From IMG/VR virus record IMGVR_UViG_3300042890_006166, positions 1-64,000 of that record: a stretch of DNA of 64,000 nucleotides; one strand, given 5' to 3'. The stretch is from a virus. The translations under genes were made by a program, and so were the position numbers. Under the pieces are notes generated by a model. The model saw nothing but the letters and a program-made list of their open reading frames with translations, was not told the DNA's origin and did no database searches. Positions 1 to 64,000 of this stretch are shown one piece after another (the stretch's first letter is position 1; the number at the start of each line of letters is the position of its first letter).

Positions 1-3000
1 GGTTCTTCTGGATCAAGTGGATCTTCAGGTTCTTCAGGAACATCTGGATCTTCTGGATCTTCTGGTTCTTCCGGAACCTCTGGATCTTCAGGTTCTTCTG
101 GATCAAGTGGATCATCGGGTTCTTCGGGAACATCAGGTTCTTCTGGGTCTAGCGGATCTTCTGGATCGTCGGGTTCATCCGGAACATCAGGTTCTTCGGG
201 TTCTAGTGGGACATCGGGTTCTTCTGGAACATCCGGTTCATCTGGATCAAGCGGATCATCTGGTTCTTCGGGAACATCCGGATCTTCAGGTTCTTCTGGA
301 TCAAGTGGATCTTCAGGTTCTTCAGGAACATCTGGATCTTCTGGATCTTCTGGTTCTTCCGGAACCTCTGGATCTTCAGGTTCTTCTGGATCAAGTGGAT
401 CATCGGGTTCTTCGGGAACATCAGGTTCTTCTGGGTCTAGCGGATCTTCTGGATCTTCCGGTTCTTCGGGATCTAGCGGATCTTCCGGATCCTCCGGTTC
501 ATCTGGATCTAGTGGATCTTCTGGTACAAGCGGGTCATCGGGTTCTTCTGGATCATCCGGTTCATCTGGATCTAGTGGATCCTCTGGTACATCCGGCTCT
601 TCTGGTTCAAGTGGATCCTCTGGGTCTTCTGGTACATCTGGATCAAGTGGATCTTCTGGATCATCTGGTTCTTCTGGAACATCTGGATCCTCTGGATCTT
701 CCGGTTCCTCTGGATCCTCCGGTTCATCTGGATCTAGTGGATCCTCTGGTACATCCGGCTCTTCTGGTTCAAGTGGATCCTCTGGGTCTTCTGGTACATC
801 TGGATCAAGTGGATCAAGTGGATCTTCTGGATCATCTGGTTCTTCTGGAACATCTGGATCTTCCGGTTCCTCTGGATCCTCCGGTTCATCTGGATCTAGT
901 GGATCTTCTGGTACATCCGGTTCATCTGGATCTAGTGGATCCTCAGGTACATCAGGTTCTTCTGGTTCGAGTGGATCCTCTGGATCTTCTGGTACATCTG
1001 GGTCTTCTGGATCAAGTGGATCTTCAGGTTCTTCTGGTACATCTGGATCTTCCGGTTCTTCTGGATCAAGCGGATCTTCTGGTTCTTCTGGTACATCTGG
1101 GTCTTCTGGATCAAGTGGATCTTCAGGTTCTTCAGGAACATCCGGATCTTCTGGTTCTTCTGGATCCAGTGGATCTTCTGGATCTTCGGGTTCTTCTGGA
1201 TCATCAGGTTCATCCGGAACATCGGGTTCTTCAGGTTCTAGCGGGTCATCAGGTTCTTCTGGAACATCTGGTTCATCTGGATCAAGCGGATCATCAGGTT
1301 CTTCCGGAACATCCGGATCTTCAGGTTCTTCAGGATCTAGCGGATCTTCTGGATCGTCTGGTTCTTCCGGAACATCGGGTTCTTCAGGTTCAAGCGGGTC
1401 GTCAGGTTCTTCTGGAACATCCGGGTCGTCAGGTTCTTCTGGATCTAGTGGATCATCAGGATCATCAGGATCTTCTGGTTCTTCTGGAACATCAGGATCT
1501 TCTGGTTCTTCTGGATCAAGTGGATCTTCAGGATCATCTGGTTCTTCTGGTTCTTCCGGAACCTCTGGTTCATCTGGATCCTCTGGTTCTAGTGGATCCT
1601 CTGGATCTTCAGGAACTTCTGGTTCTTCTGGATCCAGTGGATCTTCTGGTTCTTCAGGAACCTCTGGTTCATCTGGATCCTCTGGTTCTAGTGGATCATC
1701 GGGATCCTCTGGATCTTCAGGAACTTCTGGATCCAGTGGATCTTCTGGGTCATCAGGATCTTCTGGAACATCTGGTTCATCAGGATCTTCTGGATCTAGT
1801 GGATCCTCAGGATCATCCGGGTCTTCTGGAACATCTGGTTCTTCAGGATCATCTGGATCCAGCGGATCATCCGGGTCTTCTGGAACATCTGGTTCATCAG
1901 GATCATCTGGATCCAGCGGATCATCCGGGTCTTCTGGAACATCTGGTTCATCAGGATCTTCTGGATCTAGCGGATCTTCAGGATCATCAGGGTCTTCTGG
2001 AACATCTGGTTCTTCAGGATCATCTGGATCCAGCGGATCCTCCGGGTCTTCTGGAACATCTGGTTCATCAGGATCTTCTGGATCATCCGGTTCATCTGGA
2101 TCTAGTGGATCCTCTGGTACATCCGGCTCTTCTGGTTCGAGTGGATCCTCTGGTTCTTCTGGTTCTTCTGGATCATCAGGTTCATCCGGAACATCGGGTT
2201 CTTCAGGTTCTAGCGGGTCATCAGGTTCTTCTGGAACATCTGGTTCATCTGGATCAAGCGGATCATCAGGTTCTTCCGGAACATCCGGATCTTCAGGTTC
2301 TTCAGGGTCTAGCGGATCTTCTGGATCGTCTGGTTCTTCCGGAACATCGGGTTCTTCAGGTTCAAGCGGGTCGTCAGGTTCTTCTGGAACATCAGGTTCT
2401 TCAGGTTCTTCTGGATCTAGTGGATCATCAGGATCTTCTGGTTCTTCTGGAACCAGAGGAACTTCTGGTTCTTCTGGATCAAGTGGATCTTCAGGTTCTT
2501 CTGGATCCTCCGGTTCGTCTGGATCTTCTGGTTCTTCAGGAACCTCTGGTTCTTCAGGAACCTCTGGTTCATCTGGATCCTCTGGTTCTAGTGGATCCTC
2601 GGGATCCTCTGGTTCTTCAGGATCATCTGGATCCAGCGGATCATCCGGGTCTTCTGGAACATCTGGTTCTTCAGGATCTTCTGGATCTAGTGGATCCTCA
2701 GGATCATCCGGGTCTTCTGGAACATCTGGTTCTTCAGGATCATCTGGATCCAGCGGATCATCCGGGTCTTCTGGAACATCTGGTTCATCAGGATCTTCTG
2801 GATCTAGCGGATCTTCAGGATCATCCGGGTCTTCTGGAACATCTGGCTCTTCAGGATCATCTGGATCCAGCGGATCCTCCGGGTCTTCTGGAACATCTGG
2901 TTCATCAGGATCTTCTGGATCTAGCGGATCTTCTGGTTCGAGTGGATCTTCAGGATCTTCCGGAACGTCCGGTTCTTCTGGATCATCCGGTTCATCTGGA

Positions 3001-3420
3001 TCTAGTGGATCCTCTGGTACATCCGGCTCTTCTGGTTCAAGTGGATCATCCGGATCTTCTGGAACATCGGGATCTTCTGGTTCAAGTGGGTCATCGGGTT
3101 CTTCTGGATCATCCGGTTCATCTGGATCTAGTGGATCATCTGGTACATCCGGATCTTCCGGATCGTCTGGTTCTTCTGGAACATCAGGTTCTTCTGGAAC
3201 CAGAGGAACTTCTGGTTCTTCTGGATCAAGTGGATCTTCAGGATCATCTGGTTCTTCTGGAACATCAGGTTCTTCTGGATCAAGTGGATCGTCTGGATCT
3301 TCAGGTTCTTCTGGATCCTCCGGTTCATCTGGATCTAGTGGATCTTCTGGTACATCCGGTTCTTCTGGTACATCGGGATCTTCTGGAACCAGGGGAACTT
3401 CTGGTACATCTGGAACATCA
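1..3420 (+). repeat. Coding 9-nt (Gly-X-Y) tandem array, 380 triplets visible
   Basis: GGN every ninth base from nt 1 to 3420 (3420/9=380); X mostly Ser/Thr, Y mostly Ser; occasional GTR. Confidence 0.95.
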
Positions 3421-4020
3421 GTTTCTGTTTCGGGAACAACAAACACTGTAGTTAAATTCACAAGTTCAACAACAATAGGGAACTCCTCTATAACTGACAA
3501 TGGAACTGTTATTTCTTTGGGAAGTATCCCTGTTGCGATAGATTCAACTGGTAATACTGTCAAGATAAATGGAGCAGAACTTCAGACTAACGGCGGTAGT
3601 ATCAATATGAAAGCTGGAGGAAATATTGATGGAGATGGAACAAACATTTTGGACAACTTCGACATAATAAACGCAAATCAAAAGAATTTTGATATTCTTC
3701 ATCCTTCTAAAAAGGAACCATGGAGATTGAGATATTCGGTTTTGGAAGGTCCAGAAGTTGGTGTGTTTGTTAGGGGGCGTCTCCAAAATTGCAAAGAAAT
3801 CCTTTTACCTTATTATTGGGCGGATCTAATTCATTCTGATTCAATATCCGTAATTCTAACCCCTATAGGAAAGCCTTGTCTTTACTTCGTAGAAGAAATT
3901 CTAGATAACAAAATTTTAATTGGCGGCAATTGTGAAGAAATAAATCTTTTTTACACCGTTTTTGCCGAGAGAAAGGATGTTGAGCGTTTGGTAGTTGAAT
4001 ATATACAAAGTAATAAGTAA
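1..4020 (+). CDS. Giant Gly-X-Y (GSS/GTS) repeat fibre protein 1, 5'-truncated; C-terminal KxFxIxHP...LEGPE domain typical of phage tail-fibre C-termini
   Basis: Frame +1 from nt 1 reads GSSGSSGSSGSSGTSG... without a stop to 3420, then VSVSGTTNTVVKFTSSTTIGNSSITDNGT and continues in frame into the track's 3517..4020 ORF (TTG 3517 is internal). No start codon in the window, hence absent from the track. Confidence 0.85.
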   Translation, partial: GSSGSSGSSGSSGTSGSSGSSGSSGTSGSSGSSGSSGSSGSSGTSGSSGSSGSSGSSGSSGTSGSSGSSGTSGSSGTSGSSGSSGSSGSSGTSGSSGSSGSSGSSGSSGTSGSSGSSGSSGTSGSSGSSGSSGSSGSSGTSGSSGSSGSSGSSGSSGSSGSSGSSGSSGSSGSSGTSGSSGSSGSSGSSGSSGSSGTSGSSGSSGSSGSSGTSGSSGSSGSSGSSGTSGSSGSSGSSGSSGSSGSSGSSGTSGSSGSSGSSGSSGTSGSSGSSGSSGSSGSSGTSGSSGSSGSSGSSGSSGSSGTSGSSGSSGSSGTSGSSGSSGSSGSSGTSGSSGSSGSSGSSGTSGSSGSSGSSGSSGSSGTSGSSGSSGSSGSSGTSGSSGSSGSSGSSGSSGSSGSSGSSGTSGSSGSSGSSGSSGTSGSSGSSGSSGSSGTSGSSGSSGSSGSSGSSGSSGTSGSSGSSGSSGSSGTSGSSGSSGSSGSSGSSGSSGSSGTSGSSGSSGSSGSSGSSGSSGSSGTSGSSGSSGSSGSSGSSGTSGSSGSSGSSGSSGTSGSSGSSGSSGSSGSSGSSGTSGSSGSSGSSGSSGTSGSSGSSGSSGSSGSSGSSGTSGSSGSSGSSGSSGSSGTSGSSGSSGSSGSSGSSGTSGSSGSSGSSGSSGSSGSSGTSGSSGSSGSSGSSGSSGTSGSSGSSGSSGSSGSSGSSGTSGSSGSSGSSGSSGSSGSSGSSGTSGSSGSSGSSGSSGTSGSSGSSGSSGSSGTSGSSGSSGSSGSSGSSGSSGTSGSSGSSGSSGSSGTSGSSGSSGSSGSSGSSGSSGTRGTSGSSGSSGSSGSSGSSGSSGSSGSSGTSGSSGTSGSSGSSGSSGSSGSSGSSGSSGSSGSSGSSGTSGSSGSSGSSGSSGSSGSSGTSGSSGSSGSSGSSGSSGTSGSSGSSGSSGSSGSSGSSGTSGSSGSSGSSGSSGSSGTSGSSGSSGSSGSSGSSGSSGSSGTSGSSGSSGSSGSSGSSGTSGSSGSSGSSGSSGTSGSSGSSGSSGSSGSSGSSGSSGSSGTSGSSGSSGSSGTSGSSGTRGTSGSSGSSGSSGSSGSSGTSGSSGSSGSSGSSGSSGSSGSSGSSGSSGTSGSSGTSGSSGTRGTSGTSGTSVSVSGTTNTVVKFTSSTTIGNSSITDNGTVISLGSIPVAIDSTGNTVKINGAELQTNGGSINMKAGGNIDGDGTNILDNFDIINANQKNFDILHPSKKEPWRLRYSVLEGPEVGVFVRGRLQNCKEILLPYYWADLIHSDSISVILTPIGKPCLYFVEEILDNKILIGGNCEEINLFYTVFAERKDVERLVVEYIQSNK

Positions 4021-4022
4021 TC

Positions 4023-7000
4023 ATGCCAACCGGACCTTTTGGAACTTCAGGAAAAAACATACAGATTGAACCTAGGCAAGGTACTCTTAAATTCTTTGGT
4101 GCCGGGGGTACTGCTGAAAATCAGCCAATAACTTTTCAGGTGTTGGACAATGGTTCAATTAGAATATATCCTTCTGGACAGAGCGATTCAATTTTTATTC
4201 AGGCAACAGGGGCAACAGCTGGAAATGTACTTATTAACGATGCTTCTTTTGTAAAAGGGAGTGGTTTAATTCTTCCTATTTTTAATGACATAAATTCTGT
4301 ACCTAATCCAGCAGTGGGGATGATAATTTTTAATTCCTCGGATGGACAAATTTATAGATATACCGGTTCCGGATGGCAAGTTTCTGCCGGAACTTCCGGT
4401 ACATCCGGATCAAGTGGTTCTTCTGGATCATCTGGTTCTTCTGGAACTTCGGGATCATCCGGATCGAGTGGATCTTCAGGATCCTCTGGCTCTTCTGGAA
4501 CTAGAGGAACATCTGGATCTAGTGGATCTTCAGGATCCTCTGGTTCTTCTGGTACATCCGGATCTTCTGGATCATCCGGTTCAAGTGGATCCTCGGGATC
4601 CTCTGGCTCTTCTGGATCTTCTGGAACTTCAGGTTCATCTGGTTCAAGTGGATCTTCAGGATCCTCTGGTTCTTCTGGATCATCTGGTTCTTCTGGATCT
4701 TCGGGTTCTTCTGGATCTTCGGGTTCTTCTGGAACTTCTGGTTCATCTGGATCTAGTGGATCTTCTGGTACATCAGGTTCTTCTGGATCGAGTGGATCTT
4801 CTGGATCGTCTGGTTCTTCTGGATCGAGTGGAACTTCTGGATCATCTGGTTCTTCTGGAACTTCTGGTTCATCTGGATCTAGTGGTTCTTCTGGATCATC
4901 TGGTTCTTCTGGGTCGAGTGGATCTTCTGGATCATCTGGTTCTTCTGGAACATCTGGTTCATCTGGATCGAGCGGATCTTCGGGGTCTTCTGGATCTAGT
5001 GGATCTTCGGGATCATCAGGTTCTTCTGGAACTTCGGGTTCATCGGGATCTTCTGGATCTAGCGGATCTTCAGGTTCATCCGGATCTAGCGGATCCTCTG
5101 GTTCTTCTGGTTCATCTGGTTCGAGTGGATCCTCGGGATCTAGCGGATCTTCTGGTTCATCTGGATCTTCAGGTACTTCTGGACTATCTGGTGTAAATGG
5201 TACATCTGGAACTAGTGGATCCTCGGGATCTAATGGTACTTCTGGACTATCTGGTGTAAATGGTACATCAGGAACTAGTGGCTCATCGGGATCTTCTGGT
5301 TCTTCTGGTTCGAGTGGATCCTCGGGATCGTCTGGCTCTTCTGGAACATCTGGTTCTTCAGGATCCTCCGGATCTAGCGGATCATCGGGTTCTTCCGGTA
5401 CAAGAGGAACGTCTGGTTCATCGGGATCTTCTGGTTCTTCTGGTTCGAGTGGTTCTTCTGGATCTAGCGGATCATCTGGATCTAGCGGAACATCTGGATC
5501 TTCTGGTTCGAGTGGATCTTCAGGATCATCTGGATCTTCTGGAACGTCTGGTTCTTCGGGCTCCAGTGGATCTTCGGGGTCATCAGGTTCTTCTGGAACA
5601 TCCGGTTCGTCAGGATCATCTGGTTCTTCTGGTTCATCGGGATCCTCTGGATCTAGCGGATCTTCTGGTTCTTCTGGAACCTCTGGTTCATCTGGATCAA
5701 GTGGATCCTCAGGTTCTTCTGGTTCTTCCGGAACCTCAGGCTCTTCTGGTACTATGGGAACATCTGGTTCGTCAGGATCATCTGGTTCTTCGGGATCTTC
5801 TGGTTCGAGTGGATCATCAGGATCCTCAGGATCTTCTGGAACATCAGGTTCATCTGGATCTAGCGGATCCTCTGGGTCTTCCGGAACTTCAGGCTCTTCT
5901 GGTACTAGGGGAACCTCAGGTTCATCAGGATCCTCTGGATCTAGTGGGTCATCTGGTTCAAGTGGATCCTCGGGATCGTCTGGTTCTTCTGGAACTTCAG
6001 GTTCATCTGGATCCTCTGGATCTAGCGGATCATCTGGATCTTCTGGAACATCTGGTTCATCAGGATCATCTGGTTCTTCGGGATCTTCTGGTTCTAGTGG
6101 ATCCTCGGGATCTTCTGGAACATCAGGTTCATCTGGATCTAGCGGATCTTCTGGATCTTCTGGAACATCAGGTTCATCTGGATCCTCTGGATCTAGCGGA
6201 TCATCTGGCTCTTCTGGAACATCTGGTTCATCAGGATCATCTGGTTCTTCGGGATCTTCTGGTTCAAGTGGATCCTCAGGATCTTCTGGAACATCAGGTT
6301 CATCTGGATCCTCTGGATCTAGCGGATCCTCTGGCTCTTCTGGAACATCTGGTTCATCAGGATCTAGTGGATCCTCTGGTTCTTCCGGAACTTCAGGCTC
6401 TTCTGGTTCTTCGGGATCTTCTGGTTCGAGTGGATCCTCAGGATCATCAGGATCTTCTGGAACATCTGGTTCATCTGGATCTAGTGGATCCTCTGGTTCT
6501 TCCGGAACTTCAGGCTCTTCTGGTACTAGGGGAACCTCAGGTTCATCAGGATCCTCTGGATCTAGTGGGTCATCTGGTTCAAGTGGATCCTCAGGATCGT
6601 CTGGTTCTTCTGGAACTTCAGGATCATCAGGATCTTCTGGAACATCAGGTTCATCTGGATCTAGTGGATCTTCTGGATCGTCTGGTACTAGAGGAACTTC
6701 TGGTTCATCTGGATCTAGCGGATCGTCTGGATCTTCTGGAACATCAGGTTCATCTGGATCTAGTGGATCTTCTGGATCGTCTGGCTCTTCTGGTTCAAGC
6801 GGATCTTCTGGGTCATCAGGTTCTTCTGGAACATCTGGTTCATCTGGATCTAGCGGATCTTCTGGATCTTCTGGTTCATCTGGATCTAGCGGATCTTCCG
6901 GATCATCTGGAACTTCTGGTTCATCTGGATCCTCTGGATCTAGCGGATCTTCTGGCTCTTCTGGTTCGAGTGGATCTTCAGGATCATCAGGATCTTCTGG

Positions 7001-10000
7001 AACATCAGGTTCATCTGGATCTAGTGGATCTTCTGGGTCATCAGGTTCTTCTGGAACATCTGGTTCATCTGGATCTAGCGGATCGTCTGGATCTTCTGGA
7101 ACATCAGGTTCATCTGGATCTAGTGGATCTTCTGGAACATCAGGTTCATCTGGATCTAGTGGATCTTCTGGATCGTCTGGTTCTTCTGGAACTTCAGGTT
7201 CATCTGGATCCTCTGGATCTAGCGGATCTTCAGGATCATCAGGATCTTCTGGAACATCTGGTTCATCTGGATCTAGCGGATCTTCTGGCTCTTCTGGTTC
7301 GAGTGGATCTTCAGGATCATCAGGATCTTCTGGAACATCAGGTTCATCTGGATCTAGCGGATCTTCCGGATCATCTGGAACTTCTGGTTCATCAGGATCC
7401 TCTGGATCTAGCGGATCGTCTGGATCTTCTGGAACATCAGGTTCATCTGGATCTAGTGGATCTTCTGGATCGTCTGGCTCTTCTGGTTCAAGCGGATCTT
7501 CTGGGTCATCAGGTTCTTCTGGAACATCTGGTTCATCTGGATCTAGCGGATCTTCTGGATCGTCTGGTACTAGAGGAACTTCTGGTTCATCTGGATCAAG
7601 TGGATCGTCTGGATCTTCTGGTTCGAGCGGATCTTCAGGATCATCAGGATCTTCTGGAACATCAGGTTCATCTGGATCTAGCGGATCTTCTGGATCGTCT
7701 GGTTCATCTGGATCTAGCGGATCTTCCGGATCATCTGGAACTTCTGGTTCATCAGGATCCTCTGGATCTAGCGGATCTTCAGGATCATCAGGATCTTCTG
7801 GAACATCTGGTTCATCTGGATCTAGCGGATCTTCTGGCTCTTCTGGTTCGAGTGGATCTTCAGGATCATCAGGATCTTCTGGAACATCAGGTTCATCTGG
7901 ATCTAGTGGATCTTCTGGATCGTCTGGTACTAGAGGGACTTCTGGTTCATCTGGATCTAGCGGATCTTCCGGATCATCTGGAACTTCTGGTTCATCAGGA
8001 TCCTCTGGATCTAGCGGATCTTCTGGCTCTTCTGGTTCGAGTGGATCTTCAGGATCATCAGGATCATCTGGAACTTCTGGTTCATCAGGTTCATCTGGAT
8101 CTAGTGGATCTTCTGGATCGTCTGGTTCTTCTGGAACTTCAGGTTCATCTGGATCCTCTGGATCTAGCGGATCTTCAGGATCATCAGGATCTTCTGGAAC
8201 ATCTGGTTCATCTGGATCTAGCGGATCTTCTGGATCGTCAGGTTCATCTGGATCTAGCGGATCTTCCGGATCATCCGGATCTTCTGGAACATCAGGTTCA
8301 TCTGGATCTAGTGGATCTTCTGGTTCTTCTGGTACTAGAGGAACTTCTGGTTCATCAGGATCTAGTGGATCTTCTGGTTCGAGTGGATCTTCAGGATCAT
8401 CAGGATCTTCTGGAACATCAGGTTCATCTGGATCTAGCGGATCGTCTGGATCTTCTGGAACATCAGGTTCATCTGGATCTAGTGGATCTTCTGGATCGTC
8501 AGGTTCATCTGGATCTAGCGGATCTTCCGGATCATCTGGATCTTCTGGAACATCAGGTTCATCTGGATCTAGCGGATCTTCTGGGTCATCAGGTTCTTCC
8601 GGAACATCTGGTTCATCTGGATCTAGTGGATCTTCTGGATCTTCTGGTTCGAGTGGATCTTCAGGATCATCAGGATCTTCTGGAACATCAGGTTCATCTG
8701 GATCTAGTGGATCTTCTGGGTCATCAGGTTCTTCTGGAACATCTGGTTCGTCAGGATCTTCTGGAACATCTGGTTCATCTGGATCTAGCGGATCTTCTGG
8801 TTCTTCTGGTTCTTCCGGAACCTCAGGCTCTTCTGGTACTAGAGGAACATCTGGTTCGTCAGGATCATCCGGTTCTTCAGGATCTTCTGGTTCAAGTGGA
8901 TCCTCAGGATCATCCGGATCTTCTGGAACCTCTGGTTCATCGGGATCTTCTGGATCTAGCGGATCTTCTGGTTCTTCTGGTTCGAGTGGATCTTCAGGAT
9001 CATCTGGATCTTCTGGAACGTCTGGTTCTTCGGGATCTAGTGGATCTTCAGGATCATCCGGATCTTCTGGAACCTCTGGTTCATCAGGATCCTCTGGATC
9101 TAGCGGATCTTCTGGTTCTTCTGGTTCGAGTGGATCTTCTGGGTCATCAGGTTCTTCTGGAACTTCTGGTTCATCGGGATCCAGTGGATCTTCTGGGTCA
9201 TCAGGTTCTTCTGGAACGTCTGGTTCGTCAGGATCTTCTGGTTCTTCTGGTTCGAGTGGATCTTCGGGATCTAGTGGATCTTCAGGATCATCTGGATCTT
9301 CTGGAACGTCTGGTTCTTCGGGATCTAGTGGATCTTCAGGATCATCCGGATCTTCTGGAACCTCTGGTTCATCAGGATCCTCTGGATCTAGCGGATCTTC
9401 AGGATCATCCGGATCTTCTGGAACTTCTGGTTTTGCCACTTTATCTGGTTCTACTGATAATGGTGTATTAACTTTAAACGGTTCTTCACCCAACGTTACA
9501 GTAGAATCTGATTTAACTTACACTTCTCCTACTTTATCTTTTACAGGTACTGGCTCACCAACTACAGGTGCATCACAAATTTATTTAAATGGAGTTACAT
9601 CTAATAGGATTGATTTCAATACTAATGGAGCTGGTCCACCAGCATTCACAACAAGGAGTGCTGGTACTAAAGTTGTTCTTTATCCCAGTGTAGGTGCTGC
9701 TTCCGTAGACATTGGTATGGGATATATGGCTGACGGTGGTGTTCCTAGTATGTGGTATTCAATTATAGGATCAGCGGCTAATGGCGCTTACTATTGGTAT
9801 GCTGGTACAACACAAATAATGGCCTTAGTAAATTTAGCTGCTGGTACTAGAAGATTAGATTTGACTGCAGGTACAGTTACTAATCCATCGATCTCAGCAG
9901 GTTTAAATAGTGCTGATACAAACACTGGAATTTACTTTCCAGCAGCAGATACAATCGGATTCGTGGAAGGTGGAGTAGAGGTCATGAGGATCCATGACAC

Positions 10001-12560
10001 CGGTAGAATAACAATCGGTGGCACGACTGCTCCAACATTTACTTTAGAAGTTTTAAGCTCAGATATGGCTGTAAACTCTGTTAGAGTTGGAAGGGGAGCG
10101 GGTTCTATTGCAACGAACGTAGTTTTAGGACCTACCGCTCTCAATGCCAACACTACGGGTGCTAATAACGTAGCTATAGGATCTTCTGCTTTAGACGTCA
10201 ATACTACAGGTGTACAAAATATAGCAATCGGAAGTGATTCTTTGGGAGCAAACCTTATCAACAGTAATAACGTGGCTGTAGGCTTTAACTCCTTACTTTT
10301 AAACACAGCCGACAACAACGTAGCAATTGGCTCCAGAGCCTTAGACGCCAATACAACTGGAACACCTAATGTGGCCATAGGAACTGATGCTCTAGGTGCT
10401 AATGCTACAGGTACGAATAATGTGGCTTTAGGACATAACGCCTTGTTGCTAAACACTACCAACAATAATGTGGCTGTTGGATCCAGAGCCTTAGACGCCA
10501 ATACAACTGGAACACCTAATGTGGCCATAGGAACTGATGCTTTAGGTGCTAATGCTACAGGTACGAATAATGTGGCTTTAGGACATAACGCCTTGTTGCT
10601 AAACACTACCAACAATAATGTGGCCATAGGTTCATTAGCACTAGACGCAAACACTACAGGTACTCCAAACGTGGCCGTTGGTACTAACGCTTTGGGTGTC
10701 AACAACACAGGTGCTAACAACGTAGCAGTTGGACATCAGACCTTGGATGCCAACACAACAGGAGTCCGAAATGTGGCAGTTGGTAACGAGGCTTTAGGAG
10801 CTGTTGCCACTGGAACTGATAACACAGCATTCGGCCACAACGCCTTGTTGCTAAACACTACCAACAATAATGTGGCCATAGGTTCATTAGCACTAGACGC
10901 AAACACAACAGGTACTCCAAACGTGGCAGTAGGTACTAACGCATTGGGTCTCAACAACACAGGTGCCAACAACGTAGCAGTTGGACATCAGACCTTGGAT
11001 GCCAACACAACAGGAGTCCGAAATGTGGCAGTTGGTAACGAGGCTTTAGGAGCTGTTGCTACAGGAGTAGATAACACAGCATTCGGTCACAACGCCTTGT
11101 TGCTCAACACTGTCAGCAACAACGTGGCCATAGGTTCATTAGCACTAGACGCAAACACAACAGGTACTCCAAACGTGGCTGTAGGAACTAACGCATTGGG
11201 TCTCAACACCACAGGTGCCAACAACGTAGCTGTTGGGCATCAGACCTTGGATGCCAACACAACAGGAGTTCAAAATGTTGCGATAGGAAACGATGCTTTG
11301 GGAGCAAACGCTACCAACAGCAACAACGTGGCTGTAGGACATAATGCCTTGCTGCTCAACACGGCTGACAACAACGTAGCTGTTGGTTCTAGAGCCTTAG
11401 ATTCCAATACAACTGGAACACCTAACGTAGCCATAGGTACATTAGCCTTAGAAGCCAACACCACTGGTGCCAACAACGTAGCAGTTGGACACTCGGCATT
11501 GGATGTCAACACAACAGGAATTCAAAATGTTGCTGTTGGAAACGATGCTTTGGGAGCAAACGCTACCAACAGCAACAACGTGGCTGTAGGACATAATGCC
11601 TTGCTGCTCAACACGGCTGACAACAACGTAGCTGTTGGTTCTAGAGCCTTAGATTCCAATACAACTGGAACACCTAACCTAGCCGTGGGATTTAACGCAT
11701 TGGGTGTCAACACCACTGGTGCCAACAACGTAGCGGTTGGATATCAGGCCTTGGATGATAACACAACAGGAATTCAAAATGTTGCGATAGGAAACGATGC
11801 TTTGGGAGCAAATGTTGTGAATAGTAACAACGTTGCAATAGGACACAATGCTTTGTTGCTCAGCACTGCTGATAATAACGTAGCAGTAGGTTCACAAGCA
11901 CTAGACTCAAACACAACTGGTGATAATAATCTTGCTGCTGGTTCTGCTTCTTTAAGTTCAAACACAACCGGAAATCAAAACACGGCGGTTGGATCTGAAT
12001 CATTAAAAAATGTGACAGTTGGAGCTAGAAATGTTGCTGCTGGTTATCAAGCAGGATCTCAGCTAATAAATGGAACAGGAAACGTTATCATCGGTCGAGG
12101 TGCAGAAGGAAGTGCAACAAATGCGGTAAATCAAATTGTAATTGGTGATCTTGCAGGAGGTATAGCAGATGATACCGCTTTTATTGGTGGTACTAACGGA
12201 GCTTATAATGGACAAAATGATCCAAGTTGGCAAGTAAACTCCGATATAAGATTGAAAAAAAATATTATTGACAATTCACAAGGTTTGTCAATTATTAACT
12301 CCATAAGAGTTCGTAATTTCGAATATAGAAAAGAGGATGAAATTATCGAAATTCCAAAAAACAGAGCCATTAAAAAACCAGGAATTCAGATTGGTGTAAT
12401 AGCACAGGAGTTTCAATTAATTATTCCAGAAGCAGTTTCAGAAACATCCGATGGTGTTTTATCTGTCAATTCGAGCAGAGTAACTTGGCATTTAGTTAAT
12501 GCTATTCAAGAGCTGACCTCTAGAATTGAAACTTTAGAGAAATCTCTCCCTAAAGATTAG
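4023..12560 (+). CDS. Giant fibre/adhesin protein 2 (2845 aa): short N-domain, 1680-residue Gly-X-Y array, tail-fibre linker motifs, YadA-head-like NxAxG repeats, C-terminal peptidase S74 intramolecular chaperone
   Basis: GSS array 4389-9428; DTNTGIYFPAADTIGFVEGGVEVMRI linker; about 40 repeats of GxxALxxNTTGxxNVAI; SDIRLKKNI...IGVIAQE...L..AIQEL..RIETLE from about 12240. Confidence 0.9.
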   Translation: MPTGPFGTSGKNIQIEPRQGTLKFFGAGGTAENQPITFQVLDNGSIRIYPSGQSDSIFIQATGATAGNVLINDASFVKGSGLILPIFNDINSVPNPAVGMIIFNSSDGQIYRYTGSGWQVSAGTSGTSGSSGSSGSSGSSGTSGSSGSSGSSGSSGSSGTRGTSGSSGSSGSSGSSGTSGSSGSSGSSGSSGSSGSSGSSGTSGSSGSSGSSGSSGSSGSSGSSGSSGSSGSSGSSGTSGSSGSSGSSGTSGSSGSSGSSGSSGSSGSSGTSGSSGSSGTSGSSGSSGSSGSSGSSGSSGSSGSSGSSGTSGSSGSSGSSGSSGSSGSSGSSGSSGTSGSSGSSGSSGSSGSSGSSGSSGSSGSSGSSGSSGSSGSSGSSGSSGTSGLSGVNGTSGTSGSSGSNGTSGLSGVNGTSGTSGSSGSSGSSGSSGSSGSSGSSGTSGSSGSSGSSGSSGSSGTRGTSGSSGSSGSSGSSGSSGSSGSSGSSGTSGSSGSSGSSGSSGSSGTSGSSGSSGSSGSSGSSGTSGSSGSSGSSGSSGSSGSSGSSGSSGTSGSSGSSGSSGSSGSSGTSGSSGTMGTSGSSGSSGSSGSSGSSGSSGSSGSSGTSGSSGSSGSSGSSGTSGSSGTRGTSGSSGSSGSSGSSGSSGSSGSSGSSGTSGSSGSSGSSGSSGSSGTSGSSGSSGSSGSSGSSGSSGSSGTSGSSGSSGSSGSSGTSGSSGSSGSSGSSGSSGTSGSSGSSGSSGSSGSSGSSGSSGTSGSSGSSGSSGSSGSSGTSGSSGSSGSSGSSGTSGSSGSSGSSGSSGSSGSSGSSGTSGSSGSSGSSGSSGTSGSSGTRGTSGSSGSSGSSGSSGSSGSSGSSGSSGTSGSSGSSGTSGSSGSSGSSGSSGTRGTSGSSGSSGSSGSSGTSGSSGSSGSSGSSGSSGSSGSSGSSGSSGTSGSSGSSGSSGSSGSSGSSGSSGSSGTSGSSGSSGSSGSSGSSGSSGSSGSSGSSGTSGSSGSSGSSGSSGSSGTSGSSGSSGSSGSSGTSGSSGSSGSSGTSGSSGSSGSSGSSGSSGTSGSSGSSGSSGSSGSSGSSGTSGSSGSSGSSGSSGSSGSSGSSGSSGTSGSSGSSGSSGSSGTSGSSGSSGSSGSSGSSGTSGSSGSSGSSGSSGSSGSSGSSGSSGSSGTSGSSGSSGSSGSSGTRGTSGSSGSSGSSGSSGSSGSSGSSGSSGTSGSSGSSGSSGSSGSSGSSGSSGSSGTSGSSGSSGSSGSSGSSGSSGTSGSSGSSGSSGSSGSSGSSGSSGSSGTSGSSGSSGSSGSSGTRGTSGSSGSSGSSGSSGTSGSSGSSGSSGSSGSSGSSGSSGSSGSSGTSGSSGSSGSSGSSGSSGSSGTSGSSGSSGSSGSSGSSGSSGTSGSSGSSGSSGSSGSSGSSGSSGSSGSSGTSGSSGSSGSSGSSGTRGTSGSSGSSGSSGSSGSSGSSGSSGTSGSSGSSGSSGSSGTSGSSGSSGSSGSSGSSGSSGSSGSSGSSGTSGSSGSSGSSGSSGSSGTSGSSGSSGSSGSSGSSGSSGSSGSSGTSGSSGSSGSSGSSGSSGTSGSSGSSGTSGSSGSSGSSGSSGSSGTSGSSGTRGTSGSSGSSGSSGSSGSSGSSGSSGSSGTSGSSGSSGSSGSSGSSGSSGSSGSSGSSGTSGSSGSSGSSGSSGSSGTSGSSGSSGSSGSSGSSGSSGSSGSSGSSGTSGSSGSSGSSGSSGSSGTSGSSGSSGSSGSSGSSGSSGSSGSSGSSGTSGSSGSSGSSGSSGSSGTSGSSGSSGSSGSSGSSGSSGTSGFATLSGSTDNGVLTLNGSSPNVTVESDLTYTSPTLSFTGTGSPTTGASQIYLNGVTSNRIDFNTNGAGPPAFTTRSAGTKVVLYPSVGAASVDIGMGYMADGGVPSMWYSIIGSAANGAYYWYAGTTQIMALVNLAAGTRRLDLTAGTVTNPSISAGLNSADTNTGIYFPAADTIGFVEGGVEVMRIHDTGRITIGGTTAPTFTLEVLSSDMAVNSVRVGRGAGSIATNVVLGPTALNANTTGANNVAIGSSALDVNTTGVQNIAIGSDSLGANLINSNNVAVGFNSLLLNTADNNVAIGSRALDANTTGTPNVAIGTDALGANATGTNNVALGHNALLLNTTNNNVAVGSRALDANTTGTPNVAIGTDALGANATGTNNVALGHNALLLNTTNNNVAIGSLALDANTTGTPNVAVGTNALGVNNTGANNVAVGHQTLDANTTGVRNVAVGNEALGAVATGTDNTAFGHNALLLNTTNNNVAIGSLALDANTTGTPNVAVGTNALGLNNTGANNVAVGHQTLDANTTGVRNVAVGNEALGAVATGVDNTAFGHNALLLNTVSNNVAIGSLALDANTTGTPNVAVGTNALGLNTTGANNVAVGHQTLDANTTGVQNVAIGNDALGANATNSNNVAVGHNALLLNTADNNVAVGSRALDSNTTGTPNVAIGTLALEANTTGANNVAVGHSALDVNTTGIQNVAVGNDALGANATNSNNVAVGHNALLLNTADNNVAVGSRALDSNTTGTPNLAVGFNALGVNTTGANNVAVGYQALDDNTTGIQNVAIGNDALGANVVNSNNVAIGHNALLLSTADNNVAVGSQALDSNTTGDNNLAAGSASLSSNTTGNQNTAVGSESLKNVTVGARNVAAGYQAGSQLINGTGNVIIGRGAEGSATNAVNQIVIGDLAGGIADDTAFIGGTNGAYNGQNDPSWQVNSDIRLKKNIIDNSQGLSIINSIRVRNFEYRKEDEIIEIPKNRAIKKPGIQIGVIAQEFQLIIPEAVSETSDGVLSVNSSRVTWHLVNAIQELTSRIETLEKSLPKD
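4389..9428 (+). repeat. Coding 9-nt (Gly-X-Y) tandem array, 560 triplets
   Basis: First GGA at 4389, last triplet GGA ACT TCT ends 9428; 5040/9=560; rare variants GTR, GTM, GLS, GVN, GSN keep the Gly register. Confidence 0.95.
10116..12110 (+). repeat. 16/17-aa beta-roll-type repeats with 150-nt and 252-nt higher-order duplications
   Basis: CCAGAGCCTTAGACGCC recurs 150 nt apart (about 10333/10483); TGGCCATAGGTTCATTAG at 10621, 10873, 11125; ATAATGCCTTGCTGCTC at 11341, 11593 (252-nt period, 84 aa). Confidence 0.9.
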
Positions 12561-12578
12561 AGGAATTAACCTATTTAA

Positions 12579-13232
12579 ATGTCTCAAAAAAAAATTATGA
12601 TTGGAACTCCGTGCTATGATGGAAAGGTTACCGCCCAATTTGCAGTTTCATTATTCTCAGCAATTAAAGAGGCATCTTTAAAAAAAATTGATTTAATCCC
12701 AATTTTTCTTTCCTATGATGCATTGGTACAAAGAGCCAGAAACGACCTTGTTAAATTAGCGGTTCAACATCAGGTAGAAAGTATAATTTTCATAGATCAT
12801 GATTTGGAATTTAACCCCCGATGGGTTGTTGAATTGGCAGAGAGCCCACTTGATGTTATTGGCGGAACATATCCAAAAAAAACAGATTCAAAGGAGATTT
12901 ATCCTATATCCGCCAATAATTTATCAGTCAATGAACATGGATTGATGCAGGTTGAAGGAATTGGTACTGGTTTCTTGAAACTGTCAAGAAAGGCCCTACT
13001 AACTTTATGGGAGAAAAGTTCAATCTATTGGAACGAAGGAGCCCAAAATCGAATGGTTTTTGATATTGGTATTGTTGAAGGAAACTTGATGAGTGAAGAT
13101 AGAATGATGTGTAAAAAATTAACAGATCTAGGTTTTAAAATTTGGTTAAATCCTTCTATGTGCTGTAAACACATCGGTGTTAAAATCTACGAAGGAAATT
13201 TTTTGGATTATTTATCAAGATTAAAAAAATAA
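12579..13232 (+). CDS. GT-A fold (GT2-like) glycosyltransferase
   Basis: IMIGTPCYDG, ARNDLV, FIDHD (DxD), GIGTGF, SED and GFKIWLNP..CKHIG motifs common in phage GT-A proteins. Confidence 0.7.
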   Translation: MSQKKIMIGTPCYDGKVTAQFAVSLFSAIKEASLKKIDLIPIFLSYDALVQRARNDLVKLAVQHQVESIIFIDHDLEFNPRWVVELAESPLDVIGGTYPKKTDSKEIYPISANNLSVNEHGLMQVEGIGTGFLKLSRKALLTLWEKSSIYWNEGAQNRMVFDIGIVEGNLMSEDRMMCKKLTDLGFKIWLNPSMCCKHIGVKIYEGNFLDYLSRLKK

Positions 13233-13256
13233 TTTATTTATGGGTTAATTTCCAAA

Positions 13257-13264
13257 GATATATA
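13257..13264 (+). promoter_or_regulatory. GATATATA putative late promoter
   Basis: Exact motif 20 nt before ATG 13284. Confidence 0.65.
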
Positions 13265-13283
13265 TAAAAATTAATAGAAATCT

Positions 13284-13592
13284 ATGGCCATTCAGATTAC
13301 AGGTTTATTCAAAAATCCAACCTCGCAATTAATCCACGAGTCTCCTCTTTTGAAGATCGTAGCCCATTTGTCTTTCCAAGGAAATTTGCACGTTGATCTT
13401 CATGTTGTCTCTGAAGATGGAATTCACAGAGATACTGTAGTTTTTTCAAACGTAGATCGCAGCAAGTTGAATTATGATATTTCAATTTCGGATTCTTATA
13501 ACAGCCTCATTCAGGCAATAGAAACTTTTGTTATTCCAGAACTACAATCCGCAAATTCGATTAATTCACAAGCAACATTTTCTCGCACATGA
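13284..13592 (+). CDS. Hypothetical protein
   Basis: 102-aa ATG ORF directly after a GATATATA motif, ATGA overlap with next gene. Confidence 0.7.
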   Translation: MAIQITGLFKNPTSQLIHESPLLKIVAHLSFQGNLHVDLHVVSEDGIHRDTVVFSNVDRSKLNYDISISDSYNSLIQAIETFVIPELQSANSINSQATFSRT

Positions 13593-13870
13593 ATAATATA
13601 GAAGAAACAGGAAAAGAAGAATATTCAGATATGATACAGCCAGAAGAATTAAAGAAAATTCAGGAATTCAGGAAATCTGGTGATATGTTCTTGGTTGAAT
13701 TCGGTTCTCTTAAGATGGAAGAAATTAATCTCCAAGAAAGGAAAAAAGAGACTGAAAGAAAATTTTTGAAATTTAAAGAGGAAGAAAAAAATTTTATGTC
13801 TCTCATGGAATATAAATATGGGAACGTCAGTTTAGACCTAGAAACTGGTATTTTAACTCCTATAAATTAA
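13589..13870 (+). CDS. Small coiled-coil protein, paralogue of 15117..15389
   Basis: PEELKKIQEFR...KYGNVSLDLETG aligns with PEELDRIQNLR...KYGEGKLDFNSG. Confidence 0.7.
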   Translation: MNNIEETGKEEYSDMIQPEELKKIQEFRKSGDMFLVEFGSLKMEEINLQERKKETERKFLKFKEEEKNFMSLMEYKYGNVSLDLETGILTPIN

Positions 13871-15024
13871 CGAGATTTTAGAAGTTCATTGTAGACTTCT
13901 GTCATTTTTTCTCCAGCATTTTTCCATGTAAAGATCTCACAGGTTTTTCTACCTTCTATTTTTAATTTCAACTTTTCTTCTTCTTTCAATTTCAATAAAT
14001 TTTCAAGGGATTTTTCAATTCCTTCTGGAGTTGGTTCTACCAACATTGAATTTCTTTCGTTTACAAAATCACCCAAACCATCTAAACGAGATGAAATCAA
14101 TATGGCACCGGAAGCAAAAGCTTCTAAAGCTACAATGCCAAATGGTTCATGAACGCTGGGCATGATTACTGCTTCTACAGAGTGCATGAGTTCAATTTTT
14201 TTCTGTCCATATAAAGGACCACAGAAAAATAAATTCTTTTTTTTCGAATCTAATTTAGCTTGAAGCAGATTTACACATTCTAAATCTCCTCCCTCAGATG
14301 ATCCAGCCACAATTAAATTAATCCCATCCGGAATATTTGCATTCATCAAATGATCAAACCCTTTCATTTTGGCAAATCTTCCGATGTATAGAACATTTAT
14401 ACCATTGTCCAAAGGTATTGAAACTTGGCTCTTAGGTATCCAAGAATCTAAATTGATTCCATTTGGAATAATTCTGATTTTCGAACGAAATTCTGGATAT
14501 ACGTCTTTGTAAAAACTTCCGACACCAACAATAATATCTGCACAATTTAACATCCCCGTTTCCAAACCCTCCAAAGTTTTTTGTGTGGTTAATCCATCGA
14601 AATTTTTGTCATCAAAAACAATTTTTAAATTTTTTTGGATTTGACCTCTTATACTTAAGCTCAAAGACATCACCAAAGGAACCCCATAATAAATGGCCAG
14701 ATGGTTAGCTACCAAGTAGCATGGCCAATCGTAGGCGTGAATCAAATCAGGTCGTTGAAATTTTAAAGAAGCTGTGAAATAATTAATTTGGTGTGCCAGA
14801 TTATAAATTAGAGGATTTCCTGGTTCTTTTGGGTCTGGTAAAAATGACGGGTAAATTTGTTTAGTATTAGGAAATGAAAATTGTGGGGTAAGGTGTGGAT
14901 AACAAACAGTGAATACCTCAAAATTCTCTTGTAAATAAGGATGTATATGTGTGTATTGAATTCCTAGTCCTCCCATAGGTTTTTCAAGCCTATCTGGGAC
15001 CAAACTTAAAATTTTAGGTTTCAT
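13867..15024 (-). CDS. GT-B fold GT4-family glycosyltransferase
   Basis: DLIHAYDW, IIPNGINL, VLYIGRFAKMKG, IMPSVHEPFGIVALEAFASG (E-x7-E motif). Only supported minus-strand gene. Confidence 0.85.
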   Translation of the reverse strand: MKPKILSLVPDRLEKPMGGLGIQYTHIHPYLQENFEVFTVCYPHLTPQFSFPNTKQIYPSFLPDPKEPGNPLIYNLAHQINYFTASLKFQRPDLIHAYDWPCYLVANHLAIYYGVPLVMSLSLSIRGQIQKNLKIVFDDKNFDGLTTQKTLEGLETGMLNCADIIVGVGSFYKDVYPEFRSKIRIIPNGINLDSWIPKSQVSIPLDNGINVLYIGRFAKMKGFDHLMNANIPDGINLIVAGSSEGGDLECVNLLQAKLDSKKKNLFFCGPLYGQKKIELMHSVEAVIMPSVHEPFGIVALEAFASGAILISSRLDGLGDFVNERNSMLVEPTPEGIEKSLENLLKLKEEEKLKLKIEGRKTCEIFTWKNAGEKMTEVYNELLKSR

Positions 15025-15039
15025 TCTTGAATTTCAGAT

Positions 15040-15105
15040 TGTACAGGAAAATTATAAAAAATTCCAAAGGATAGGATTGGAATATTTTGATGAAACAGGA
15101 GTACA
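15040..15105. promoter_or_regulatory. Putative divergent promoter pair TGGAAT-N16/17-GTACAA
   Basis: Minus: TGGAAT (15066-15061)...GTACAA toward the GT4 gene; plus: TGGAAT (15078-15083)...GTACAA (15101) toward ATG 15117. Confidence 0.4.
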
Positions 15106-15116
15106 AAAAAATAAAA

Positions 15117-15389
15117 ATGGAAAATCAAATTAAACTTACCCCTGAAGAATTGGATAGGATTCAAAATTTAAGGGAGGCAGCTCGAAATAACATTCAGCAG
15201 ATAGGTCAACTCAATGCCCAAAAATTCTTTCTTGAAAGAGAGGTAACCACGGTCGGTGAACAAATTCAAAACCTTTACCAAGAAACACTACAATTAAACG
15301 AAAACGAAAAACAGCTCGTGGATGAAATTGTCGCAAAATATGGTGAAGGAAAGTTAGATTTTAATTCTGGAGTTTATACAGTTTCTTAA
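15117..15389 (+). CDS. Small coiled-coil protein, paralogue of 13589..13870
   Basis: Start placed at ATG 15117 after an A-rich leader (track starts 15087); similarity to the paralogue begins at MENQIKLTPEE. Confidence 0.7.
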   Translation: MENQIKLTPEELDRIQNLREAARNNIQQIGQLNAQKFFLEREVTTVGEQIQNLYQETLQLNENEKQLVDEIVAKYGEGKLDFNSGVYTVS

Positions 15390-15420
15390 ATTGCAAATGA
15401 CAATTAGATCTTGATTGGTG

Positions 15421-15428
15421 GATATATA
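15421..15428 (+). promoter_or_regulatory. GATATATA putative late promoter
   Basis: Exact motif before ATG 15434. Confidence 0.65.
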
Positions 15429-15433
15429 AAATA

Positions 15434-16675
15434 ATGTCAATTTCCAGACCGTTTGCATATAACACAGGATCTCCTATAGCAGGTACCGAACAGATTGGCA
15501 ATCTGGCTATTGGATTTCCTACAGAAGGGTTCTCTTCTACTGGACTTGCTTGGTGGAATGGTCCTGACGAGCAGCTGGGTTATGTAGTTGCACAATCTGT
15601 TCCAGACAACAGTCAACCAACTCCGATAGAAGGAGTATTTGCCTCTGTTGGCTTTTTCAGATCCTCTGAATTAACAGAGTCTTCTTTCGTTGATTTGGCA
15701 AACACCTTAGCTGCAGGAGCGGATTCTTGGGCACCCAATCAAGGAGCACAGGCCAAAATTTGGTTGAACAATAATGGTTACTGGACATCATTTGAAGGGT
15801 CAATTGCACCCTCGAATACACCAACACCAAGCATGACTCCAACTTTAACCCCTACACCTACTGTTACGTCAACTTCAACCCCAACCCCAACACCAACAAA
15901 TACACCAACAATTCCAAGCCAAGATATAAATCAAACAGGTTTGGTTCTTTATACCAATATGTCCAATAGTTCAAGTTATCCAGGAACAGGAACAAGTGTA
16001 TTTGATTTATCACCAAATGGGTATACAGGAACAATAATTAACTCTGAAAATGTTTCTTATGTTGGTGGATCAACAAAATCATTACAATTTAATAACGCCA
16101 TATCATCTTCGCCATACATCGATTGGGGTCTTGGAGCTTCTTTAGTACGTAGTGCGAGTGAAATAACAGTTTGTGTATTCTTAAGACAAATAAGTATTCC
16201 ACACGGAAACACTGGTTTCAGATGGTCAGCACTTATTAATTTGGATTTTTGTTCGGGTGCGAACAGGAAGTTTAGTTTTTATATGTATAATACTTCAAAT
16301 AATGTAAACGTTGCACCAAATATTGCTCTTGATTTTTTTGATGGTGTTGGTGGTGGTGTTGGTTTTACATTAACATCAGCAAACTGGATTAATCAAGACC
16401 TTTATATTGTTGCAAGTTGTAAATCGGGTACAAATAATGCCAAAGCATATATCAATGGTGTTCTACAATCACCAACAAAGAATGGTTTGGTTGTTAATCC
16501 GACACCAAGTGGTGCTAATAGTAATTTAATGACGGGTAGAGGCCCCGGTTCTTGTTTTGATGGTTATATTGGTGAAAGTAATTTGTATTCAATACACATT
16601 TACGATAGAACTCTGACTGACGCCGAAGTATTATCAAACTATAATATTCTGAAAACACAATTCAATATAGCATAA
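15434..16675 (+). CDS. Probable virion protein with Pro/Thr linker and C-terminal LamG/ConA-like lectin domain
   Basis: (TP)n linker; GLVLY...SSYPGTGTSVFDLSPNG...LQFN...AYING...IHIYDRTLTDAEVLSNYN pattern. Confidence 0.7.
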   Translation: MSISRPFAYNTGSPIAGTEQIGNLAIGFPTEGFSSTGLAWWNGPDEQLGYVVAQSVPDNSQPTPIEGVFASVGFFRSSELTESSFVDLANTLAAGADSWAPNQGAQAKIWLNNNGYWTSFEGSIAPSNTPTPSMTPTLTPTPTVTSTSTPTPTPTNTPTIPSQDINQTGLVLYTNMSNSSSYPGTGTSVFDLSPNGYTGTIINSENVSYVGGSTKSLQFNNAISSSPYIDWGLGASLVRSASEITVCVFLRQISIPHGNTGFRWSALINLDFCSGANRKFSFYMYNTSNNVNVAPNIALDFFDGVGGGVGFTLTSANWINQDLYIVASCKSGTNNAKAYINGVLQSPTKNGLVVNPTPSGANSNLMTGRGPGSCFDGYIGESNLYSIHIYDRTLTDAEVLSNYNILKTQFNIA

Positions 16676-16679
16676 AACA

Positions 16680-16853
16680 ATGATCACATACAAATTTGAA
16701 ATAGGGGATAGAGTAAAAACATTAGGTGACGTTCCTTTGTATGGTACTATTGTTGAAATATATCCAAGAGACAATTTTACAATTTATAGAATTAATCTTG
16801 ATAATTACAATTTGCATATAGCTGAAAATGAAAATAACATAGAATTGGAGTAA
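16680..16853 (+). CDS. 57-aa SH3/KOW-like hypothetical protein (below track threshold)
   Basis: ATG 16680 to TAA 16851-16853: MITYKFEIGDRVKTLGDVPLYGTIVEIYPRDNFTIYRINLDNYNLHIAENENNIELE; fills the gap between flanking genes. Confidence 0.65.
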   Translation: MITYKFEIGDRVKTLGDVPLYGTIVEIYPRDNFTIYRINLDNYNLHIAENENNIELE

Positions 16854-16926
16854 AAACTAAAAAGTTTGAAACAATAAAAATGTTTATTTATTAATTCATA
16901 ATAACAGAATTCTAATTAAAAATTAA

Positions 16927-17988
16927 ATGTTAGATCCTTCCTTTTCTCTTAGAAAATTAAAATACAATTTAACTCAAACTTTATACGACGTAGAACAATC
17001 TATTTCAGAAATTTCAGGTAACAAACCCAGGATCCTTTTCGTTGCTCCTCATCTCTCCACCGGAGGGATGCCTCAGTACCTTTATAAATGTATTGAGTGC
17101 CTGTTGCCTTTTTCCGAAATATTCTGTGTTGAATATAACAATCTTTCCGATCAATTCACAGTTCAGAGAGAAAGAATTCAAAACCTTTTGGGAGAAAATT
17201 ACTTCAGATTGGACTCGGAAGACAAGAGTGAATTCCTAGAAATTATTCATCGGGTGTGTCCTGACGTTATTCATTTTCAAGATTTTGTGGAATTTTTCCT
17301 TGGTAACGAGATGTGTGAGAAAATTTATGTTCCAAATAGACCCTGGTTTATCTTTGAGACCTGCCATTCTTCAAACAACAAACCATCTGATAAATTTTGG
17401 TGTCCAGATAAAATCGTGATGGTCAACAAATGGATGTTAAAAGTTTTCGAAAATTCTGGTTTTAATTTGGACTTGTTGGAATATCCAATTGAAAATTTCG
17501 AAAGTATTGGGAAAGAAAAAGCTATAAATTTATTGGGTTTAGACCCTGACAAAAAACATGTTATCAACGTTGGTCTTTTCACACAAGGAAAAAACCAAGG
17601 AGAATTAATTGAATTCGCCAGAGAGATGACACATCTTCCGATAGAGTTTCATTTCGTGGGAAATCTCGCCTGTAACTTTCAGGAATACTGGGAGCCAATC
17701 CTTCAAAATGTGCCAGAAAATTGTAGAGTTTGGGGGGAAAGATCCGATACTGATTTATTTTTTCAAGCTGCTGATTTGTTTGTTTTCAATTCAGTCTGGG
17801 AGTTGAATCCCATTGTAATAAAAGAATCTTTATCATGGAAACTCCCTATCATGATGAGAAGATTGCCTTCGTATATGGATGATTATGATAACAATCCTCT
17901 AGTTCATTATTTTTCCTCAGATGTTGAAAAATCAGGAAAAGCTTACAACACTCGTCTCATTCAAGAAATTTTAGGTTTTAATTCATGA
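16927..17988 (+). CDS. GT-B fold GT4-family glycosyltransferase
   Basis: RILFVAPHLSTGGMPQY, INVGLFTQGKNQ, AADLFVFNSVWELNPIVIKESL; ATGA overlap with the heptosyltransferase. Confidence 0.8.
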   Translation: MLDPSFSLRKLKYNLTQTLYDVEQSISEISGNKPRILFVAPHLSTGGMPQYLYKCIECLLPFSEIFCVEYNNLSDQFTVQRERIQNLLGENYFRLDSEDKSEFLEIIHRVCPDVIHFQDFVEFFLGNEMCEKIYVPNRPWFIFETCHSSNNKPSDKFWCPDKIVMVNKWMLKVFENSGFNLDLLEYPIENFESIGKEKAINLLGLDPDKKHVINVGLFTQGKNQGELIEFAREMTHLPIEFHFVGNLACNFQEYWEPILQNVPENCRVWGERSDTDLFFQAADLFVFNSVWELNPIVIKESLSWKLPIMMRRLPSYMDDYDNNPLVHYFSSDVEKSGKAYNTRLIQEILGFNS

Positions 17989-19166
17989 AAAATAAAGGTA
18001 TAGATGTTTATAAAAATGTGGTAAAAGACCTTAGGTGTAGGGTCAAAGACACTTTTGATTTCAAATTTAGTTTTGATTATGGCCCCAAAGTTGATATGGT
18101 TGGAAATAATCCAAAAACTAAAAGAACCATAAAATACAAAGATCTAAACACCAATCATTATGTTTTCGAGACAGAAACCAGTCCTGGATTATTTACGTCG
18201 GTTTTCAGAAGATGGTTTACCCCATGGCGAGTAGAGGTTTACGAAGGAACCAAAGAAATCTGGAGTTTTGACTTTGAGTCTTCTCTTCACAAACAGAAAA
18301 TTTTGGTTTCTATTGATTCCTCTTCATTAGGAGATACTTTGGCCTGGGTTCCGGTGGTAGAGGCTTTACGGAATAAATATCAGGCAGATGTTATTGTTAC
18401 TACCTTTTGGAATTCTTTACTAACGCAATTTTTTCCACAACTTAAATTTTTCCCACCCGGATACAGGGATCATTCCGCTAAGGCAGTTTTTGGTGTTGGC
18501 TGGTACGAAGAGGAAGATAGAAATTGTCATCGCAGAGATCCTAGATCTATTTCTTTACAACAGGTGGCAGGAGATATCCTGGGGATAGATGTTAAAACTG
18601 ATTTACTTCCTCCACAACTTCCTAATTGGTTGTATAGCTTGCCTCCAAGAGAATCCGGAAAATATGTTTGTTTGGCTACAGAGTCTACAGCCAATGCCAA
18701 ACACTGGCACTACGAAAAGGGATGGCAGACAATAGTGGATTACCTTCGAATACTTGGTTATGAAGTTCGGGTCATTCACAAACAAAACAACACTTTAGAG
18801 AGTGTGGTAGATAAAACCGGGGACCGAGATATTTTACAAAGAATGGCCGATATCTATCAAGCAGATTTTTTTATCGGCATTGGTTCTGGACTTTCCTGGC
18901 TAGCGTGGTTTTTGCAAAAACCAGTGGTTATGATTTCTGGGTTTTCCGATCCATCCTGTGAATTTTCGAGAATGAATTATAGGGTTATCAATAGAAATGT
19001 GTGTCACGGGTGTTTCAACGACGTAAAATATAAGTTTGATCGTGGAGATTGGAACTGGTGTCCTAGATTGAAAAATACAGAAAGAATGTTTGAGTGTACC
19101 ACAAAGCTGAGTCCACAACTTGTGATTGAACAAATTAATTTACTTATACAAGAGCAAGGTTTGTAG
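17985..19166 (+). CDS. tibC/aah-like: TibC/AAH-family (autotransporter-type) protein O-heptosyltransferase
   Basis: SLGDTLAWVP (TibC TLGD catalytic Asp), YVCLATESTANAKHW...GW, FFIGIGSGLSWLAW...PVVMISGFS.P..EF, and the four-Cys iron site CHGC...WCPR.KNT.R.FECT; full length including N-terminal beta-barrel. Confidence 0.85.
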   Translation: MKNKGIDVYKNVVKDLRCRVKDTFDFKFSFDYGPKVDMVGNNPKTKRTIKYKDLNTNHYVFETETSPGLFTSVFRRWFTPWRVEVYEGTKEIWSFDFESSLHKQKILVSIDSSSLGDTLAWVPVVEALRNKYQADVIVTTFWNSLLTQFFPQLKFFPPGYRDHSAKAVFGVGWYEEEDRNCHRRDPRSISLQQVAGDILGIDVKTDLLPPQLPNWLYSLPPRESGKYVCLATESTANAKHWHYEKGWQTIVDYLRILGYEVRVIHKQNNTLESVVDKTGDRDILQRMADIYQADFFIGIGSGLSWLAWFLQKPVVMISGFSDPSCEFSRMNYRVINRNVCHGCFNDVKYKFDRGDWNWCPRLKNTERMFECTTKLSPQLVIEQINLLIQEQGL

Positions 19167-19193
19167 AATCTGTTGACTCTGCTTCCCGTGGTG

Positions 19194-19201
19194 GATATAT
19201 A
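19194..19201 (+). promoter_or_regulatory. GATATATA putative late promoter
   Basis: Exact motif before the neck gene. Confidence 0.65.
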
Positions 19202-19233
19202 CACAAAAGCAATTTTTTTGTTTATATCTCATC

Positions 19234-21783
19234 ATGTCAGCCATTCCCCCCAATAAAGCAATTTTTACAGGACTTCCTGTGTATAACGGGAATGGTAATC
19301 AAAGGGATCTGACCGATCCCAGATATCAGTACCAGGACAATTTATCGAACACCGAAAAGGTACAAGAAACATCTACTGATAATTTATATGGAACAACTGG
19401 AGCTGCTTTAGCCCGAGGAATTCAGATAGGATGTAACGGATATCACACTGTTTTAGCTTCCAATGGAACTTATTATTACGCTCCTTGTGAATCACAGGAG
19501 TGGTTGATAGAAAGATTAACTCAGTTAGACTCTGCTCTAAATTTTACATACATTGGAAATTATAGAGTTCTAACTTACGATCAACCTTTTAGATATGCGA
19601 GTTCTTTCGATGGATGGACTATAGATGCAGCCTTTGCCCTGGAGGGTTATCCAGTAGATCTGAATACTGTTTCTAGTGCTTCGATTACAAACGGAATCGC
19701 TGTTGATTTTAGATATTCGGTGGATGGAGAAACCTGGTCTCTATGGACTAATGTTGGCTTCGCCACGACAGGAATTCAAAATTCTAATTCATCTGGAGAA
19801 AAAGCTCAAATTTTTTCAATACCTCTCGATCCGAATAAACCATTTTATCCAGAGTTCAGATTTACATCTGTTATTATCAACCAAGATGGCTCAATAGCAT
19901 GGGAATCGGAAGAACCTATAAATCCAAATGTTGTCATAGTTTCATTTGATCTTTCTTTGACATATAATACCGACGTGGCTACAGGACCAGATAATTTAGT
20001 CATACGTAATCCAGTTCCACAATGTTCCCCTGAACAATCCAATCGGCCTGTAGTTTTCAACGAATGTGGACCATTTACTTTCAACCCTTACAATATAAAC
20101 AAGGCAATTAACCTTTACAAAGATTTGAGTTTAATTGTTAATAAAATGTTTGGTTTTGAAACCAATTATTATTCTGTACAACCTCAATCCAGATCAAAGG
20201 ACGTTGTTCTCAAAGAGTGGACTTTGTATGATGTGGTAGAGGAAAGATGCGTTAAGGTGATGGTACCTCAAAACCAATTTCCGGACAACAAACCCAACTA
20301 TGATCCGTTTGGGATATCTTTCGAAGAGCCATTCGAGATTCACATCGACAAGGTGTACTTCGAAAGTTTATTTGGTCGAGGATCACAGCCACGTAAAAGA
20401 GATATTCTTTATTTTCCTTTAACCAACAGAATTTATGAAATAAATTCCACCTATCTTTTTCGTGATTTCATGTATTCACCAATTTATTTTAAAATAGAAT
20501 TGAAAAAATACAATCCAAAATCTAACACTTACTTTAGGGATCCAGCCTACAAAGAAGAATTGGATGGGATTGCTTTGAATTCCCAGAAATTATTTGGAGC
20601 TGAAACAGAGGCACAAGAGGAACTTATTACCAAACCACAACAGTACGTCACGACCACGAACGATCGCGGTACCGATCCCACCCGATCGTACGTGTACGAA
20701 AAACTACCGATTGTAAATTATGATTTAAATAACAACTGGACAATTGTGTTCAACAATTACTACGATTTATATGATGCTTTCCAATCCAATCCAGAATTTG
20801 TATACGAGCCAAACAAATATCGGAACGGTGTTAGATATCTTACCACACCTAAGCTCGAGGTAGATGGAGAAATAGCTTTCACGTGTTGGTTTTCTATCAA
20901 AAATTATGTTAATGAAAATTCGCTGACCAAAAAACCTTATCCCCCCATCCCCATGGCACAGGAGACGGTAACTCCCACCAGAATTGTCTACAACACCACC
21001 CCCTATAAACATGGTCTTTCCCCGTGGCTTGGTTACGAAGGAAATCCAGATGGATATGTAGCAGTCAAATCTGATTTAAACCACTCTGGAGGATTTCAAG
21101 TGGCTTCTGTGATTGATGAATTTAAATTTTCTGTTGTTAATCCCAACAAGCCGTTTTCTTTAGATCCTCCGGCACTTAAAATGCAAAAAGCACAGGCTAG
21201 AAATCTAATTGCCGGGGATTATCTGGACCCTAACGAAGGACCACAAGGACTCAGAGTAGATCTTATCTATTCAGGATCTCAAGAGCCCAACAACACCAAC
21301 TTTCTACAAGAAGGAAGCATACAAATCAATATTAATAATTTTGTCTTTAATTCCAAACTTCAGTTTGTTCCTGAGATTGGTGAATGGTATGCCCTGGTGG
21401 TAAATATTTCGAATAAATATCGTCAGCTGGGAGTCAATATGTGGAAGATGAGTTATGATGTTAATAACCCACAAGAACAATCCTCGAATCTTGTTCCGGT
21501 CCATCAAGATTTTAGAACTTTGTCACAGGAATATACTTTCGATTTGCCCAAAGATATTGTTACAGATCCAGCCAACCCCTTGTATGGAACAGACAACAAT
21601 GCTTATAGGATATATACTTCGCCAGTTTTGCTTTCCAACATCAGAATTTTCAAATCGATGATAGACATTAACAAACAATCGATTGTCCTGAATCAGAACG
21701 TTGTAAGGGATGCTCAGCTCGCCCATATTATCGACAATGCCAAACCAACTTTGGCAATTCCTAAAATCCCTAGAAAGGGTTAA
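19234..21783 (+). CDS. Multidomain neck protein (T4 gp14-like core) with N- and C-terminal extensions
   Basis: Central FGFETNYY...FGISFEEPFEIHIDKVYF...PRKRDILYFPLTNRIYEIN resembles gp14; N-terminal A..IGCNGYH...YAPC motif; lies before terminase. Confidence 0.65.
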   Translation: MSAIPPNKAIFTGLPVYNGNGNQRDLTDPRYQYQDNLSNTEKVQETSTDNLYGTTGAALARGIQIGCNGYHTVLASNGTYYYAPCESQEWLIERLTQLDSALNFTYIGNYRVLTYDQPFRYASSFDGWTIDAAFALEGYPVDLNTVSSASITNGIAVDFRYSVDGETWSLWTNVGFATTGIQNSNSSGEKAQIFSIPLDPNKPFYPEFRFTSVIINQDGSIAWESEEPINPNVVIVSFDLSLTYNTDVATGPDNLVIRNPVPQCSPEQSNRPVVFNECGPFTFNPYNINKAINLYKDLSLIVNKMFGFETNYYSVQPQSRSKDVVLKEWTLYDVVEERCVKVMVPQNQFPDNKPNYDPFGISFEEPFEIHIDKVYFESLFGRGSQPRKRDILYFPLTNRIYEINSTYLFRDFMYSPIYFKIELKKYNPKSNTYFRDPAYKEELDGIALNSQKLFGAETEAQEELITKPQQYVTTTNDRGTDPTRSYVYEKLPIVNYDLNNNWTIVFNNYYDLYDAFQSNPEFVYEPNKYRNGVRYLTTPKLEVDGEIAFTCWFSIKNYVNENSLTKKPYPPIPMAQETVTPTRIVYNTTPYKHGLSPWLGYEGNPDGYVAVKSDLNHSGGFQVASVIDEFKFSVVNPNKPFSLDPPALKMQKAQARNLIAGDYLDPNEGPQGLRVDLIYSGSQEPNNTNFLQEGSIQININNFVFNSKLQFVPEIGEWYALVVNISNKYRQLGVNMWKMSYDVNNPQEQSSNLVPVHQDFRTLSQEYTFDLPKDIVTDPANPLYGTDNNAYRIYTSPVLLSNIRIFKSMIDINKQSIVLNQNVVRDAQLAHIIDNAKPTLAIPKIPRKG

Positions 21784-21794
21784 AAACCATTTTT

Positions 21795-22580
21795 ATGCCA
21801 AGACGTAAACCAAAACCAGAGAAGGTTGTCCAGGAGAGAATCAAGGCAAATTTAGATTCCATCCTGATGGAAGAAAATTTGGAGATTGAATCTTTAACCA
21901 CTGACAATCTTCCGAGAATGAAAACAACGGAGATCATGGATTTTCAGGCTCAAATTCAGTCTACCGGTACAGATTCCAGAGATCTTTTAGAATCTTTGGC
22001 CAAATTCTACGTGGACCAAAATTTAATCGATGAATCCGAATTTCTTGAATATAAGAAGAAAATAGATGCAATGAACGTTGGATCTATGATGCTCCAGATA
22101 AAAACTGCACAGCACGCCATAACCAAGCTCGTAGAAGAAATTGATTTGGGAAGTGCTTCTGCTCGAATGTTTGAGGTTCTTGCACAATTGCAAGCCCAGA
22201 TTATGCAAATGTCAAAGGATCATCAGACATATCTAGAAAAAACTGAAGCCAGTTACAAAAACTTGAGAAAAGAATTGGAGATGAAGGCTTCTTCTGGATC
22301 TGTTCCCATGAAGCAAAATCAAGAATCTGATACCTCTTTTTCACCAAGCTCTTCGCCTTCTAGCCAAGGAACGAACTCCGCACTTAAGGTGAGAGGAACC
22401 AAAAGTTTAATGGAAGGACTGAGGGACATTTTGGGAGCTGAAATCCAAGACGTAAAAGTCGAGGAAGTGAATGAAAATGCGGTTGTTAATGCCAGACAAA
22501 AAGCAAGTCAAGATGCTTCCAAAAACATAAGTATCGAGAGCGAAGGTACTTTTGAAATAGACGACGATTTATTCCTATGA
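21795..22580 (+). CDS. Probable terminase small subunit (gp16-like)
   Basis: SARMFEVLAQL resembles the gp16 PR.FEV..QL motif; ATGA overlap with terL. Confidence 0.55.
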   Translation: MPRRKPKPEKVVQERIKANLDSILMEENLEIESLTTDNLPRMKTTEIMDFQAQIQSTGTDSRDLLESLAKFYVDQNLIDESEFLEYKKKIDAMNVGSMMLQIKTAQHAITKLVEEIDLGSASARMFEVLAQLQAQIMQMSKDHQTYLEKTEASYKNLRKELEMKASSGSVPMKQNQESDTSFSPSSSPSSQGTNSALKVRGTKSLMEGLRDILGAEIQDVKVEEVNENAVVNARQKASQDASKNISIESEGTFEIDDDLFL

Positions 22581-24376
22581 GCAAACAAGAAGATAATTAT
22601 TTAGATTCCAATTATTGGTCCACAAAAAGGGTTGATGACCTTATGAGGAAGGTTGAGGAGGAAGGTTTGGATTACAAATCAGTCGAAAACCCTTTTCATG
22701 ACGGGGATCCATCTCTAAAAAGGTCTAATTTGCTTTGGGAATATACACCAGAGGAATTGCAAGAAATGCAAAAATGTGCCTTGGACGTGGTACACTTTGC
22801 AAAGTACTGTCAGGTAATGACCGATGAGGGGCTTCAATACATTCAATTAAGAGATTATCAAGAATCTGTATTGAGGGAATATCAGAATAATAGATTCAAT
22901 GTTTTTCTTGCACCGCGTCAAGTGGGTAAATCCATCACATCTTCTATCATTTTAGTGTGGTATCTACTTTTCAATCACGATAAAAATGCGATGATTTTGG
23001 CTAACGTTGGATCCACTGCGGAAGAATTGATGGATAAAATCAAAGCAATCGTGAAAGGTTTGCCCTGGTTCTTAAAGCCGGGGATGATTGTTAATAACGT
23101 TATGTCCATGAAATTCGATAATGGGTGTAGGGCGATAGCTAAGACCACCACGAAAACAACGGCAATTGGTTTTACAATTCACTTTTTGTACATGGATGAG
23201 TTTGCTCATATTCATCCCAATTTTATCGAGTCTTTCTTTCGTTCTTCCTATCCTACAGTTTCATCTTCAAAGGTGTCAAGAATTATTATCACTTCTACAC
23301 CTAACGGCATGAATAAATTTTATGAGATTTATCAAGGCGCTCTCACTGGGGAAAATTCGTTCAATCCTGTTCGGGTGGACTGGTGGCAGGTTCCGGGCAG
23401 GGATGAAGAATGGAAAAGACAAGAAATTGCCAACCTAGGTAGTGAGGAACTTTTCAATCAGGAATACGGCAATCAATTTCTCAGTTCAACCTCTTTGTTG
23501 TTAGGATCAAATGAGCTAAAAAAAATCAAATCAAACGAATCTGAATATGTGTGGAGGGAGATAGATGTTTTGAGCGATTTGGGTGTTGTTTACGAGAATT
23601 TCAGATGGCACCCAAAATTTTCTTTAGATTCAGCATCTTTAGAGGATAAAAATTTTGTTTTTTCTGTGGATCTTGCTGGGGGTGGAAGAGGCGATTTTAC
23701 GGTCATAAATATTTTTAGAGTTGTTCCTTTACCCAAAAAATTAATCGAAACTATCGATGACTATAAGGACGAAGCGGACTTTTTTGGTTTACTTCAGGTT
23801 GGAGTTTTTAGAGATAATGGAATTCAAATCGAGGACATCAAAAAAATGTTGGAGGCTTTAATTTTAAATATATTCAACAAAGAAAGATTAACTATCATTT
23901 TAGAGATGAATTTCAGGGGAGAACTTCTATTGGACAAATTGATTTCAAACGACGAGATTTCTTTGGATATGTTTTTACACACCAAACATACAGAGTCTGC
24001 AAGAACTGCAAAACCTGGCATCAAGTACAACGAGAAGAACAAAATGAAATATTGTGAAATGTTAAGATCTTTATTTAGACAAAACCGGGTTATTGTGAAC
24101 GAAAAAGCATGGACTATTCCTGAACTTTTTTCTTTTGGCTTAAACAGCAGCGGAACCTATTCTTCACAATCTGGACACGACGATGTTGCCATGACATTAG
24201 TTAGTTTATCTTCTCTTTTTGAAACAACTGCTTTTTATGACCTAATAGGTGACCTGTACGATCGAATGGATGAAGGGTATAGAAAATTAATAGAATCTAA
24301 ATTAGACGACAAAGAAAACGACGGGAAAACAAAGGAAGGAAGCTTTTATAATTCTTTTAGTAAGCTAATGTCATAA
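22577..24376 (+). CDS. terL: Terminase large subunit (T4 gp17-like)
   Basis: LRDYQ adenine motif, APRQVGKS Walker A, YMDEFAHI Walker B, ITSTPNG, SVDLAGG nuclease Asp, HDDVAM. Confidence 0.95.
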   Translation: MSKQEDNYLDSNYWSTKRVDDLMRKVEEEGLDYKSVENPFHDGDPSLKRSNLLWEYTPEELQEMQKCALDVVHFAKYCQVMTDEGLQYIQLRDYQESVLREYQNNRFNVFLAPRQVGKSITSSIILVWYLLFNHDKNAMILANVGSTAEELMDKIKAIVKGLPWFLKPGMIVNNVMSMKFDNGCRAIAKTTTKTTAIGFTIHFLYMDEFAHIHPNFIESFFRSSYPTVSSSKVSRIIITSTPNGMNKFYEIYQGALTGENSFNPVRVDWWQVPGRDEEWKRQEIANLGSEELFNQEYGNQFLSSTSLLLGSNELKKIKSNESEYVWREIDVLSDLGVVYENFRWHPKFSLDSASLEDKNFVFSVDLAGGGRGDFTVINIFRVVPLPKKLIETIDDYKDEADFFGLLQVGVFRDNGIQIEDIKKMLEALILNIFNKERLTIILEMNFRGELLLDKLISNDEISLDMFLHTKHTESARTAKPGIKYNEKNKMKYCEMLRSLFRQNRVIVNEKAWTIPELFSFGLNSSGTYSSQSGHDDVAMTLVSLSSLFETTAFYDLIGDLYDRMDEGYRKLIESKLDDKENDGKTKEGSFYNSFSKLMS

Positions 24377-24385
24377 CACGTTAGA

Positions 24386-24444
24386 GATATATAATTTAGA
24401 ACTCTAGTAATATCCACATTTGTGGTAATCCATTTTGATATATA
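24386..24444 (+). promoter_or_regulatory. Two tandem GATATATA putative late promoters
   Basis: Exact motifs at 24386 and 24437 before the sheath gene. Confidence 0.65.
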
Positions 24445-24472
24445 CTAGGGAAAAAATATCTTCAAAACGATA

Positions 24473-27400
24473 ATGGCTAAGAAAATCAAACTCGATTTAT
24501 CACAATTCAAAGCTTCTGGCGTTTATACGTTGGAATTTAATGCTTCTGAAAACATCATCCTAACCTCACAAACAATTCGTTTGGTTGTTGGGTTTTCGAA
24601 TAAAGGCCCCTTTAATGCTCCGGTTTATATACCAGATGTCACCACGGCAATTGCAATCTTCGGGGACATTGATAAAAACCTAGAATCACAAGGTTGCTTT
24701 TTTCAGAGATCGATTTTAACTTGTCTTTCTACGGGACCGGTTTTTGCTTTGAATTTGCTGAGATTAAATAACGATGAAACTTCATCAACTGCAGACAAAG
24801 TAGACTATTTCGGTTTTTCAGTTGCTACTGATGAGCCTAATGGGGTTTTAACTTCTCGTTTGTACTCCTCTTTTTACAACAAAGAAAGATTCTGGTTTGC
24901 AGACGTTGATTATTTTCTTGCTACTATGTCGGTTGTAGACCAAGGTAGAATTTTCAATTTAGTGAATCTTGGACAACAGTCTATGTCTGTTATTGTTAGA
25001 AAATCTACGGATGCTACTCCTCCCCTCCAAGGATATGACATTTTTGCCATCGATTGGTATGGAGCAAACAATGTACCTAGTTACGTACATCCTTATGATT
25101 ATATTTCCGATTGGTTTATTGATGTTATAGCTGTCTCTGGGGATTGGACAAATTATCAGGCCTTGTCTGAAGATCCAGAATGGTCTGCCTTTTTTACACC
25201 CAATGGTTTTATAAAAAGTCAAATCAACAATTTTCTTAGTCAACAAAATGTCAACATTATTACCCAGGTAACAGGATGTCTGATTGTTGATTTTGTAGAT
25301 CTTAATGGTAACAATCAATTCATCCAAACACTAGTTAATAACAACACCCCTTCTACTGGACTATTTTGTGCCGTTGATGCCGAGGGTTTGGAGTACCTTT
25401 GTCAAAATAGGTTCAAAGTAGATTTGGTTGGTAACTTCTTGATTGACGAACTCACTGGAGATAGAGACCTTCAGGATCCTACCTTGAATTTTTTGAGTTA
25501 TGACCAACAGTTGATTCAAGATTATCTTTACACCCAAAATTCAATCGGAATAACTGGTGGAGGAGTTACTGGAGGAACAGCAGGTGTTGCCTACATTCCA
25601 TTGAACGTTGGAACATTATTTAACCTAGGTGGACCAACTGGACCTACTGCTGGAGTACCAGCATCCTCTCTAGAACCTTACGACCCAAGTTTAACATTTG
25701 GTGGTCTTCATTATCTTCGTACCAATTCCGGTGTTACTGGTGGTGCAGTTGTAAATGTTTATATTACTAACGGCGGCACTGGTTACACAAGTGCACCAAC
25801 GATCTCTTTCTCGGGAGTAGGAACGGGGGCTGCTGCCATTGCGATCATATCAGGGAACGAGGTATCTAGCATTACTTTAACAGCTAGTGGATCTGGCTAT
25901 ACATCCGCTCCGACTGTAACCTTCTCGGGGGGTGGGGGAACGGGAGCGGCAGCTTCTGCAGATATCTTAACTGAACCTTCTTTAACCTCAGCAGAAAAAT
26001 TAAGATTGAAAGATTTTGTTACCCCCACTCCTTCATACACTCCGTTTATTCTTGGCACAGTTACAATTCCTGCAGGAGCTACCGGAAATGTTATTAATCA
26101 ATTTACAACCGGGGACTTGGTCAAACTTAAAATAACAGGTGTCAGGGAAATTGCAGGTAATTTAACCATAACTTTCACACATCCACTGGATACTCCAGTT
26201 TATGCTTCTCAAGGAATTCAGGTGAGTCCTACTTCCTTTACAATGGGAACAACCTCTGGAATAGTTTCTGAATTTTATCAACAGTTTGGTGCATCTGATT
26301 ATCTTGACATCGTAAATGTTGCTTCTATCACAGGAGGTACAGCTTCAAACGCTTTAACCGGACAAATCTCAACTAGATTGTATCAAAACATTTTGTACTC
26401 TGAAATAGGAGGCCCAACAGGTTCACAAGCAGATCAGATCGAAGATGGTGATACTGTTTGGCTAGACGCAGCAGGAACGAACATCCTTTATCTAGATACT
26501 CAAACAACAGTTGACAGAGATCAATTCAATGTCTCTTATGTTAGATCTTTCAATAATATTGCCAGACAGAGTCCAGACAATCTTGTTAATTACCCCAATT
26601 TTGGAACTGTATATGCTTCAGATAATATTGGATTTACTGTTGGTTCTTCTCAAACCGACATAGTATCAAGTGTAGCATCTATCAATCAATTCCTAGATGT
26701 ATTAACCAAAATAGATACTACAAGCTTTACGTTCGTTCCGGATCAGATTAACAATAAAATAATTTCAGTTGGAGACTATTTGGTTTCTACTGACTTAGAA
26801 TTGTGTGAAACGGTAGGAGCTAACAGACAATCGAGGTTGACTAAAGTAACCGCCGTAGCACAAACCACTACTTCAGGAGTTGTTAGAGTTGTCTGTGCTA
26901 GACCCATCTTATTTTATTCTGGATCTCCAGTACAGGTTCAGAAGTTCAAGTCAATACCCCAATTTACTAGATCTTTCGATTTCATTTATTTGAGTGGTTA
27001 CACCATGAGGGATGCTCAAAGACCTAATGGAACTGATGCGAGAGTTGATGAGATTTTGAACGTTCTTTATGATACAAATCTGGCTGCAACTTTGGCAACC
27101 AAAGACGTTATTTCCTTCCGTTATATCGTAGATACTTTCAGTGGAACAATTCAACCGAATTCGAAGTACCAACTTTCTAAGTTGGCTATGATGAGGCAAA
27201 AGGCTTTGGCATTCATTAATGCTCCTTCTATGGCACAGTTTAGAGCTAGCACAGACCCAAGATTTACTAACGCTCCAACAGCAGTAGATCCATTTCCTCC
27301 ACTAGAAGCTCAATATATTGCTGAAGGTGGAAACCTATCTCTGAACCCTTCTTATACATTTAGTCTTCCAACCCAAGATCTAGGGGCTTCATTTGCTGGT

Positions 27401-28036
27401 TATTTCACACCATATATAACCATCAGAGAAAATAATAGAAACACAAATGTTCCACCAGCTGCTTATGTCTCCAACAATTTTGTAAGAAAATTCGCAAATG
27501 GAGAACCTTACAACATTATCGCAGGTCAAAAAAGAGGTACGATCTCTGGAGGTAACATTGTAGGAGTAGAATATGACTTTACAGATGAAGATCGTGGATG
27601 GTTGGAACCTTTCGGATTGAATCCGATCATAAAGAAAAGAGGTTTCGGAGTCGTTATTTTCGGTAATCAAACAGCGTATCAAACTGTTAGTTCTGCCTTT
27701 GGTTTACTCCACGTCAGAGATTTGTTAATTAGTCTTGAGAACGACGTTGAAGAAATTCTATCCAACTATCTGTTCGATTTCAACGAGGATTCAATCCGTC
27801 TTGAAATTAAAACTTTGGTTGATACCTATTTGGACGGGGTTCGAGCCGGGGGTGGTATTTATGCTTACCAGGTAATCATGGATGCATCTAATAATCCTCC
27901 TTCTGTTATCGACATGAACATGGGTATTATTGATGTGATTATTGAGCCAGCTCGAGGAATCCAGAAATTCATCAACAGAATCACAGTAACTCGAACCGGT
28001 GGAATTGCATCCGGTGGTTTCATCAACTTTGTATAA
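24473..28036 (+). CDS. g18: Contractile tail sheath protein (gp18-like) with large insertions
   Basis: SGVYTLE...LVVGFSNKGPFNAP N-terminus; PPAAYV...IAGQKRG...LNPI...VIFGNQT...LHVRDLL...FDFNE...EPARGIQ C-terminus. Confidence 0.92.
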   Translation: MAKKIKLDLSQFKASGVYTLEFNASENIILTSQTIRLVVGFSNKGPFNAPVYIPDVTTAIAIFGDIDKNLESQGCFFQRSILTCLSTGPVFALNLLRLNNDETSSTADKVDYFGFSVATDEPNGVLTSRLYSSFYNKERFWFADVDYFLATMSVVDQGRIFNLVNLGQQSMSVIVRKSTDATPPLQGYDIFAIDWYGANNVPSYVHPYDYISDWFIDVIAVSGDWTNYQALSEDPEWSAFFTPNGFIKSQINNFLSQQNVNIITQVTGCLIVDFVDLNGNNQFIQTLVNNNTPSTGLFCAVDAEGLEYLCQNRFKVDLVGNFLIDELTGDRDLQDPTLNFLSYDQQLIQDYLYTQNSIGITGGGVTGGTAGVAYIPLNVGTLFNLGGPTGPTAGVPASSLEPYDPSLTFGGLHYLRTNSGVTGGAVVNVYITNGGTGYTSAPTISFSGVGTGAAAIAIISGNEVSSITLTASGSGYTSAPTVTFSGGGGTGAAASADILTEPSLTSAEKLRLKDFVTPTPSYTPFILGTVTIPAGATGNVINQFTTGDLVKLKITGVREIAGNLTITFTHPLDTPVYASQGIQVSPTSFTMGTTSGIVSEFYQQFGASDYLDIVNVASITGGTASNALTGQISTRLYQNILYSEIGGPTGSQADQIEDGDTVWLDAAGTNILYLDTQTTVDRDQFNVSYVRSFNNIARQSPDNLVNYPNFGTVYASDNIGFTVGSSQTDIVSSVASINQFLDVLTKIDTTSFTFVPDQINNKIISVGDYLVSTDLELCETVGANRQSRLTKVTAVAQTTTSGVVRVVCARPILFYSGSPVQVQKFKSIPQFTRSFDFIYLSGYTMRDAQRPNGTDARVDEILNVLYDTNLAATLATKDVISFRYIVDTFSGTIQPNSKYQLSKLAMMRQKALAFINAPSMAQFRASTDPRFTNAPTAVDPFPPLEAQYIAEGGNLSLNPSYTFSLPTQDLGASFAGYFTPYITIRENNRNTNVPPAAYVSNNFVRKFANGEPYNIIAGQKRGTISGGNIVGVEYDFTDEDRGWLEPFGLNPIIKKRGFGVVIFGNQTAYQTVSSAFGLLHVRDLLISLENDVEEILSNYLFDFNEDSIRLEIKTLVDTYLDGVRAGGGIYAYQVIMDASNNPPSVIDMNMGIIDVIIEPARGIQKFINRITVTRTGGIASGGFINFV

Positions 28037-28088
28037 CATATTGTGTGAATTTCAAAAGATGAGATAAATAAAAAAAGAAAAACAATTA

Positions 28089-28643
28089 ATGGCCGGTTTA
28101 CCACACTACCAAAATTCATTGTATTCGATCAACAAATACGAGCCAGTTTATCTCAACCAATTTGAGGTAACTGTGATTCCCCCAGCAGCTGTTCTGGGTG
28201 GTCAAATTTTGTTACAACAGGTCGTAAACGTCAACGGCATGGACGTTGATAAAAATCCATCTTTTGTGTTTCAGAAATACAAGTTTTCCAAAAGAAACTA
28301 TGCGGGTGGTAAGCCAGATAAAACAAGTTTGGATTTGAGCGTGAAATTTACTGTGAATTTAAATGACGACAATTCTATGTACACGTTTAAAACTCTTAGA
28401 CAATGGACTGATTTAATTTACAATCCATTGACTGGAGCTATGGGAATTAAAACGGATTATACTGGCACGATCATTATTTCTATTTTCAATAAAAACGGAG
28501 ACGTTTTCAGGAGAATTACGTGTCGCGACTGTTTTCCTATGAAAGCTATTGACCCGATGGAGTTAGATTATATCAACGGAACTACCCTGTATGAAATCAC
28601 CATGACATGGGCGGTTGATTATTGGGATGATCTTTTCACCTAA
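28089..28643 (+). CDS. g19: Tail tube protein 1 (gp19-like)
   Basis: Follows sheath; EPVYLNQFEV, LRQWTDLIYNPLTG, DYTGTI, FP..I.P.ELDY, W..DYW. Confidence 0.85.
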   Translation: MAGLPHYQNSLYSINKYEPVYLNQFEVTVIPPAAVLGGQILLQQVVNVNGMDVDKNPSFVFQKYKFSKRNYAGGKPDKTSLDLSVKFTVNLNDDNSMYTFKTLRQWTDLIYNPLTGAMGIKTDYTGTIIISIFNKNGDVFRRITCRDCFPMKAIDPMELDYINGTTLYEITMTWAVDYWDDLFT

Positions 28644-28659
28644 AAATTAAAAAAACTAG

Positions 28660-29241
28660 ATGGCAGGTTTACCTCATTTTAATAATTCTCTAGCAGCTCG
28701 AAATAATTTCGAGCCTGTTTTCCTTAATCAATTCGAAGTTCTGGTTACCCCTCCTGCAGGAGTGACTCTGGGTAATGTCAGGTTCAATGGAGAATCTATT
28801 ATGACACAACAGGTCAAAAGCGTAACTGGATCTCTGGCAGTTGACATCCAACCTGCAGCTCCAGTAACTCAGTATTATAAATTTGCAGAAAGAAGATATG
28901 CAGGCGGCGAACCTTCCACTTCAGACGTTCAATTTTCAATTGCTTTCGAGGTGAATTTGAACGAAAACAATTCCATGACCATATTTAAAATTATGAGACA
29001 ATGGTCAGATTTGATTTACAATCCTTTAACCGGTGCCATGGGATTAAAGAGAGACTATACTGGTCAAATTGTTGTTTCAATTTTCAACAAACAAGGAGAT
29101 GTATTCAGAAGATTAACTTTGAACAATTGTTTTTTGGTTGAACCACTAACAACTATGGCATTGAGTTATGATTCAGGGGATGCCCTTTACATACTTGATA
29201 CCACGTGGAAATCTGATTACTGGCAGGATCAATTCCTATAA
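28660..29241 (+). CDS. g19: Tail tube protein 2 (gp19-like paralogue)
   Basis: MAGLPH start and EPVFLNQFEV, RQWSDLIYNPLTGAMG.K.DYTG shared with tube 1. Confidence 0.85.
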   Translation: MAGLPHFNNSLAARNNFEPVFLNQFEVLVTPPAGVTLGNVRFNGESIMTQQVKSVTGSLAVDIQPAAPVTQYYKFAERRYAGGEPSTSDVQFSIAFEVNLNENNSMTIFKIMRQWSDLIYNPLTGAMGLKRDYTGQIVVSIFNKQGDVFRRLTLNNCFLVEPLTTMALSYDSGDALYILDTTWKSDYWQDQFL

Positions 29242-29307
29242 TTTTTACTTTTTTTTCTGTCATACATATATAAGGAACACATTTATATGTGACCTAATTT
29301 AATTTAT

Positions 29308-30402
29308 ATGGACCCAAAAAATTTATCACCCGAAAAAATTTTACAAGAAAAAGAAAAACTTGGTGGGATTTCTTTTGATGATGACATATCCGTACTAAAC
29401 CCAATAAATCCTTTAGAGGTGAGGGCTGAGAAAGAAGCCAATGCTTTATTCCAACAGGCACAAGAAAAAACACCGGTTTTATCAGAGACAAGACTGGCTC
29501 AACAAATTAAATCCGAGCCTGCCCCTACAACAAGCTTTGAAAATTCTCAACCAAAAGATTTTGGCCCCTCTGACTTGGGGTGGAAAAATTTACCGCCTTC
29601 ACTTCTTCCTTCCGGTGGCTTGTTTTACCCTGATGGTGTTCAAATTGCTATACGACCCGCAGAGGTAAAAGAAATTAGACACTTTTCCACCATCGACGAA
29701 ACAGATATGTTGGACATAGATGCCAAATTAAATTTGATTTTAGAAAGATGTTGTGTGATAAAGTTTCCACAGCATGGAGTTGTATCCTACAAAGAAATCA
29801 AACAGGAGGATCGGTTTTTTATTATCATGACCATAAGGGATTTGACATTCGTCAGAGGTGAAAATATGATTATTCTCAAACCTAAAACTACATGCCAAAC
29901 TGGGGATTGTCCATTCCAAAATGGTATTGAGTTAAGAACTGGGGTTTTGTCCAAATACGTCATTGATGAGAAATTAATGTCCTACTATTCTAAATCCGAG
30001 CGAAAATTCGTTTTAAATATCACAAAGTTATCTCGAACTGTAAAATTGACGGTTCCATCTATTGGAGTAATCGATGCAATTTCTACTTATGTTCGAAATA
30101 GAATTAGGCAAGGAAAGGATGTTGATGAAAGTTTTATTAAAATAGCTCCGCATCTATACGAAGATTGGAGGAGTTTGAATGAAAATAAATTGGCTGAGCT
30201 TGAAGAAACGTCAAACAACTGGTCCAAGGAGGAATTTTCTATTTTATTTCAGGTAACAGACTTGTTGAAGATAGGAACAAAATTGGAGGTTAATTTACCT
30301 TGTTCTAAATGCGGTGCTCAGGAGGTCACCGCACCAATTTCCTTTCCCGACGGGATCAGATCTCTTTTCCTTATTTCAGATATCTTTGGAGAACTACTTT
30401 GA
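29308..30402 (+). CDS. Baseplate hub / tail assembly chaperone-like protein (gp26-like)
   Basis: LPSGGLFY...IRPAEVKE, DRFFIIMTIRDLT, CQTGDC and CSKCG motifs, position after tail tubes. Confidence 0.6.
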   Translation: MDPKNLSPEKILQEKEKLGGISFDDDISVLNPINPLEVRAEKEANALFQQAQEKTPVLSETRLAQQIKSEPAPTTSFENSQPKDFGPSDLGWKNLPPSLLPSGGLFYPDGVQIAIRPAEVKEIRHFSTIDETDMLDIDAKLNLILERCCVIKFPQHGVVSYKEIKQEDRFFIIMTIRDLTFVRGENMIILKPKTTCQTGDCPFQNGIELRTGVLSKYVIDEKLMSYYSKSERKFVLNITKLSRTVKLTVPSIGVIDAISTYVRNRIRQGKDVDESFIKIAPHLYEDWRSLNENKLAELEETSNNWSKEEFSILFQVTDLLKIGTKLEVNLPCSKCGAQEVTAPISFPDGIRSLFLISDIFGELL

Positions 30403-30574
30403 TTTGAAATTCCGTCTTTGGAACGAACACAAATTAGATCCTGAGTGGATAGAAAAAATTCCATATTACGAGTACCAAATTTGGCTAGATAAGCTCAACA
30501 AGGTGGTAGAAAAACAAAATAAAGAAAATCAGGAAGAGTCAGGCCAATCAGAAGTCTTTAATTTCTCGAAATAA
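30386..30574 (+). CDS. gp51-like baseplate hub assembly protein, overlapping the previous gene in the +1 frame
   Basis: LENYFDLKFRLWNEHKLDPEWIEKIPYYEYQIWLDKL resembles the gp51 pattern; no ATG, only GTG 30314 and TTG 30386/30404. Confidence 0.55.
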   Translation: MENYFDLKFRLWNEHKLDPEWIEKIPYYEYQIWLDKLNKVVEKQNKENQEESGQSEVFNFSK

Positions 30575-30606
30575 TTTCTGGCCAATTAAATTAGAATATA
30601 TAAAGG

Positions 30607-32085
30607 ATGTCTCAAGAATCTCAAGTACTTAAAGAACTTTCCATGTTGTCTACCAACATGGATTTACTTGTACGAGAGCTCAGAGAGCAAAACAAGAAAA
30701 CTGCCGAAAATACAGAGCAACTTAAAAAGATAACAGGAGAGAAAGATAAAAAACCAACTCCAGCAGACACACCTCAAGAAACACAGTCAGTTCAAAATGA
30801 GAAATTTTTCAAAAATCTAACCCAATCTTTTGCCAAAGAGATATTAGAAAACACTAAAGGTCTAACCCAAAATCTTACAAAACAAATTACTGGAGACCTT
30901 AGCGGAATCGCTAAAAATTCGTTCAAAACGAAAGAAACTAAAGAAAATACCACGGAAAAACCAGCTGGCCAAACTTTAGAGTCAATTGCAAAGTCTATAT
31001 TCTCAAAAATTCCAAAATTTGCAGAGGGCGGAGATGTGAAAAAAGAAGGGGTAGCGCTCGTCGGTGAAAAAGGACCGGAACTAGTTCAACTTAAGAAAAA
31101 TCAAAAAGTCATTTCCAATGATGAAGGAATATTTCAAATGGAATTGGAAGGCATGAAAAAGAGCAAGGAACGTCAGGCAGCATTGGAAACCCGATCACTA
31201 AACCAAACCTCCGGAGCTTCTGAAATAGTTACAGGAACGCCAAAACTTGCAGAATCTGTAAAGAATTCATTTGGTGTCGAAGTCCCAAAATCCGCGATTG
31301 AGAAAAAAAGAAAAAGTCTTTTAGATGGAGACCCGGATTACTATGCGAAATACCCGGAAGATCTTCAGGAGGATCTCGATAATTTTATAAAAAATTATCG
31401 GAAAGAAATAACAAAAGAAGAAGTTGCAAAAAGGATTGCTTCTACTGAGGCACTCCAGGATAAAGTACAGCTTTTGTCCAAAACAGATCCGATTGAAGAA
31501 CCCTCTAAGAAAGGGAAAAGAAAAAAAGAGGGAGAAAGCAAAAACGAAAAGGAAAAAAAAGAATCCTCTGTTATTTCTCCAACCAAGCCTAAACTTTTAG
31601 AATCTCTGAAGTCTAAAGGTAAAGACATTGGTTCTAAACTGAAGGAAGGAATAAGCTCAAAAGTGGATAATTTCAAACAGGGTGTCAAACAAACTTTAAG
31701 CGGAAAAGTATCACCAGATGAAATTCAAACAATGGGATCTTTATCGAATGAAATGCAAAAATTGGCTTCTGACATGAAAGCTTCACAGGTTAAAAAAGAA
31801 ACACCTGTTCTAAATAAGCCTGGGTTTAAAAAAACAACATCTACATCCGACGAACCTATATCACAAATGCAAAGCCAATCAATTCCGGCTAAGGGGGAAA
31901 TTGAATATAAATCGGCTGAAAAAAAACCAATGGAAAATTCTAAGGAATCCAAAAAAGACGAAACAATAAGTTCTAAAGACATTAAAGAAATCAAAGGACT
32001 TCTTGCAGGAATTTATAAATCTTTATCTGGACCACTTCGAATTGCCAATGATATGCCATTTAGGCCCGGTTCAAATGTTATTTAA
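30607..32085 (+). CDS. Lys/Glu-rich tape-measure-like or baseplate hub protein
   Basis: FAEGGDVKKEGVALVGEKGPELV (from 31018) is a common tape-measure motif; canonical position after tubes and chaperones. Confidence 0.5.
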   Translation: MSQESQVLKELSMLSTNMDLLVRELREQNKKTAENTEQLKKITGEKDKKPTPADTPQETQSVQNEKFFKNLTQSFAKEILENTKGLTQNLTKQITGDLSGIAKNSFKTKETKENTTEKPAGQTLESIAKSIFSKIPKFAEGGDVKKEGVALVGEKGPELVQLKKNQKVISNDEGIFQMELEGMKKSKERQAALETRSLNQTSGASEIVTGTPKLAESVKNSFGVEVPKSAIEKKRKSLLDGDPDYYAKYPEDLQEDLDNFIKNYRKEITKEEVAKRIASTEALQDKVQLLSKTDPIEEPSKKGKRKKEGESKNEKEKKESSVISPTKPKLLESLKSKGKDIGSKLKEGISSKVDNFKQGVKQTLSGKVSPDEIQTMGSLSNEMQKLASDMKASQVKKETPVLNKPGFKKTTSTSDEPISQMQSQSIPAKGEIEYKSAEKKPMENSKESKKDETISSKDIKEIKGLLAGIYKSLSGPLRIANDMPFRPGSNVI

Positions 32086-32156
32086 AAAAAATTCCTTTTT
32101 AATTTTTTTCCAACATCATTAAAGGGTATATTTGAACTCTTCAAACCAGTTTCCTT

Positions 32157-32735
32157 ATGAGCACACAGAAATTTAAATTCAAAGAAGTACCTACATCCGA
32201 TTTCTTCAAAGATTTGACTATATATGAAGAATTTTCATGGGTGGCAAATCCTAAATCAGAAAATGTTTTTGTTTTCAGTGAAATTGAAAATTTAAAAGAC
32301 GAAACCTTTTATAAGCCAAAAGATATTAAAACTGACCCAGTCTATTTGTCTATGGCTGAAATCTGGGCACAAAATTCATATTGCAGAAGAATGAAGGTAG
32401 GAAGCCTGATTGTCAAAGATAAATCCATAATAGCCGATGGATATAATGGTTCACCTACTGGATTTCCTAATGAATGTGAAGATGAGGATTTTGTCACTTT
32501 AAACTATGTTCTACATGCCGAAGCAAATGCAATCACCAAACTTGCCAAGAGTACACAAAGTTCCGAGGGATCAACTATGTATGTAACAGTTTCTCCTTGT
32601 TTTGAATGTTCTAAGTTGATTATTCAGTCAGGGATTAAAAGAATAGTTTTTGGCAAGGTCTATAGAAAACCAGAGCCTCTGTCTTTCTTATTAGAGGCAG
32701 GTATTGAAATTATAAAATTGGGAAAAAAAATCTAG
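32157..32735 (+). CDS. cd: dCMP deaminase with about 60-aa N-terminal extension
   Basis: C.R.KVG.LIVKD, GYNG, HAEANAI, SPCFECSKLIIQSGIKRIVF zinc motifs. Confidence 0.92.
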   Translation: MSTQKFKFKEVPTSDFFKDLTIYEEFSWVANPKSENVFVFSEIENLKDETFYKPKDIKTDPVYLSMAEIWAQNSYCRRMKVGSLIVKDKSIIADGYNGSPTGFPNECEDEDFVTLNYVLHAEANAITKLAKSTQSSEGSTMYVTVSPCFECSKLIIQSGIKRIVFGKVYRKPEPLSFLLEAGIEIIKLGKKI

Positions 32736-32746
32736 AGAATTAAAAA

Positions 32747-33364
32747 ATGGCAAAGGAGAAAAACATTCAAGTATTAGCAGAAAATTTTATACATGGTAAA
32801 GATGACACGTCTTTTAAATTTTTATTTGAAAGGCTTAAACCCGGAGTCTTAAACCACTGTTTCACTATCCTCAACGACATGGAATTAGCAGAGGATGCTT
32901 TTTTAAATTCCATGGCCAAGGTCTGGCAAAAAATAGACCAATATGATTCAGAAAAAGGAAATTTTTCCACCTGGTGCTACAACATAGCTAAAAATGAATC
33001 TTTGCTTTTACAAAAAAGTAGGAAAAGACTTATAACAAAAACCACAGAAGAAATCGAATTAGATTCAACTAAAATGGATTCAGACTCTGTGGTTTATTCG
33101 GTGGAAGAAGATCCCATTTGGAGTTTTTTAGCAGGTGGATCAGATATTGATGAAGTTTATGAGCAGGTTGTAGATGAAATTAGGGACCTTCCTGAACTTT
33201 ATCGAGACATCATGATTGACCGAGAGATCTATGGTATGAAGTACAAAGACATAGCCGACAAGTATGGAATTAAGAAGAGATCTATTGCTACGAGAATCAG
33301 AAGGGCCAGAACAAAAATTCGAAAGAAAATTGAGACCTTGACAAAAAAAAATTCTAAGAAATGA
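32747..33364 (+). CDS. ECF-type sigma-70 factor
   Basis: Region 2 LAEDAF...VWQKIDQY....FSTWCYNIAKN; region 4 LPELYR...GMKYKDIA..YGIKKRSIATRIRRAR. Confidence 0.88.
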   Translation: MAKEKNIQVLAENFIHGKDDTSFKFLFERLKPGVLNHCFTILNDMELAEDAFLNSMAKVWQKIDQYDSEKGNFSTWCYNIAKNESLLLQKSRKRLITKTTEEIELDSTKMDSDSVVYSVEEDPIWSFLAGGSDIDEVYEQVVDEIRDLPELYRDIMIDREIYGMKYKDIADKYGIKKRSIATRIRRARTKIRKKIETLTKKNSKK

Positions 33365-33843
33365 TTGACTTTCTAGGCAGAATAATAGTTACCCTTAGAT
33401 TATGGGGTGTCCTAAAGGACTTGAAATTATATTCAGACTACCTTACAGTTATAAAAAAAGAATCACTAAGTTCTCCTCAATGGAGCAAATTAAGATTAAG
33501 AAAAGATTGGTTCGGTAGAATTTATACCGTCGTGAATCTTCCTCCTGAAGTTACACAATCTAGGGATTTTCCTGATGATGCAAGACCAGCTTTTGTCTTT
33601 GAAGAAATCAGGCCCATCAACGAATATCTAACCCGTTTGAATTTGCACGAATTGATCGCACCTTTTCTCAAACCACTAAAAGAAACTAGGGGTGATTCAT
33701 TTTTAGTTGTTTATTATTTTGTCTATCGGGAATTAAGTTGGATTTGGTTGCTCAGATTCTGTTTAGAAATGGTAGCTCTTAGTTATGTTGTTAGGTATTG
33801 GGAACAGATTATGCAATTCATAAATTCGTTTATATCGTGGTAA
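33361..33843 (+). CDS. Hypothetical protein with C-terminal hydrophobic segment
   Basis: 160-aa ORF, ATGA-coupled to the sigma gene. Confidence 0.7.
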   Translation: MIDFLGRIIVTLRLWGVLKDLKLYSDYLTVIKKESLSSPQWSKLRLRKDWFGRIYTVVNLPPEVTQSRDFPDDARPAFVFEEIRPINEYLTRLNLHELIAPFLKPLKETRGDSFLVVYYFVYRELSWIWLLRFCLEMVALSYVVRYWEQIMQFINSFISW

Positions 33844-34637
33844 ATTGGGATGAAGTAATAGCTGATTACCAAAAAAAATTGGATTTTTTTAAAGATCCAT
33901 ATTTTATTTTCGAAGAAAATAGTCATTCTTATTCTTACCAGGGGATAACATACGATTCGGTTACAACCTTCCTTCGGAAATTTAAAATTCCTTTTGATCG
34001 AAATTATTGGATCAAAAGAAAAGCTGCAGAGGCGGGAGTAGACCCTTCTGTGATAGAAAACGATTGGACCCAGAAAGCTGTTACCGCTGCTTCATTAGGG
34101 ACACGTGTTCATAAATGGATAGAGGACTTTTGGTCTGGAGAAAATCCAGAGATGCCAGAGAAAGAGGAAGACATCCAAAGGGTAAATTCTTTCTTGAATT
34201 TATACGAATCCCGTTTGAAAAAATTAAAGCCACTAAAATCAGAGTTAAAGATTTTTTCTAAAAAATGGAAATTAGCTGGAACTATTGACCAACCATTTTT
34301 GATGTGGGACGAAAAACAAAGTAAAATCCTTTTTCTTGTTGGTGACTGGAAAACCAATAAAGATTTTAAAGACGACGGCCATCCTAAAGGCAGATATAAG
34401 AAATTACTTCATCCTTTTGCCGATCTCTATGAAAACTCGCACAACGAATATTCAATTCAAATCAGTTTATATCGTTTGATTTTAGAGGAAGAACTGGGAA
34501 TAGATACACATGGTGGTTTTTTGGTTCACCTAGGACCAGAAGGAACATCCAAAATTTACCCAGTAAAAGACCTAAGAGAAAGACTAAAAATTTATCTACA
34601 ACAAAATCGCGAAGATTTTGATGTTTTTAAAGTCTAA
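33837..34637 (+). CDS. PD-(D/E)XK (RecB/Cas4-like) exonuclease
   Basis: SVTT, GTRVH, SELKI, AGTID, DWKTN, EYSIQISLY; start placed at GTG 33837 overlapping the upstream stop. Confidence 0.85.
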   Translation: MVNWDEVIADYQKKLDFFKDPYFIFEENSHSYSYQGITYDSVTTFLRKFKIPFDRNYWIKRKAAEAGVDPSVIENDWTQKAVTAASLGTRVHKWIEDFWSGENPEMPEKEEDIQRVNSFLNLYESRLKKLKPLKSELKIFSKKWKLAGTIDQPFLMWDEKQSKILFLVGDWKTNKDFKDDGHPKGRYKKLLHPFADLYENSHNEYSIQISLYRLILEEELGIDTHGGFLVHLGPEGTSKIYPVKDLRERLKIYLQQNREDFDVFKV

Positions 34638-34642
34638 ATTTT

Positions 34643-34668
34643 TGAAACAAAAATTTTATTCTCTGTAA
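34643..34668 (+). promoter_or_regulatory. Putative ECF-type promoter TGAAAC-N16-GTAA
   Basis: Similar GAAAC-N16/17-(G/A)TAAA at 47702 and 52255; resembles SigW/SigM-type consensus. Confidence 0.4.
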
Positions 34669-34684
34669 AAATATTAAAAAAATC

Positions 34685-35209
34685 ATGGCAAAAACAACAA
34701 CGGGAAAAAAAACCTCTTCTAAATCACCTCTTATTATCGAAGAAGTAAAAGGGGATGAAATAGATCAAATTGTAGATCATCTGGATCAAGACAGAATCCA
34801 AGCGTGTGAAAAAAGACTACAAGAAGCTAAAGAAAGCTTGGGTCAAAAAGTATATGCAGTCAAATTCGAAAAGAAAGAAGACGTTGAAAACTTCTTCAAT
34901 TTCGTAGAAAACGAAGCTGAATGGAGAGAAAAAGAAGCTTTGGGAGTTATTGAAATCTGTAGAATTATTGATACAATCAAAAAAGATGGTATCAAACAAA
35001 ATACCATTTTTATGCAGGCTCTTCCCCTGGAAGCTAGTCATTATTTTCTTTCTAAGACATCAGGTAAAGGATTGAAGGAAGCTAAAAAATTTATTTCTAT
35101 CTTGAAGCCTTTTGGCTTAGCATTAGAAATGGCAAAACAAGACTCGGCTAAAATTGGGGAGCTAGAAAAAGAATTGGCAGCAGCCCAACAAGGTTTGGAG
35201 CTTGCCTAA
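34685..35209 (+). CDS. Hypothetical protein
   Basis: 174-aa ATG ORF with A-rich leader, followed by a terminator. Confidence 0.75.
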   Translation: MAKTTTGKKTSSKSPLIIEEVKGDEIDQIVDHLDQDRIQACEKRLQEAKESLGQKVYAVKFEKKEDVENFFNFVENEAEWREKEALGVIEICRIIDTIKKDGIKQNTIFMQALPLEASHYFLSKTSGKGLKEAKKFISILKPFGLALEMAKQDSAKIGELEKELAAAQQGLELA

Positions 35210-35231
35210 CATTTTCTAAGTTAAACACACT

Positions 35232-35264
35232 AAAAGATTTTGGGAAACCAAAATCTTTTTTTTT
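35232..35264 (+). terminator. Rho-independent terminator
   Basis: AAAAGATTTTGG-GAAA-CCAAAATCTTTT 12-bp stem, GNRA loop, T-tract. Confidence 0.85.
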
Positions 35265-35337
35265 GTCATAATTTTTAGAAATTTGTCTTTATCACATCTC
35301 CGTTTCGAAATCGTACGAAGAACAAATTATGGTTGGA

Positions 35338-35345
35338 GATATATA
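35338..35345 (+). promoter_or_regulatory. GATATATA putative late promoter
   Basis: Exact motif before ATG 35365. Confidence 0.65.
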
Positions 35346-35364
35346 CTAAAATAAACTTAATCTC

Positions 35365-35643
35365 ATGTTACAAAAAATCAAAACAAATTTCGAAGTTATT
35401 CTTCTGTGTTTATTTCTAGGACTTTTTATGAAACAGTGTGGAATGGGCAGAGATCTAGAAAGAATAAAAAAGGAAAATTCCAAAATTTCGGTGAAGATGG
35501 ATTCTCTTGTCACTAAAAAAGACCTGATTATAGAGGGTTTAAAAGCAGAAAAAAGAATGATCCAATCGACAGATAGAAAAATGATTGATGTCACACGACA
35601 GTCTGTTCTTGATCAAGAAATTGAAAATTTAGAATCCAAATGA
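35365..35643 (+). CDS. Small protein with N-terminal TM/lipoprotein-like segment and coiled coil
   Basis: VILLCLFLGLFMKQC then heptad-rich charged region; after GATATATA. Confidence 0.65.
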   Translation: MLQKIKTNFEVILLCLFLGLFMKQCGMGRDLERIKKENSKISVKMDSLVTKKDLIIEGLKAEKRMIQSTDRKMIDVTRQSVLDQEIENLESK

Positions 35644-36422
35644 ACAAGAATTTACATTGGTTTATAATTTCCACATTTGTCTCTTTGTATTTGGTAGTTA
35701 GTATCATTTCTACTATTCACGTAATTGATTTTTTTAAACTTTCAAATCCAGATTGGCTAGCCATTTTCCTCGCCATTTCGTTTGAGATAGGAGCAGCTGC
35801 TTCTTTGGCGTCTTTGATAGTTCTGAAAAAAATGAACAAGACTTTGGTGTGGCTTTTATTTTTTGTTTTAACTGCTATGCAAGGCATGGGAAATACATAT
35901 TATGCCTTCATTAATCTTGAAAATTTCGAAGCTTGGAGCCAACTTTTTGGACTGGAAGAAGAAGAACTAATTTATCAAAAAAGAATACTTAGTATTATTT
36001 CTGGAGCAATTCTTCCTTTGGTATCATTAGGATTTATTAAATCTCTTGTGGATTATATTAAACCAGAAGAATCTGTGAAATCTGAAGAAATTAAACCAGA
36101 GATAGCAAAAGAAGAAAACAACGAACGTCCTGAAGATCAAATGAATGTTGAACCAGAAGAAAATAAAAAAACTACCGAGGACACAATTATTGACGGGGGT
36201 TTGCCAACTCCGGAAGTGCAGCCACAACAAGATCCTGAAGTTTTCCTGACATCTACTGAATTAATTTCAAATCAAGAAATTCCGGAGAATGTCGTTGAAG
36301 AATTTAAAGAATCGAGCGTAGAATTGGGAAAAGTTGAAACTGTCGAAATGCTAAATTCTAATGCAAACAAACAAAGAATCATAGACCGACCTTCACCACA
36401 GGTTGATCCAACTAGATTATAA
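35640..36422 (+). CDS. Multi-pass membrane protein with acidic C-terminal tail
   Basis: About four hydrophobic segments in the first 140 aa, then Glu/Pro-rich tail. Confidence 0.75.
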   Translation: MNKNLHWFIISTFVSLYLVVSIISTIHVIDFFKLSNPDWLAIFLAISFEIGAAASLASLIVLKKMNKTLVWLLFFVLTAMQGMGNTYYAFINLENFEAWSQLFGLEEEELIYQKRILSIISGAILPLVSLGFIKSLVDYIKPEESVKSEEIKPEIAKEENNERPEDQMNVEPEENKKTTEDTIIDGGLPTPEVQPQQDPEVFLTSTELISNQEIPENVVEEFKESSVELGKVETVEMLNSNANKQRIIDRPSPQVDPTRL

Positions 36423-36424
36423 AA

Positions 36425-37102
36425 ATGTTTAACGAAAGCAATTCTATAACAGGCGGAGATTTAGATATCTATGGCGGTAGCTCTTCAGCAGTTACCGGGG
36501 GAACTTATTTTGGTGAAGGATCCTCCCAAGTAGGATTAGATCCTGGTCCTTCTGCCAATTTTGATACTAGGTACACTCTGATTGCTTTAAATCCAGGAGG
36601 TTTAGAAAGGGTCAATCTGACATTTTCGAACTTCAACGATCCAAAAAATATTAGGTTTTACAATACCTCAATGAATGTTGCTTGGCAGGATGTTACCGAA
36701 CAAAAATTAGATTTGGTTGATTTTTTCTATCCTGTTCGAGATTTCTCTGGATACCAACAACAGACCTTTGTAATAGCTCCTTATACATCGGTTAATCTAG
36801 ATCAAGGAGATTTCGACACTACTTTAGGAGAAATCGGTTTGTTTATGGCAAGAGCACAATTTTATGCAGATGCAACACCAGACCAAAGAATGCTTTATTG
36901 GGAATATAAAGGTTCTAGATACATCATGGCAGATTTTATGATGCTAACTGGACAGGTAAAAAATGGCCAAATTTGGAAGGGATGGCAAACCAGCAATGAT
37001 GTTTCTTCTGAAGTTGGTTATACTGGAGCAGCTACTGGAGGTTTTGTTTTTTCAAATCCAACCGAGTATAATGTAAAATTAACGGTTTTAACCGCAAGCT
37101 AA
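36425..37102 (+). CDS. Hypothetical late protein, paralogue of 37104..37646
   Basis: WEYKGSRYIMADFMMLTG...GGFVFSNP.EYNVKLTVL shared with next gene. Confidence 0.75.
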   Translation: MFNESNSITGGDLDIYGGSSSAVTGGTYFGEGSSQVGLDPGPSANFDTRYTLIALNPGGLERVNLTFSNFNDPKNIRFYNTSMNVAWQDVTEQKLDLVDFFYPVRDFSGYQQQTFVIAPYTSVNLDQGDFDTTLGEIGLFMARAQFYADATPDQRMLYWEYKGSRYIMADFMMLTGQVKNGQIWKGWQTSNDVSSEVGYTGAATGGFVFSNPTEYNVKLTVLTAS

Positions 37103-37103
37103 A

Positions 37104-37646
37104 ATGGCAACCAGACCTATCCTTTGTCCTCCTATTCCACCTAACGGTTGGGTTTTCTTTAAAAATCAATTTGTGTTGGAAGAAGATTTTAACTACACAA
37201 CCTTTTTTAACTTTAAAGATTTAGCGTTTGTTGTTCAAGATTATTCTAGATTGATGATCACACTGAAAAGAACTAAATCTATTAAGCTAAGTCAAACCGA
37301 CATTGGAACGGAGGGTTTTGTACGTTGGATAGCAGTTAAGGTTCAATACCCTGCTCCAAAAAATCCGATATTGTTTGCTTCGCAAACCCCAATTATTCCA
37401 GGAGTTCCTACACCTAAGAACGGAACTCCACAAATCCAAAAATACATTCACTGGAGTTATCAAGGTAAAACTTACAACCTAGGGGAACTTATGGTACTAA
37501 GTGGTAACCCTCTTGGATCTACTGATTCTGATGTAACTGGGTGGAATTTAAGCGAATATGATTTACTTTATTCGGGTGGCGGAATCACTTTTACCAACCC
37601 TCATCCCGACTTCGATGTGAAACTACAAGTTCTGGTAGCTAAATAA
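37104..37646 (+). CDS. Hypothetical late protein, paralogue of 36425..37102
   Basis: WSYQGKTYNLGELMVLSG...GGITFTNPHPDFDVKLQVL. Confidence 0.75.
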   Translation: MATRPILCPPIPPNGWVFFKNQFVLEEDFNYTTFFNFKDLAFVVQDYSRLMITLKRTKSIKLSQTDIGTEGFVRWIAVKVQYPAPKNPILFASQTPIIPGVPTPKNGTPQIQKYIHWSYQGKTYNLGELMVLSGNPLGSTDSDVTGWNLSEYDLLYSGGGITFTNPHPDFDVKLQVLVAK

Positions 37647-37674
37647 AAAAATTCAGAAAACGAAAGTTCTGAAT

Positions 37675-37682
37675 GATATATA
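37675..37682 (+). promoter_or_regulatory. GATATATA putative late promoter
   Basis: Exact motif before ATG 37707. Confidence 0.65.
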
Positions 37683-37706
37683 GTACGTAAAAAAATTCAA
37701 AAGAAA

Positions 37707-40373
37707 ATGGATTTACTGAATAAACTCAAAACCCTAAGAAATACAACTACTTCTCCAGAAGTTAAAGCTATCTGTGAATCAAACATTCAAAAGATAGAAA
37801 AAGGAGACCCTAATATCAATTCCGATTCGATCATGGAGTCCATCCAAAATTTCGAACGTGTTGATACACCATCGCAAGATCCCTTTCAACTTATGAGAGA
37901 ACAGGAATTGACTAGATCCAAAAACGCCGCAAATAGATTGATGGAATCATGGGGTGGTGTTGGGAATGGTCTATCCAAAAACTCAGGAAGCTATGTAGAG
38001 AGTGAAAAAGAACAAACATCAAAAGTGGACTATACTAGCTTGAATGAGAATTTGTCTGCTCTTGCTTCGCAGGACAAAGGTGTAGAAGCTTTTATGAAGT
38101 CAGAAGAAGTAAATAATCTGGGTGTTTTTGAAGGAATTAATACAATTCGGAATTCTGGTATTTTCGAACATCCTTCCATCAAAATTATTTGTGAAAAATA
38201 TTATCATTTGCTGAAAAGCAAAAATATGCCAGAATTCCTGGTAGCAGAAGGATTTCTTCAAGAAATGAAAAATTTTGATTGGGATGAAAGAGTACAAGAA
38301 ATAACAGAATCATTAAGCGAAAAGCTAACGGATCTCAGACCTGAAATCGAAGTTTCTAAAGCTTTGTATACCATTTCAAGTAATGCAGGTTCTGATTTTT
38401 ATTCTCCTGTAACCGAATCCCTGAACAAGTGGCTGGTGTCTGAAAATAAATCAATATCTCTTCTAACAAAAGATATTTCAAGATGGCAATTTAATCCTAT
38501 TGTTAGAAACTTGTTGAACAATCTTTCCCTGATGGAACAAGATTCTTCCAAGCTAAATATTCCGATCCATGCTGGTAATTCTTCAGTCCGTAGAGTTTTC
38601 TCTCCTGTTCTTGTAGAAGGAGGTAAAACCATTTTCACCATTGGGTCAAATGTTTTTGAAGGATCAAGCCAAGGATTGAAGAAACTAAATCGTGGGCAGG
38701 TAGCTGTTCTCCCAAAAAATTTCATTTCAGTTTTAGAATCTTTTTATGCTCCATATGTAAAGGTCGATGAGAATGGTTTAAATGTTTTTGTTGGTAAACA
38801 CAAATTTTCTTTAATTGAAGAAGGAGAAAGCGTATCAATTCTATTCAACGGAAAATCAATGAAATTCCAAGATAAAGTGAACCTTTCAAAGGCAATTGGA
38901 TTAGAAATTTCCGGATCTTTGGGTATGAACGAAAACAAAATTGTTTATGACATTTTGAATTTGTATGAGAACTTCCTTTCGATTGTTGAACTTGATTTTG
39001 CAAAAAGAATTGAATCCAAAGTTTATGAAGGTGCTTCAGTAAACCTCATTAAATGGGAAAATAAAATATTCCTTAACAGAATTAACGAATCTATGTCAGA
39101 TAATTCTGTTTTTGAAGTTAATGGAACACAGGCAACAAACATGGTAAGAGAATTCTTGAAATATGATATTTCAGAGGGTTTAACTGAATTTTTGGATGGT
39201 GAATCTAGAATCAAATCTATCATGCTAAACGACAGAAAGAGGTTGATGGAAAATATTACAGTTCTAGAAGGACAGCTTCAAAAAGTTGAATCGCAAATGG
39301 GTTTAAATCCTTTGTTTGCAAATTCACCTGAACTTCAAAGGGCTCAGAATTTATTGGAAAGAGAACTTTCCTCTTTGCGCAAAAAGTGGTCAGCAGTGAA
39401 CACAGAGCTTCAAAAAATTGAAAATGAACCTTTGTCTTTTGAGGAAGTGTACGAGGATGATAAATTTAACGTCGGAGAATATGTTAAGGTTTTGGAATCT
39501 GGAAACACAGGTAAAATTATTTCTATTGATTCTACATCCGGTTCTTATACGGTATTGATGGACAACGGTAGGACCGGAGATTTTAAAATCGATGAAATTA
39601 TCAATCTGGACGATGCATTATCCACTGCAGGTGATGAAAATGAAGTCGAGGCAGAAACACAAGAGGAATTGAAAGAAGCTTCTCAGCAATTGGCTACAGC
39701 TCCCGGTAAATCTGCAAAGGAAAAGAAAGATGCAACTCCAGGCAACACGATGAGAAAAAATACAGAAGCTGCACCTAAAGGAAAAGACAATAACAAAGGT
39801 GGACAAAAAGATGTAGAGAATTTGAAAGATGCTAATTTAGAGGAGGCACCAGAAGGAAAAGAAACACACACCAAATACAAGGCAACTAAAGGTGCTGGGT
39901 ATAATTTGTCGGAAGACACACGTTTCAGCAAATCTGATGTTAAACTTATGAAGCTTTCAGAAACTCCTGGTTCTGAAGAAGGCGATGCAGATTATGAAGT
40001 CAAGGGAATTCGATACAAATCTAAAAACCCTCAGGTCATGAAAACAGATCCTAATTTTGCTTCTGCTCCAGGAAGTGAAAAAGGGAAAGAGCTCCACTAC
40101 AAAGTAGATGATGAGATGGGTTATAATGTGGATGAAAAAACAGAGCTCGAAAAAACAAATCAAAATTTGGCAGTTGCCCCAGGTAAATCCGAAGGAGATG
40201 CTGGATATGGGGTAAAAACTATCAAGGGTAAAGCACATAGTCCACAGGTAATGAAAACTGATCCAAATTTCGCGGTAGCTCCCTCTAAGGGCTCCGAGGG
40301 AAGGATAGGTTATAAGTCCAATCCTGAAATGGGTTACAATATCGACGAAAGCGAGGAGTCAAAAAAAAACTAA
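37707..40373 (+). CDS. 888-aa late protein with coiled coil, SH3/KOW-like domain and C-terminal AP(G/S) repeats; probable head-associated protein
   Basis: FNVGEYVKVLESGNTGKIISID SH3-like segment; duplicated PQVMKTDPNFA.AP...EMGYN(V/I)DE; many (L/I)xE motifs; preceded by GATATATA. Confidence 0.75.
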   Translation: MDLLNKLKTLRNTTTSPEVKAICESNIQKIEKGDPNINSDSIMESIQNFERVDTPSQDPFQLMREQELTRSKNAANRLMESWGGVGNGLSKNSGSYVESEKEQTSKVDYTSLNENLSALASQDKGVEAFMKSEEVNNLGVFEGINTIRNSGIFEHPSIKIICEKYYHLLKSKNMPEFLVAEGFLQEMKNFDWDERVQEITESLSEKLTDLRPEIEVSKALYTISSNAGSDFYSPVTESLNKWLVSENKSISLLTKDISRWQFNPIVRNLLNNLSLMEQDSSKLNIPIHAGNSSVRRVFSPVLVEGGKTIFTIGSNVFEGSSQGLKKLNRGQVAVLPKNFISVLESFYAPYVKVDENGLNVFVGKHKFSLIEEGESVSILFNGKSMKFQDKVNLSKAIGLEISGSLGMNENKIVYDILNLYENFLSIVELDFAKRIESKVYEGASVNLIKWENKIFLNRINESMSDNSVFEVNGTQATNMVREFLKYDISEGLTEFLDGESRIKSIMLNDRKRLMENITVLEGQLQKVESQMGLNPLFANSPELQRAQNLLERELSSLRKKWSAVNTELQKIENEPLSFEEVYEDDKFNVGEYVKVLESGNTGKIISIDSTSGSYTVLMDNGRTGDFKIDEIINLDDALSTAGDENEVEAETQEELKEASQQLATAPGKSAKEKKDATPGNTMRKNTEAAPKGKDNNKGGQKDVENLKDANLEEAPEGKETHTKYKATKGAGYNLSEDTRFSKSDVKLMKLSETPGSEEGDADYEVKGIRYKSKNPQVMKTDPNFASAPGSEKGKELHYKVDDEMGYNVDEKTELEKTNQNLAVAPGKSEGDAGYGVKTIKGKAHSPQVMKTDPNFAVAPSKGSEGRIGYKSNPEMGYNIDESEESKKN

Positions 40374-40540
40374 AAAAAATCCTCAGTAGGGTATGGGCTT
40401 TTGCACCATCTAGTCCAGATCAGGACAAAAAACCCGAACCTTTTGTAGATGATTATAAAAAGGGTATGAGTTTTGCACCATCTGGAAAATCTGAAGATAG
40501 TGAATTTACAGATGATTCGGCTGAGGAAAATAAGTTTTAA
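40364..40540 (+). other. A_AAA_AAC slippery site and 56-codon -1-frame extension of the 37707 gene
   Basis: GAG TCA AAA AAA AAC TAA; -1 frame from 40370 reads LKKILSRVWAFAPSSPDQDKKPEPFVDDYKKGMSFAPSGKSEDSEFTDDSAEENKF, stop 40538-40540. Confidence 0.65.
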
Positions 40541-40599
40541 ATGAAACTAACCTCGAGGATAAAACTAAGATTCTAAGTTAGCAATTTTTTTAACATTTA

Positions 40600-40959
40600 A
40601 TGACAAAAGTTTACGTTACAAACTCCAGTTTAATGGCTGCTATTCTTGAATCTAAGAAAAAAGGCCAACTGACCAACGAGACAATCGAAATGTTCAATTT
40701 AATGATTGCTGGTATTTCCAAGAAAATGGCTTACAAAGATCCAGATGATAAAGCTGATTGTATGGCTTTTGCAATGGAAGATCTTTGTAAGTATTGGAAT
40801 AGGTTCGATCCAACCAAATCAAATAATCCATTTGCTTATTACACACAAATAGCAAAAAATGGATTTGCAAAAGGGTGGAAAAAAATTCACCCCCCTAAAT
40901 CCCCTAAAACCATTCCATTTTCTTATATTACAGGAGAAGACAATTCCTATAATATTTAG
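40600..40959 (+). CDS. g55: Late-transcription sigma factor (T4 gp55-like), short
   Basis: YVTNSSL, RFDPTKSNNPFAYYTQIAKNGF motif. Confidence 0.85.
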   Translation: MTKVYVTNSSLMAAILESKKKGQLTNETIEMFNLMIAGISKKMAYKDPDDKADCMAFAMEDLCKYWNRFDPTKSNNPFAYYTQIAKNGFAKGWKKIHPPKSPKTIPFSYITGEDNSYNI

Positions 40960-41445
40960 ATGACTGATATTAAGAAAATAAAGCCCAACGGTAGCTACAA
41001 ATCTGGTTTGTATGTACCGGTCAATCCAGACAAATACGTTGGAGATATACACAACATAATTTGTAGATCAAGCTGGGAATTCAGATTTTGCAAATATTGT
41101 GATAATAACGATAAAATTTTAAAGTGGAGTTCAGAACCAGCCGCTATACCATATTATAATCCTTTGGACAAAAAAGATCACAAGTACAATGTTGATTTTT
41201 ATTTGAAAGCCCTTCAAGACGATGGTAATGAACAGGAATGGTTGGTAGAGGTGAAACCTGAAAAGCAACACGAAAAGCCAGTATATGAAGGAACTTACAC
41301 CGTAGATAAACTGAAATCATACAATCACAAAATGCAAATTTGGATTACAAACCAAGCCAAATTCAAAGCTGCTAAACATTGGGCTGAAAGTAGAGGAATG
41401 AAATTTGGGGTTGTAAACGAGAAATTCTTATTTCAAAGTAAATGA
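40960..41445 (+). CDS. g4: Head completion nuclease (T4 gp4-like, TnsA endonuclease fold)
   Basis: G.YVPVNPDKYVGD..NI.CRSSWE..FC.YCD.N..ILKWSSE...IPY.NP.D...H.Y..DF...EVKP..Q. Confidence 0.88.
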   Translation: MTDIKKIKPNGSYKSGLYVPVNPDKYVGDIHNIICRSSWEFRFCKYCDNNDKILKWSSEPAAIPYYNPLDKKDHKYNVDFYLKALQDDGNEQEWLVEVKPEKQHEKPVYEGTYTVDKLKSYNHKMQIWITNQAKFKAAKHWAESRGMKFGVVNEKFLFQSK

Positions 41446-42044
41446 TCGACTTTCAGGATCAGGCCAGAAAATTAAGAAGTGAATTTCCTTCTTTAACTAA
41501 ACTTAATTCATTGATAAACGAGGAATTTTTGGAAAAATATGGGCCAAGCTCGAATCACTCTGGAGAGAAATTCACTTCTTTTAAAAGCGGAAAAATTTAT
41601 TTTGCGTTACACACAACAAAAACAAATCCAGGAGAAAAAAATCCCTTCGTAAATAGATATCCGTGCTTTCTTTTTTTATCAGAAGAAAGAATTGGTACAG
41701 GGATGATTTGCAAAGTAATGGATCTTACAATTATTCCAAATGATAAACGGGCAGAAATTTTAACTAGACTAACTTCTACTTTTTCAGAAATACTTCAAGA
41801 AAATATGAGAAATATTTTGGGATCTCAAATGCCTTTGAATCTTAAGGGAGAAAATTTACAAAAAATATTCAAAGGAACTGGATACGAGTTTGCAATTTTT
41901 GGGTTTCACAAGGAAAATTTACGTGACGTGAAAATTGTAGATTATGAAGACTGGGTAAAAATTCCTTATTTCAATAACGCCTCAATAGAGGGTCTCTCTT
42001 TGGATAAGATATATAGGGAATATAAATCGAAAATAAAAACTTGA
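41442..42044 (+). CDS. DNA end protector-like protein (T4 gp2-like)
   Basis: GKIYF...NRYPCFLFL...LTIIP...R...L...V..EDW..IP pattern and gp4 synteny. Confidence 0.55.
   Translation: MIDFQDQARKLRSEFPSLTKLNSLINEEFLEKYGPSSNHSGEKFTSFKSGKIYFALHTTKTNPGEKNPFVNRYPCFLFLSEERIGTGMICKVMDLTIIPNDKRAEILTRLTSTFSEILQENMRNILGSQMPLNLKGENLQKIFKGTGYEFAIFGFHKENLRDVKIVDYEDWVKIPYFNNASIEGLSLDKIYREYKSKIKT
42008..42015 (+). promoter_or_regulatory. GATATATA putative late promoter
   Basis: Inside the end of the gp2-like gene, before portal 1. Confidence 0.6.
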
Positions 42045-42074
42045 TTTTGTCTATAAAAATAAATTTCTGGCTTC

Positions 42075-43700
42075 ATGGCAGGATTTAACGAGAATCCAAA
42101 TACCAATCCCATATTCCAAAGAATAAGGGAATCCATCAAAAATCTGAGTAATTTCGGATTGCGGTATGGTGACATGGTGGTTAAAAATTCCCAAGCCATT
42201 GGTGCTACTGAAGCAGAATTTTTAAAGAAGGGACCTATAGAAGATGAAACAACTTTTTTCTCCTTAGGAAGACAAGATACGACAACCAGACAATACATTT
42301 CCTATTTTGATAAAGACTATGCAGGAAAAAGAGATTACTTGAGAAAATTTTCTTTAAACCCGGAAATTGAATATATTCTGGATACTGTTTGCGACGAGTC
42401 TATTTCTTATGATGGTTATAACTTTTTCGCTTATCCAGCATTCCTTAATATAACCGGGCTTAAACAAGATGTAATAGATAAAATTGATTCAACGTACAAA
42501 AAATTGTACGACATGTTTGGATTCAATGATGATATTTCTGCCTGGCAGTACTTCAGGCAGCTTTTGGTTGATGGTTTTGTAGCTTTCGAAATTGTGTATG
42601 ATGACAAAGGAAAAAATATTATCGGATTTAAAGAATTGGATGCTACCACGTTAATGCCCTCTGTAGAAAAGCAGAAAGATGGAACATTCTTGAATGTTTG
42701 GTATCAATATCCTAAGGACGAAAGAAAAAGAAGAATGCTGTATGATTCTCAGATCATTTATCTTTCTTACGCAAAGGGTAATTCTGTTTCAAGGGTAAGT
42801 TATACTGAAAGGTTAATTCGTCCATATAATGTTCTGAGGATCATAGAATACACTCGTGTTATTTGGTCTGTGATGAATGCATCTTTCCGTCTTAAAATGA
42901 CAGTTCCGGTAGGCTCCAGATCACAACAAAAGGCTATGCAAACACTCGGAGAGTTAATGTCTATCTATAAAGAAGATATTCAATTCAACGACGAAAGCGG
43001 TGAACTTTCAGTAAACGGACAACCAAAAATTCAGTTCTACAAAAATTATCTTATGCCCAAAGGTGCTTTGGGTACTCCTAATATTGAACCTTTAAATACT
43101 GCTGGACCAAATTTGAATGATCCAGCTCCTTTGGCTTACTTTTTTGACAAGTTGGTTCAAGAATCTAAAATACCATTTTCTAGATTTCAAGGGCCTGATG
43201 GCGGATCAACAGGTAAATATGCCAATGCAGCAGAAGGATTAGACAAAGAAGAAATTAGATTTTCGAAGTTCATTATGAGATTGAGATCTGTTTTTCAAGA
43301 TATTCTCATAAAACCTCTATGGATTCAATTGTGTCGTGATTTTCCCCAATTGGAGAAGGATTATATGTTCAGAAGTCAGCTTGGTTTAACTTTTGTTTCA
43401 GATAATCCGTTTCGTGTTAACCAGGAGATAGAAACGATGAGCAAAAGAAAAGAATCCATCGACTCTATGTACCAATTAGTGGATGAAGAAGGTCAACCTT
43501 TCTTTTCTTTAGGATTTTTGATTGAAAATTTTCTTGGAATGACCGAGGATGATATCAAGGCTAATGAAGAAGCGAAAGAGAAGGCAAAAAAGAAAAAAGA
43601 AAAAAATTCACCTGAGGGAGAAGGGGGAGAAGAAGGCGGTGCTCCTCCTGAAGGGCCAGAACCAGGAGCAGCCCCGCCTGAAACAGAAACACCAACATAA
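42075..43700 (+). CDS. g20: Portal vertex protein 1 (T4 gp20-like)
   Basis: PEIEYILDTVCDE, FRQLLVDG, ELDATT, KAMQTLGELM...FNDESGE, YFFDKL...KIPFSR, EEIRFSKFI.RLR..F..I...PL..QL. Confidence 0.88.
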   Translation: MAGFNENPNTNPIFQRIRESIKNLSNFGLRYGDMVVKNSQAIGATEAEFLKKGPIEDETTFFSLGRQDTTTRQYISYFDKDYAGKRDYLRKFSLNPEIEYILDTVCDESISYDGYNFFAYPAFLNITGLKQDVIDKIDSTYKKLYDMFGFNDDISAWQYFRQLLVDGFVAFEIVYDDKGKNIIGFKELDATTLMPSVEKQKDGTFLNVWYQYPKDERKRRMLYDSQIIYLSYAKGNSVSRVSYTERLIRPYNVLRIIEYTRVIWSVMNASFRLKMTVPVGSRSQQKAMQTLGELMSIYKEDIQFNDESGELSVNGQPKIQFYKNYLMPKGALGTPNIEPLNTAGPNLNDPAPLAYFFDKLVQESKIPFSRFQGPDGGSTGKYANAAEGLDKEEIRFSKFIMRLRSVFQDILIKPLWIQLCRDFPQLEKDYMFRSQLGLTFVSDNPFRVNQEIETMSKRKESIDSMYQLVDEEGQPFFSLGFLIENFLGMTEDDIKANEEAKEKAKKKKEKNSPEGEGGEEGGAPPEGPEPGAAPPETETPT

Positions 43701-43702
43701 TT

Positions 43703-45310
43703 ATGGCAGGATTTAACGACGATAACAGCCAACAGCGTTCTTTCTTAGGAAATTTGTATCGAAATCTGTCCAGAATTGGAAGGTTTGGAATGCAGTATGA
43801 GGATATGGTCATCAGAAATTCGCAGGCTATAGGAGCAACTGAATCTACTTTTTTCAATAATCAAGGAACAGGATTTACTGAGAATGATGCTTTCTTTTGG
43901 ACATTGGGTTATCAAGACACCAGAGTAAGAAAATACATCGCTTATTTCGACAAGGACTATTTAGGCAAAAGAGAGTTTCTACGAAAATTTGCATTAAATG
44001 GAGAAATTGATTTTATCCTAGATACCCTTTCGGACGATGCCATAAATTATGACGATAAAAATTTCTTTGGATATCCTTCGTTATTGAATGTAGATCTAAA
44101 GCCCGAGGTGCGAGCTAAGGTGGAAGAAAATTTCAGAACTTTATACATGCTTTTTGGTTTTCAACAAAGCATTTTGGCCTGGCAATATTTCCGTCAATTT
44201 TTGATTGATGGGTTTTTGGCTTTTGAAATTGTTTACTCTACAGACGGCAAGAAAATTGTTGGATTTAAAGAATTAGATGCTACTTCTTTACAACCAGCCA
44301 CAGAACAACAACCTAACAAAGAATTTCAACAAATTTGGATTCAATATCCAGGTGATCCTAGAATGACCCGAAAATTAAAGGCAGAGCAAGTAATTTATCT
44401 TTCCTATGCCAAGGGTAACTCAGTTTCTAGAGTAAGTTATACGGAAAGACTTATTAGATCGTATAACATTTTAAGGGTGATGGAGAACACAAGAGTTATT
44501 TGGAATGTGATGAACGCTTCATACCGTTTGAAATTTGTTATTCCAGTTGGAACACAATCAGGACAAAAAGCAATGCAAACACTGGGACAATTAATGTCTC
44601 AGTATAAAGAAGAAATTCAAATCAACGATACTTCCGGGGAATTAACCGTAAATGGAGCTCCCAAAGTTCAGTTTTACAAAAATTATTTATTCCCTGAAAA
44701 AGACGGAGAATCTCCGGACATCAACACATTAAATCCTGCTGGACCCGATTTCAACGTCATGGAAAACGTTGTGTACTTTTACAACAAGCTGAAGTTAGAC
44801 TCCAAAATTCCATATGCTAGATTTGCTTCGAGGAGTGGTCCTGTGACTTACCAGATTTCTATCGATCAGTTAGAAAGAGATGAAATTAGATATGAAAAAT
44901 TCGTTACCCGTTTGAGGTCTGTTTTTCAAGAACTTTTGGTAAAACCTTTATACATACAAACCTGTTTGGATTTTCCGGCTTTGTCTGAAGACCGGTCTTT
45001 CAAAGTTAATTTGGGGTTGGATTTTGTGAAAGAAAATGTTTTTGAGCAATTGATTGTACTTTCTAATTATACAAAAAGAACAGCTTTTATTACCGCCTTG
45101 GGTGATATGAAACAGAAGATTGGGGAAGAAGAAGTTCCTTATTTCGATAAGGAATGGCTTATCAAAAGATGGCTAGGTCTGAGCATGGACGAATATCGTT
45201 CCAATCAAAAGTACAAAGATGATGAAAAAAAACAGGCAGACAAGGATAAAAAGGACAAGGGAGAAGAAGGAGGAGGTGGAGAAGGGGGAGCACCGGATTT
45301 TACGCTTTAA
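43703..45310 (+). CDS. g20: Portal vertex protein 2 (gp20-like paralogue)
   Basis: Same motif series (MAGFN start, YFRQFLIDG, KAMQTLGQLM, RDEIRYEKFV.RLR); full length. Confidence 0.88.
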   Translation: MAGFNDDNSQQRSFLGNLYRNLSRIGRFGMQYEDMVIRNSQAIGATESTFFNNQGTGFTENDAFFWTLGYQDTRVRKYIAYFDKDYLGKREFLRKFALNGEIDFILDTLSDDAINYDDKNFFGYPSLLNVDLKPEVRAKVEENFRTLYMLFGFQQSILAWQYFRQFLIDGFLAFEIVYSTDGKKIVGFKELDATSLQPATEQQPNKEFQQIWIQYPGDPRMTRKLKAEQVIYLSYAKGNSVSRVSYTERLIRSYNILRVMENTRVIWNVMNASYRLKFVIPVGTQSGQKAMQTLGQLMSQYKEEIQINDTSGELTVNGAPKVQFYKNYLFPEKDGESPDINTLNPAGPDFNVMENVVYFYNKLKLDSKIPYARFASRSGPVTYQISIDQLERDEIRYEKFVTRLRSVFQELLVKPLYIQTCLDFPALSEDRSFKVNLGLDFVKENVFEQLIVLSNYTKRTAFITALGDMKQKIGEEEVPYFDKEWLIKRWLGLSMDEYRSNQKYKDDEKKQADKDKKDKGEEGGGGEGGAPDFTL

Positions 45311-45320
45311 ATTTAACTGA

Positions 45321-46319
45321 ATGAATTTTAGGGAATTATTTTTATCTAAAAAAATATTGGTTGTTGGTGATTCTATTTTGGACCACTATGTTTATGGAAA
45401 GGTTCATAGAATATCCCCGGAAGCACCAGTTCCAGTTGTTCTGAAAAGCAAAGAGCAATTTTTTCTAGGTGGAGCAGCAAATGTCGCTCAGAATATTACA
45501 GCCTTCGGAGCCAAGTGCACTTTATTGACTTTGGTAGGAGATGACGAAGATGGAAAAATGTTGTTGAAAAAATGTAACGAAAAAAATATAGATCCGATTT
45601 TCGTCCACGAGCAAGATAGACCAACAACGAAAAAAACCAGGATTATAGGAAATAAACATCAAATTGTCAGAATCGACGTTGAACAAACACATGATTTATC
45701 ATATGATTCTAGTTTGAGAATCATTGAGGAATTTGAAAAACAAGTTCAATTGCATGACGGTGTGATTTTTCAAGATTACGGAAAGGGATTATTTACAGAT
45801 TTCATATTAACTTCTTTGATTGAAATATCAAAGAAATACTCGAAAGAAATTTTGGTAGATCCTAAGGAACCTGATCTTGGTAGATATCAAGGAACAGATC
45901 TTATCAAGCCAAATTTGAATGAGTTCAAGGCTATGGTGAATATTAAACCTGAACAAGATTTAGAAATTAGTCAGATCGTAAATTATGCTCAACTGGTGAT
46001 GGAAGAATTCGACTATAAATATTTCCTAATTACTTTATCAGAAAAAGGAATGTTGTTGGTGGGGAGACACTTTTCTCATCATGTGCCTGGTATAAATGTA
46101 GATGTTTCAGATGTTTCTGGAGCGGGGGACACGGTTAGTTCAGTTTTCAGCTTAGGGTTTTTTTCTTGCACATACGATTTTGTATCCAAGTCGAATTTGA
46201 TCCGAATAGCAGAACTGGCTAATCTGGCAGGATCTTTAGTGTGTAGACATTCTGGAGCAGTCCCAGTTGACCCTGGAGAATTAGAAGAATTATTCGAAAA
46301 AAATCCAATTTTTTCCTGA
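45321..46319 (+). CDS. hldA/rfaE1: D-glycero-D-manno-heptose-7-phosphate kinase (HldE/RfaE domain I, PfkB family)
   Basis: ILVVGDSILDHY..G.V.RISPEAPVPVV, LGGAANVA.N, RPTTKKTRI, Q..RID.E, DYGKG, KPNLNE, DVSGAGDTV; no adenylyltransferase domain. Confidence 0.9.
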   Translation: MNFRELFLSKKILVVGDSILDHYVYGKVHRISPEAPVPVVLKSKEQFFLGGAANVAQNITAFGAKCTLLTLVGDDEDGKMLLKKCNEKNIDPIFVHEQDRPTTKKTRIIGNKHQIVRIDVEQTHDLSYDSSLRIIEEFEKQVQLHDGVIFQDYGKGLFTDFILTSLIEISKKYSKEILVDPKEPDLGRYQGTDLIKPNLNEFKAMVNIKPEQDLEISQIVNYAQLVMEEFDYKYFLITLSEKGMLLVGRHFSHHVPGINVDVSDVSGAGDTVSSVFSLGFFSCTYDFVSKSNLIRIAELANLAGSLVCRHSGAVPVDPGELEELFEKNPIFS

Positions 46320-46360
46320 TTTAATTTTTTTTTTGCAGGGTTTAGTTCTACATTTACATC

Positions 46361-47698
46361 ATGATAAACGAACTAAAAATCCTATCGACACTCGAATCTT
46401 TAACTGGAAACGGGTCACAAAAAGAGAAGCAAAGATTGCTCTCAGAGAACCTTACCGAGGTGATGTCATACCTTTTGGACGTGTGTTTCAATCCCTTTGT
46501 AACGACCAAGTTACACAAGCTTGATTTACACCCAACCCCTATCGGGGAATTCCCTGGTTTCGATGTTTTCAAGTCCCTAATGGAAAGTTTAAAATCAGCT
46601 CCGGCTGCCAACGACAACCTTAGAGGTCAAGCCACATCACTCATCAATTCCCGTATTTCGGAGGATCCAATCGAAGACAAACAACTTCGGGAAATTCTAA
46701 TGAAAATCCTCACCAAAAGAATGAATATAGGTATAGGAGCCAAATTGGTCAACAAAGCAATTGGTAGAGAACTTATACCAGATCCCTCTGTGATGCTAGC
46801 TTGTGACGATCAGAAAGAAATTGCCAGCTGGGGAAAGATCTACTGTGAAGAAAAATACGACGGTGTTAGAGTAATTGCTGTAGGGGACAGAGAAAAAGGA
46901 TTCCAATTTTACACCCGAGCCTTCAACGAGTTGGATAAAAGTAGACTTTATTACATAGAGCGAGATTTAATCAATATTCTCCACAATGCTAACATCGTAG
47001 GAGAAGTATTTTTTGATGGTGAACTAACCGACATCAACAGAAAGTCAGTGTCAGGAAAGGTAACTCAAATTCTGAAGGGCACAGCACCACAAGATATTGA
47101 CAAGGAATTTATATTCAATGTGTTCGATTTAGAAAAGGCTTCAGTACTAAAAATTGGACACGGTACTACGCCTTTCATACAAAGAAGAAAAGAATTGGAA
47201 TTCTTAACTGCCTTTTTGTCTCTGAATTCTCAGGTTAAACTTGCCAGACAGTGGGTGGTAGATTCCATGGAAGAAACCCAAAATATTTATGGACTAATTA
47301 TTTCCTTGGGTGGAGAGGGTGTTATTCTTAAACCAGGTCACCACGTATATGAGTGTAAACGTAGTAAAAGTTGGGTCAAATTGAAGCAAGTTCAAGATTG
47401 TGATCTGGAAATCACCGGATGGTATCCCGGAGAAGGTAAAAGGGAAGGATTCATCGGGGGTTTCATTTGTACCGATGCCTCTAGAACTTTGGATGTGAAG
47501 ATAGGATCTGGATTTACTGATGTCGATTTGAAAACTCTCAGTTCCAATCCAGATCAATGGATTGGCCGGGTGGCAGCTGTTCAATTCAACGAGCCTATTA
47601 CAGACAAATTCGGCAATCGGAGCCTGTTTCTTCCCCGTTTTATCGAAGTTAGAACCGATAAAAATCAGGCTGACGACATGACTTCTTTTTTCAAGTAA
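46361..47698 (+). CDS. lig: ATP-dependent DNA ligase
   Basis: EEKYDGVR, FDGEL, FNVFD, EGVILK, YECKRSKSWVKLK, GSGFTD, FLPRF. Confidence 0.95.
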   Translation: MINELKILSTLESLTGNGSQKEKQRLLSENLTEVMSYLLDVCFNPFVTTKLHKLDLHPTPIGEFPGFDVFKSLMESLKSAPAANDNLRGQATSLINSRISEDPIEDKQLREILMKILTKRMNIGIGAKLVNKAIGRELIPDPSVMLACDDQKEIASWGKIYCEEKYDGVRVIAVGDREKGFQFYTRAFNELDKSRLYYIERDLINILHNANIVGEVFFDGELTDINRKSVSGKVTQILKGTAPQDIDKEFIFNVFDLEKASVLKIGHGTTPFIQRRKELEFLTAFLSLNSQVKLARQWVVDSMEETQNIYGLIISLGGEGVILKPGHHVYECKRSKSWVKLKQVQDCDLEITGWYPGEGKREGFIGGFICTDASRTLDVKIGSGFTDVDLKTLSSNPDQWIGRVAAVQFNEPITDKFGNRSLFLPRFIEVRTDKNQADDMTSFFK

Positions 47699-47743
47699 GG
47701 GGAAACCTTTATTCGAATTTTCATAAAATTTAAAAGAGGAATT

Positions 47744-48694
47744 ATGGTTAATCAATTACTGACTGAAAAGCTTAGGCCCCGGGAACTGAAACATATGATT
47801 TTGCCGGATCGAATCCGAAATTTATTTGACGGCAAACCATTGGCACAGAACGTTTTGTTGGCTGGATCACCTGGCTGTGGTAAAACAACTTTGGCTAAAA
47901 TTTTAGCCGCCAATTCTCCACATCTTTTCATCAACGTTTCAGACGAAAGTTCGGTAGATGTGATTCGAACTAAAATCAACGATTTCTGTTCTACTCTAAG
48001 TATCATGGATGGAAAATCTGCTTTAAAGGTGGTTATTCTAGACGAGTTCGATGGAGCATCGGATCAATTCTACAAAGCCCTTCGTGGAACTATCGAAAAA
48101 TTTGCTAAGAATGCCAGATTTGTAGCCACGTGTAATTGGATAGCCAAAGTACCAGAGGCTATCCAATCCCGATTTGAAGTGATCAATTTTGATCCAGTAA
48201 ATTCCGAAGAAGAACAGGAATTGAAAGCAGAGTGGAGAAAAAGGATTGGATTGATTTTAGAAAAACTTTCTATCTCTATTGACTCTGATGCTTTAGATGC
48301 TTTCGAAAGAGATTTTTTTCCCGATTTAAGATCTGCTTTAAATAAAATTCAAGCTTGGTCGATAGAAGGACTACAAACCATCGATGCCAAAAAAGTAAAA
48401 GATTCTTCCTATTCACACGAAGAACTTTACCGTTTAATTTGTGATGGCAAAAACCCAATTGAAAATTATCAGTTCATTGTGTCACAATATTCTGGTAAAG
48501 TTGATTCTGTCATGTTAGCCTTGGGTGATGAATTTGTTGGTTGGGTCCAGCACCATCGTCCAGAACTGGCTAAAATAATTCCGGCGGTTATCGTTATGGT
48601 AGCCGAACACCAAGCACAACGAATGTTGGTTATTGATCCCATAGTTTCTTTGCTGGCCTTGGTGTTTAAAATACAAAAACAAATTCAAGCTTAA
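47744..48694 (+). CDS. g44: Clamp loader large subunit (T4 gp44/RFC-like AAA+)
   Basis: EKLRP, GSPGCGKTT, VILDEFD, ALRGTIE, TCN, SRF, PDLR. Confidence 0.92.
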   Translation: MVNQLLTEKLRPRELKHMILPDRIRNLFDGKPLAQNVLLAGSPGCGKTTLAKILAANSPHLFINVSDESSVDVIRTKINDFCSTLSIMDGKSALKVVILDEFDGASDQFYKALRGTIEKFAKNARFVATCNWIAKVPEAIQSRFEVINFDPVNSEEEQELKAEWRKRIGLILEKLSISIDSDALDAFERDFFPDLRSALNKIQAWSIEGLQTIDAKKVKDSSYSHEELYRLICDGKNPIENYQFIVSQYSGKVDSVMLALGDEFVGWVQHHRPELAKIIPAVIVMVAEHQAQRMLVIDPIVSLLALVFKIQKQIQA

Positions 48695-49005
48695 TGGAAC
48701 TTCTACCTGACGAAATCAAAAAGAATACCTTTATTTATCGACTTCTTAAAAGGGGTGAAAAGGCGATGCTGTACGAGCAATTCTGTTCAGATTCAGAAAA
48801 GGTAATTGCCTGGGAGGTATTTAAAAGAAAAATAGACCAACCAAAAGAGGTTTTTGGAGTACAGTTAGGAGAAAGAGAAATTTTTCCTGGTAACGAAGAT
48901 TTCGGCAAGTGGGCTTGGGCACCTTCCACTTATACCAAAGCAGAATTCATTTTCAACCAGTTGGAACAAGGTTTAAATCACAGAGGTTACGAAGATGGAG
49001 AATAA
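48694..49005 (+). CDS. Hypothetical protein
   Basis: 103-aa ORF coupled (TAATG) between replication genes. Confidence 0.7.
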   Translation: MELLPDEIKKNTFIYRLLKRGEKAMLYEQFCSDSEKVIAWEVFKRKIDQPKEVFGVQLGEREIFPGNEDFGKWAWAPSTYTKAEFIFNQLEQGLNHRGYEDGE

Positions 49006-49624
49006 TAATTCGGGTCCTAAAATCCACTTAGATTTTAATCCAAACCGATCCGATGAGTGGTTGTATGCCTCGAGTTTATTTTACACCAAAAAAATAAAAA
49101 GGTTAATCCTGTGTGGAAAGGGCGGAGCAGGAAAAGACCACCTTCGACAACTTTTGGAAGAGAAAGGTTTCAAGTACTGTGTTTCTCACACCACCCGACC
49201 CCGACGGACAAACGAAAAAGAAGGAAAAGACTATTTCTTCGTTGAAAATTTGGAGCATTTTGAAATCCTTAAAGGAATGTTCGAAAGGAAAGAATTTTAC
49301 GAGGTGAACCTTTTTGCTGGATGGATTTATGGAACTTCAATTCAAGAATTCAATTCCAGCAATTTAATGATTCTAACTCCTTCTGGTATTGCTAATCTTA
49401 AACCAGATGATAGAAAAGAGTCTTTCATTATTTTCTTAGATATAGATTCAAAAACTAGGAAATCTAGGTTGTCTGTAAGAAAGGATGCCGATTCTGTTGA
49501 TAGAAGATTACGAACGGACGAAGAAGATTTTTCGAATTTTTCGGACTTTGATTTTAAAATAACCGATCCTAATTTTGTTGTAGGTTCAGAAATTTGGTTT
49601 GATTTAAAGTATTACAATGATTAA
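48995..49624 (+). CDS. gmk: Guanylate kinase-like protein
   Basis: GKGGAGKD P-loop, SHTTRPRR.NE.EGKDYFFV, YGTS. Confidence 0.85.
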   Translation: MENNNSGPKIHLDFNPNRSDEWLYASSLFYTKKIKRLILCGKGGAGKDHLRQLLEEKGFKYCVSHTTRPRRTNEKEGKDYFFVENLEHFEILKGMFERKEFYEVNLFAGWIYGTSIQEFNSSNLMILTPSGIANLKPDDRKESFIIFLDIDSKTRKSRLSVRKDADSVDRRLRTDEEDFSNFSDFDFKITDPNFVVGSEIWFDLKYYND

Positions 49625-50750
49625 CATTCTTATAGACGGAAATTACATTTTCCACAAGACTTTTGGAATCTTCGGAGGTTATGGATCAAAAGACCCAGGA
49701 GAGGTTCTAAAAACTAAAAACGATCAGGCTATGTTTATCCGAAAGATAGCCACGGATCTTTGTGCTGCTTTAAGAGAATTGCCCACGGGAGGAAGACTAG
49801 TTTTCACAGCAGATTCCAGAAGTTGGAGAAAAGACGTTGAAATTGAAGGTGGAGGTTACAAGTCTAAAAGGGTTAAAGACGAAACCGTAGATTGGTCTAT
49901 CTTTTTCAATTTGCTTGATTCTTTTGGTAGACAACTGGAAAAAATGGGATTTATTTATTCTCGGGCGGACGGCGCCGAGGGAGATGATCTTTTGTATTTC
50001 TGGGCAGACTATTTTACAACTAAAGGTCAAAATTGTATTATTGTTTCCGGAGATAAAGATCTTCACCAACTTGCCCGTTGGAAGGGGGAGAATTGGACCA
50101 TAGTGTGGTCCAATAATTCCAAAAATAATGTTGTTTCTTCCCCCGTAGACTGGAAGAAAAATTGGCTAGAACAACAGGAACAAGTTTCAATTTTTGAAAT
50201 GTCTGAAGCGATTCAACCAGATAAAAGTAAACTTAAAAAATGGATTGAAAACCTTGTTCTGAATGAAATCACTCCTCGTGATTTTATTTTTGTTAAAATG
50301 CTAATTGGAGACGATGGAGACGATGTTCCTGGGGTGTGGAACTTCGAGGCCACACCTGGTAAGATCTCCAGAATGACACCCAAAAGGGCAGAGCAACTTT
50401 TGGAATCCCTTCAGCATTCAAAATGGGCTAAATCTTCTTTCCAGGATCTGCTAATTGATGATGAATTTTTAGATTGGTCAGCAGGTTACATTTTAAGATT
50501 GACTAAAGATGTTGACTCAAAAGAAAACAGACAGAAAGCTTCTCAAAATTTGCTTCGAAACTATAAACTCATGTGGTTGGATAAAATGGTTATGCCAGAA
50601 TGGGTAATATCAAATGTCGTAGCCGAAATTAAGCGTGGTATAAATTTGGATCGAAGATCTATCACGTTAGATAGAATTAAAATTTTAGAAGGGACCGAAT
50701 GGGTTACTGCTACATCCATTCCTAAAATGTACAACCCATTTCCTGATTAA
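49617..50750 (+). CDS. 5'-3' exonuclease / flap endonuclease (T4 RNase H-like)
   Basis: LIDGNY, DSRSWRK, YKSKR, EGDD, SGDKDLHQL, LIGDDGDDVP. Confidence 0.9.
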   Translation: MINILIDGNYIFHKTFGIFGGYGSKDPGEVLKTKNDQAMFIRKIATDLCAALRELPTGGRLVFTADSRSWRKDVEIEGGGYKSKRVKDETVDWSIFFNLLDSFGRQLEKMGFIYSRADGAEGDDLLYFWADYFTTKGQNCIIVSGDKDLHQLARWKGENWTIVWSNNSKNNVVSSPVDWKKNWLEQQEQVSIFEMSEAIQPDKSKLKKWIENLVLNEITPRDFIFVKMLIGDDGDDVPGVWNFEATPGKISRMTPKRAEQLLESLQHSKWAKSSFQDLLIDDEFLDWSAGYILRLTKDVDSKENRQKASQNLLRNYKLMWLDKMVMPEWVISNVVAEIKRGINLDRRSITLDRIKILEGTEWVTATSIPKMYNPFPD

Positions 50751-50752
50751 TT

Positions 50753-51187
50753 ATGGAATTGTTCGATGTCGTTAAAGCTATTTTTGGACCTTCCAAAATC
50801 TGGGAATCTGTCGGAAAGGCAGATAAGGTCAGAAATTTCTTTATGATTAACCGTTTTATGGCCATTCAATTTCCTAACCAAGCCCACGAATTTAACAACA
50901 CAAAGATTGTTCCTGAACAGGTTTTGAACTGGTGGCACTCTGTCCTTTCACTTAAGTTTGGTAAAGCACCAAAGTGGATATACACCACAACTTCTAAAAA
51001 GGACCAAAAAAAATCTGACCAAAAGTCACAAAATTTTCAGGAAGTAGAAGATTTCATAAGATACCGATATGAACTCAGTAAAAGAGAGCTTCAAGAATTG
51101 AAACAATTTTTTCCTACTGAATATCATGATTGGATGAAATCACTTTCCCAGCAGATGGGGAAGGAAAATCAGAAAAAGGATATATAA
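50753..51187 (+). CDS. Clamp loader small subunit (gp62-like)
   Basis: FMINRFMA..FP...EFN, KAPKWI, FI..RYELSKRE pattern resembles gp62. Confidence 0.6.
   Translation: MELFDVVKAIFGPSKIWESVGKADKVRNFFMINRFMAIQFPNQAHEFNNTKIVPEQVLNWWHSVLSLKFGKAPKWIYTTTSKKDQKKSDQKSQNFQEVEDFIRYRYELSKRELQELKQFFPTEYHDWMKSLSQQMGKENQKKDI
51179..51186 (+). promoter_or_regulatory. GATATATA putative late promoter
   Basis: At the end of the gp62-like gene, before ATG 51211. Confidence 0.55.
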
Positions 51188-51210
51188 GATAGAAAATAAT
51201 TTTTCAAGCC

Positions 51211-51747
51211 ATGGAGAAAGGTATTCAAAAAATTGTCGACAAGCTAGTTCAAAGTTTGGACTGGGATTCTATCCTTTTGATTCACCAGGCATTTAAGCAT
51301 GGAACAGGTCAGGGGAGCGAGGTTATCCCGGGTTTGAAAAGAAAAAATTACGACCAAAATTTAGGAATTAAAGACCTAAAACACGAGCTCAAAACTATTT
51401 TGAAGTATGTGGTAGAAAACGACTATCAGTCTTTCACCTATGGTAATTGGATTGTTACTTGGTACAATCAACAGTGGAACGATGAAACTGTTATTGAAAC
51501 CTTAAGTCAGGAAGACGAAGAATTTGAATTGGAAATAGAAATGCCTAACACTAAGCTAGAGGTAATTTATGCTCCTCAAAGGATTTGTATAACAATGAAT
51601 ACTGGTGAAAGTTCAGGTCAATCAGCACCCTCTGATATAAACACACTCAAGATCATGTTGGAAAATGCTCTTTCAGAGGAAAACTACGAGATGGCACAAA
51701 AGATTCAAGACATTCTTAAAATGTCCCAAAAACCAGAGGAGATTTAA
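51211..51747 (+). CDS. Hypothetical protein with C-terminal UVR (UvrB/C) motif
   Basis: LKIMLENALSEENYEMAQKIQDIL. Confidence 0.7.
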   Translation: MEKGIQKIVDKLVQSLDWDSILLIHQAFKHGTGQGSEVIPGLKRKNYDQNLGIKDLKHELKTILKYVVENDYQSFTYGNWIVTWYNQQWNDETVIETLSQEDEEFELEIEMPNTKLEVIYAPQRICITMNTGESSGQSAPSDINTLKIMLENALSEENYEMAQKIQDILKMSQKPEEI

Positions 51748-51771
51748 GATACATATAAAAAAAGTTGTCTC

Positions 51772-52254
51772 TTGAAGTACATTCTCACCCTAAATGAATT
51801 TTTTGACACTGGAGTTTTTGGCGACACCTATGGATACGGCGGAGCCAACGGTATTTTCAAGGTTCAATATAAGCCATACAAGGATCTTTCTGTTAGTGTA
51901 GGACCAGACCCAAGAGTTCCTAGAAACATTCCTGGTTCTAAATTTCAAGTGGGTGATATTGTCATAGGAGTACCCATAAATGGTGATAAGAAGGTGGCGG
52001 GCATGGTTGTTAAAAATGTATTGGCCCCAGATCACAAATCATATCGTTTTTTTGTTCAGATTCACACCAAAGGTAAAAAGGATCAAAAAGTTCTAGAACT
52101 AAAGCCTGACACGGTCGAGTTCGTAGACATGGGAGACAAAGGTCACCGTCAAGTTGTATCCCAGTATAAATTCAACGATATGCCAGGTGATGCCTACAAC
52201 TCTAAAACTGTTTACACCAATCCTGGTTTAGGAATTGAAGCAGTCGGAAGTTGA
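51772..52254 (+). CDS. Hypothetical late protein with capsid-targeting-like N-terminus and SH3-like segment
   Basis: TTG start MKYILTLNEF after GATACATA; FQVGDIVIG. Confidence 0.7.
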   Translation: MKYILTLNEFFDTGVFGDTYGYGGANGIFKVQYKPYKDLSVSVGPDPRVPRNIPGSKFQVGDIVIGVPINGDKKVAGMVVKNVLAPDHKSYRFFVQIHTKGKKDQKVLELKPDTVEFVDMGDKGHRQVVSQYKFNDMPGDAYNSKTVYTNPGLGIEAVGS

Positions 52255-52288
52255 GAAACTTTTATTTGTTCTTCCTGTAAAGCACAGG

Positions 52289-53170
52289 ATGATTTTAAGC
52301 AAAACCCCACACAAATTAGGTTCTATTGCTGGGAGCTTGAATTTTCCAAAGTCTGGAGAAATATCGGCTGCTGAATTTTTAAAATCTATCTCAGAAACAG
52401 TTGAAAAACATGTAAAGAATGGTATAGATGTTACCTGTTTTCAATTATCGGAATCCAATTTAAATTTTCCAGATTTTTCCGATTTGGAAGAGGAACATCC
52501 AGATCTTATTTCACTCGACGAATTGAGCCAACGAATTAGGATTCAGGGTCATCGAATTTTATTTTTTCTATCTTCATATTTTTTCTTGGGATCAAAATTG
52601 CCAGATTCGGTTGAACAAACCCACACGATGATTGGCAAGCTGGCCTCTTTGGTAGAAGGTCTTGGCATATCTGAACCCTGTATTTTACTTCGTGTTGGTA
52701 GTGCCTATGGAAACCGAAAAGAAACTTCCCAAAGATTTTGCCAAGAGATTTCAAAATTTCCAATCACAATCAGGAATATGTTGGCAGTCACGAACGACGA
52801 CAAGCCAAGTTTATTTTCTGTGACCGATTTGTTATCTGGGGTTTTTTATCCGGCAAAAATTCCAATATGTTTTAGATCTCTGGCTCATCAATTTAATTCA
52901 GGGGGTTTGAATTTCAGGGAGGCACTTTTTTTATCATGTTCCACTTGGGAAGCTCCACACAAACCAATTTATTTTCACGGGGAAAGTTCCATGATAGATG
53001 ATAAGGGGATTTCCCTTTCGGCTTCCCCTGCACAACGTTTATCGCACAGAATTCCAACCTTTGGATTAGATGTAGATGTAGTTGTAGAATCACCCGATTC
53101 ATTTAAATCATGTCTTTTATATTTGTCTCAGCATAAATCTTTAATCCCATTAGTAATACCGAAAATTTGA
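52289..53170 (+). CDS. UV-damage endonuclease (UvsE/UVDE) homologue with substituted metal ligands
   Basis: VGSAYGNRK...RF, NDDK..FSV.DL, IPI.F, STW...KPI.FH.ES, D.DVVVES follow UvsE; start placed at ATG 52289 (track uses TTG 52235). Confidence 0.7.
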   Translation: MILSKTPHKLGSIAGSLNFPKSGEISAAEFLKSISETVEKHVKNGIDVTCFQLSESNLNFPDFSDLEEEHPDLISLDELSQRIRIQGHRILFFLSSYFFLGSKLPDSVEQTHTMIGKLASLVEGLGISEPCILLRVGSAYGNRKETSQRFCQEISKFPITIRNMLAVTNDDKPSLFSVTDLLSGVFYPAKIPICFRSLAHQFNSGGLNFREALFLSCSTWEAPHKPIYFHGESSMIDDKGISLSASPAQRLSHRIPTFGLDVDVVVESPDSFKSCLLYLSQHKSLIPLVIPKI

Positions 53171-53185
53171 TTCAAAATAAAAATT

Positions 53186-53887
53186 ATGATTCCAATTAGT
53201 ACCTTAAAAAATTGTTTGTTCTTTGATGTTGAAACTGCCGGATGGTGCCCAAATCTAGAATGTCTTCGGGAAGAAAATCCAAGATTGGCTAAACTTTGGG
53301 AAAGAAGAGTGAAGTACTACAAATCATATCCTGAATTCCAAAATGCCACAAGTGATGAAATTTATTTGCAGAAAGCGGGTCTTGAGCCAGAATATTCAAG
53401 AATCGTGTGTGTTTCTTTTGGTATGATCAATGAGGATGAGACATTTAAATTTGTTTCCTTTTATGGGGAGGACGAGGAAGACATTTTAATTAAAACCAAA
53501 AAAGTTTTTGTTAACTCCTCGACTAAAAACATGAAATTAGCTGGACACAATATCAAGGGATTCGATGTGCCATGTGTGGGTAAAAGAATGATGTACAATG
53601 GTATTCAACCACCTAGCAATTTGGTGGTCTGGGATAAGAAACCTTGGGAAATTCCCTATTTAGATACCTCAGAAATTTTTGCATTTGGAAGCTGGAGTCA
53701 ACAAAAATACTTGAGTTTAGATTTACTTTCTTGTTCTCTGGGTGTTGAATCCCCAAAAGAAGATATAGATGGATCACAGGTTCATTTCACCTTCTGGGAA
53801 GAAAAAGACATTGAAAAAATTAAGATCTACTGTGAGAAGGACGTTGAAACGGTAATTAAGGTTTTACTCACAGCGAGTAAAATGTAA
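53186..53887 (+). CDS. DnaQ/PolB-type 3'-5' exonuclease
   Basis: FFDVET, RIVCVS, GHNIKGFD.P, KPWE...DT, SL..L...LG..SPK..IDGS.V, YCEKDV. Confidence 0.88.
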   Translation: MIPISTLKNCLFFDVETAGWCPNLECLREENPRLAKLWERRVKYYKSYPEFQNATSDEIYLQKAGLEPEYSRIVCVSFGMINEDETFKFVSFYGEDEEDILIKTKKVFVNSSTKNMKLAGHNIKGFDVPCVGKRMMYNGIQPPSNLVVWDKKPWEIPYLDTSEIFAFGSWSQQKYLSLDLLSCSLGVESPKEDIDGSQVHFTFWEEKDIEKIKIYCEKDVETVIKVLLTASKM

Positions 53888-53908
53888 ATCTTGTTCGGAA
53901 TTTATTTG

Positions 53909-53916
53909 GATATATA
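53909..53916 (+). promoter_or_regulatory. GATATATA putative late promoter
   Basis: Before TTG 53938. Confidence 0.6.
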
Positions 53917-53937
53917 GTCCAAATAAATGTCCGGATT

Positions 53938-54708
53938 TTGGGATTTTCTGTTTCAAACTTTGATGAATTTTTAGGTGAAAATGATTTGGGCCGTGCCCAA
54001 TCATCTCCTGTACTTTCTCCAAAAATATGGGATAAATATAAACATCATTCTGGCCAAATTAAATGGGATTTAGATCCCATTGTAAGAAAAAAATTACTTC
54101 GAATATCCGAAACATTCGTCCAAAATGTTGAGGATTCAATTGGTCATAAATGTGAAGTTTCGGATGTTCGTTTAGTAGGTCCCATGTGTGGACCGAAATA
54201 TACTGAGGATTCACCTTTAGAAATTGAGATTGTTTTTGATTTGGATTCGCACAGCGAATCCAAAGGATTGGTGGCAGAAAAAATAAACCACCAGGCTTTT
54301 TTGTGGCATTCAAATCCAGAAACTACTTTAAGGGGACATGAGGTTGAACTTGAGGTTTTAGGCGAAGGGGAATCCCTATCTAAATCTGGTGTTTATTCTT
54401 TGAAAGAATCTAAATGGAAAAAGTTACCCAATTTGGAAGAAAATGAAAATTTCGATCTAGACGAAAAAAGCGCCATCAATGTTTGTTATCTACTAGAAAA
54501 GTTAGAAAGAATCCAAAATTCTGAATTTACAGATCCTAAAGTCGAAAAACAGATTATTAAAAAAGTTCAGGCTAAACTTGGTAAACTAAGAAAAAAAGCT
54601 TTCGATGGAAATTCCAAAACTTTGTTAGAAAGTTCATCTTATCATAAGCTCCTTAAAGGTGGATACATAAAGAGGCTTGTTAAAATCCTAGATCTGAAAC
54701 ATAAATAA
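53938..54708 (+). CDS. Phage nucleotidyltransferase-fold protein, apparently catalytically degenerate
   Basis: L.PKIW...VRKKLL.I...F, D..L.G, T.RGH.VEL, S.SGVYSL...KW.K.P framework; GS and DxD positions read GP and PLE. Confidence 0.55.
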   Translation: MGFSVSNFDEFLGENDLGRAQSSPVLSPKIWDKYKHHSGQIKWDLDPIVRKKLLRISETFVQNVEDSIGHKCEVSDVRLVGPMCGPKYTEDSPLEIEIVFDLDSHSESKGLVAEKINHQAFLWHSNPETTLRGHEVELEVLGEGESLSKSGVYSLKESKWKKLPNLEENENFDLDEKSAINVCYLLEKLERIQNSEFTDPKVEKQIIKKVQAKLGKLRKKAFDGNSKTLLESSSYHKLLKGGYIKRLVKILDLKHK

Positions 54709-54717
54709 TAATAAAAT

Positions 54718-57360
54718 ATGATTTTACTTTTTAAAAAAAATTCGACTTTCACTGCAAGTCAAGATCCGGATTCACCCGGATCAGTTTTCCCTATTATTTC
54801 CTTCCCTACTAGCGTAGAGGGAACGCCCACCGATCTTAATGATTTTCAGTGGTGGTCATACACAGATAAATGGCAACAATGGTTGAAAAAAAATCCTAGA
54901 AGTTGGACTGCAGAAGCAGAATCATATTTTGACGTTGGTCAATCTTTGTTAGAAGATTTTGAAGAGGTAGAAGATTTCTATCGTCAATTTTTTGATTTTC
55001 AAAAAAATTCAATAATTAATTCGGGCCGAATTTCTGGATTCGATGAATTTTTAAAAGTTTATGAAGCGGAGGAAAATACAGGAAACTCCAAAGAAAGAGC
55101 CACAAAATTCATGTATGCGGTCGAACAACTACAAAAAAACGGAGTACTAAAGGACACATTGCAACTCGATACATTAAAGGAAGAAGAAGATTATGCAATT
55201 GTTTTTGATCCGTTTGACGAGTCTGGAAGTCCAGTACCAGAAGGAAGACAGGCAATAAAATTCAAGAAAATTAAGGACACCCCAAAATTAGTAATAGGTG
55301 AGATGACCTATTCAATTCCACTGGGGACAGAACCAAAAACAGATGCTAAAGCTTATTTGTTGGACGTTGCTGAATTTACTTCTAAAGTATTAACTGCAGG
55401 TATTGGTTTAGCTGCAGTTGTCGTAGCATCAAAAGTAGCAGGTTCTGTAGCCGCATCTATGTTTTTATGGAAAAAAGCTAAAGGAATTTTTAAGGGGACA
55501 GAAAGGGTTAAATCTATTGCTCAGAAAGGAACTTGGGAATCAATCAAAAATTTTTTTGGTGGTGGTCCTTCGTTAGAAGGTAAAACAGTTAAACTACCAA
55601 ATGGGGTATTTGTAAAAGATGGTGTTCCTTATGTTAAGAGGGGCGGAAAAACCATAAAGCTTGCTGGAGCGGTTGGAAAAAATGCCATGAACAGAGCTAA
55701 AATTAAATTGTCTGGTAAGGTAGCTGGGAAGGGAGCAGCCAAAGCAGGATCTAAACTTCTTGGCAGAGGAGTTACTAAATTTTTAGGACCGATTGGACTT
55801 GGACTTGCTGCAGTGGACATTATTCAATCTTCTTACAATTGGTTTTCAAGTAAACAAGCTCCCAGGTATGGAGAGGTAGATGATTTCGCATCCAAAGTAT
55901 TTGAACCTGGAAAAATTCAAATTGGTAAACCAATCACAGTGTGTTGGACGAATGATGCTGGAGGAGGATGGGCTTCTTATATATTTTCAACTGACACCAG
56001 GACAACCATGGACTTGATTAAAATATTAGAAATCGACGGATTATCTTATTTTATGTTGATTGATGTTCATTCCAAAGAATTAAAAAAATTGGTAACTGAG
56101 AATGAGCTCGTTTTACTAGTTTTTAATGAGAATGATAAATTCGAACATGGGGTTTTAGATAATGATGATCTAGAATTTGAAATGGTTGCTTTACAGAATA
56201 TGGATGATTACAAGATGGCAACTTCTTTTGTAGGATATTGTGATTGGGATGAGATGGAAAAAGCTTATCAAGAAGCTCCAGACAAAACTTATTATGTACC
56301 AGAAGGAGCTCCAGAATCTTATGAATTTAATTTCCAAAACCAAGGTGGGAACAAATTGAATGTTTCCGGAAAACTTTTATCCGAATCTGAGTTGGATAAT
56401 TTGGGGGTCGAAAGATTTTTACCTGACTTTGCTGGGCAAGGTAATTCTGATATGAAAGAGAATAATAATTTCTTGGCGGAAACTTCGAAATTTTTAAATG
56501 AAAAAACATCTACACTCTCTTTTGATGAATTTAATTTCATCTTTGAAGCAACAAATTCTCGAGGTGATAGCGAATCTTCAGAAGATACAGAATCAACAGA
56601 AAAAGAGAAAAATAGTTCGAAAAAATCTAATATCCCTGATGTAGAAGATCTGGAAAAACAATGGATTGAGGATTATGAAAGGTCAGAAAAAATCCAAAAT
56701 CAAAAAGAAAAATCCAATGAAAACCAAGAAAATTCAACTTATTCTAGATTGTCACTCCCAATTTATCAGATAAATACAATAGAATTTGTTGATCCCGAAG
56801 TTAAAGACAGAAAGCCGGAAATTAAATATTTTGTAGTTGGTGATGAAAGTTTAGAAGCTTCCCCTGGTGATCCTATCGTAGTTGAAGTTACATCAAACGA
56901 TCCTGTTTATAATCCTCGTTTTGGACTTGCAACTTACGAAAAGCCTAAAGAAGTGGAAGAACCAGAAGAAGAGGAAGAAATAGCTCCGCTTCAGCCTGGT
57001 CCAGAAGACGGAGAAGATGAAAAAGTGAAGGCATCCCCGAAAGATGTAAGCATAGTTGATAGGAAAAGAAGATTAATCATTAAAGATGACCCGTCTGGGG
57101 AGGCAGGAGAAGACGTGAATGTAGCAGAAGAATTTTTAACTCCAGATCAACGAAAAGAATTAGGAATTGAAAATTGGAAAACCGTTACAAAAGTTACATT
57201 GGTTTATGATAGAGATAAAAAGCCAACCAAGGTGATTTTGAAAAACAAAGAGGCAGGAATTCTAGGAGATAGAGTCAGAAGAATAAAAAGGGGACAAGCA
57301 GGTTTTGACGCCGCTGTAAAATTTGCAGAAGAAATTAAAGATAGAATTTCTTACAAATAA
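54718..57360 (+). CDS. 880-aa late protein with two Gly/Ala-rich hydrophobic segments; probable internal or ejected protein
   Basis: VLTAGIGLAAVVVASKVAGSVAASMFLW and LLGRGVTKFLGPIGLGLAAVDII; CATAAATA at 54700. Confidence 0.7.
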   Translation: MILLFKKNSTFTASQDPDSPGSVFPIISFPTSVEGTPTDLNDFQWWSYTDKWQQWLKKNPRSWTAEAESYFDVGQSLLEDFEEVEDFYRQFFDFQKNSIINSGRISGFDEFLKVYEAEENTGNSKERATKFMYAVEQLQKNGVLKDTLQLDTLKEEEDYAIVFDPFDESGSPVPEGRQAIKFKKIKDTPKLVIGEMTYSIPLGTEPKTDAKAYLLDVAEFTSKVLTAGIGLAAVVVASKVAGSVAASMFLWKKAKGIFKGTERVKSIAQKGTWESIKNFFGGGPSLEGKTVKLPNGVFVKDGVPYVKRGGKTIKLAGAVGKNAMNRAKIKLSGKVAGKGAAKAGSKLLGRGVTKFLGPIGLGLAAVDIIQSSYNWFSSKQAPRYGEVDDFASKVFEPGKIQIGKPITVCWTNDAGGGWASYIFSTDTRTTMDLIKILEIDGLSYFMLIDVHSKELKKLVTENELVLLVFNENDKFEHGVLDNDDLEFEMVALQNMDDYKMATSFVGYCDWDEMEKAYQEAPDKTYYVPEGAPESYEFNFQNQGGNKLNVSGKLLSESELDNLGVERFLPDFAGQGNSDMKENNNFLAETSKFLNEKTSTLSFDEFNFIFEATNSRGDSESSEDTESTEKEKNSSKKSNIPDVEDLEKQWIEDYERSEKIQNQKEKSNENQENSTYSRLSLPIYQINTIEFVDPEVKDRKPEIKYFVVGDESLEASPGDPIVVEVTSNDPVYNPRFGLATYEKPKEVEEPEEEEEIAPLQPGPEDGEDEKVKASPKDVSIVDRKRRLIIKDDPSGEAGEDVNVAEEFLTPDQRKELGIENWKTVTKVTLVYDRDKKPTKVILKNKEAGILGDRVRRIKRGQAGFDAAVKFAEEIKDRISYK

Positions 57361-57401
57361 TTAACAAGTGTTAAAAACTCAAAATTTTGTAAAGTTATTT
57401 T

Positions 57402-57409
57402 GATATATA
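57402..57409 (+). promoter_or_regulatory. GATATATA putative late promoter
   Basis: Before the prohead protease gene. Confidence 0.65.
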
Positions 57410-57425
57410 AGAGATAAAAAAAAGA

Positions 57426-59459
57426 ATGATGATGGAAGATTTACCTTTTATGAATGAGAATCTGGTGTTTATCTTGGAGAAGCAAGGTCATCACGTTGAG
57501 GCTTCTAAAGACTCAGATGGCTACACTTTAAAAGGTATTGCAGCACAGTTCGGGAAAGAAAACAATAACAACAGAATTTACGAAGAAAGTGAATATCTCC
57601 CACATTTGGATTACCTGAATGATAAGATCAAACAAAAGAGATTGGTTGGAGAGTTGGATCATCCTGAAAAATTTGATGTCTCTTTGAAGAATATCTCTCA
57701 TATCATCGAGGATCTCCAATACGACAAAAGCGGAAGAGTACTTAAAATCACGGTAAAATTGCTTGACACTCCTGCTGGCCAAATAGCCAAGAAATTGGTT
57801 GATGCAGGCATTCCACTTTCTATTTCTTCTCGTGCAGCTGGAAATGTTGGCCCAGATAAGAAAGTTCAAATTAAAAAAATCTTCACTTATGATCTTGTAG
57901 CAGATCCAGGTTTTCAGGATGCTCAATTAGAAAGAGTATACGAAAGCGCTGGTTTTACATTCTCTGATTTTTCGAATCGGAACAAAAATTCAGTTGTTCA
58001 CGATCTAAAATGTCTCAACGAGTCTTTAGGTATCAAAAATGATTCGGGAGTGATGATATATAAGGTTGACGATAATGAAGAATTTAAAAAAATACTCAAA
58101 TCAGACAAAAATAAAAATAACATCATGGAGTCCAGAAAAGAATATGTAACGAGTGAAGAACTCAACAATTATTCCATTTTCTTAAAGAAAAAAATGGATG
58201 AGCTCGAGTCTCAAATCCGCGAGGCTAAGACCACTCAGAATTTGGTAGAAAGCTCAGATTCTTATACAAAACAACTCGAGGAAAGAGTAGATCGTCTAGA
58301 AAAATACTGCGAGTATTTGGCAGAAAATCTGGAAGCATCTATCAAGTATGGCGAATACGTTGCAGAGAATTTGGACAACTCCATTACTTACAGCAAATAT
58401 CTCGCAGAGAATCTTGACAAGAATATCTCCTATTCTAAATACCTCGCAGAGAACGTTGACAAGTCAATTTTGTATTCCGAGTATGTGGCAGAGAACGTGG
58501 ATAAAGGTATTAACTACTCTAAATATCTCGCAGAAAAATTGGATGACACCATTCAATATTCCGAATATCTTGCAGAGAATGTGGATCACACTATTGCCTA
58601 CTCAGAATATCTGGCAGAAAATGTAGACAGAAATATTTCTTATTCTGAATATCTCGCAGAGAAGTTAGATAGAAACATTTCTTATGCTGAATATCTCGCG
58701 GAGAATTTGGACAAAGGTATTGCCTACTCAGAATATCTTGGTGAAAACCTTGATAAAGGTATTGCCTACTCAGAATATATTGGCGAAAAATTAGAACAAG
58801 GAATTTCTTATTCCGAATATTTGGCAGAAAATGTAAACAGAACAATTTCTTATTCTGAATACATAGCCGAAAAATTAAATGGCACGATTTCGTACACCGA
58901 GTCTTTGTCTGAAAGCGTAGGATATCAACCAGTGGTTGAAAAAGACGCACGGAGACAGGCAGAAGTCGCCTCAAGAACTGAATTAGCGGAGTCTGGGTTT
59001 GCAGGAGATTATACAAATCTTGGCAAACAAATTGATTTCCTAATTGAGTCGGTCCAAACCCAAAAGACCGAAAATGATCAAAGAAAGGCTGAAAGCAAAT
59101 GGCAGCCTACTGCTCAAACACAAAAAGCAGAACAAGTTCTCAACGAGAATGCAGACGCCAAACCAACATCTGGCCACAAGTTCATCGACGAGATGCCAAC
59201 AGAGTATGCTCCGATTTGGGAGTCATTGAGCGAAGGACATAAGCAATCAATTATTGCCCAGTCTATTTTCCACAATCTCAATACACCTTATCAGATCAGA
59301 AATTTCTGGTCAACCCGTCAATTTGGACCTAAGCCTCTGGCTATGCAAAAATTGCAAGAGAACGAAAACATATCAGAGTCTTCAAACAGTCAGGCAACCG
59401 CTGCTTACAGCAACGATTATCTGAGCTGGGTGGCTAAGTCACTAGAAGGCAAATTCTAA
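57426..59459 (+). CDS. g21: Prohead protease (gp21-like) fused to scaffolding/core protein
   Basis: LKGI..Q....N.N.RIY, GELDHP, SH.I, ISSRAAG, TYDLVADPG; followed by 14-aa coiled-coil repeats. Confidence 0.9.
   Translation: MMMEDLPFMNENLVFILEKQGHHVEASKDSDGYTLKGIAAQFGKENNNNRIYEESEYLPHLDYLNDKIKQKRLVGELDHPEKFDVSLKNISHIIEDLQYDKSGRVLKITVKLLDTPAGQIAKKLVDAGIPLSISSRAAGNVGPDKKVQIKKIFTYDLVADPGFQDAQLERVYESAGFTFSDFSNRNKNSVVHDLKCLNESLGIKNDSGVMIYKVDDNEEFKKILKSDKNKNNIMESRKEYVTSEELNNYSIFLKKKMDELESQIREAKTTQNLVESSDSYTKQLEERVDRLEKYCEYLAENLEASIKYGEYVAENLDNSITYSKYLAENLDKNISYSKYLAENVDKSILYSEYVAENVDKGINYSKYLAEKLDDTIQYSEYLAENVDHTIAYSEYLAENVDRNISYSEYLAEKLDRNISYAEYLAENLDKGIAYSEYLGENLDKGIAYSEYIGEKLEQGISYSEYLAENVNRTISYSEYIAEKLNGTISYTESLSESVGYQPVVEKDARRQAEVASRTELAESGFAGDYTNLGKQIDFLIESVQTQKTENDQRKAESKWQPTAQTQKAEQVLNENADAKPTSGHKFIDEMPTEYAPIWESLSEGHKQSIIAQSIFHNLNTPYQIRNFWSTRQFGPKPLAMQKLQENENISESSNSQATAAYSNDYLSWVAKSLEGKF
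58055..58062 (+). promoter_or_regulatory. GATATATA putative internal late promoter for a nested scaffold gene
   Basis: Inside the protease CDS, 62 nt before in-frame ATG 58125 with A-rich leader. Confidence 0.55.
58305..58892 (+). repeat. 14 x 42-nt coding repeats YS(E/K)YLAE(N/K)(L/V)DxxIx
   Basis: Units start at 58305 and step by 42 nt to 58851; partial 15th unit at 58893. Confidence 0.92.
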
Positions 59460-59484
59460 AAAAACAAAAAAAATCTCTAAAAAA

Positions 59485-61212
59485 ATGAAACTAATTAACG
59501 AAGCTGAGATCTTCGATACCTGGTCGCCTATCATCGAACAGAAAGCTGGTATCACTGATCCTTCTAAAAAAGCGTGGTTGTCTAAATACTGCCACTATCA
59601 CTCCCTCAACGAATCTGCCGGTGCATACCAGTCGTTGAACGTTGTCAACGGCATGGGTCCCGTTGCACCTCCTGTCTTTCCTGGAGCAACACAAGCTACT
59701 TCGGTTGGTGGTTACGGTCCTAACCAAGGATTCTACAGCCAATCTTGGCAAGGTTCTGGCGATAAGTTTCCTTCACTTCTTCCTTTGGCTATTCAGGTAG
59801 CTGCGAAGACTGTAGGTTTCGATATCGTTCCAGTTATTCCTATGTCAGGTCCTTCTGGCGTTTTGTCTTACCTCGACTACGTGTATGCCGGTGGTAAACT
59901 CAGTCCTCAATCCGTAGGTACTACCGCAGCCGATGCTTTGGCCGCTGCTCCTGCAATGATCAAATTGCAAATCACCACCCAGACAGACATGTCTTTACTA
60001 GTAGTAGGACCAGGCACACCAGGTACTACGTATTACATTACTAACGCTACATCAGCAGGTGCTTATATCTCTGCTAGGTTTGTTGGTCTTTCTAGGATTG
60101 ACGGCTTCCCGATCTTCGAAATTATCGGAATTACAGAAGGCGAATCTGTTGCTTCCGTTGTTAATGGGGGTGCAACTAAAGTTGGTACTTCAATCAACGG
60201 AGCTGAAGTTGGTACTACCACATCTACTGCTTCTTTGGTTAAAGCTTTGGAAGATCATATCCAAGGTTTCTCTGGAGCTGGTTTCTATGACGACCAGAAC
60301 TGGCAGGGTCCTTTCGTAGATGGTACGAGGACTTACAATCCAATGCTTAGAGGCGTAGGTGAAGAAAACTACTACAACTTGATGGGTCTTTCGACCTTCA
60401 CGAAGTTCGTAGAAGCTGACACCTTCCAGGTAGCTGCTTCCGTCACTACGGAGCAAATCCAGGACCTTAACAAGCAGTTCGGTATCGACGTCATTTCTAT
60501 GATCGAGAACGCACTGGTTAATGAGGTTTCTCAGGCGATTAACAAGCACATTCTGGCCAGAGCTTTTGCTCTCGGTTGGTCTAACTGTTATGACTTCAAC
60601 ACAGTTGAAGGTCAAAACCTGAACCTGAATTTGGTTCTTGGTGGACTTGCTGGTTCTTACACCATTCCTTCCTATGTTGGAAAAACAGACCAGCCTTTGA
60701 CTATGACTGGTACCGCAGGTCCTGCAAATGGTGGATATGAAAACTTGTCAACTCTACAGAGAAGACTTTTCTCCCGTATCCTTGCAGCCGCTAACGTGGT
60801 AGCAAACAGAGGTAGAAGGGGTCCTGCTAACTTCATCGTCACCAATGCAAACTTGGCTTCGGCGATGCAAGATATCAGCCAATTCACCTTTGCTCCTTTC
60901 ACCAATACCTTGACTCAGAACAACGGTACTTTGTACCCAGTTGGATCTTTGGCCGGTATGACCGTGTATGTGGATCAAAACATGAGGTACAACGACACCA
61001 GAATCCTCGTTGGAAGAAAAGGTGGTGATGATGAGCCAGGTCTCAAATTCATGCCTTACATGATGGCAGAATCGATTCAGACAATCTCTGAAGGTACAAT
61101 GTCACCTAAAATCGCAGTTAAGTCTCGTTACTCTCTAGTAGAAGCTGGTTTCCACCCAGAAACCATGTATCTCTGCTTCAATGTTAACCTGCCTACTGGC
61201 GGTCTGGTTTAA
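59485..61212 (+). CDS. g23: Major capsid protein (T4 gp23-like)
   Basis: W.PIIE, DIVPVIPMSGPSG...YLDY.Y, VTTEQIQDL....GID, NEVSQAINK.IL, RRGPANFIV, G.L.G..VYVD, VGRKG, PYM, KSRY.L. Confidence 0.93.
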   Translation: MKLINEAEIFDTWSPIIEQKAGITDPSKKAWLSKYCHYHSLNESAGAYQSLNVVNGMGPVAPPVFPGATQATSVGGYGPNQGFYSQSWQGSGDKFPSLLPLAIQVAAKTVGFDIVPVIPMSGPSGVLSYLDYVYAGGKLSPQSVGTTAADALAAAPAMIKLQITTQTDMSLLVVGPGTPGTTYYITNATSAGAYISARFVGLSRIDGFPIFEIIGITEGESVASVVNGGATKVGTSINGAEVGTTTSTASLVKALEDHIQGFSGAGFYDDQNWQGPFVDGTRTYNPMLRGVGEENYYNLMGLSTFTKFVEADTFQVAASVTTEQIQDLNKQFGIDVISMIENALVNEVSQAINKHILARAFALGWSNCYDFNTVEGQNLNLNLVLGGLAGSYTIPSYVGKTDQPLTMTGTAGPANGGYENLSTLQRRLFSRILAAANVVANRGRRGPANFIVTNANLASAMQDISQFTFAPFTNTLTQNNGTLYPVGSLAGMTVYVDQNMRYNDTRILVGRKGGDDEPGLKFMPYMMAESIQTISEGTMSPKIAVKSRYSLVEAGFHPETMYLCFNVNLPTGGLV

Positions 61213-61233
61213 TCCTAACCAGATAACAACAAG

Positions 61234-61262
61234 AACCCCAGGCTTCGGTCTGGGGTTTTTTG
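61234..61262 (+). terminator. Rho-independent terminator after the capsid gene
   Basis: AACCCCAGGC-TTCG-GTCTGGGGTT plus T-tract; cUUCGg tetraloop as in T4 terminators. Confidence 0.9.
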
Positions 61263-61275
61263 TTTGTGAAGAAAA

Positions 61276-61283
61276 GATATATA
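61276..61283 (+). promoter_or_regulatory. GATATATA putative late promoter
   Basis: Right after the capsid terminator, before ATG 61305. Confidence 0.65.
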
Positions 61284-61304
61284 GATAAAAATAAAACCCA
61301 AGTC

Positions 61305-61886
61305 ATGTCAAAAGTAAAGGATTTTAATTCCTATATAGATTTACAATTTGGCTCAAAATCCAACGATTCTCACCTCAAAGAAGGGTTTATGGATTCTTTA
61401 GCAAATGCAATAGATTCAATAATGCCTTATTCTAAGACCAAAACAATTAATTATATAGTAGATAATATTTTGGAATATGAAAAAGATTTGCTTCAAGCAA
61501 AATATGATTTGAAAAAAACTTTGCGTAATATGGATCTTAAGTTGAAAGGTATTCGTGATAGAACACCAATCAATCAAGATGCAGTCGAATCAATCAAAGA
61601 ACAAATTGAAGCGAAGAAAAATGAATATAAAGCTATGGTTAAATCAAAATCTACAGCAATTGAAAAAGCGAAAGAATTATTAAGAAAAGAGGGAGCGAAA
61701 TCTCCACGTTTAAAAGAAGTTATAAAAGCAAAAATGGCTGAGTTAGAAATTGATTTAGCTGAATTTGAATATGATTTGGCTAAAAAAATTTCTGCAGAAG
61801 CTTCAGAAATTGAAAATCTAAAAGATGCTTTAGATCAGGCAAAGAAAGAAGCACAGGAAATGATAAATAAATTGACTACCCCTTAA
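61305..61886 (+). CDS. Coiled-coil protein, probable internal head protein
   Basis: ATG 61305 (MSKVKDFNSY...HLKEG) follows GATATATA at 61276; the track start at 61260 lies in the terminator. Confidence 0.7.
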   Translation: MSKVKDFNSYIDLQFGSKSNDSHLKEGFMDSLANAIDSIMPYSKTKTINYIVDNILEYEKDLLQAKYDLKKTLRNMDLKLKGIRDRTPINQDAVESIKEQIEAKKNEYKAMVKSKSTAIEKAKELLRKEGAKSPRLKEVIKAKMAELEIDLAEFEYDLAKKISAEASEIENLKDALDQAKKEAQEMINKLTTP

Positions 61887-61900
61887 AATAAACACAAAAT

Positions 61901-62809
61901 ATGGTTTATAATTTTAAACAATGGGACCTTCACAATTCATTGAATGAAGGAAACTCAATGAAAGATATTTTAAATTGGTTTGGAAACTTTTTTGGTGGAA
62001 AAACAAGTAAGATTGATTCATATTTGGAAGACATTATCCAAATAGAAGAAGATTACACAAAAGAATGGGATAAAATTGCTACCGAGATAGATGCTCTTCA
62101 GGTACAAAAGGCCCAAATTACAAACGATCCAGCGGAATCTAGAAAGTTGGATCGTATGATTGATAGGAACGAAAAACTACTTCAGTCTATGTTAGTTAAG
62201 AAAAATTCATCTATTTCTGATATAGAGGAAAAGGTTAGAAAAATTGTGGAAAAAAATTCTAAATTAGTCTCTTATTGGAATTTGAAGAAAAGCAGGGCAG
62301 AAAAAGAAATTGCTGAACGCTTATATGATGTGGCAAAAAAACTTACCAACACAGATCTAGGAGAAGAACTATATGATAAGTACAAAAAGGCTGCTTTGAT
62401 TGCCAAAGAAAAAGATGAGGATTTCAGAAAAAAATATGGCGAGATGAAATTGCCAACCGAAGAATTCGTTAAGTCTTCTTCTGTAAAAATGTCTAAAAAT
62501 TACGGTCCTTCTAAAATTGCCAAATCTACTCTCAATAAAATTTTGGGTTATTCTGGAACTGAATTTGAAAAATACGCACAAGAATTAGGTAAAGAAAACA
62601 CAAAAGATCTAATAAGAGAATTGACACGGGTTAAAAATGAAATGTGTGCTATTAGAGATCTAGATGTGGAAAGATTAGAAGCAGACGCGGCTAAAATTGG
62701 TATGAGCGATGCTCAGCTTAAAAGAGAAATTAGAGACTTGAAAACAAAGCATACCGACAAAATAGGTGACGTCAGAACGAAAATAACAATAGCCAGAAGA
62801 TATGACTAA
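61901..62809 (+). CDS. Coiled-coil protein, probable internal head protein
   Basis: MVYNFKQWDLHNSLNEG N-terminus; helical K/E-rich body. Confidence 0.72.
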   Translation: MVYNFKQWDLHNSLNEGNSMKDILNWFGNFFGGKTSKIDSYLEDIIQIEEDYTKEWDKIATEIDALQVQKAQITNDPAESRKLDRMIDRNEKLLQSMLVKKNSSISDIEEKVRKIVEKNSKLVSYWNLKKSRAEKEIAERLYDVAKKLTNTDLGEELYDKYKKAALIAKEKDEDFRKKYGEMKLPTEEFVKSSSVKMSKNYGPSKIAKSTLNKILGYSGTEFEKYAQELGKENTKDLIRELTRVKNEMCAIRDLDVERLEADAAKIGMSDAQLKREIRDLKTKHTDKIGDVRTKITIARRYD

Positions 62810-63071
62810 AATTATTTTAAATCTTGGGGATTTCCCTTTGAACGAGGATGTTAATTCAGATTTAGTAAATGCTAAGAAGGCGGTGAATGATCAATTGCAA
62901 GCCATTAGGGACGAAATCCAAAATGAAAAGAATCAATCAGAGGTAGCTCAAAAAACTGCCAGTTTAAAAAAACAAGCGACTCTATATGCTGCATTACCTG
63001 CTATGCTGAATAAACTGGCAACATCAATGGAAGCTAAAGAAAAATCTGGAGATAAAACAAACATATACTAA
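62802..63071 (+). CDS. Small coiled-coil protein
   Basis: MTKIILNLGDFPLNED N-terminus. Confidence 0.7.
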   Translation: MTKIILNLGDFPLNEDVNSDLVNAKKAVNDQLQAIRDEIQNEKNQSEVAQKTASLKKQATLYAALPAMLNKLATSMEAKEKSGDKTNIY

Positions 63072-63073
63072 AG

Positions 63074-64000
63074 ATGAGAAATTATTTCACTCACAACCCT
63101 GCTGCAAAATCTATTATTACAGATTTTATGAAGCTTAATGAAAATGCCTCGGTGGACAATCTTCTTAAAAGAGCAACAGAGATTTGCTTAGATACATTCA
63201 AAAAAATTGTTTTTGATCTTGCCTCTCAAGAAAATCGCAACCCTGATGTTTTAAGATCCATGTTGTTGGATATTGCATCCGCCAAAACTGTCAAAAGCTT
63301 AGTTGCCAAAATCAAAGATTATGCAGGGGAGTCTGAATTGGCAGATTCTAGATTTTCTAAGGTTAAAAATATGTATATGAATGCCTTAAATTCTATGGGT
63401 GATGCATTGAAAAGATTGGTTGAAATTGATTCTAAATTAGAGGATTCTATTATTGATTCTTACAAAACTTCAGCTAATCGATTAATTTCCTCTTTGGATT
63501 CTATTGCATTAAGTTTTTCAAAAAAGAAAGCGACTAATGAATCTTCAAGTTTTGATTTTAATTCAAATTCTTTGAACGAGTCTCTCGTAGGGTTTAGCGG
63601 TAGAATCGAAAAACTAAGAAAAAAACTTGTTAATTTGATTTCTGATTCCAAAGGAAAGGATGCAAAAAATGGATATGGGAGAGACTGGCAAAGACTGTTT
63701 TCTTCACTGGAACAAAAATTAGAAGCCATTGAAGACTCCAAAGATTTAACTGGCGAGAAAGACAGAAAAACTTTGTCTGAACTAGAAAAACAAACAGATT
63801 CTCTTTCCGAAGAATATTACAATTACAAGATTAGAACTGCAGAGATGAGTATGAAAAAGATCATTGATGACGATGAACTTGTGACAAAATATTCAGATGT
63901 GAATCAAATTATTACCGATGCTTTGGACATTATAGCAAAAGCAAATGGTCAAGAGTTATTGATAGATAAAACTATCAGGGAAGAAATGGATGAGATGGAG
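63074..64000 (+). CDS. Helical protein, 3'-truncated (missing from the track)
   Basis: ATG 63074, MRNYFTHNPAAKSIITDFMKLNENASVDNLL..., open for 309 codons to the window end. Confidence 0.8.
   Translation, partial: MRNYFTHNPAAKSIITDFMKLNENASVDNLLKRATEICLDTFKKIVFDLASQENRNPDVLRSMLLDIASAKTVKSLVAKIKDYAGESELADSRFSKVKNMYMNALNSMGDALKRLVEIDSKLEDSIIDSYKTSANRLISSLDSIALSFSKKKATNESSSFDFNSNSLNESLVGFSGRIEKLRKKLVNLISDSKGKDAKNGYGRDWQRLFSSLEQKLEAIEDSKDLTGEKDRKTLSELEKQTDSLSEEYYNYKIRTAEMSMKKIIDDDELVTKYSDVNQIITDALDIIAKANGQELLIDKTIREEMDEME

Follow-up and report, generated by a model that had tools for sequence, protein, structure and literature searches.

The DNA analysed here (the window, 64,000 nucleotides) is the start of a 126.7-kb IMG/VR jumbo myovirus contig from a large uncultured lake-water phage. 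Two giant fibre genes and a block of glycosyltransferase (GT) genes lie just 5' of neck, terminase and sheath genes, i.e. inside the virion module; in the T4 gene order, gp12 and wac are found at the matching place. The following features are relevant:

1..4020, plus strand: fibre A, frame 1, 5'-truncated by the contig end, with 380 GSS/GTS triplets and a 190-aa C-terminal domain
4023..12560, plus strand: fibre B, 2845 aa, with a 122-aa N-terminal domain, a Gly-X-Y array, beta-helix-like NNVAxG/NTTG repeats and a C-terminal chaperone domain
4389..9437, plus strand: Gly-X-Y array of fibre B, residues 123-1805
12240..12437, plus strand: Peptidase_S74 intramolecular chaperone domain of fibre B (E 3.9e-11)
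12579..13232, plus strand: GT-A fold glycosyltransferase with an invariant DxD motif (D73, D75)
13284..13870, plus strand: two small ORFs of 102 and 93 aa, kept in close relatives
13867..15024, minus strand: GT4a, GT4 / Glycos_transf_1, 54-92% identical among relatives and missing in some
15087..15389, plus strand: 100-aa coiled-coil protein, directly 5' of GT4b
15434..16675, plus strand: 413-aa protein, C-terminal part like the virion structural proteins phrog_24074 and phrog_8510
16927..17988, plus strand: GT4b, GT4 / Glycos_transf_1, with an invariant EX7E motif (E292, E300)
17985..19166, plus strand: homologue of TibC/Aah-family (BAHT) protein O-heptosyltransferases, 393 aa, full length, with all known functional residues
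19234..21783, plus strand: neck / head-closure-like protein, 849 aa
45321..46319, plus strand: HldA-type heptose kinase (TIGR02198, PfkB)

A sequence-only reading of this DNA had placed a GT-A, two GT4 and a TibC/AAH-like gene 3' of the fibre genes, and all four are present there; every element of that reading was confirmed at the positions it gave. The 93-aa ORF is a coiled-coil paralogue of the 100-aa protein, whose gene directly precedes GT4b in almost every clade relative with sufficient upstream flank. The 413-aa protein occurs in the nearest relatives only. That the two small ORFs encode fibre assembly factors is a guess.

The array of fibre A consists of 380 uninterrupted triplets (312 GSS, 65 GTS and 3 GTR) and that of fibre B of 561 (among them 460 GSS and 85 GTS; 1008 Ser and 95 Thr), both devoid of Pro and in line with the earlier estimate of at least 380 and 560 triplets, mostly of Ser and Thr. 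The C-terminal domain of fibre A matches phrog_17490 and phrog_28536, families of no assigned function. In fibre B, the array is followed by about 60 'NNVAxGxxALxxNTTG' repeats and then by the Peptidase_S74 domain, which is indicative of trimeric fibres and spikes in phages, and the C-terminal part matches PHROG families of virion structural proteins, tail spikes and tail fibres with E-values down to 2e-132. If such arrays are indeed glycosylated fibres, this would flag a recurrent annotation error, namely ORF calls on the wrong strand in Gly-X-Y arrays, in which several frames are open.

As in collagen, Gly occupies every third position over the entire length of both arrays; the stabilising Pro/Hyp or charged residues of collagen are lacking, as X and Y are almost all Ser and Thr. 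With the collagen rise of 0.286 nm per residue, the fibre B array would be about 0.48 µm long if it adopted a collagen-type helix. It is possible, though in our view doubtful, that the arrays are instead disordered, mucin-like Gly/Ser spacers carrying their glycans as a bottle-brush, an explanation that concerns the structure only, is compatible with glycosylation and is not exclusive of the other explanations. Gly/Ser-rich sequences are classic flexible linkers, the absence of Pro and near absence of charged residues would leave a triple helix with little to stabilise it, and other TibC-linked proteins contain mucin-like TPTQ or poly-Thr tracts. However, the DNA of the arrays is only 66-73% self-identical and the protein repeat near perfect, indicating that synonymous codons were scrambled and that recent slippage is not the cause; a Gly register that stays unbroken over 561 and 380 triplets despite about 70% DNA self-identity suggests selection on that register. 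The trimer-associated S74 domain at the end of fibre B likewise speaks against mere spacers. Pro-poor collagen helices, exemplified by BclA and worm cuticle collagen, can gain stability from O-glycans on Thr/Ser, and a glycan might stabilise the triple helix of the arrays studied here.

The protein encoded at 17985..19166 was identified beforehand as TibC/AAH-like, and a search against TIGR04414 (hepto_Aah_TibC) gave 266.7 bits over profile positions 11-372 of 374 (confirmed on the genome; curated equivalog cut-off 200 bits). The TibC sequence of PDB 4RAP was matched with E 5e-54. In agreement with the profile search, the AF2 model (pLDDT 86.5) superimposes on 4RAP with a TM-score of 0.81 (about 382 columns, rmsd about 3 Å) and has the architecture of a BAHT protomer, comprising an N-terminal beta-barrel, a GT-B catalytic domain and an iron-finger insert. 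In TibC, Asp110 is the catalytic base, Thr226, Lys230, Arg286 and Trp305 bind the sugar and C339, C342, C358 and C370 coordinate a structural ferric ion (PMC4358343). The phage protein aligns D117, T235, K239, R286 and W305 to the former residues and C340, C343, C359 and C371 to the latter, and these cysteines are invariant in 14-16 phage homologues, so that the iron finger is putatively kept; R286 is replaced in some more distant phage homologues. By every sequence and fold test, the protein is a true TibC relative and hence a predicted protein O-heptosyltransferase, for which we infer donor and acceptor.

The TibC dodecameric ring holds six substrate molecules (PMC4358343). As phage fibres often need dedicated chaperones, the TibC-like protein might mainly be a ring-shaped scaffold for fibre folding and assembly with little or no transferase role. 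We regard this as exceedingly improbable: none of the 14-16 aligned phage homologues, which go down to 32% identity, deviates at the catalytic Asp, T226, K230 or W305 (TibC numbering), a kinase of the heptose pathway is encoded by the phage, and in phages the TibC domain is fused not only to GT4 but also to FkbM methyltransferase and pyruvyl transferase domains.

A further explanation follows the usual interpretation of 'LPS genes' in cyanomyoviruses and pelagimyophages, whose GT and rfaE genes were read as tools for envelope remodelling in the P-SSM2 (PMC1079782) and pelagimyophage (PMC7029224) papers. The GT cluster would then modify the LPS core or other surface glycans of the host, leading to superinfection exclusion or keeping progeny from re-adsorbing, and the fibres would be bystanders. 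Such a function would suit the GT4 and GT-A families, which build mostly polysaccharides and glycolipids, as well as GT4b, whose best NCBIfam matches are glycolipid glucosyltransferases, and the GT9 relatives WaaC and WaaF are LPS heptosyltransferases. The TibC-like enzyme, however, lies above the protein-specific Aah/TibC cut-off and reaches only 28.6 bits with the profile of LPS heptosyltransferase I (cut-off 185), and its model resembles WaaC and WaaF with TM-scores of only about 0.5. Neither a flippase, a polymerase or a priming transferase nor a TM-like segment was found in any protein of the fibre/GT cluster. Moreover, envelope remodelling leaves the tight linkage to Gly-X-Y or S/T-rich fibres across differing syntenies (see below) unexplained, and we thus consider it improbable.

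GT4b is a conserved partner of the TibC-like enzyme. It adjoins the TibC domain in 15 phage loci and is fused to it, as an N-terminal domain, in 15 others (at least 30 together), and it is absent from 63 of 63 classical cellular TibC loci. A model of the complex of both enzymes reached an ipSAE of 0.70 compared to 0.02 for the best control and passed a mark that 58 out of 80 solved complexes and 2 out of 110 mismatched pairs attain. Between runs, the contacts agreed to at least 94%, and the pLDDT of the partner was at least 87. Extension of the glycan by the other GTs, previously raised as a possibility, is supported by this complex model and by GT4b being a conserved or fused partner. For the GT-A enzyme (AF2 pLDDT 94.9), the top Foldseek matches were STIV A197 and the human collagen glycosyltransferases COLGALT1 and LH3, a likeness at the general GT-A level only (TM about 0.5-0.57).

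The TibC gene adjoins the gene of its substrate (PMC4358343). Near the phage gene, no autotransporter (type V secretion) substrate was recognised; its neighbours are the Gly-X-Y phage fibres. The sequence-only reading had named in advance, as its refuting case, related genomes whose TibC homologues are not linked to Ser-rich fibres; the linkage was found: 34 of 59 IMG/VR viral loci, and 15 of the 20 with full flanks, have a Gly-X-Y ORF of at least 15 triplets within 6.6 kb of TibC (median distance 3.3 kb), and 31 of these 34 ORFs are S/T-rich. None of 98 control loci from the phage's own clade has one (Fisher p 9e-19), the baseline being these same-clade loci and not the collection-wide frequency of Gly-X-Y ORFs. 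Since the fibre is located upstream, downstream or on the opposite strand, the linkage does not reflect one inherited synteny. The same pairing occurs in the cultured Microcystis phage Mel-JY01. Among the five Gly-X-Y-negative loci with full flanks, at least three have S/T-rich repeat proteins beside the enzyme, the repeats being a poly-Thr tail, TPTQ mucin-like repeats and an NTASG beta-helix.

The linkage extends to certain cellular enzymes. In the phylogenetic tree, all phage enzymes group with 16 cellular ones and are set apart from 63 classical cellular BAHTs by a 100* split. Only two of the 63 have a Gly-X-Y neighbour, neither of which is S/T-rich, compared to 12 of the 16 in the phage-type clade. 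On an Arenicellales chromosome, a TibC-like gene lies among housekeeping genes, with genes on its flanks that encode small lipoproteins ending in (GSS/GTS)n-polyAsp, and this locus is an independent, non-phage linkage to the same GSS/GTS repeat.

But, is the GSS array really the acceptor, or is it another phage protein, such as the NNVAxG/NTTG repeats of fibre B or a neck, sheath or capsid protein? The known BAHT acceptors are Ser residues in strand-loop-strand turns of beta-helices (PMC4358343; TIGR04414 name), and the NNVAxG/NTTG repeats come closest in shape to the passenger repeats of AIDA-I and TibA. The locus with the NTASG beta-helix fibre fits such an acceptor, as does the relative G002, which has TibC, GT4b and GT-A and in whose 123 kb (52% complete) no Gly-X-Y ORF was found. 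Mycobacteriophages glycosylate capsid and tail tube according to the account of Freeman 2023 given in PMC12619734. Nevertheless, we consider a different acceptor rather unlikely, as fibre A and many linked fibres elsewhere have Gly-X-Y arrays without beta-helix repeats of this kind, in bacterial loci of the phage-type clade the enzyme is accompanied by small (GSS)n lipoproteins devoid of a beta-helix, and GAQ-type collagen-like arrays keep recurrent GSSGTSG patches.

With regard to the sugar donor, the gene at 45321, noted before as a heptose kinase, is of the HldA type and matches TIGR02198 with E 7e-93 and 311 bits, just below the equivalog cut-off of 345 bits (PfkB: E 1e-34). It encodes the sole step of the ADP-heptose pathway found in the phage contig: its 126 kb (about 46% of the genome) showed no gmhA, gmhB, hldC domain or hldD, and searches for gmhA and the hldC domain also found none in the relative G001 (85% complete) and in four further TibC phages, the relatives covered including two TibC phages that are 100% complete. 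The phage hence depends on its host for the donor. HldA is kept within the phage's own clade and confined to it; TibC phages outside this clade lack it, including two that are 100% complete. Given this limited distribution and the replacement of R286 in distant homologues, heptose may not be the general sugar. The central claim of the sequence-only reading, that the phage heptosylates its own fibres, is supported in part and by comparison: enzyme identity and linkage speak in its favour, the pathway genes not found beyond HldA and the lack of a Gly-X-Y ORF in the 123 kb of G002 against it.

On balance, we think it probable, albeit far from certain, that this phage module O-glycosylates its own giant Gly-Ser-Ser fibres, most likely with heptose, a reading built directly on the enzyme family, the preserved active site, the linkage of the genes and a partner GT that lies next to the enzyme or is fused to it. 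TibC hyperglycosylates Ser of repeat proteins in the cytoplasm and is active on peptides, too (PMC4358343). Likewise, late in infection, the TibC-like enzyme and GT4b would form a soluble complex in the cytoplasm of the host and O-glycosylate serines of the phage fibres, with the fibre B array (4389..9437) as proposed main acceptor region. The TibC-like enzyme would most likely add heptose from host-made ADP-heptose, the flux of which may be boosted by the phage HldA kinase, and GT4b, GT4a and the GT-A enzyme would then extend or vary the glycan. The expected product is a trimeric, glycan-sheathed fibre of several hundred nm attached near neck or baseplate, in which the glycan could stabilise the helix, shield against proteases or adsorption, or serve host binding.

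To our knowledge, protein O-heptosylation has been found only in proteobacterial autotransporter adhesins and phage virion glycosylation only on capsid and tail tube tails of mycobacteriophages, and we know of no experiment showing a heptose-based coating of phage fibres. A BAHT module acting on collagen-like fibres would widen both fields. It would also explain the function of Pro-free Gly-Ser-Ser arrays hundreds of nm long, offer an alternative reading of many 'LPS genes' annotated in aquatic myoviruses and yield enzymes with which a simple, genetically encoded repeat may be loaded with many sugars. Heptosylation of the fibres lends itself to a direct test in the cultured carrier Mel-JY01 and in E. 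coli, a bacterium with its own ADP-heptose supply. More tentatively, the distinct TibC-like clade paired or fused with GT4 might be a general machine for hyperglycosylation of Gly-Ser/Thr-Ser arrays. In phages, it would make glycan-stabilised, half-micrometre fibres out of Pro-free collagen-like proteins, with O-heptosyl-serine in the job of hydroxyproline, and in some bacteria it would act on (GSS)n-polyAsp lipoproteins. Protein O-heptosylation would thereby gain a novel class of acceptors, and virion glycosylation a novel form widespread among aquatic jumbo phages.

Among known systems, mycobacteriophages likewise use phage GTs on their own structural proteins; as far as the account of Freeman et al. 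2023 (PMC10527164) given in PMC12619734 goes, non-BAHT enzymes act there on the C-terminal tails of capsid and tail tube subunits, and neither heptose nor a collagen-like fibre is involved. Closest are TibC-TibA and Aah-AIDA-I of E. coli (TIGR04414; PDB 4RAP/4RB4; PMC4358343), which belong to the same family by HMM, fold and all known functional residues. By analogy, the phage locus would follow the same Ser/ADP-heptose logic, with the gene of a cytoplasmic enzyme beside that of a long Ser-rich repeat protein. Differences concern the neighbour (an autotransporter beta-helix in E. coli, a Gly-X-Y virion fibre in the phage), the separate clade of the phage enzyme, its adjacent or fused GT4 partner, which classical BAHT loci lack, and the stereoselectivity position, occupied by Gly in the phage enzyme, Pro300 in TibC and Ser294 in Aah. 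Serine-rich repeat glycoproteins of Gram-positive bacteria are modified in the cytoplasm by GtfA-GtfB, a GT4 with a second GT-B-fold protein, and their glycan is extended by further GTs. This resembles the phage module in that a GT4-containing complex deals with very long Ser-rich repeats; in contrast, the second component is of an unrelated family, GlcNAc is transferred and the proteins modified are secreted adhesins, not virion parts. Glycosylated Gly-X-Y surface fibres with dedicated enzymes are also known from Bacillus anthracis (BclA) and Mimivirus (collagens with L230). Both differ from the phage by having no BAHT enzyme, no heptose and no Pro-free GSS array, with rhamnose-anthrose glycans on GPT repeats in BclA and modification of hydroxylysine in Mimivirus. 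The Mimivirus collagens are, however, a viral precedent for sugar-bearing collagen-like fibres (for giant-virus glycans, see the review PMC9614988).

Large terminase, tail sheath, portal, prohead protease, head and neck proteins were all recognised by PHROG and Pfam matches in the window, the opening 64 kb of an IMG/VR viral contig of 126,669 bp (about 46% complete according to CheckV); by its gene content, the phage is therefore classified as a large T4-like myovirus. Metagenomes of lakes and freshwater in 17 studies (2016-2025) contain DNA near-identical to positions 12561-22560 (at least 70% of sampled words), with no RNA run listed among the matches; the phage thus has a wide distribution in lakes. 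Megablast of 21 kb of the window against INPHARED phages yielded no match. The features relevant here are:

1-4020 (frame 1): fibre A, leaving the contig at its 5' end; 380 uninterrupted Gly-X-Y triplets (312 GSS, 65 GTS, 3 GTR), then a 190-aa C-terminal domain
4023-12560: fibre B, 2845 aa in four parts: N-terminal domain (122 aa); 561 uninterrupted triplets (460 GSS, 85 GTS); a long run of 'NNVAxGxxALxxNTTG' repeats of about 15 residues each; Peptidase_S74 chaperone domain (E 3.9e-11)
12579-13232 (+): GT-A enzyme
13867-15024 (-): GT4a, GT4 / Glycos_transf_1
16927-17988 (+): GT4b, GT4 / Glycos_transf_1, EX7E motif invariant
17985-19166 (+): TibC-like enzyme
19234-21783: neck / head-closure-like protein, 849 aa
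22577-24376: large terminase
42075-45310: a tandem pair of portal paralogues of 541 and 535 aa, each matching phrog_213
45321-46319 (+): HldA-type kinase
Elsewhere in the window: tail sheath, 1187 aa; prohead protease and major head protein

The family of the enzyme at 17985-19166, taken for TibC/AAH-like in the sequence-only reading, is established by an HMM search: it scores 266.7 bits against TIGR04414, the Aah/TibC (BAHT) model with a cut-off of 200, over nearly the whole profile, compared to only 28.6 bits (cut-off 185) for LPS heptosyltransferase I. It matches the TibC structure 4RAP (E 5e-54), and its AF2 model (pLDDT 86.5) establishes the fold, with a TM score of 0.81 to TibC over about 382 columns compared to about 0.5 for WaaC/WaaF. 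In TibC, D110 is the catalytic base, T226, K230, R286 and W305 contact the sugar, C339, C342, C358 and C370 form the iron finger, and P300 (Ser294 in Aah) sets the selectivity between D,D- and L,D-heptose (PMC4358343). The alignment identifies D117, T235, K239, R286, W305 and C340/343/359/371 as counterparts, and Gly at the selectivity position.

The remaining enzymes were likewise recovered as claimed, the two GT4 genes by their family matches and the GT-A gene by structure. The latter gave only weak family matches, but its model (pLDDT 94.9) adopts a GT-A fold, with the DxD motif invariant in an alignment of 32 sequences out of 309 homologues; the nearest structures in a fold search were STIV A197, human COLGALT1, LH3, Mnn9 and PBCV-1 A64R. 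PDB sequence searches with GT4b and with the GT-A profile returned no matches. Two coiled-coil paralogues of about 95-100 aa are encoded at 13589-13870 and 15087-15389; where clade relatives have sufficient flank, the second nearly always immediately precedes GT4b. Both may act in fibre assembly or as chaperones.

Both claimed fibre genes (at least 380 and 560 triplets) were confirmed by counting, with nearly all triplets being GSS or GTS. The C-terminal 1019 residues of fibre B match PHROG families of virion structural proteins, tail spikes and tail fibres (E to 2e-132); Pfam gave no match for the C-terminus of fibre A, the N-terminus of fibre B or a 413-aa ORF. The arrays are also open in further frames and on the opposite strand (e.g. 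3-3563 and 4352-9493, both minus), but frame 1 alone runs on into domains with homologues. DNA self-identity within the arrays is only 66-73% and serine codons are mixed, therefore the perfect protein register was probably kept by selection and does not appear to stem from recent slippage. Neither array contains a single proline. As collagen-type helices, the arrays would give fibre lengths of about 0.33 µm or more (A) and about 0.48 µm (B); the rival reading is that these unbroken triplet runs are disordered, not helical.

Both contig ends fall inside GSS/GTS arrays, and contig ends also truncate 25 of the 34 Gly-X-Y ORFs linked to the enzyme in related loci; such arrays seem to be where the assembly breaks. 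A third GSS/GTS ORF lies outside the window (contig 120633-126668) and leaves the 3' contig end. It comprises 576 triplets in two arrays separated by a 160-aa insert, and represents either the 5' portion that fibre A lacks or a fibre gene of its own. As a separate observation, the NNVAxG repeats of fibre B (9900-12000) hold dozens of N-T-T and N-A-T sequons (N-X-S/T), the motif of HMW1C-type cytoplasmic N-glycosyltransferases; no enzyme of this type was seen in the window.

Does the enzyme travel with such fibres? A scan of IMG/VR yielded 59 loci with TibC homologues (32-66% identity), 34 of which contain a Gly-X-Y ORF of at least 15 triplets (S/T-rich in 31 of the 34); the distance to the enzyme gene has a median of 3.3 kb and a maximum of 6.6 kb. 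No ORF of this kind was found in 98 control loci of the same phage clade (80 sheath-centred and 18 HldA-centred, 1.23 Mb; Fisher p 9e-19), a baseline that applies to this clade and not to the whole collection. The sheath query returned relatives at 80-98% identity only and thus served for the synteny survey and the same-clade control; the GT4a query, with two near-identical loci only, was of no use as control. The gene linkage, whose absence would have spoken against the sequence-only reading, is hence established. The position of the fibre gene varies (upstream, downstream, opposite strand), and some linked fibres with GAQ-type collagen arrays retain recurrent GSSGTSG patches. In most negative loci the contig stops a few kb or less from the enzyme; where at least 8 kb are available on each side, 15 of 20 contain a Gly-X-Y ORF. 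In at least three of the five full-flank negatives, other S/T-rich repeat proteins adjoin the enzyme (IPT-like repeats with a poly-Thr tail, TPTQ mucin-like repeats, an NTASG beta-helix), and in G002, a related contig (52% complete), TibC, GT4b and the GT-A enzyme are present and no Gly-X-Y ORF was found in 123 kb. A rival reading is that another protein is the acceptor. G002 also carries, besides its canonical copy, a second, shorter and very divergent TibC-like ORF of 291 aa (contig 77933-78748; L145 7901-8773).

In the cultured Microcystis phage Mel-JY01, three genes follow one another: a GTS/GSS ORF (202 triplets), one for a 'structural protein' and one for a GT4-TibC fusion of 1226 aa. 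Its GenBank record annotates minus-strand CDSs across the Gly-X-Y array (L002 1-3052); the region most likely represents a plus-strand GTS/GSS fibre gene.

The fusion illustrates a second association. Among the phage loci, 15 have a GT4b homologue next to the TibC gene, 15 have both in one ORF and 20 have it elsewhere in the locus, some of these 20 with a second, fused GT4 domain; none of the 63 classical cellular loci has one. This establishes GT4b as a fused or adjacent partner. In the fusions, Pfam places a GT1-group domain N-terminal to the GT9 domain, and some add FkbM methyltransferase, DXD-GT, SAM-methyltransferase or pyruvyl-transferase domains. A complex model of GT4b with the TibC-like enzyme reached an ipSAE of 0.70 (runs 0.70-0.72; best control 0.02). 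Of 80 solved complexes, 58 attained this mark, and of 110 mismatched pairs, 2 did. At least 94% of contacts agreed between runs, and the partner pLDDT was at least 87. In the model, contact is made through the N-terminal helix of the TibC-like protein, a segment that serves as linker in the fusions. The model thus supports binding of GT4b to the TibC-like enzyme. A rival reading, in which the TibC-like protein acts as a scaffold only, is unlikely given its aligned catalytic and sugar-contact residues.

The family is also found in cells, with at least 582 homologues in a scan of 185,579 species genomes. A quick FastTree analysis of 134 sequences, in which some branches are long and only the main split was used, separates two groups (support 100). 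Group 1 comprises 63 cellular enzymes of Burkholderiales, Enterobacterales, Lentisphaerae and Selenomonadales, with Gly-X-Y neighbours at 2 of 63, none S/T-rich. Group 2 unites all phage enzymes with 16 cellular ones, and Gly-X-Y neighbours occur at 12 of these 16. In a complete Arenicellales chromosome (L172 7890-12600), a group 2 enzyme and a DUF6502 gene lie amid housekeeping genes and are therefore not part of a prophage. The enzyme is flanked by three small lipoproteins consisting of a lipobox, (GSS/GTS)n and poly-Asp, one of them with a CarboxypepD_reg-like domain; related Gammaproteobacteria show the same arrangement (also L168-L175, L244). Such loci may represent a bacterial O-glycosylated lipoprotein system; of the independent hints at the repeat itself as the possible acceptor, this pairing outside phages is the strongest.

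Among clade relatives (sheath 80-98% identical) with enough flank, the order is 100-aa ORF, GT4b, TibC, neck, 261-aa ORF and TerL, with one exception, in which a GT4-TibC fusion lies about 10 kb further upstream. TibC identities within the clade are 53-66% compared to 65-98% for TerL, neck and sheath, and the other GTs also diverge much faster; in L003-L016, aligned to 12579-24376, values are 64% for TibC, 71% for GT4b and 54% for GT4a, with 90-93% for neck and terminase. The fibre and GT block thus appears to behave like a hypervariable host-recognition island. In the T4 map, gp12 and wac stand just before the neck genes; the block occupies the same position, which suggests that the fibres are neck whiskers or short-fibre analogues.

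Regarding the sugar, the kinase at 45321-46319, claimed as heptose-7-phosphate kinase, is a PfkB-family protein matching RfaE domain I (E 7e-93; 311 bits, just below the 345-bit equivalog cut-off). Co-occurrence with heptose genes, suggested as a check in the sequence-only reading, was seen in part: HldA is conserved across the clade of this phage, but the 126-kb contig (about 46% complete) yielded no gmhA, gmhB, hldC domain or hldD. Four other TibC phages, two of them with 100%-complete genomes, lack HldA, and none of the four has gmhA or hldC. The phage must therefore draw on the nucleotide-sugar pool of its host, and its kinase can do no more than raise the flux through a pathway already present. 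With all four sugar-contact residues and HldA present, heptose is our best guess here; for the distant homologues without R286 this assignment is less certain.

We propose that the phage fibre, chiefly its GSS array, would be the acceptor, that heptose would be attached to Ser as first sugar and extended by the other GTs, and that the glycan would stabilise or shield the fibre. Alternatively, the GTs might remodel the host envelope; no protein of the fibre/GT cluster has TM-like segments, and in cyanomyoviruses and pelagimyophages Gly-X-Y fibres and 'LPS genes' were interpreted as host-surface functions (PMC1079782; PMC7029224). DNA as target was set aside, as BAHT enzymes act specifically on protein and the linked genes encode fibres, not base-modification enzymes. 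Our literature search found no paper connecting TibC/BAHT enzymes with phages or phage virions. The phage precedent is mycobacteriophage glycosylation (Freeman 2023, as cited in PMC12619734), which concerns capsid and tail tube, whereas the acceptors proposed here are Gly-X-Y fibres. The enzyme family and the idea of virion glycosylation are thus known; new are the proposed acceptor class, the obligate partner and the biological setting.
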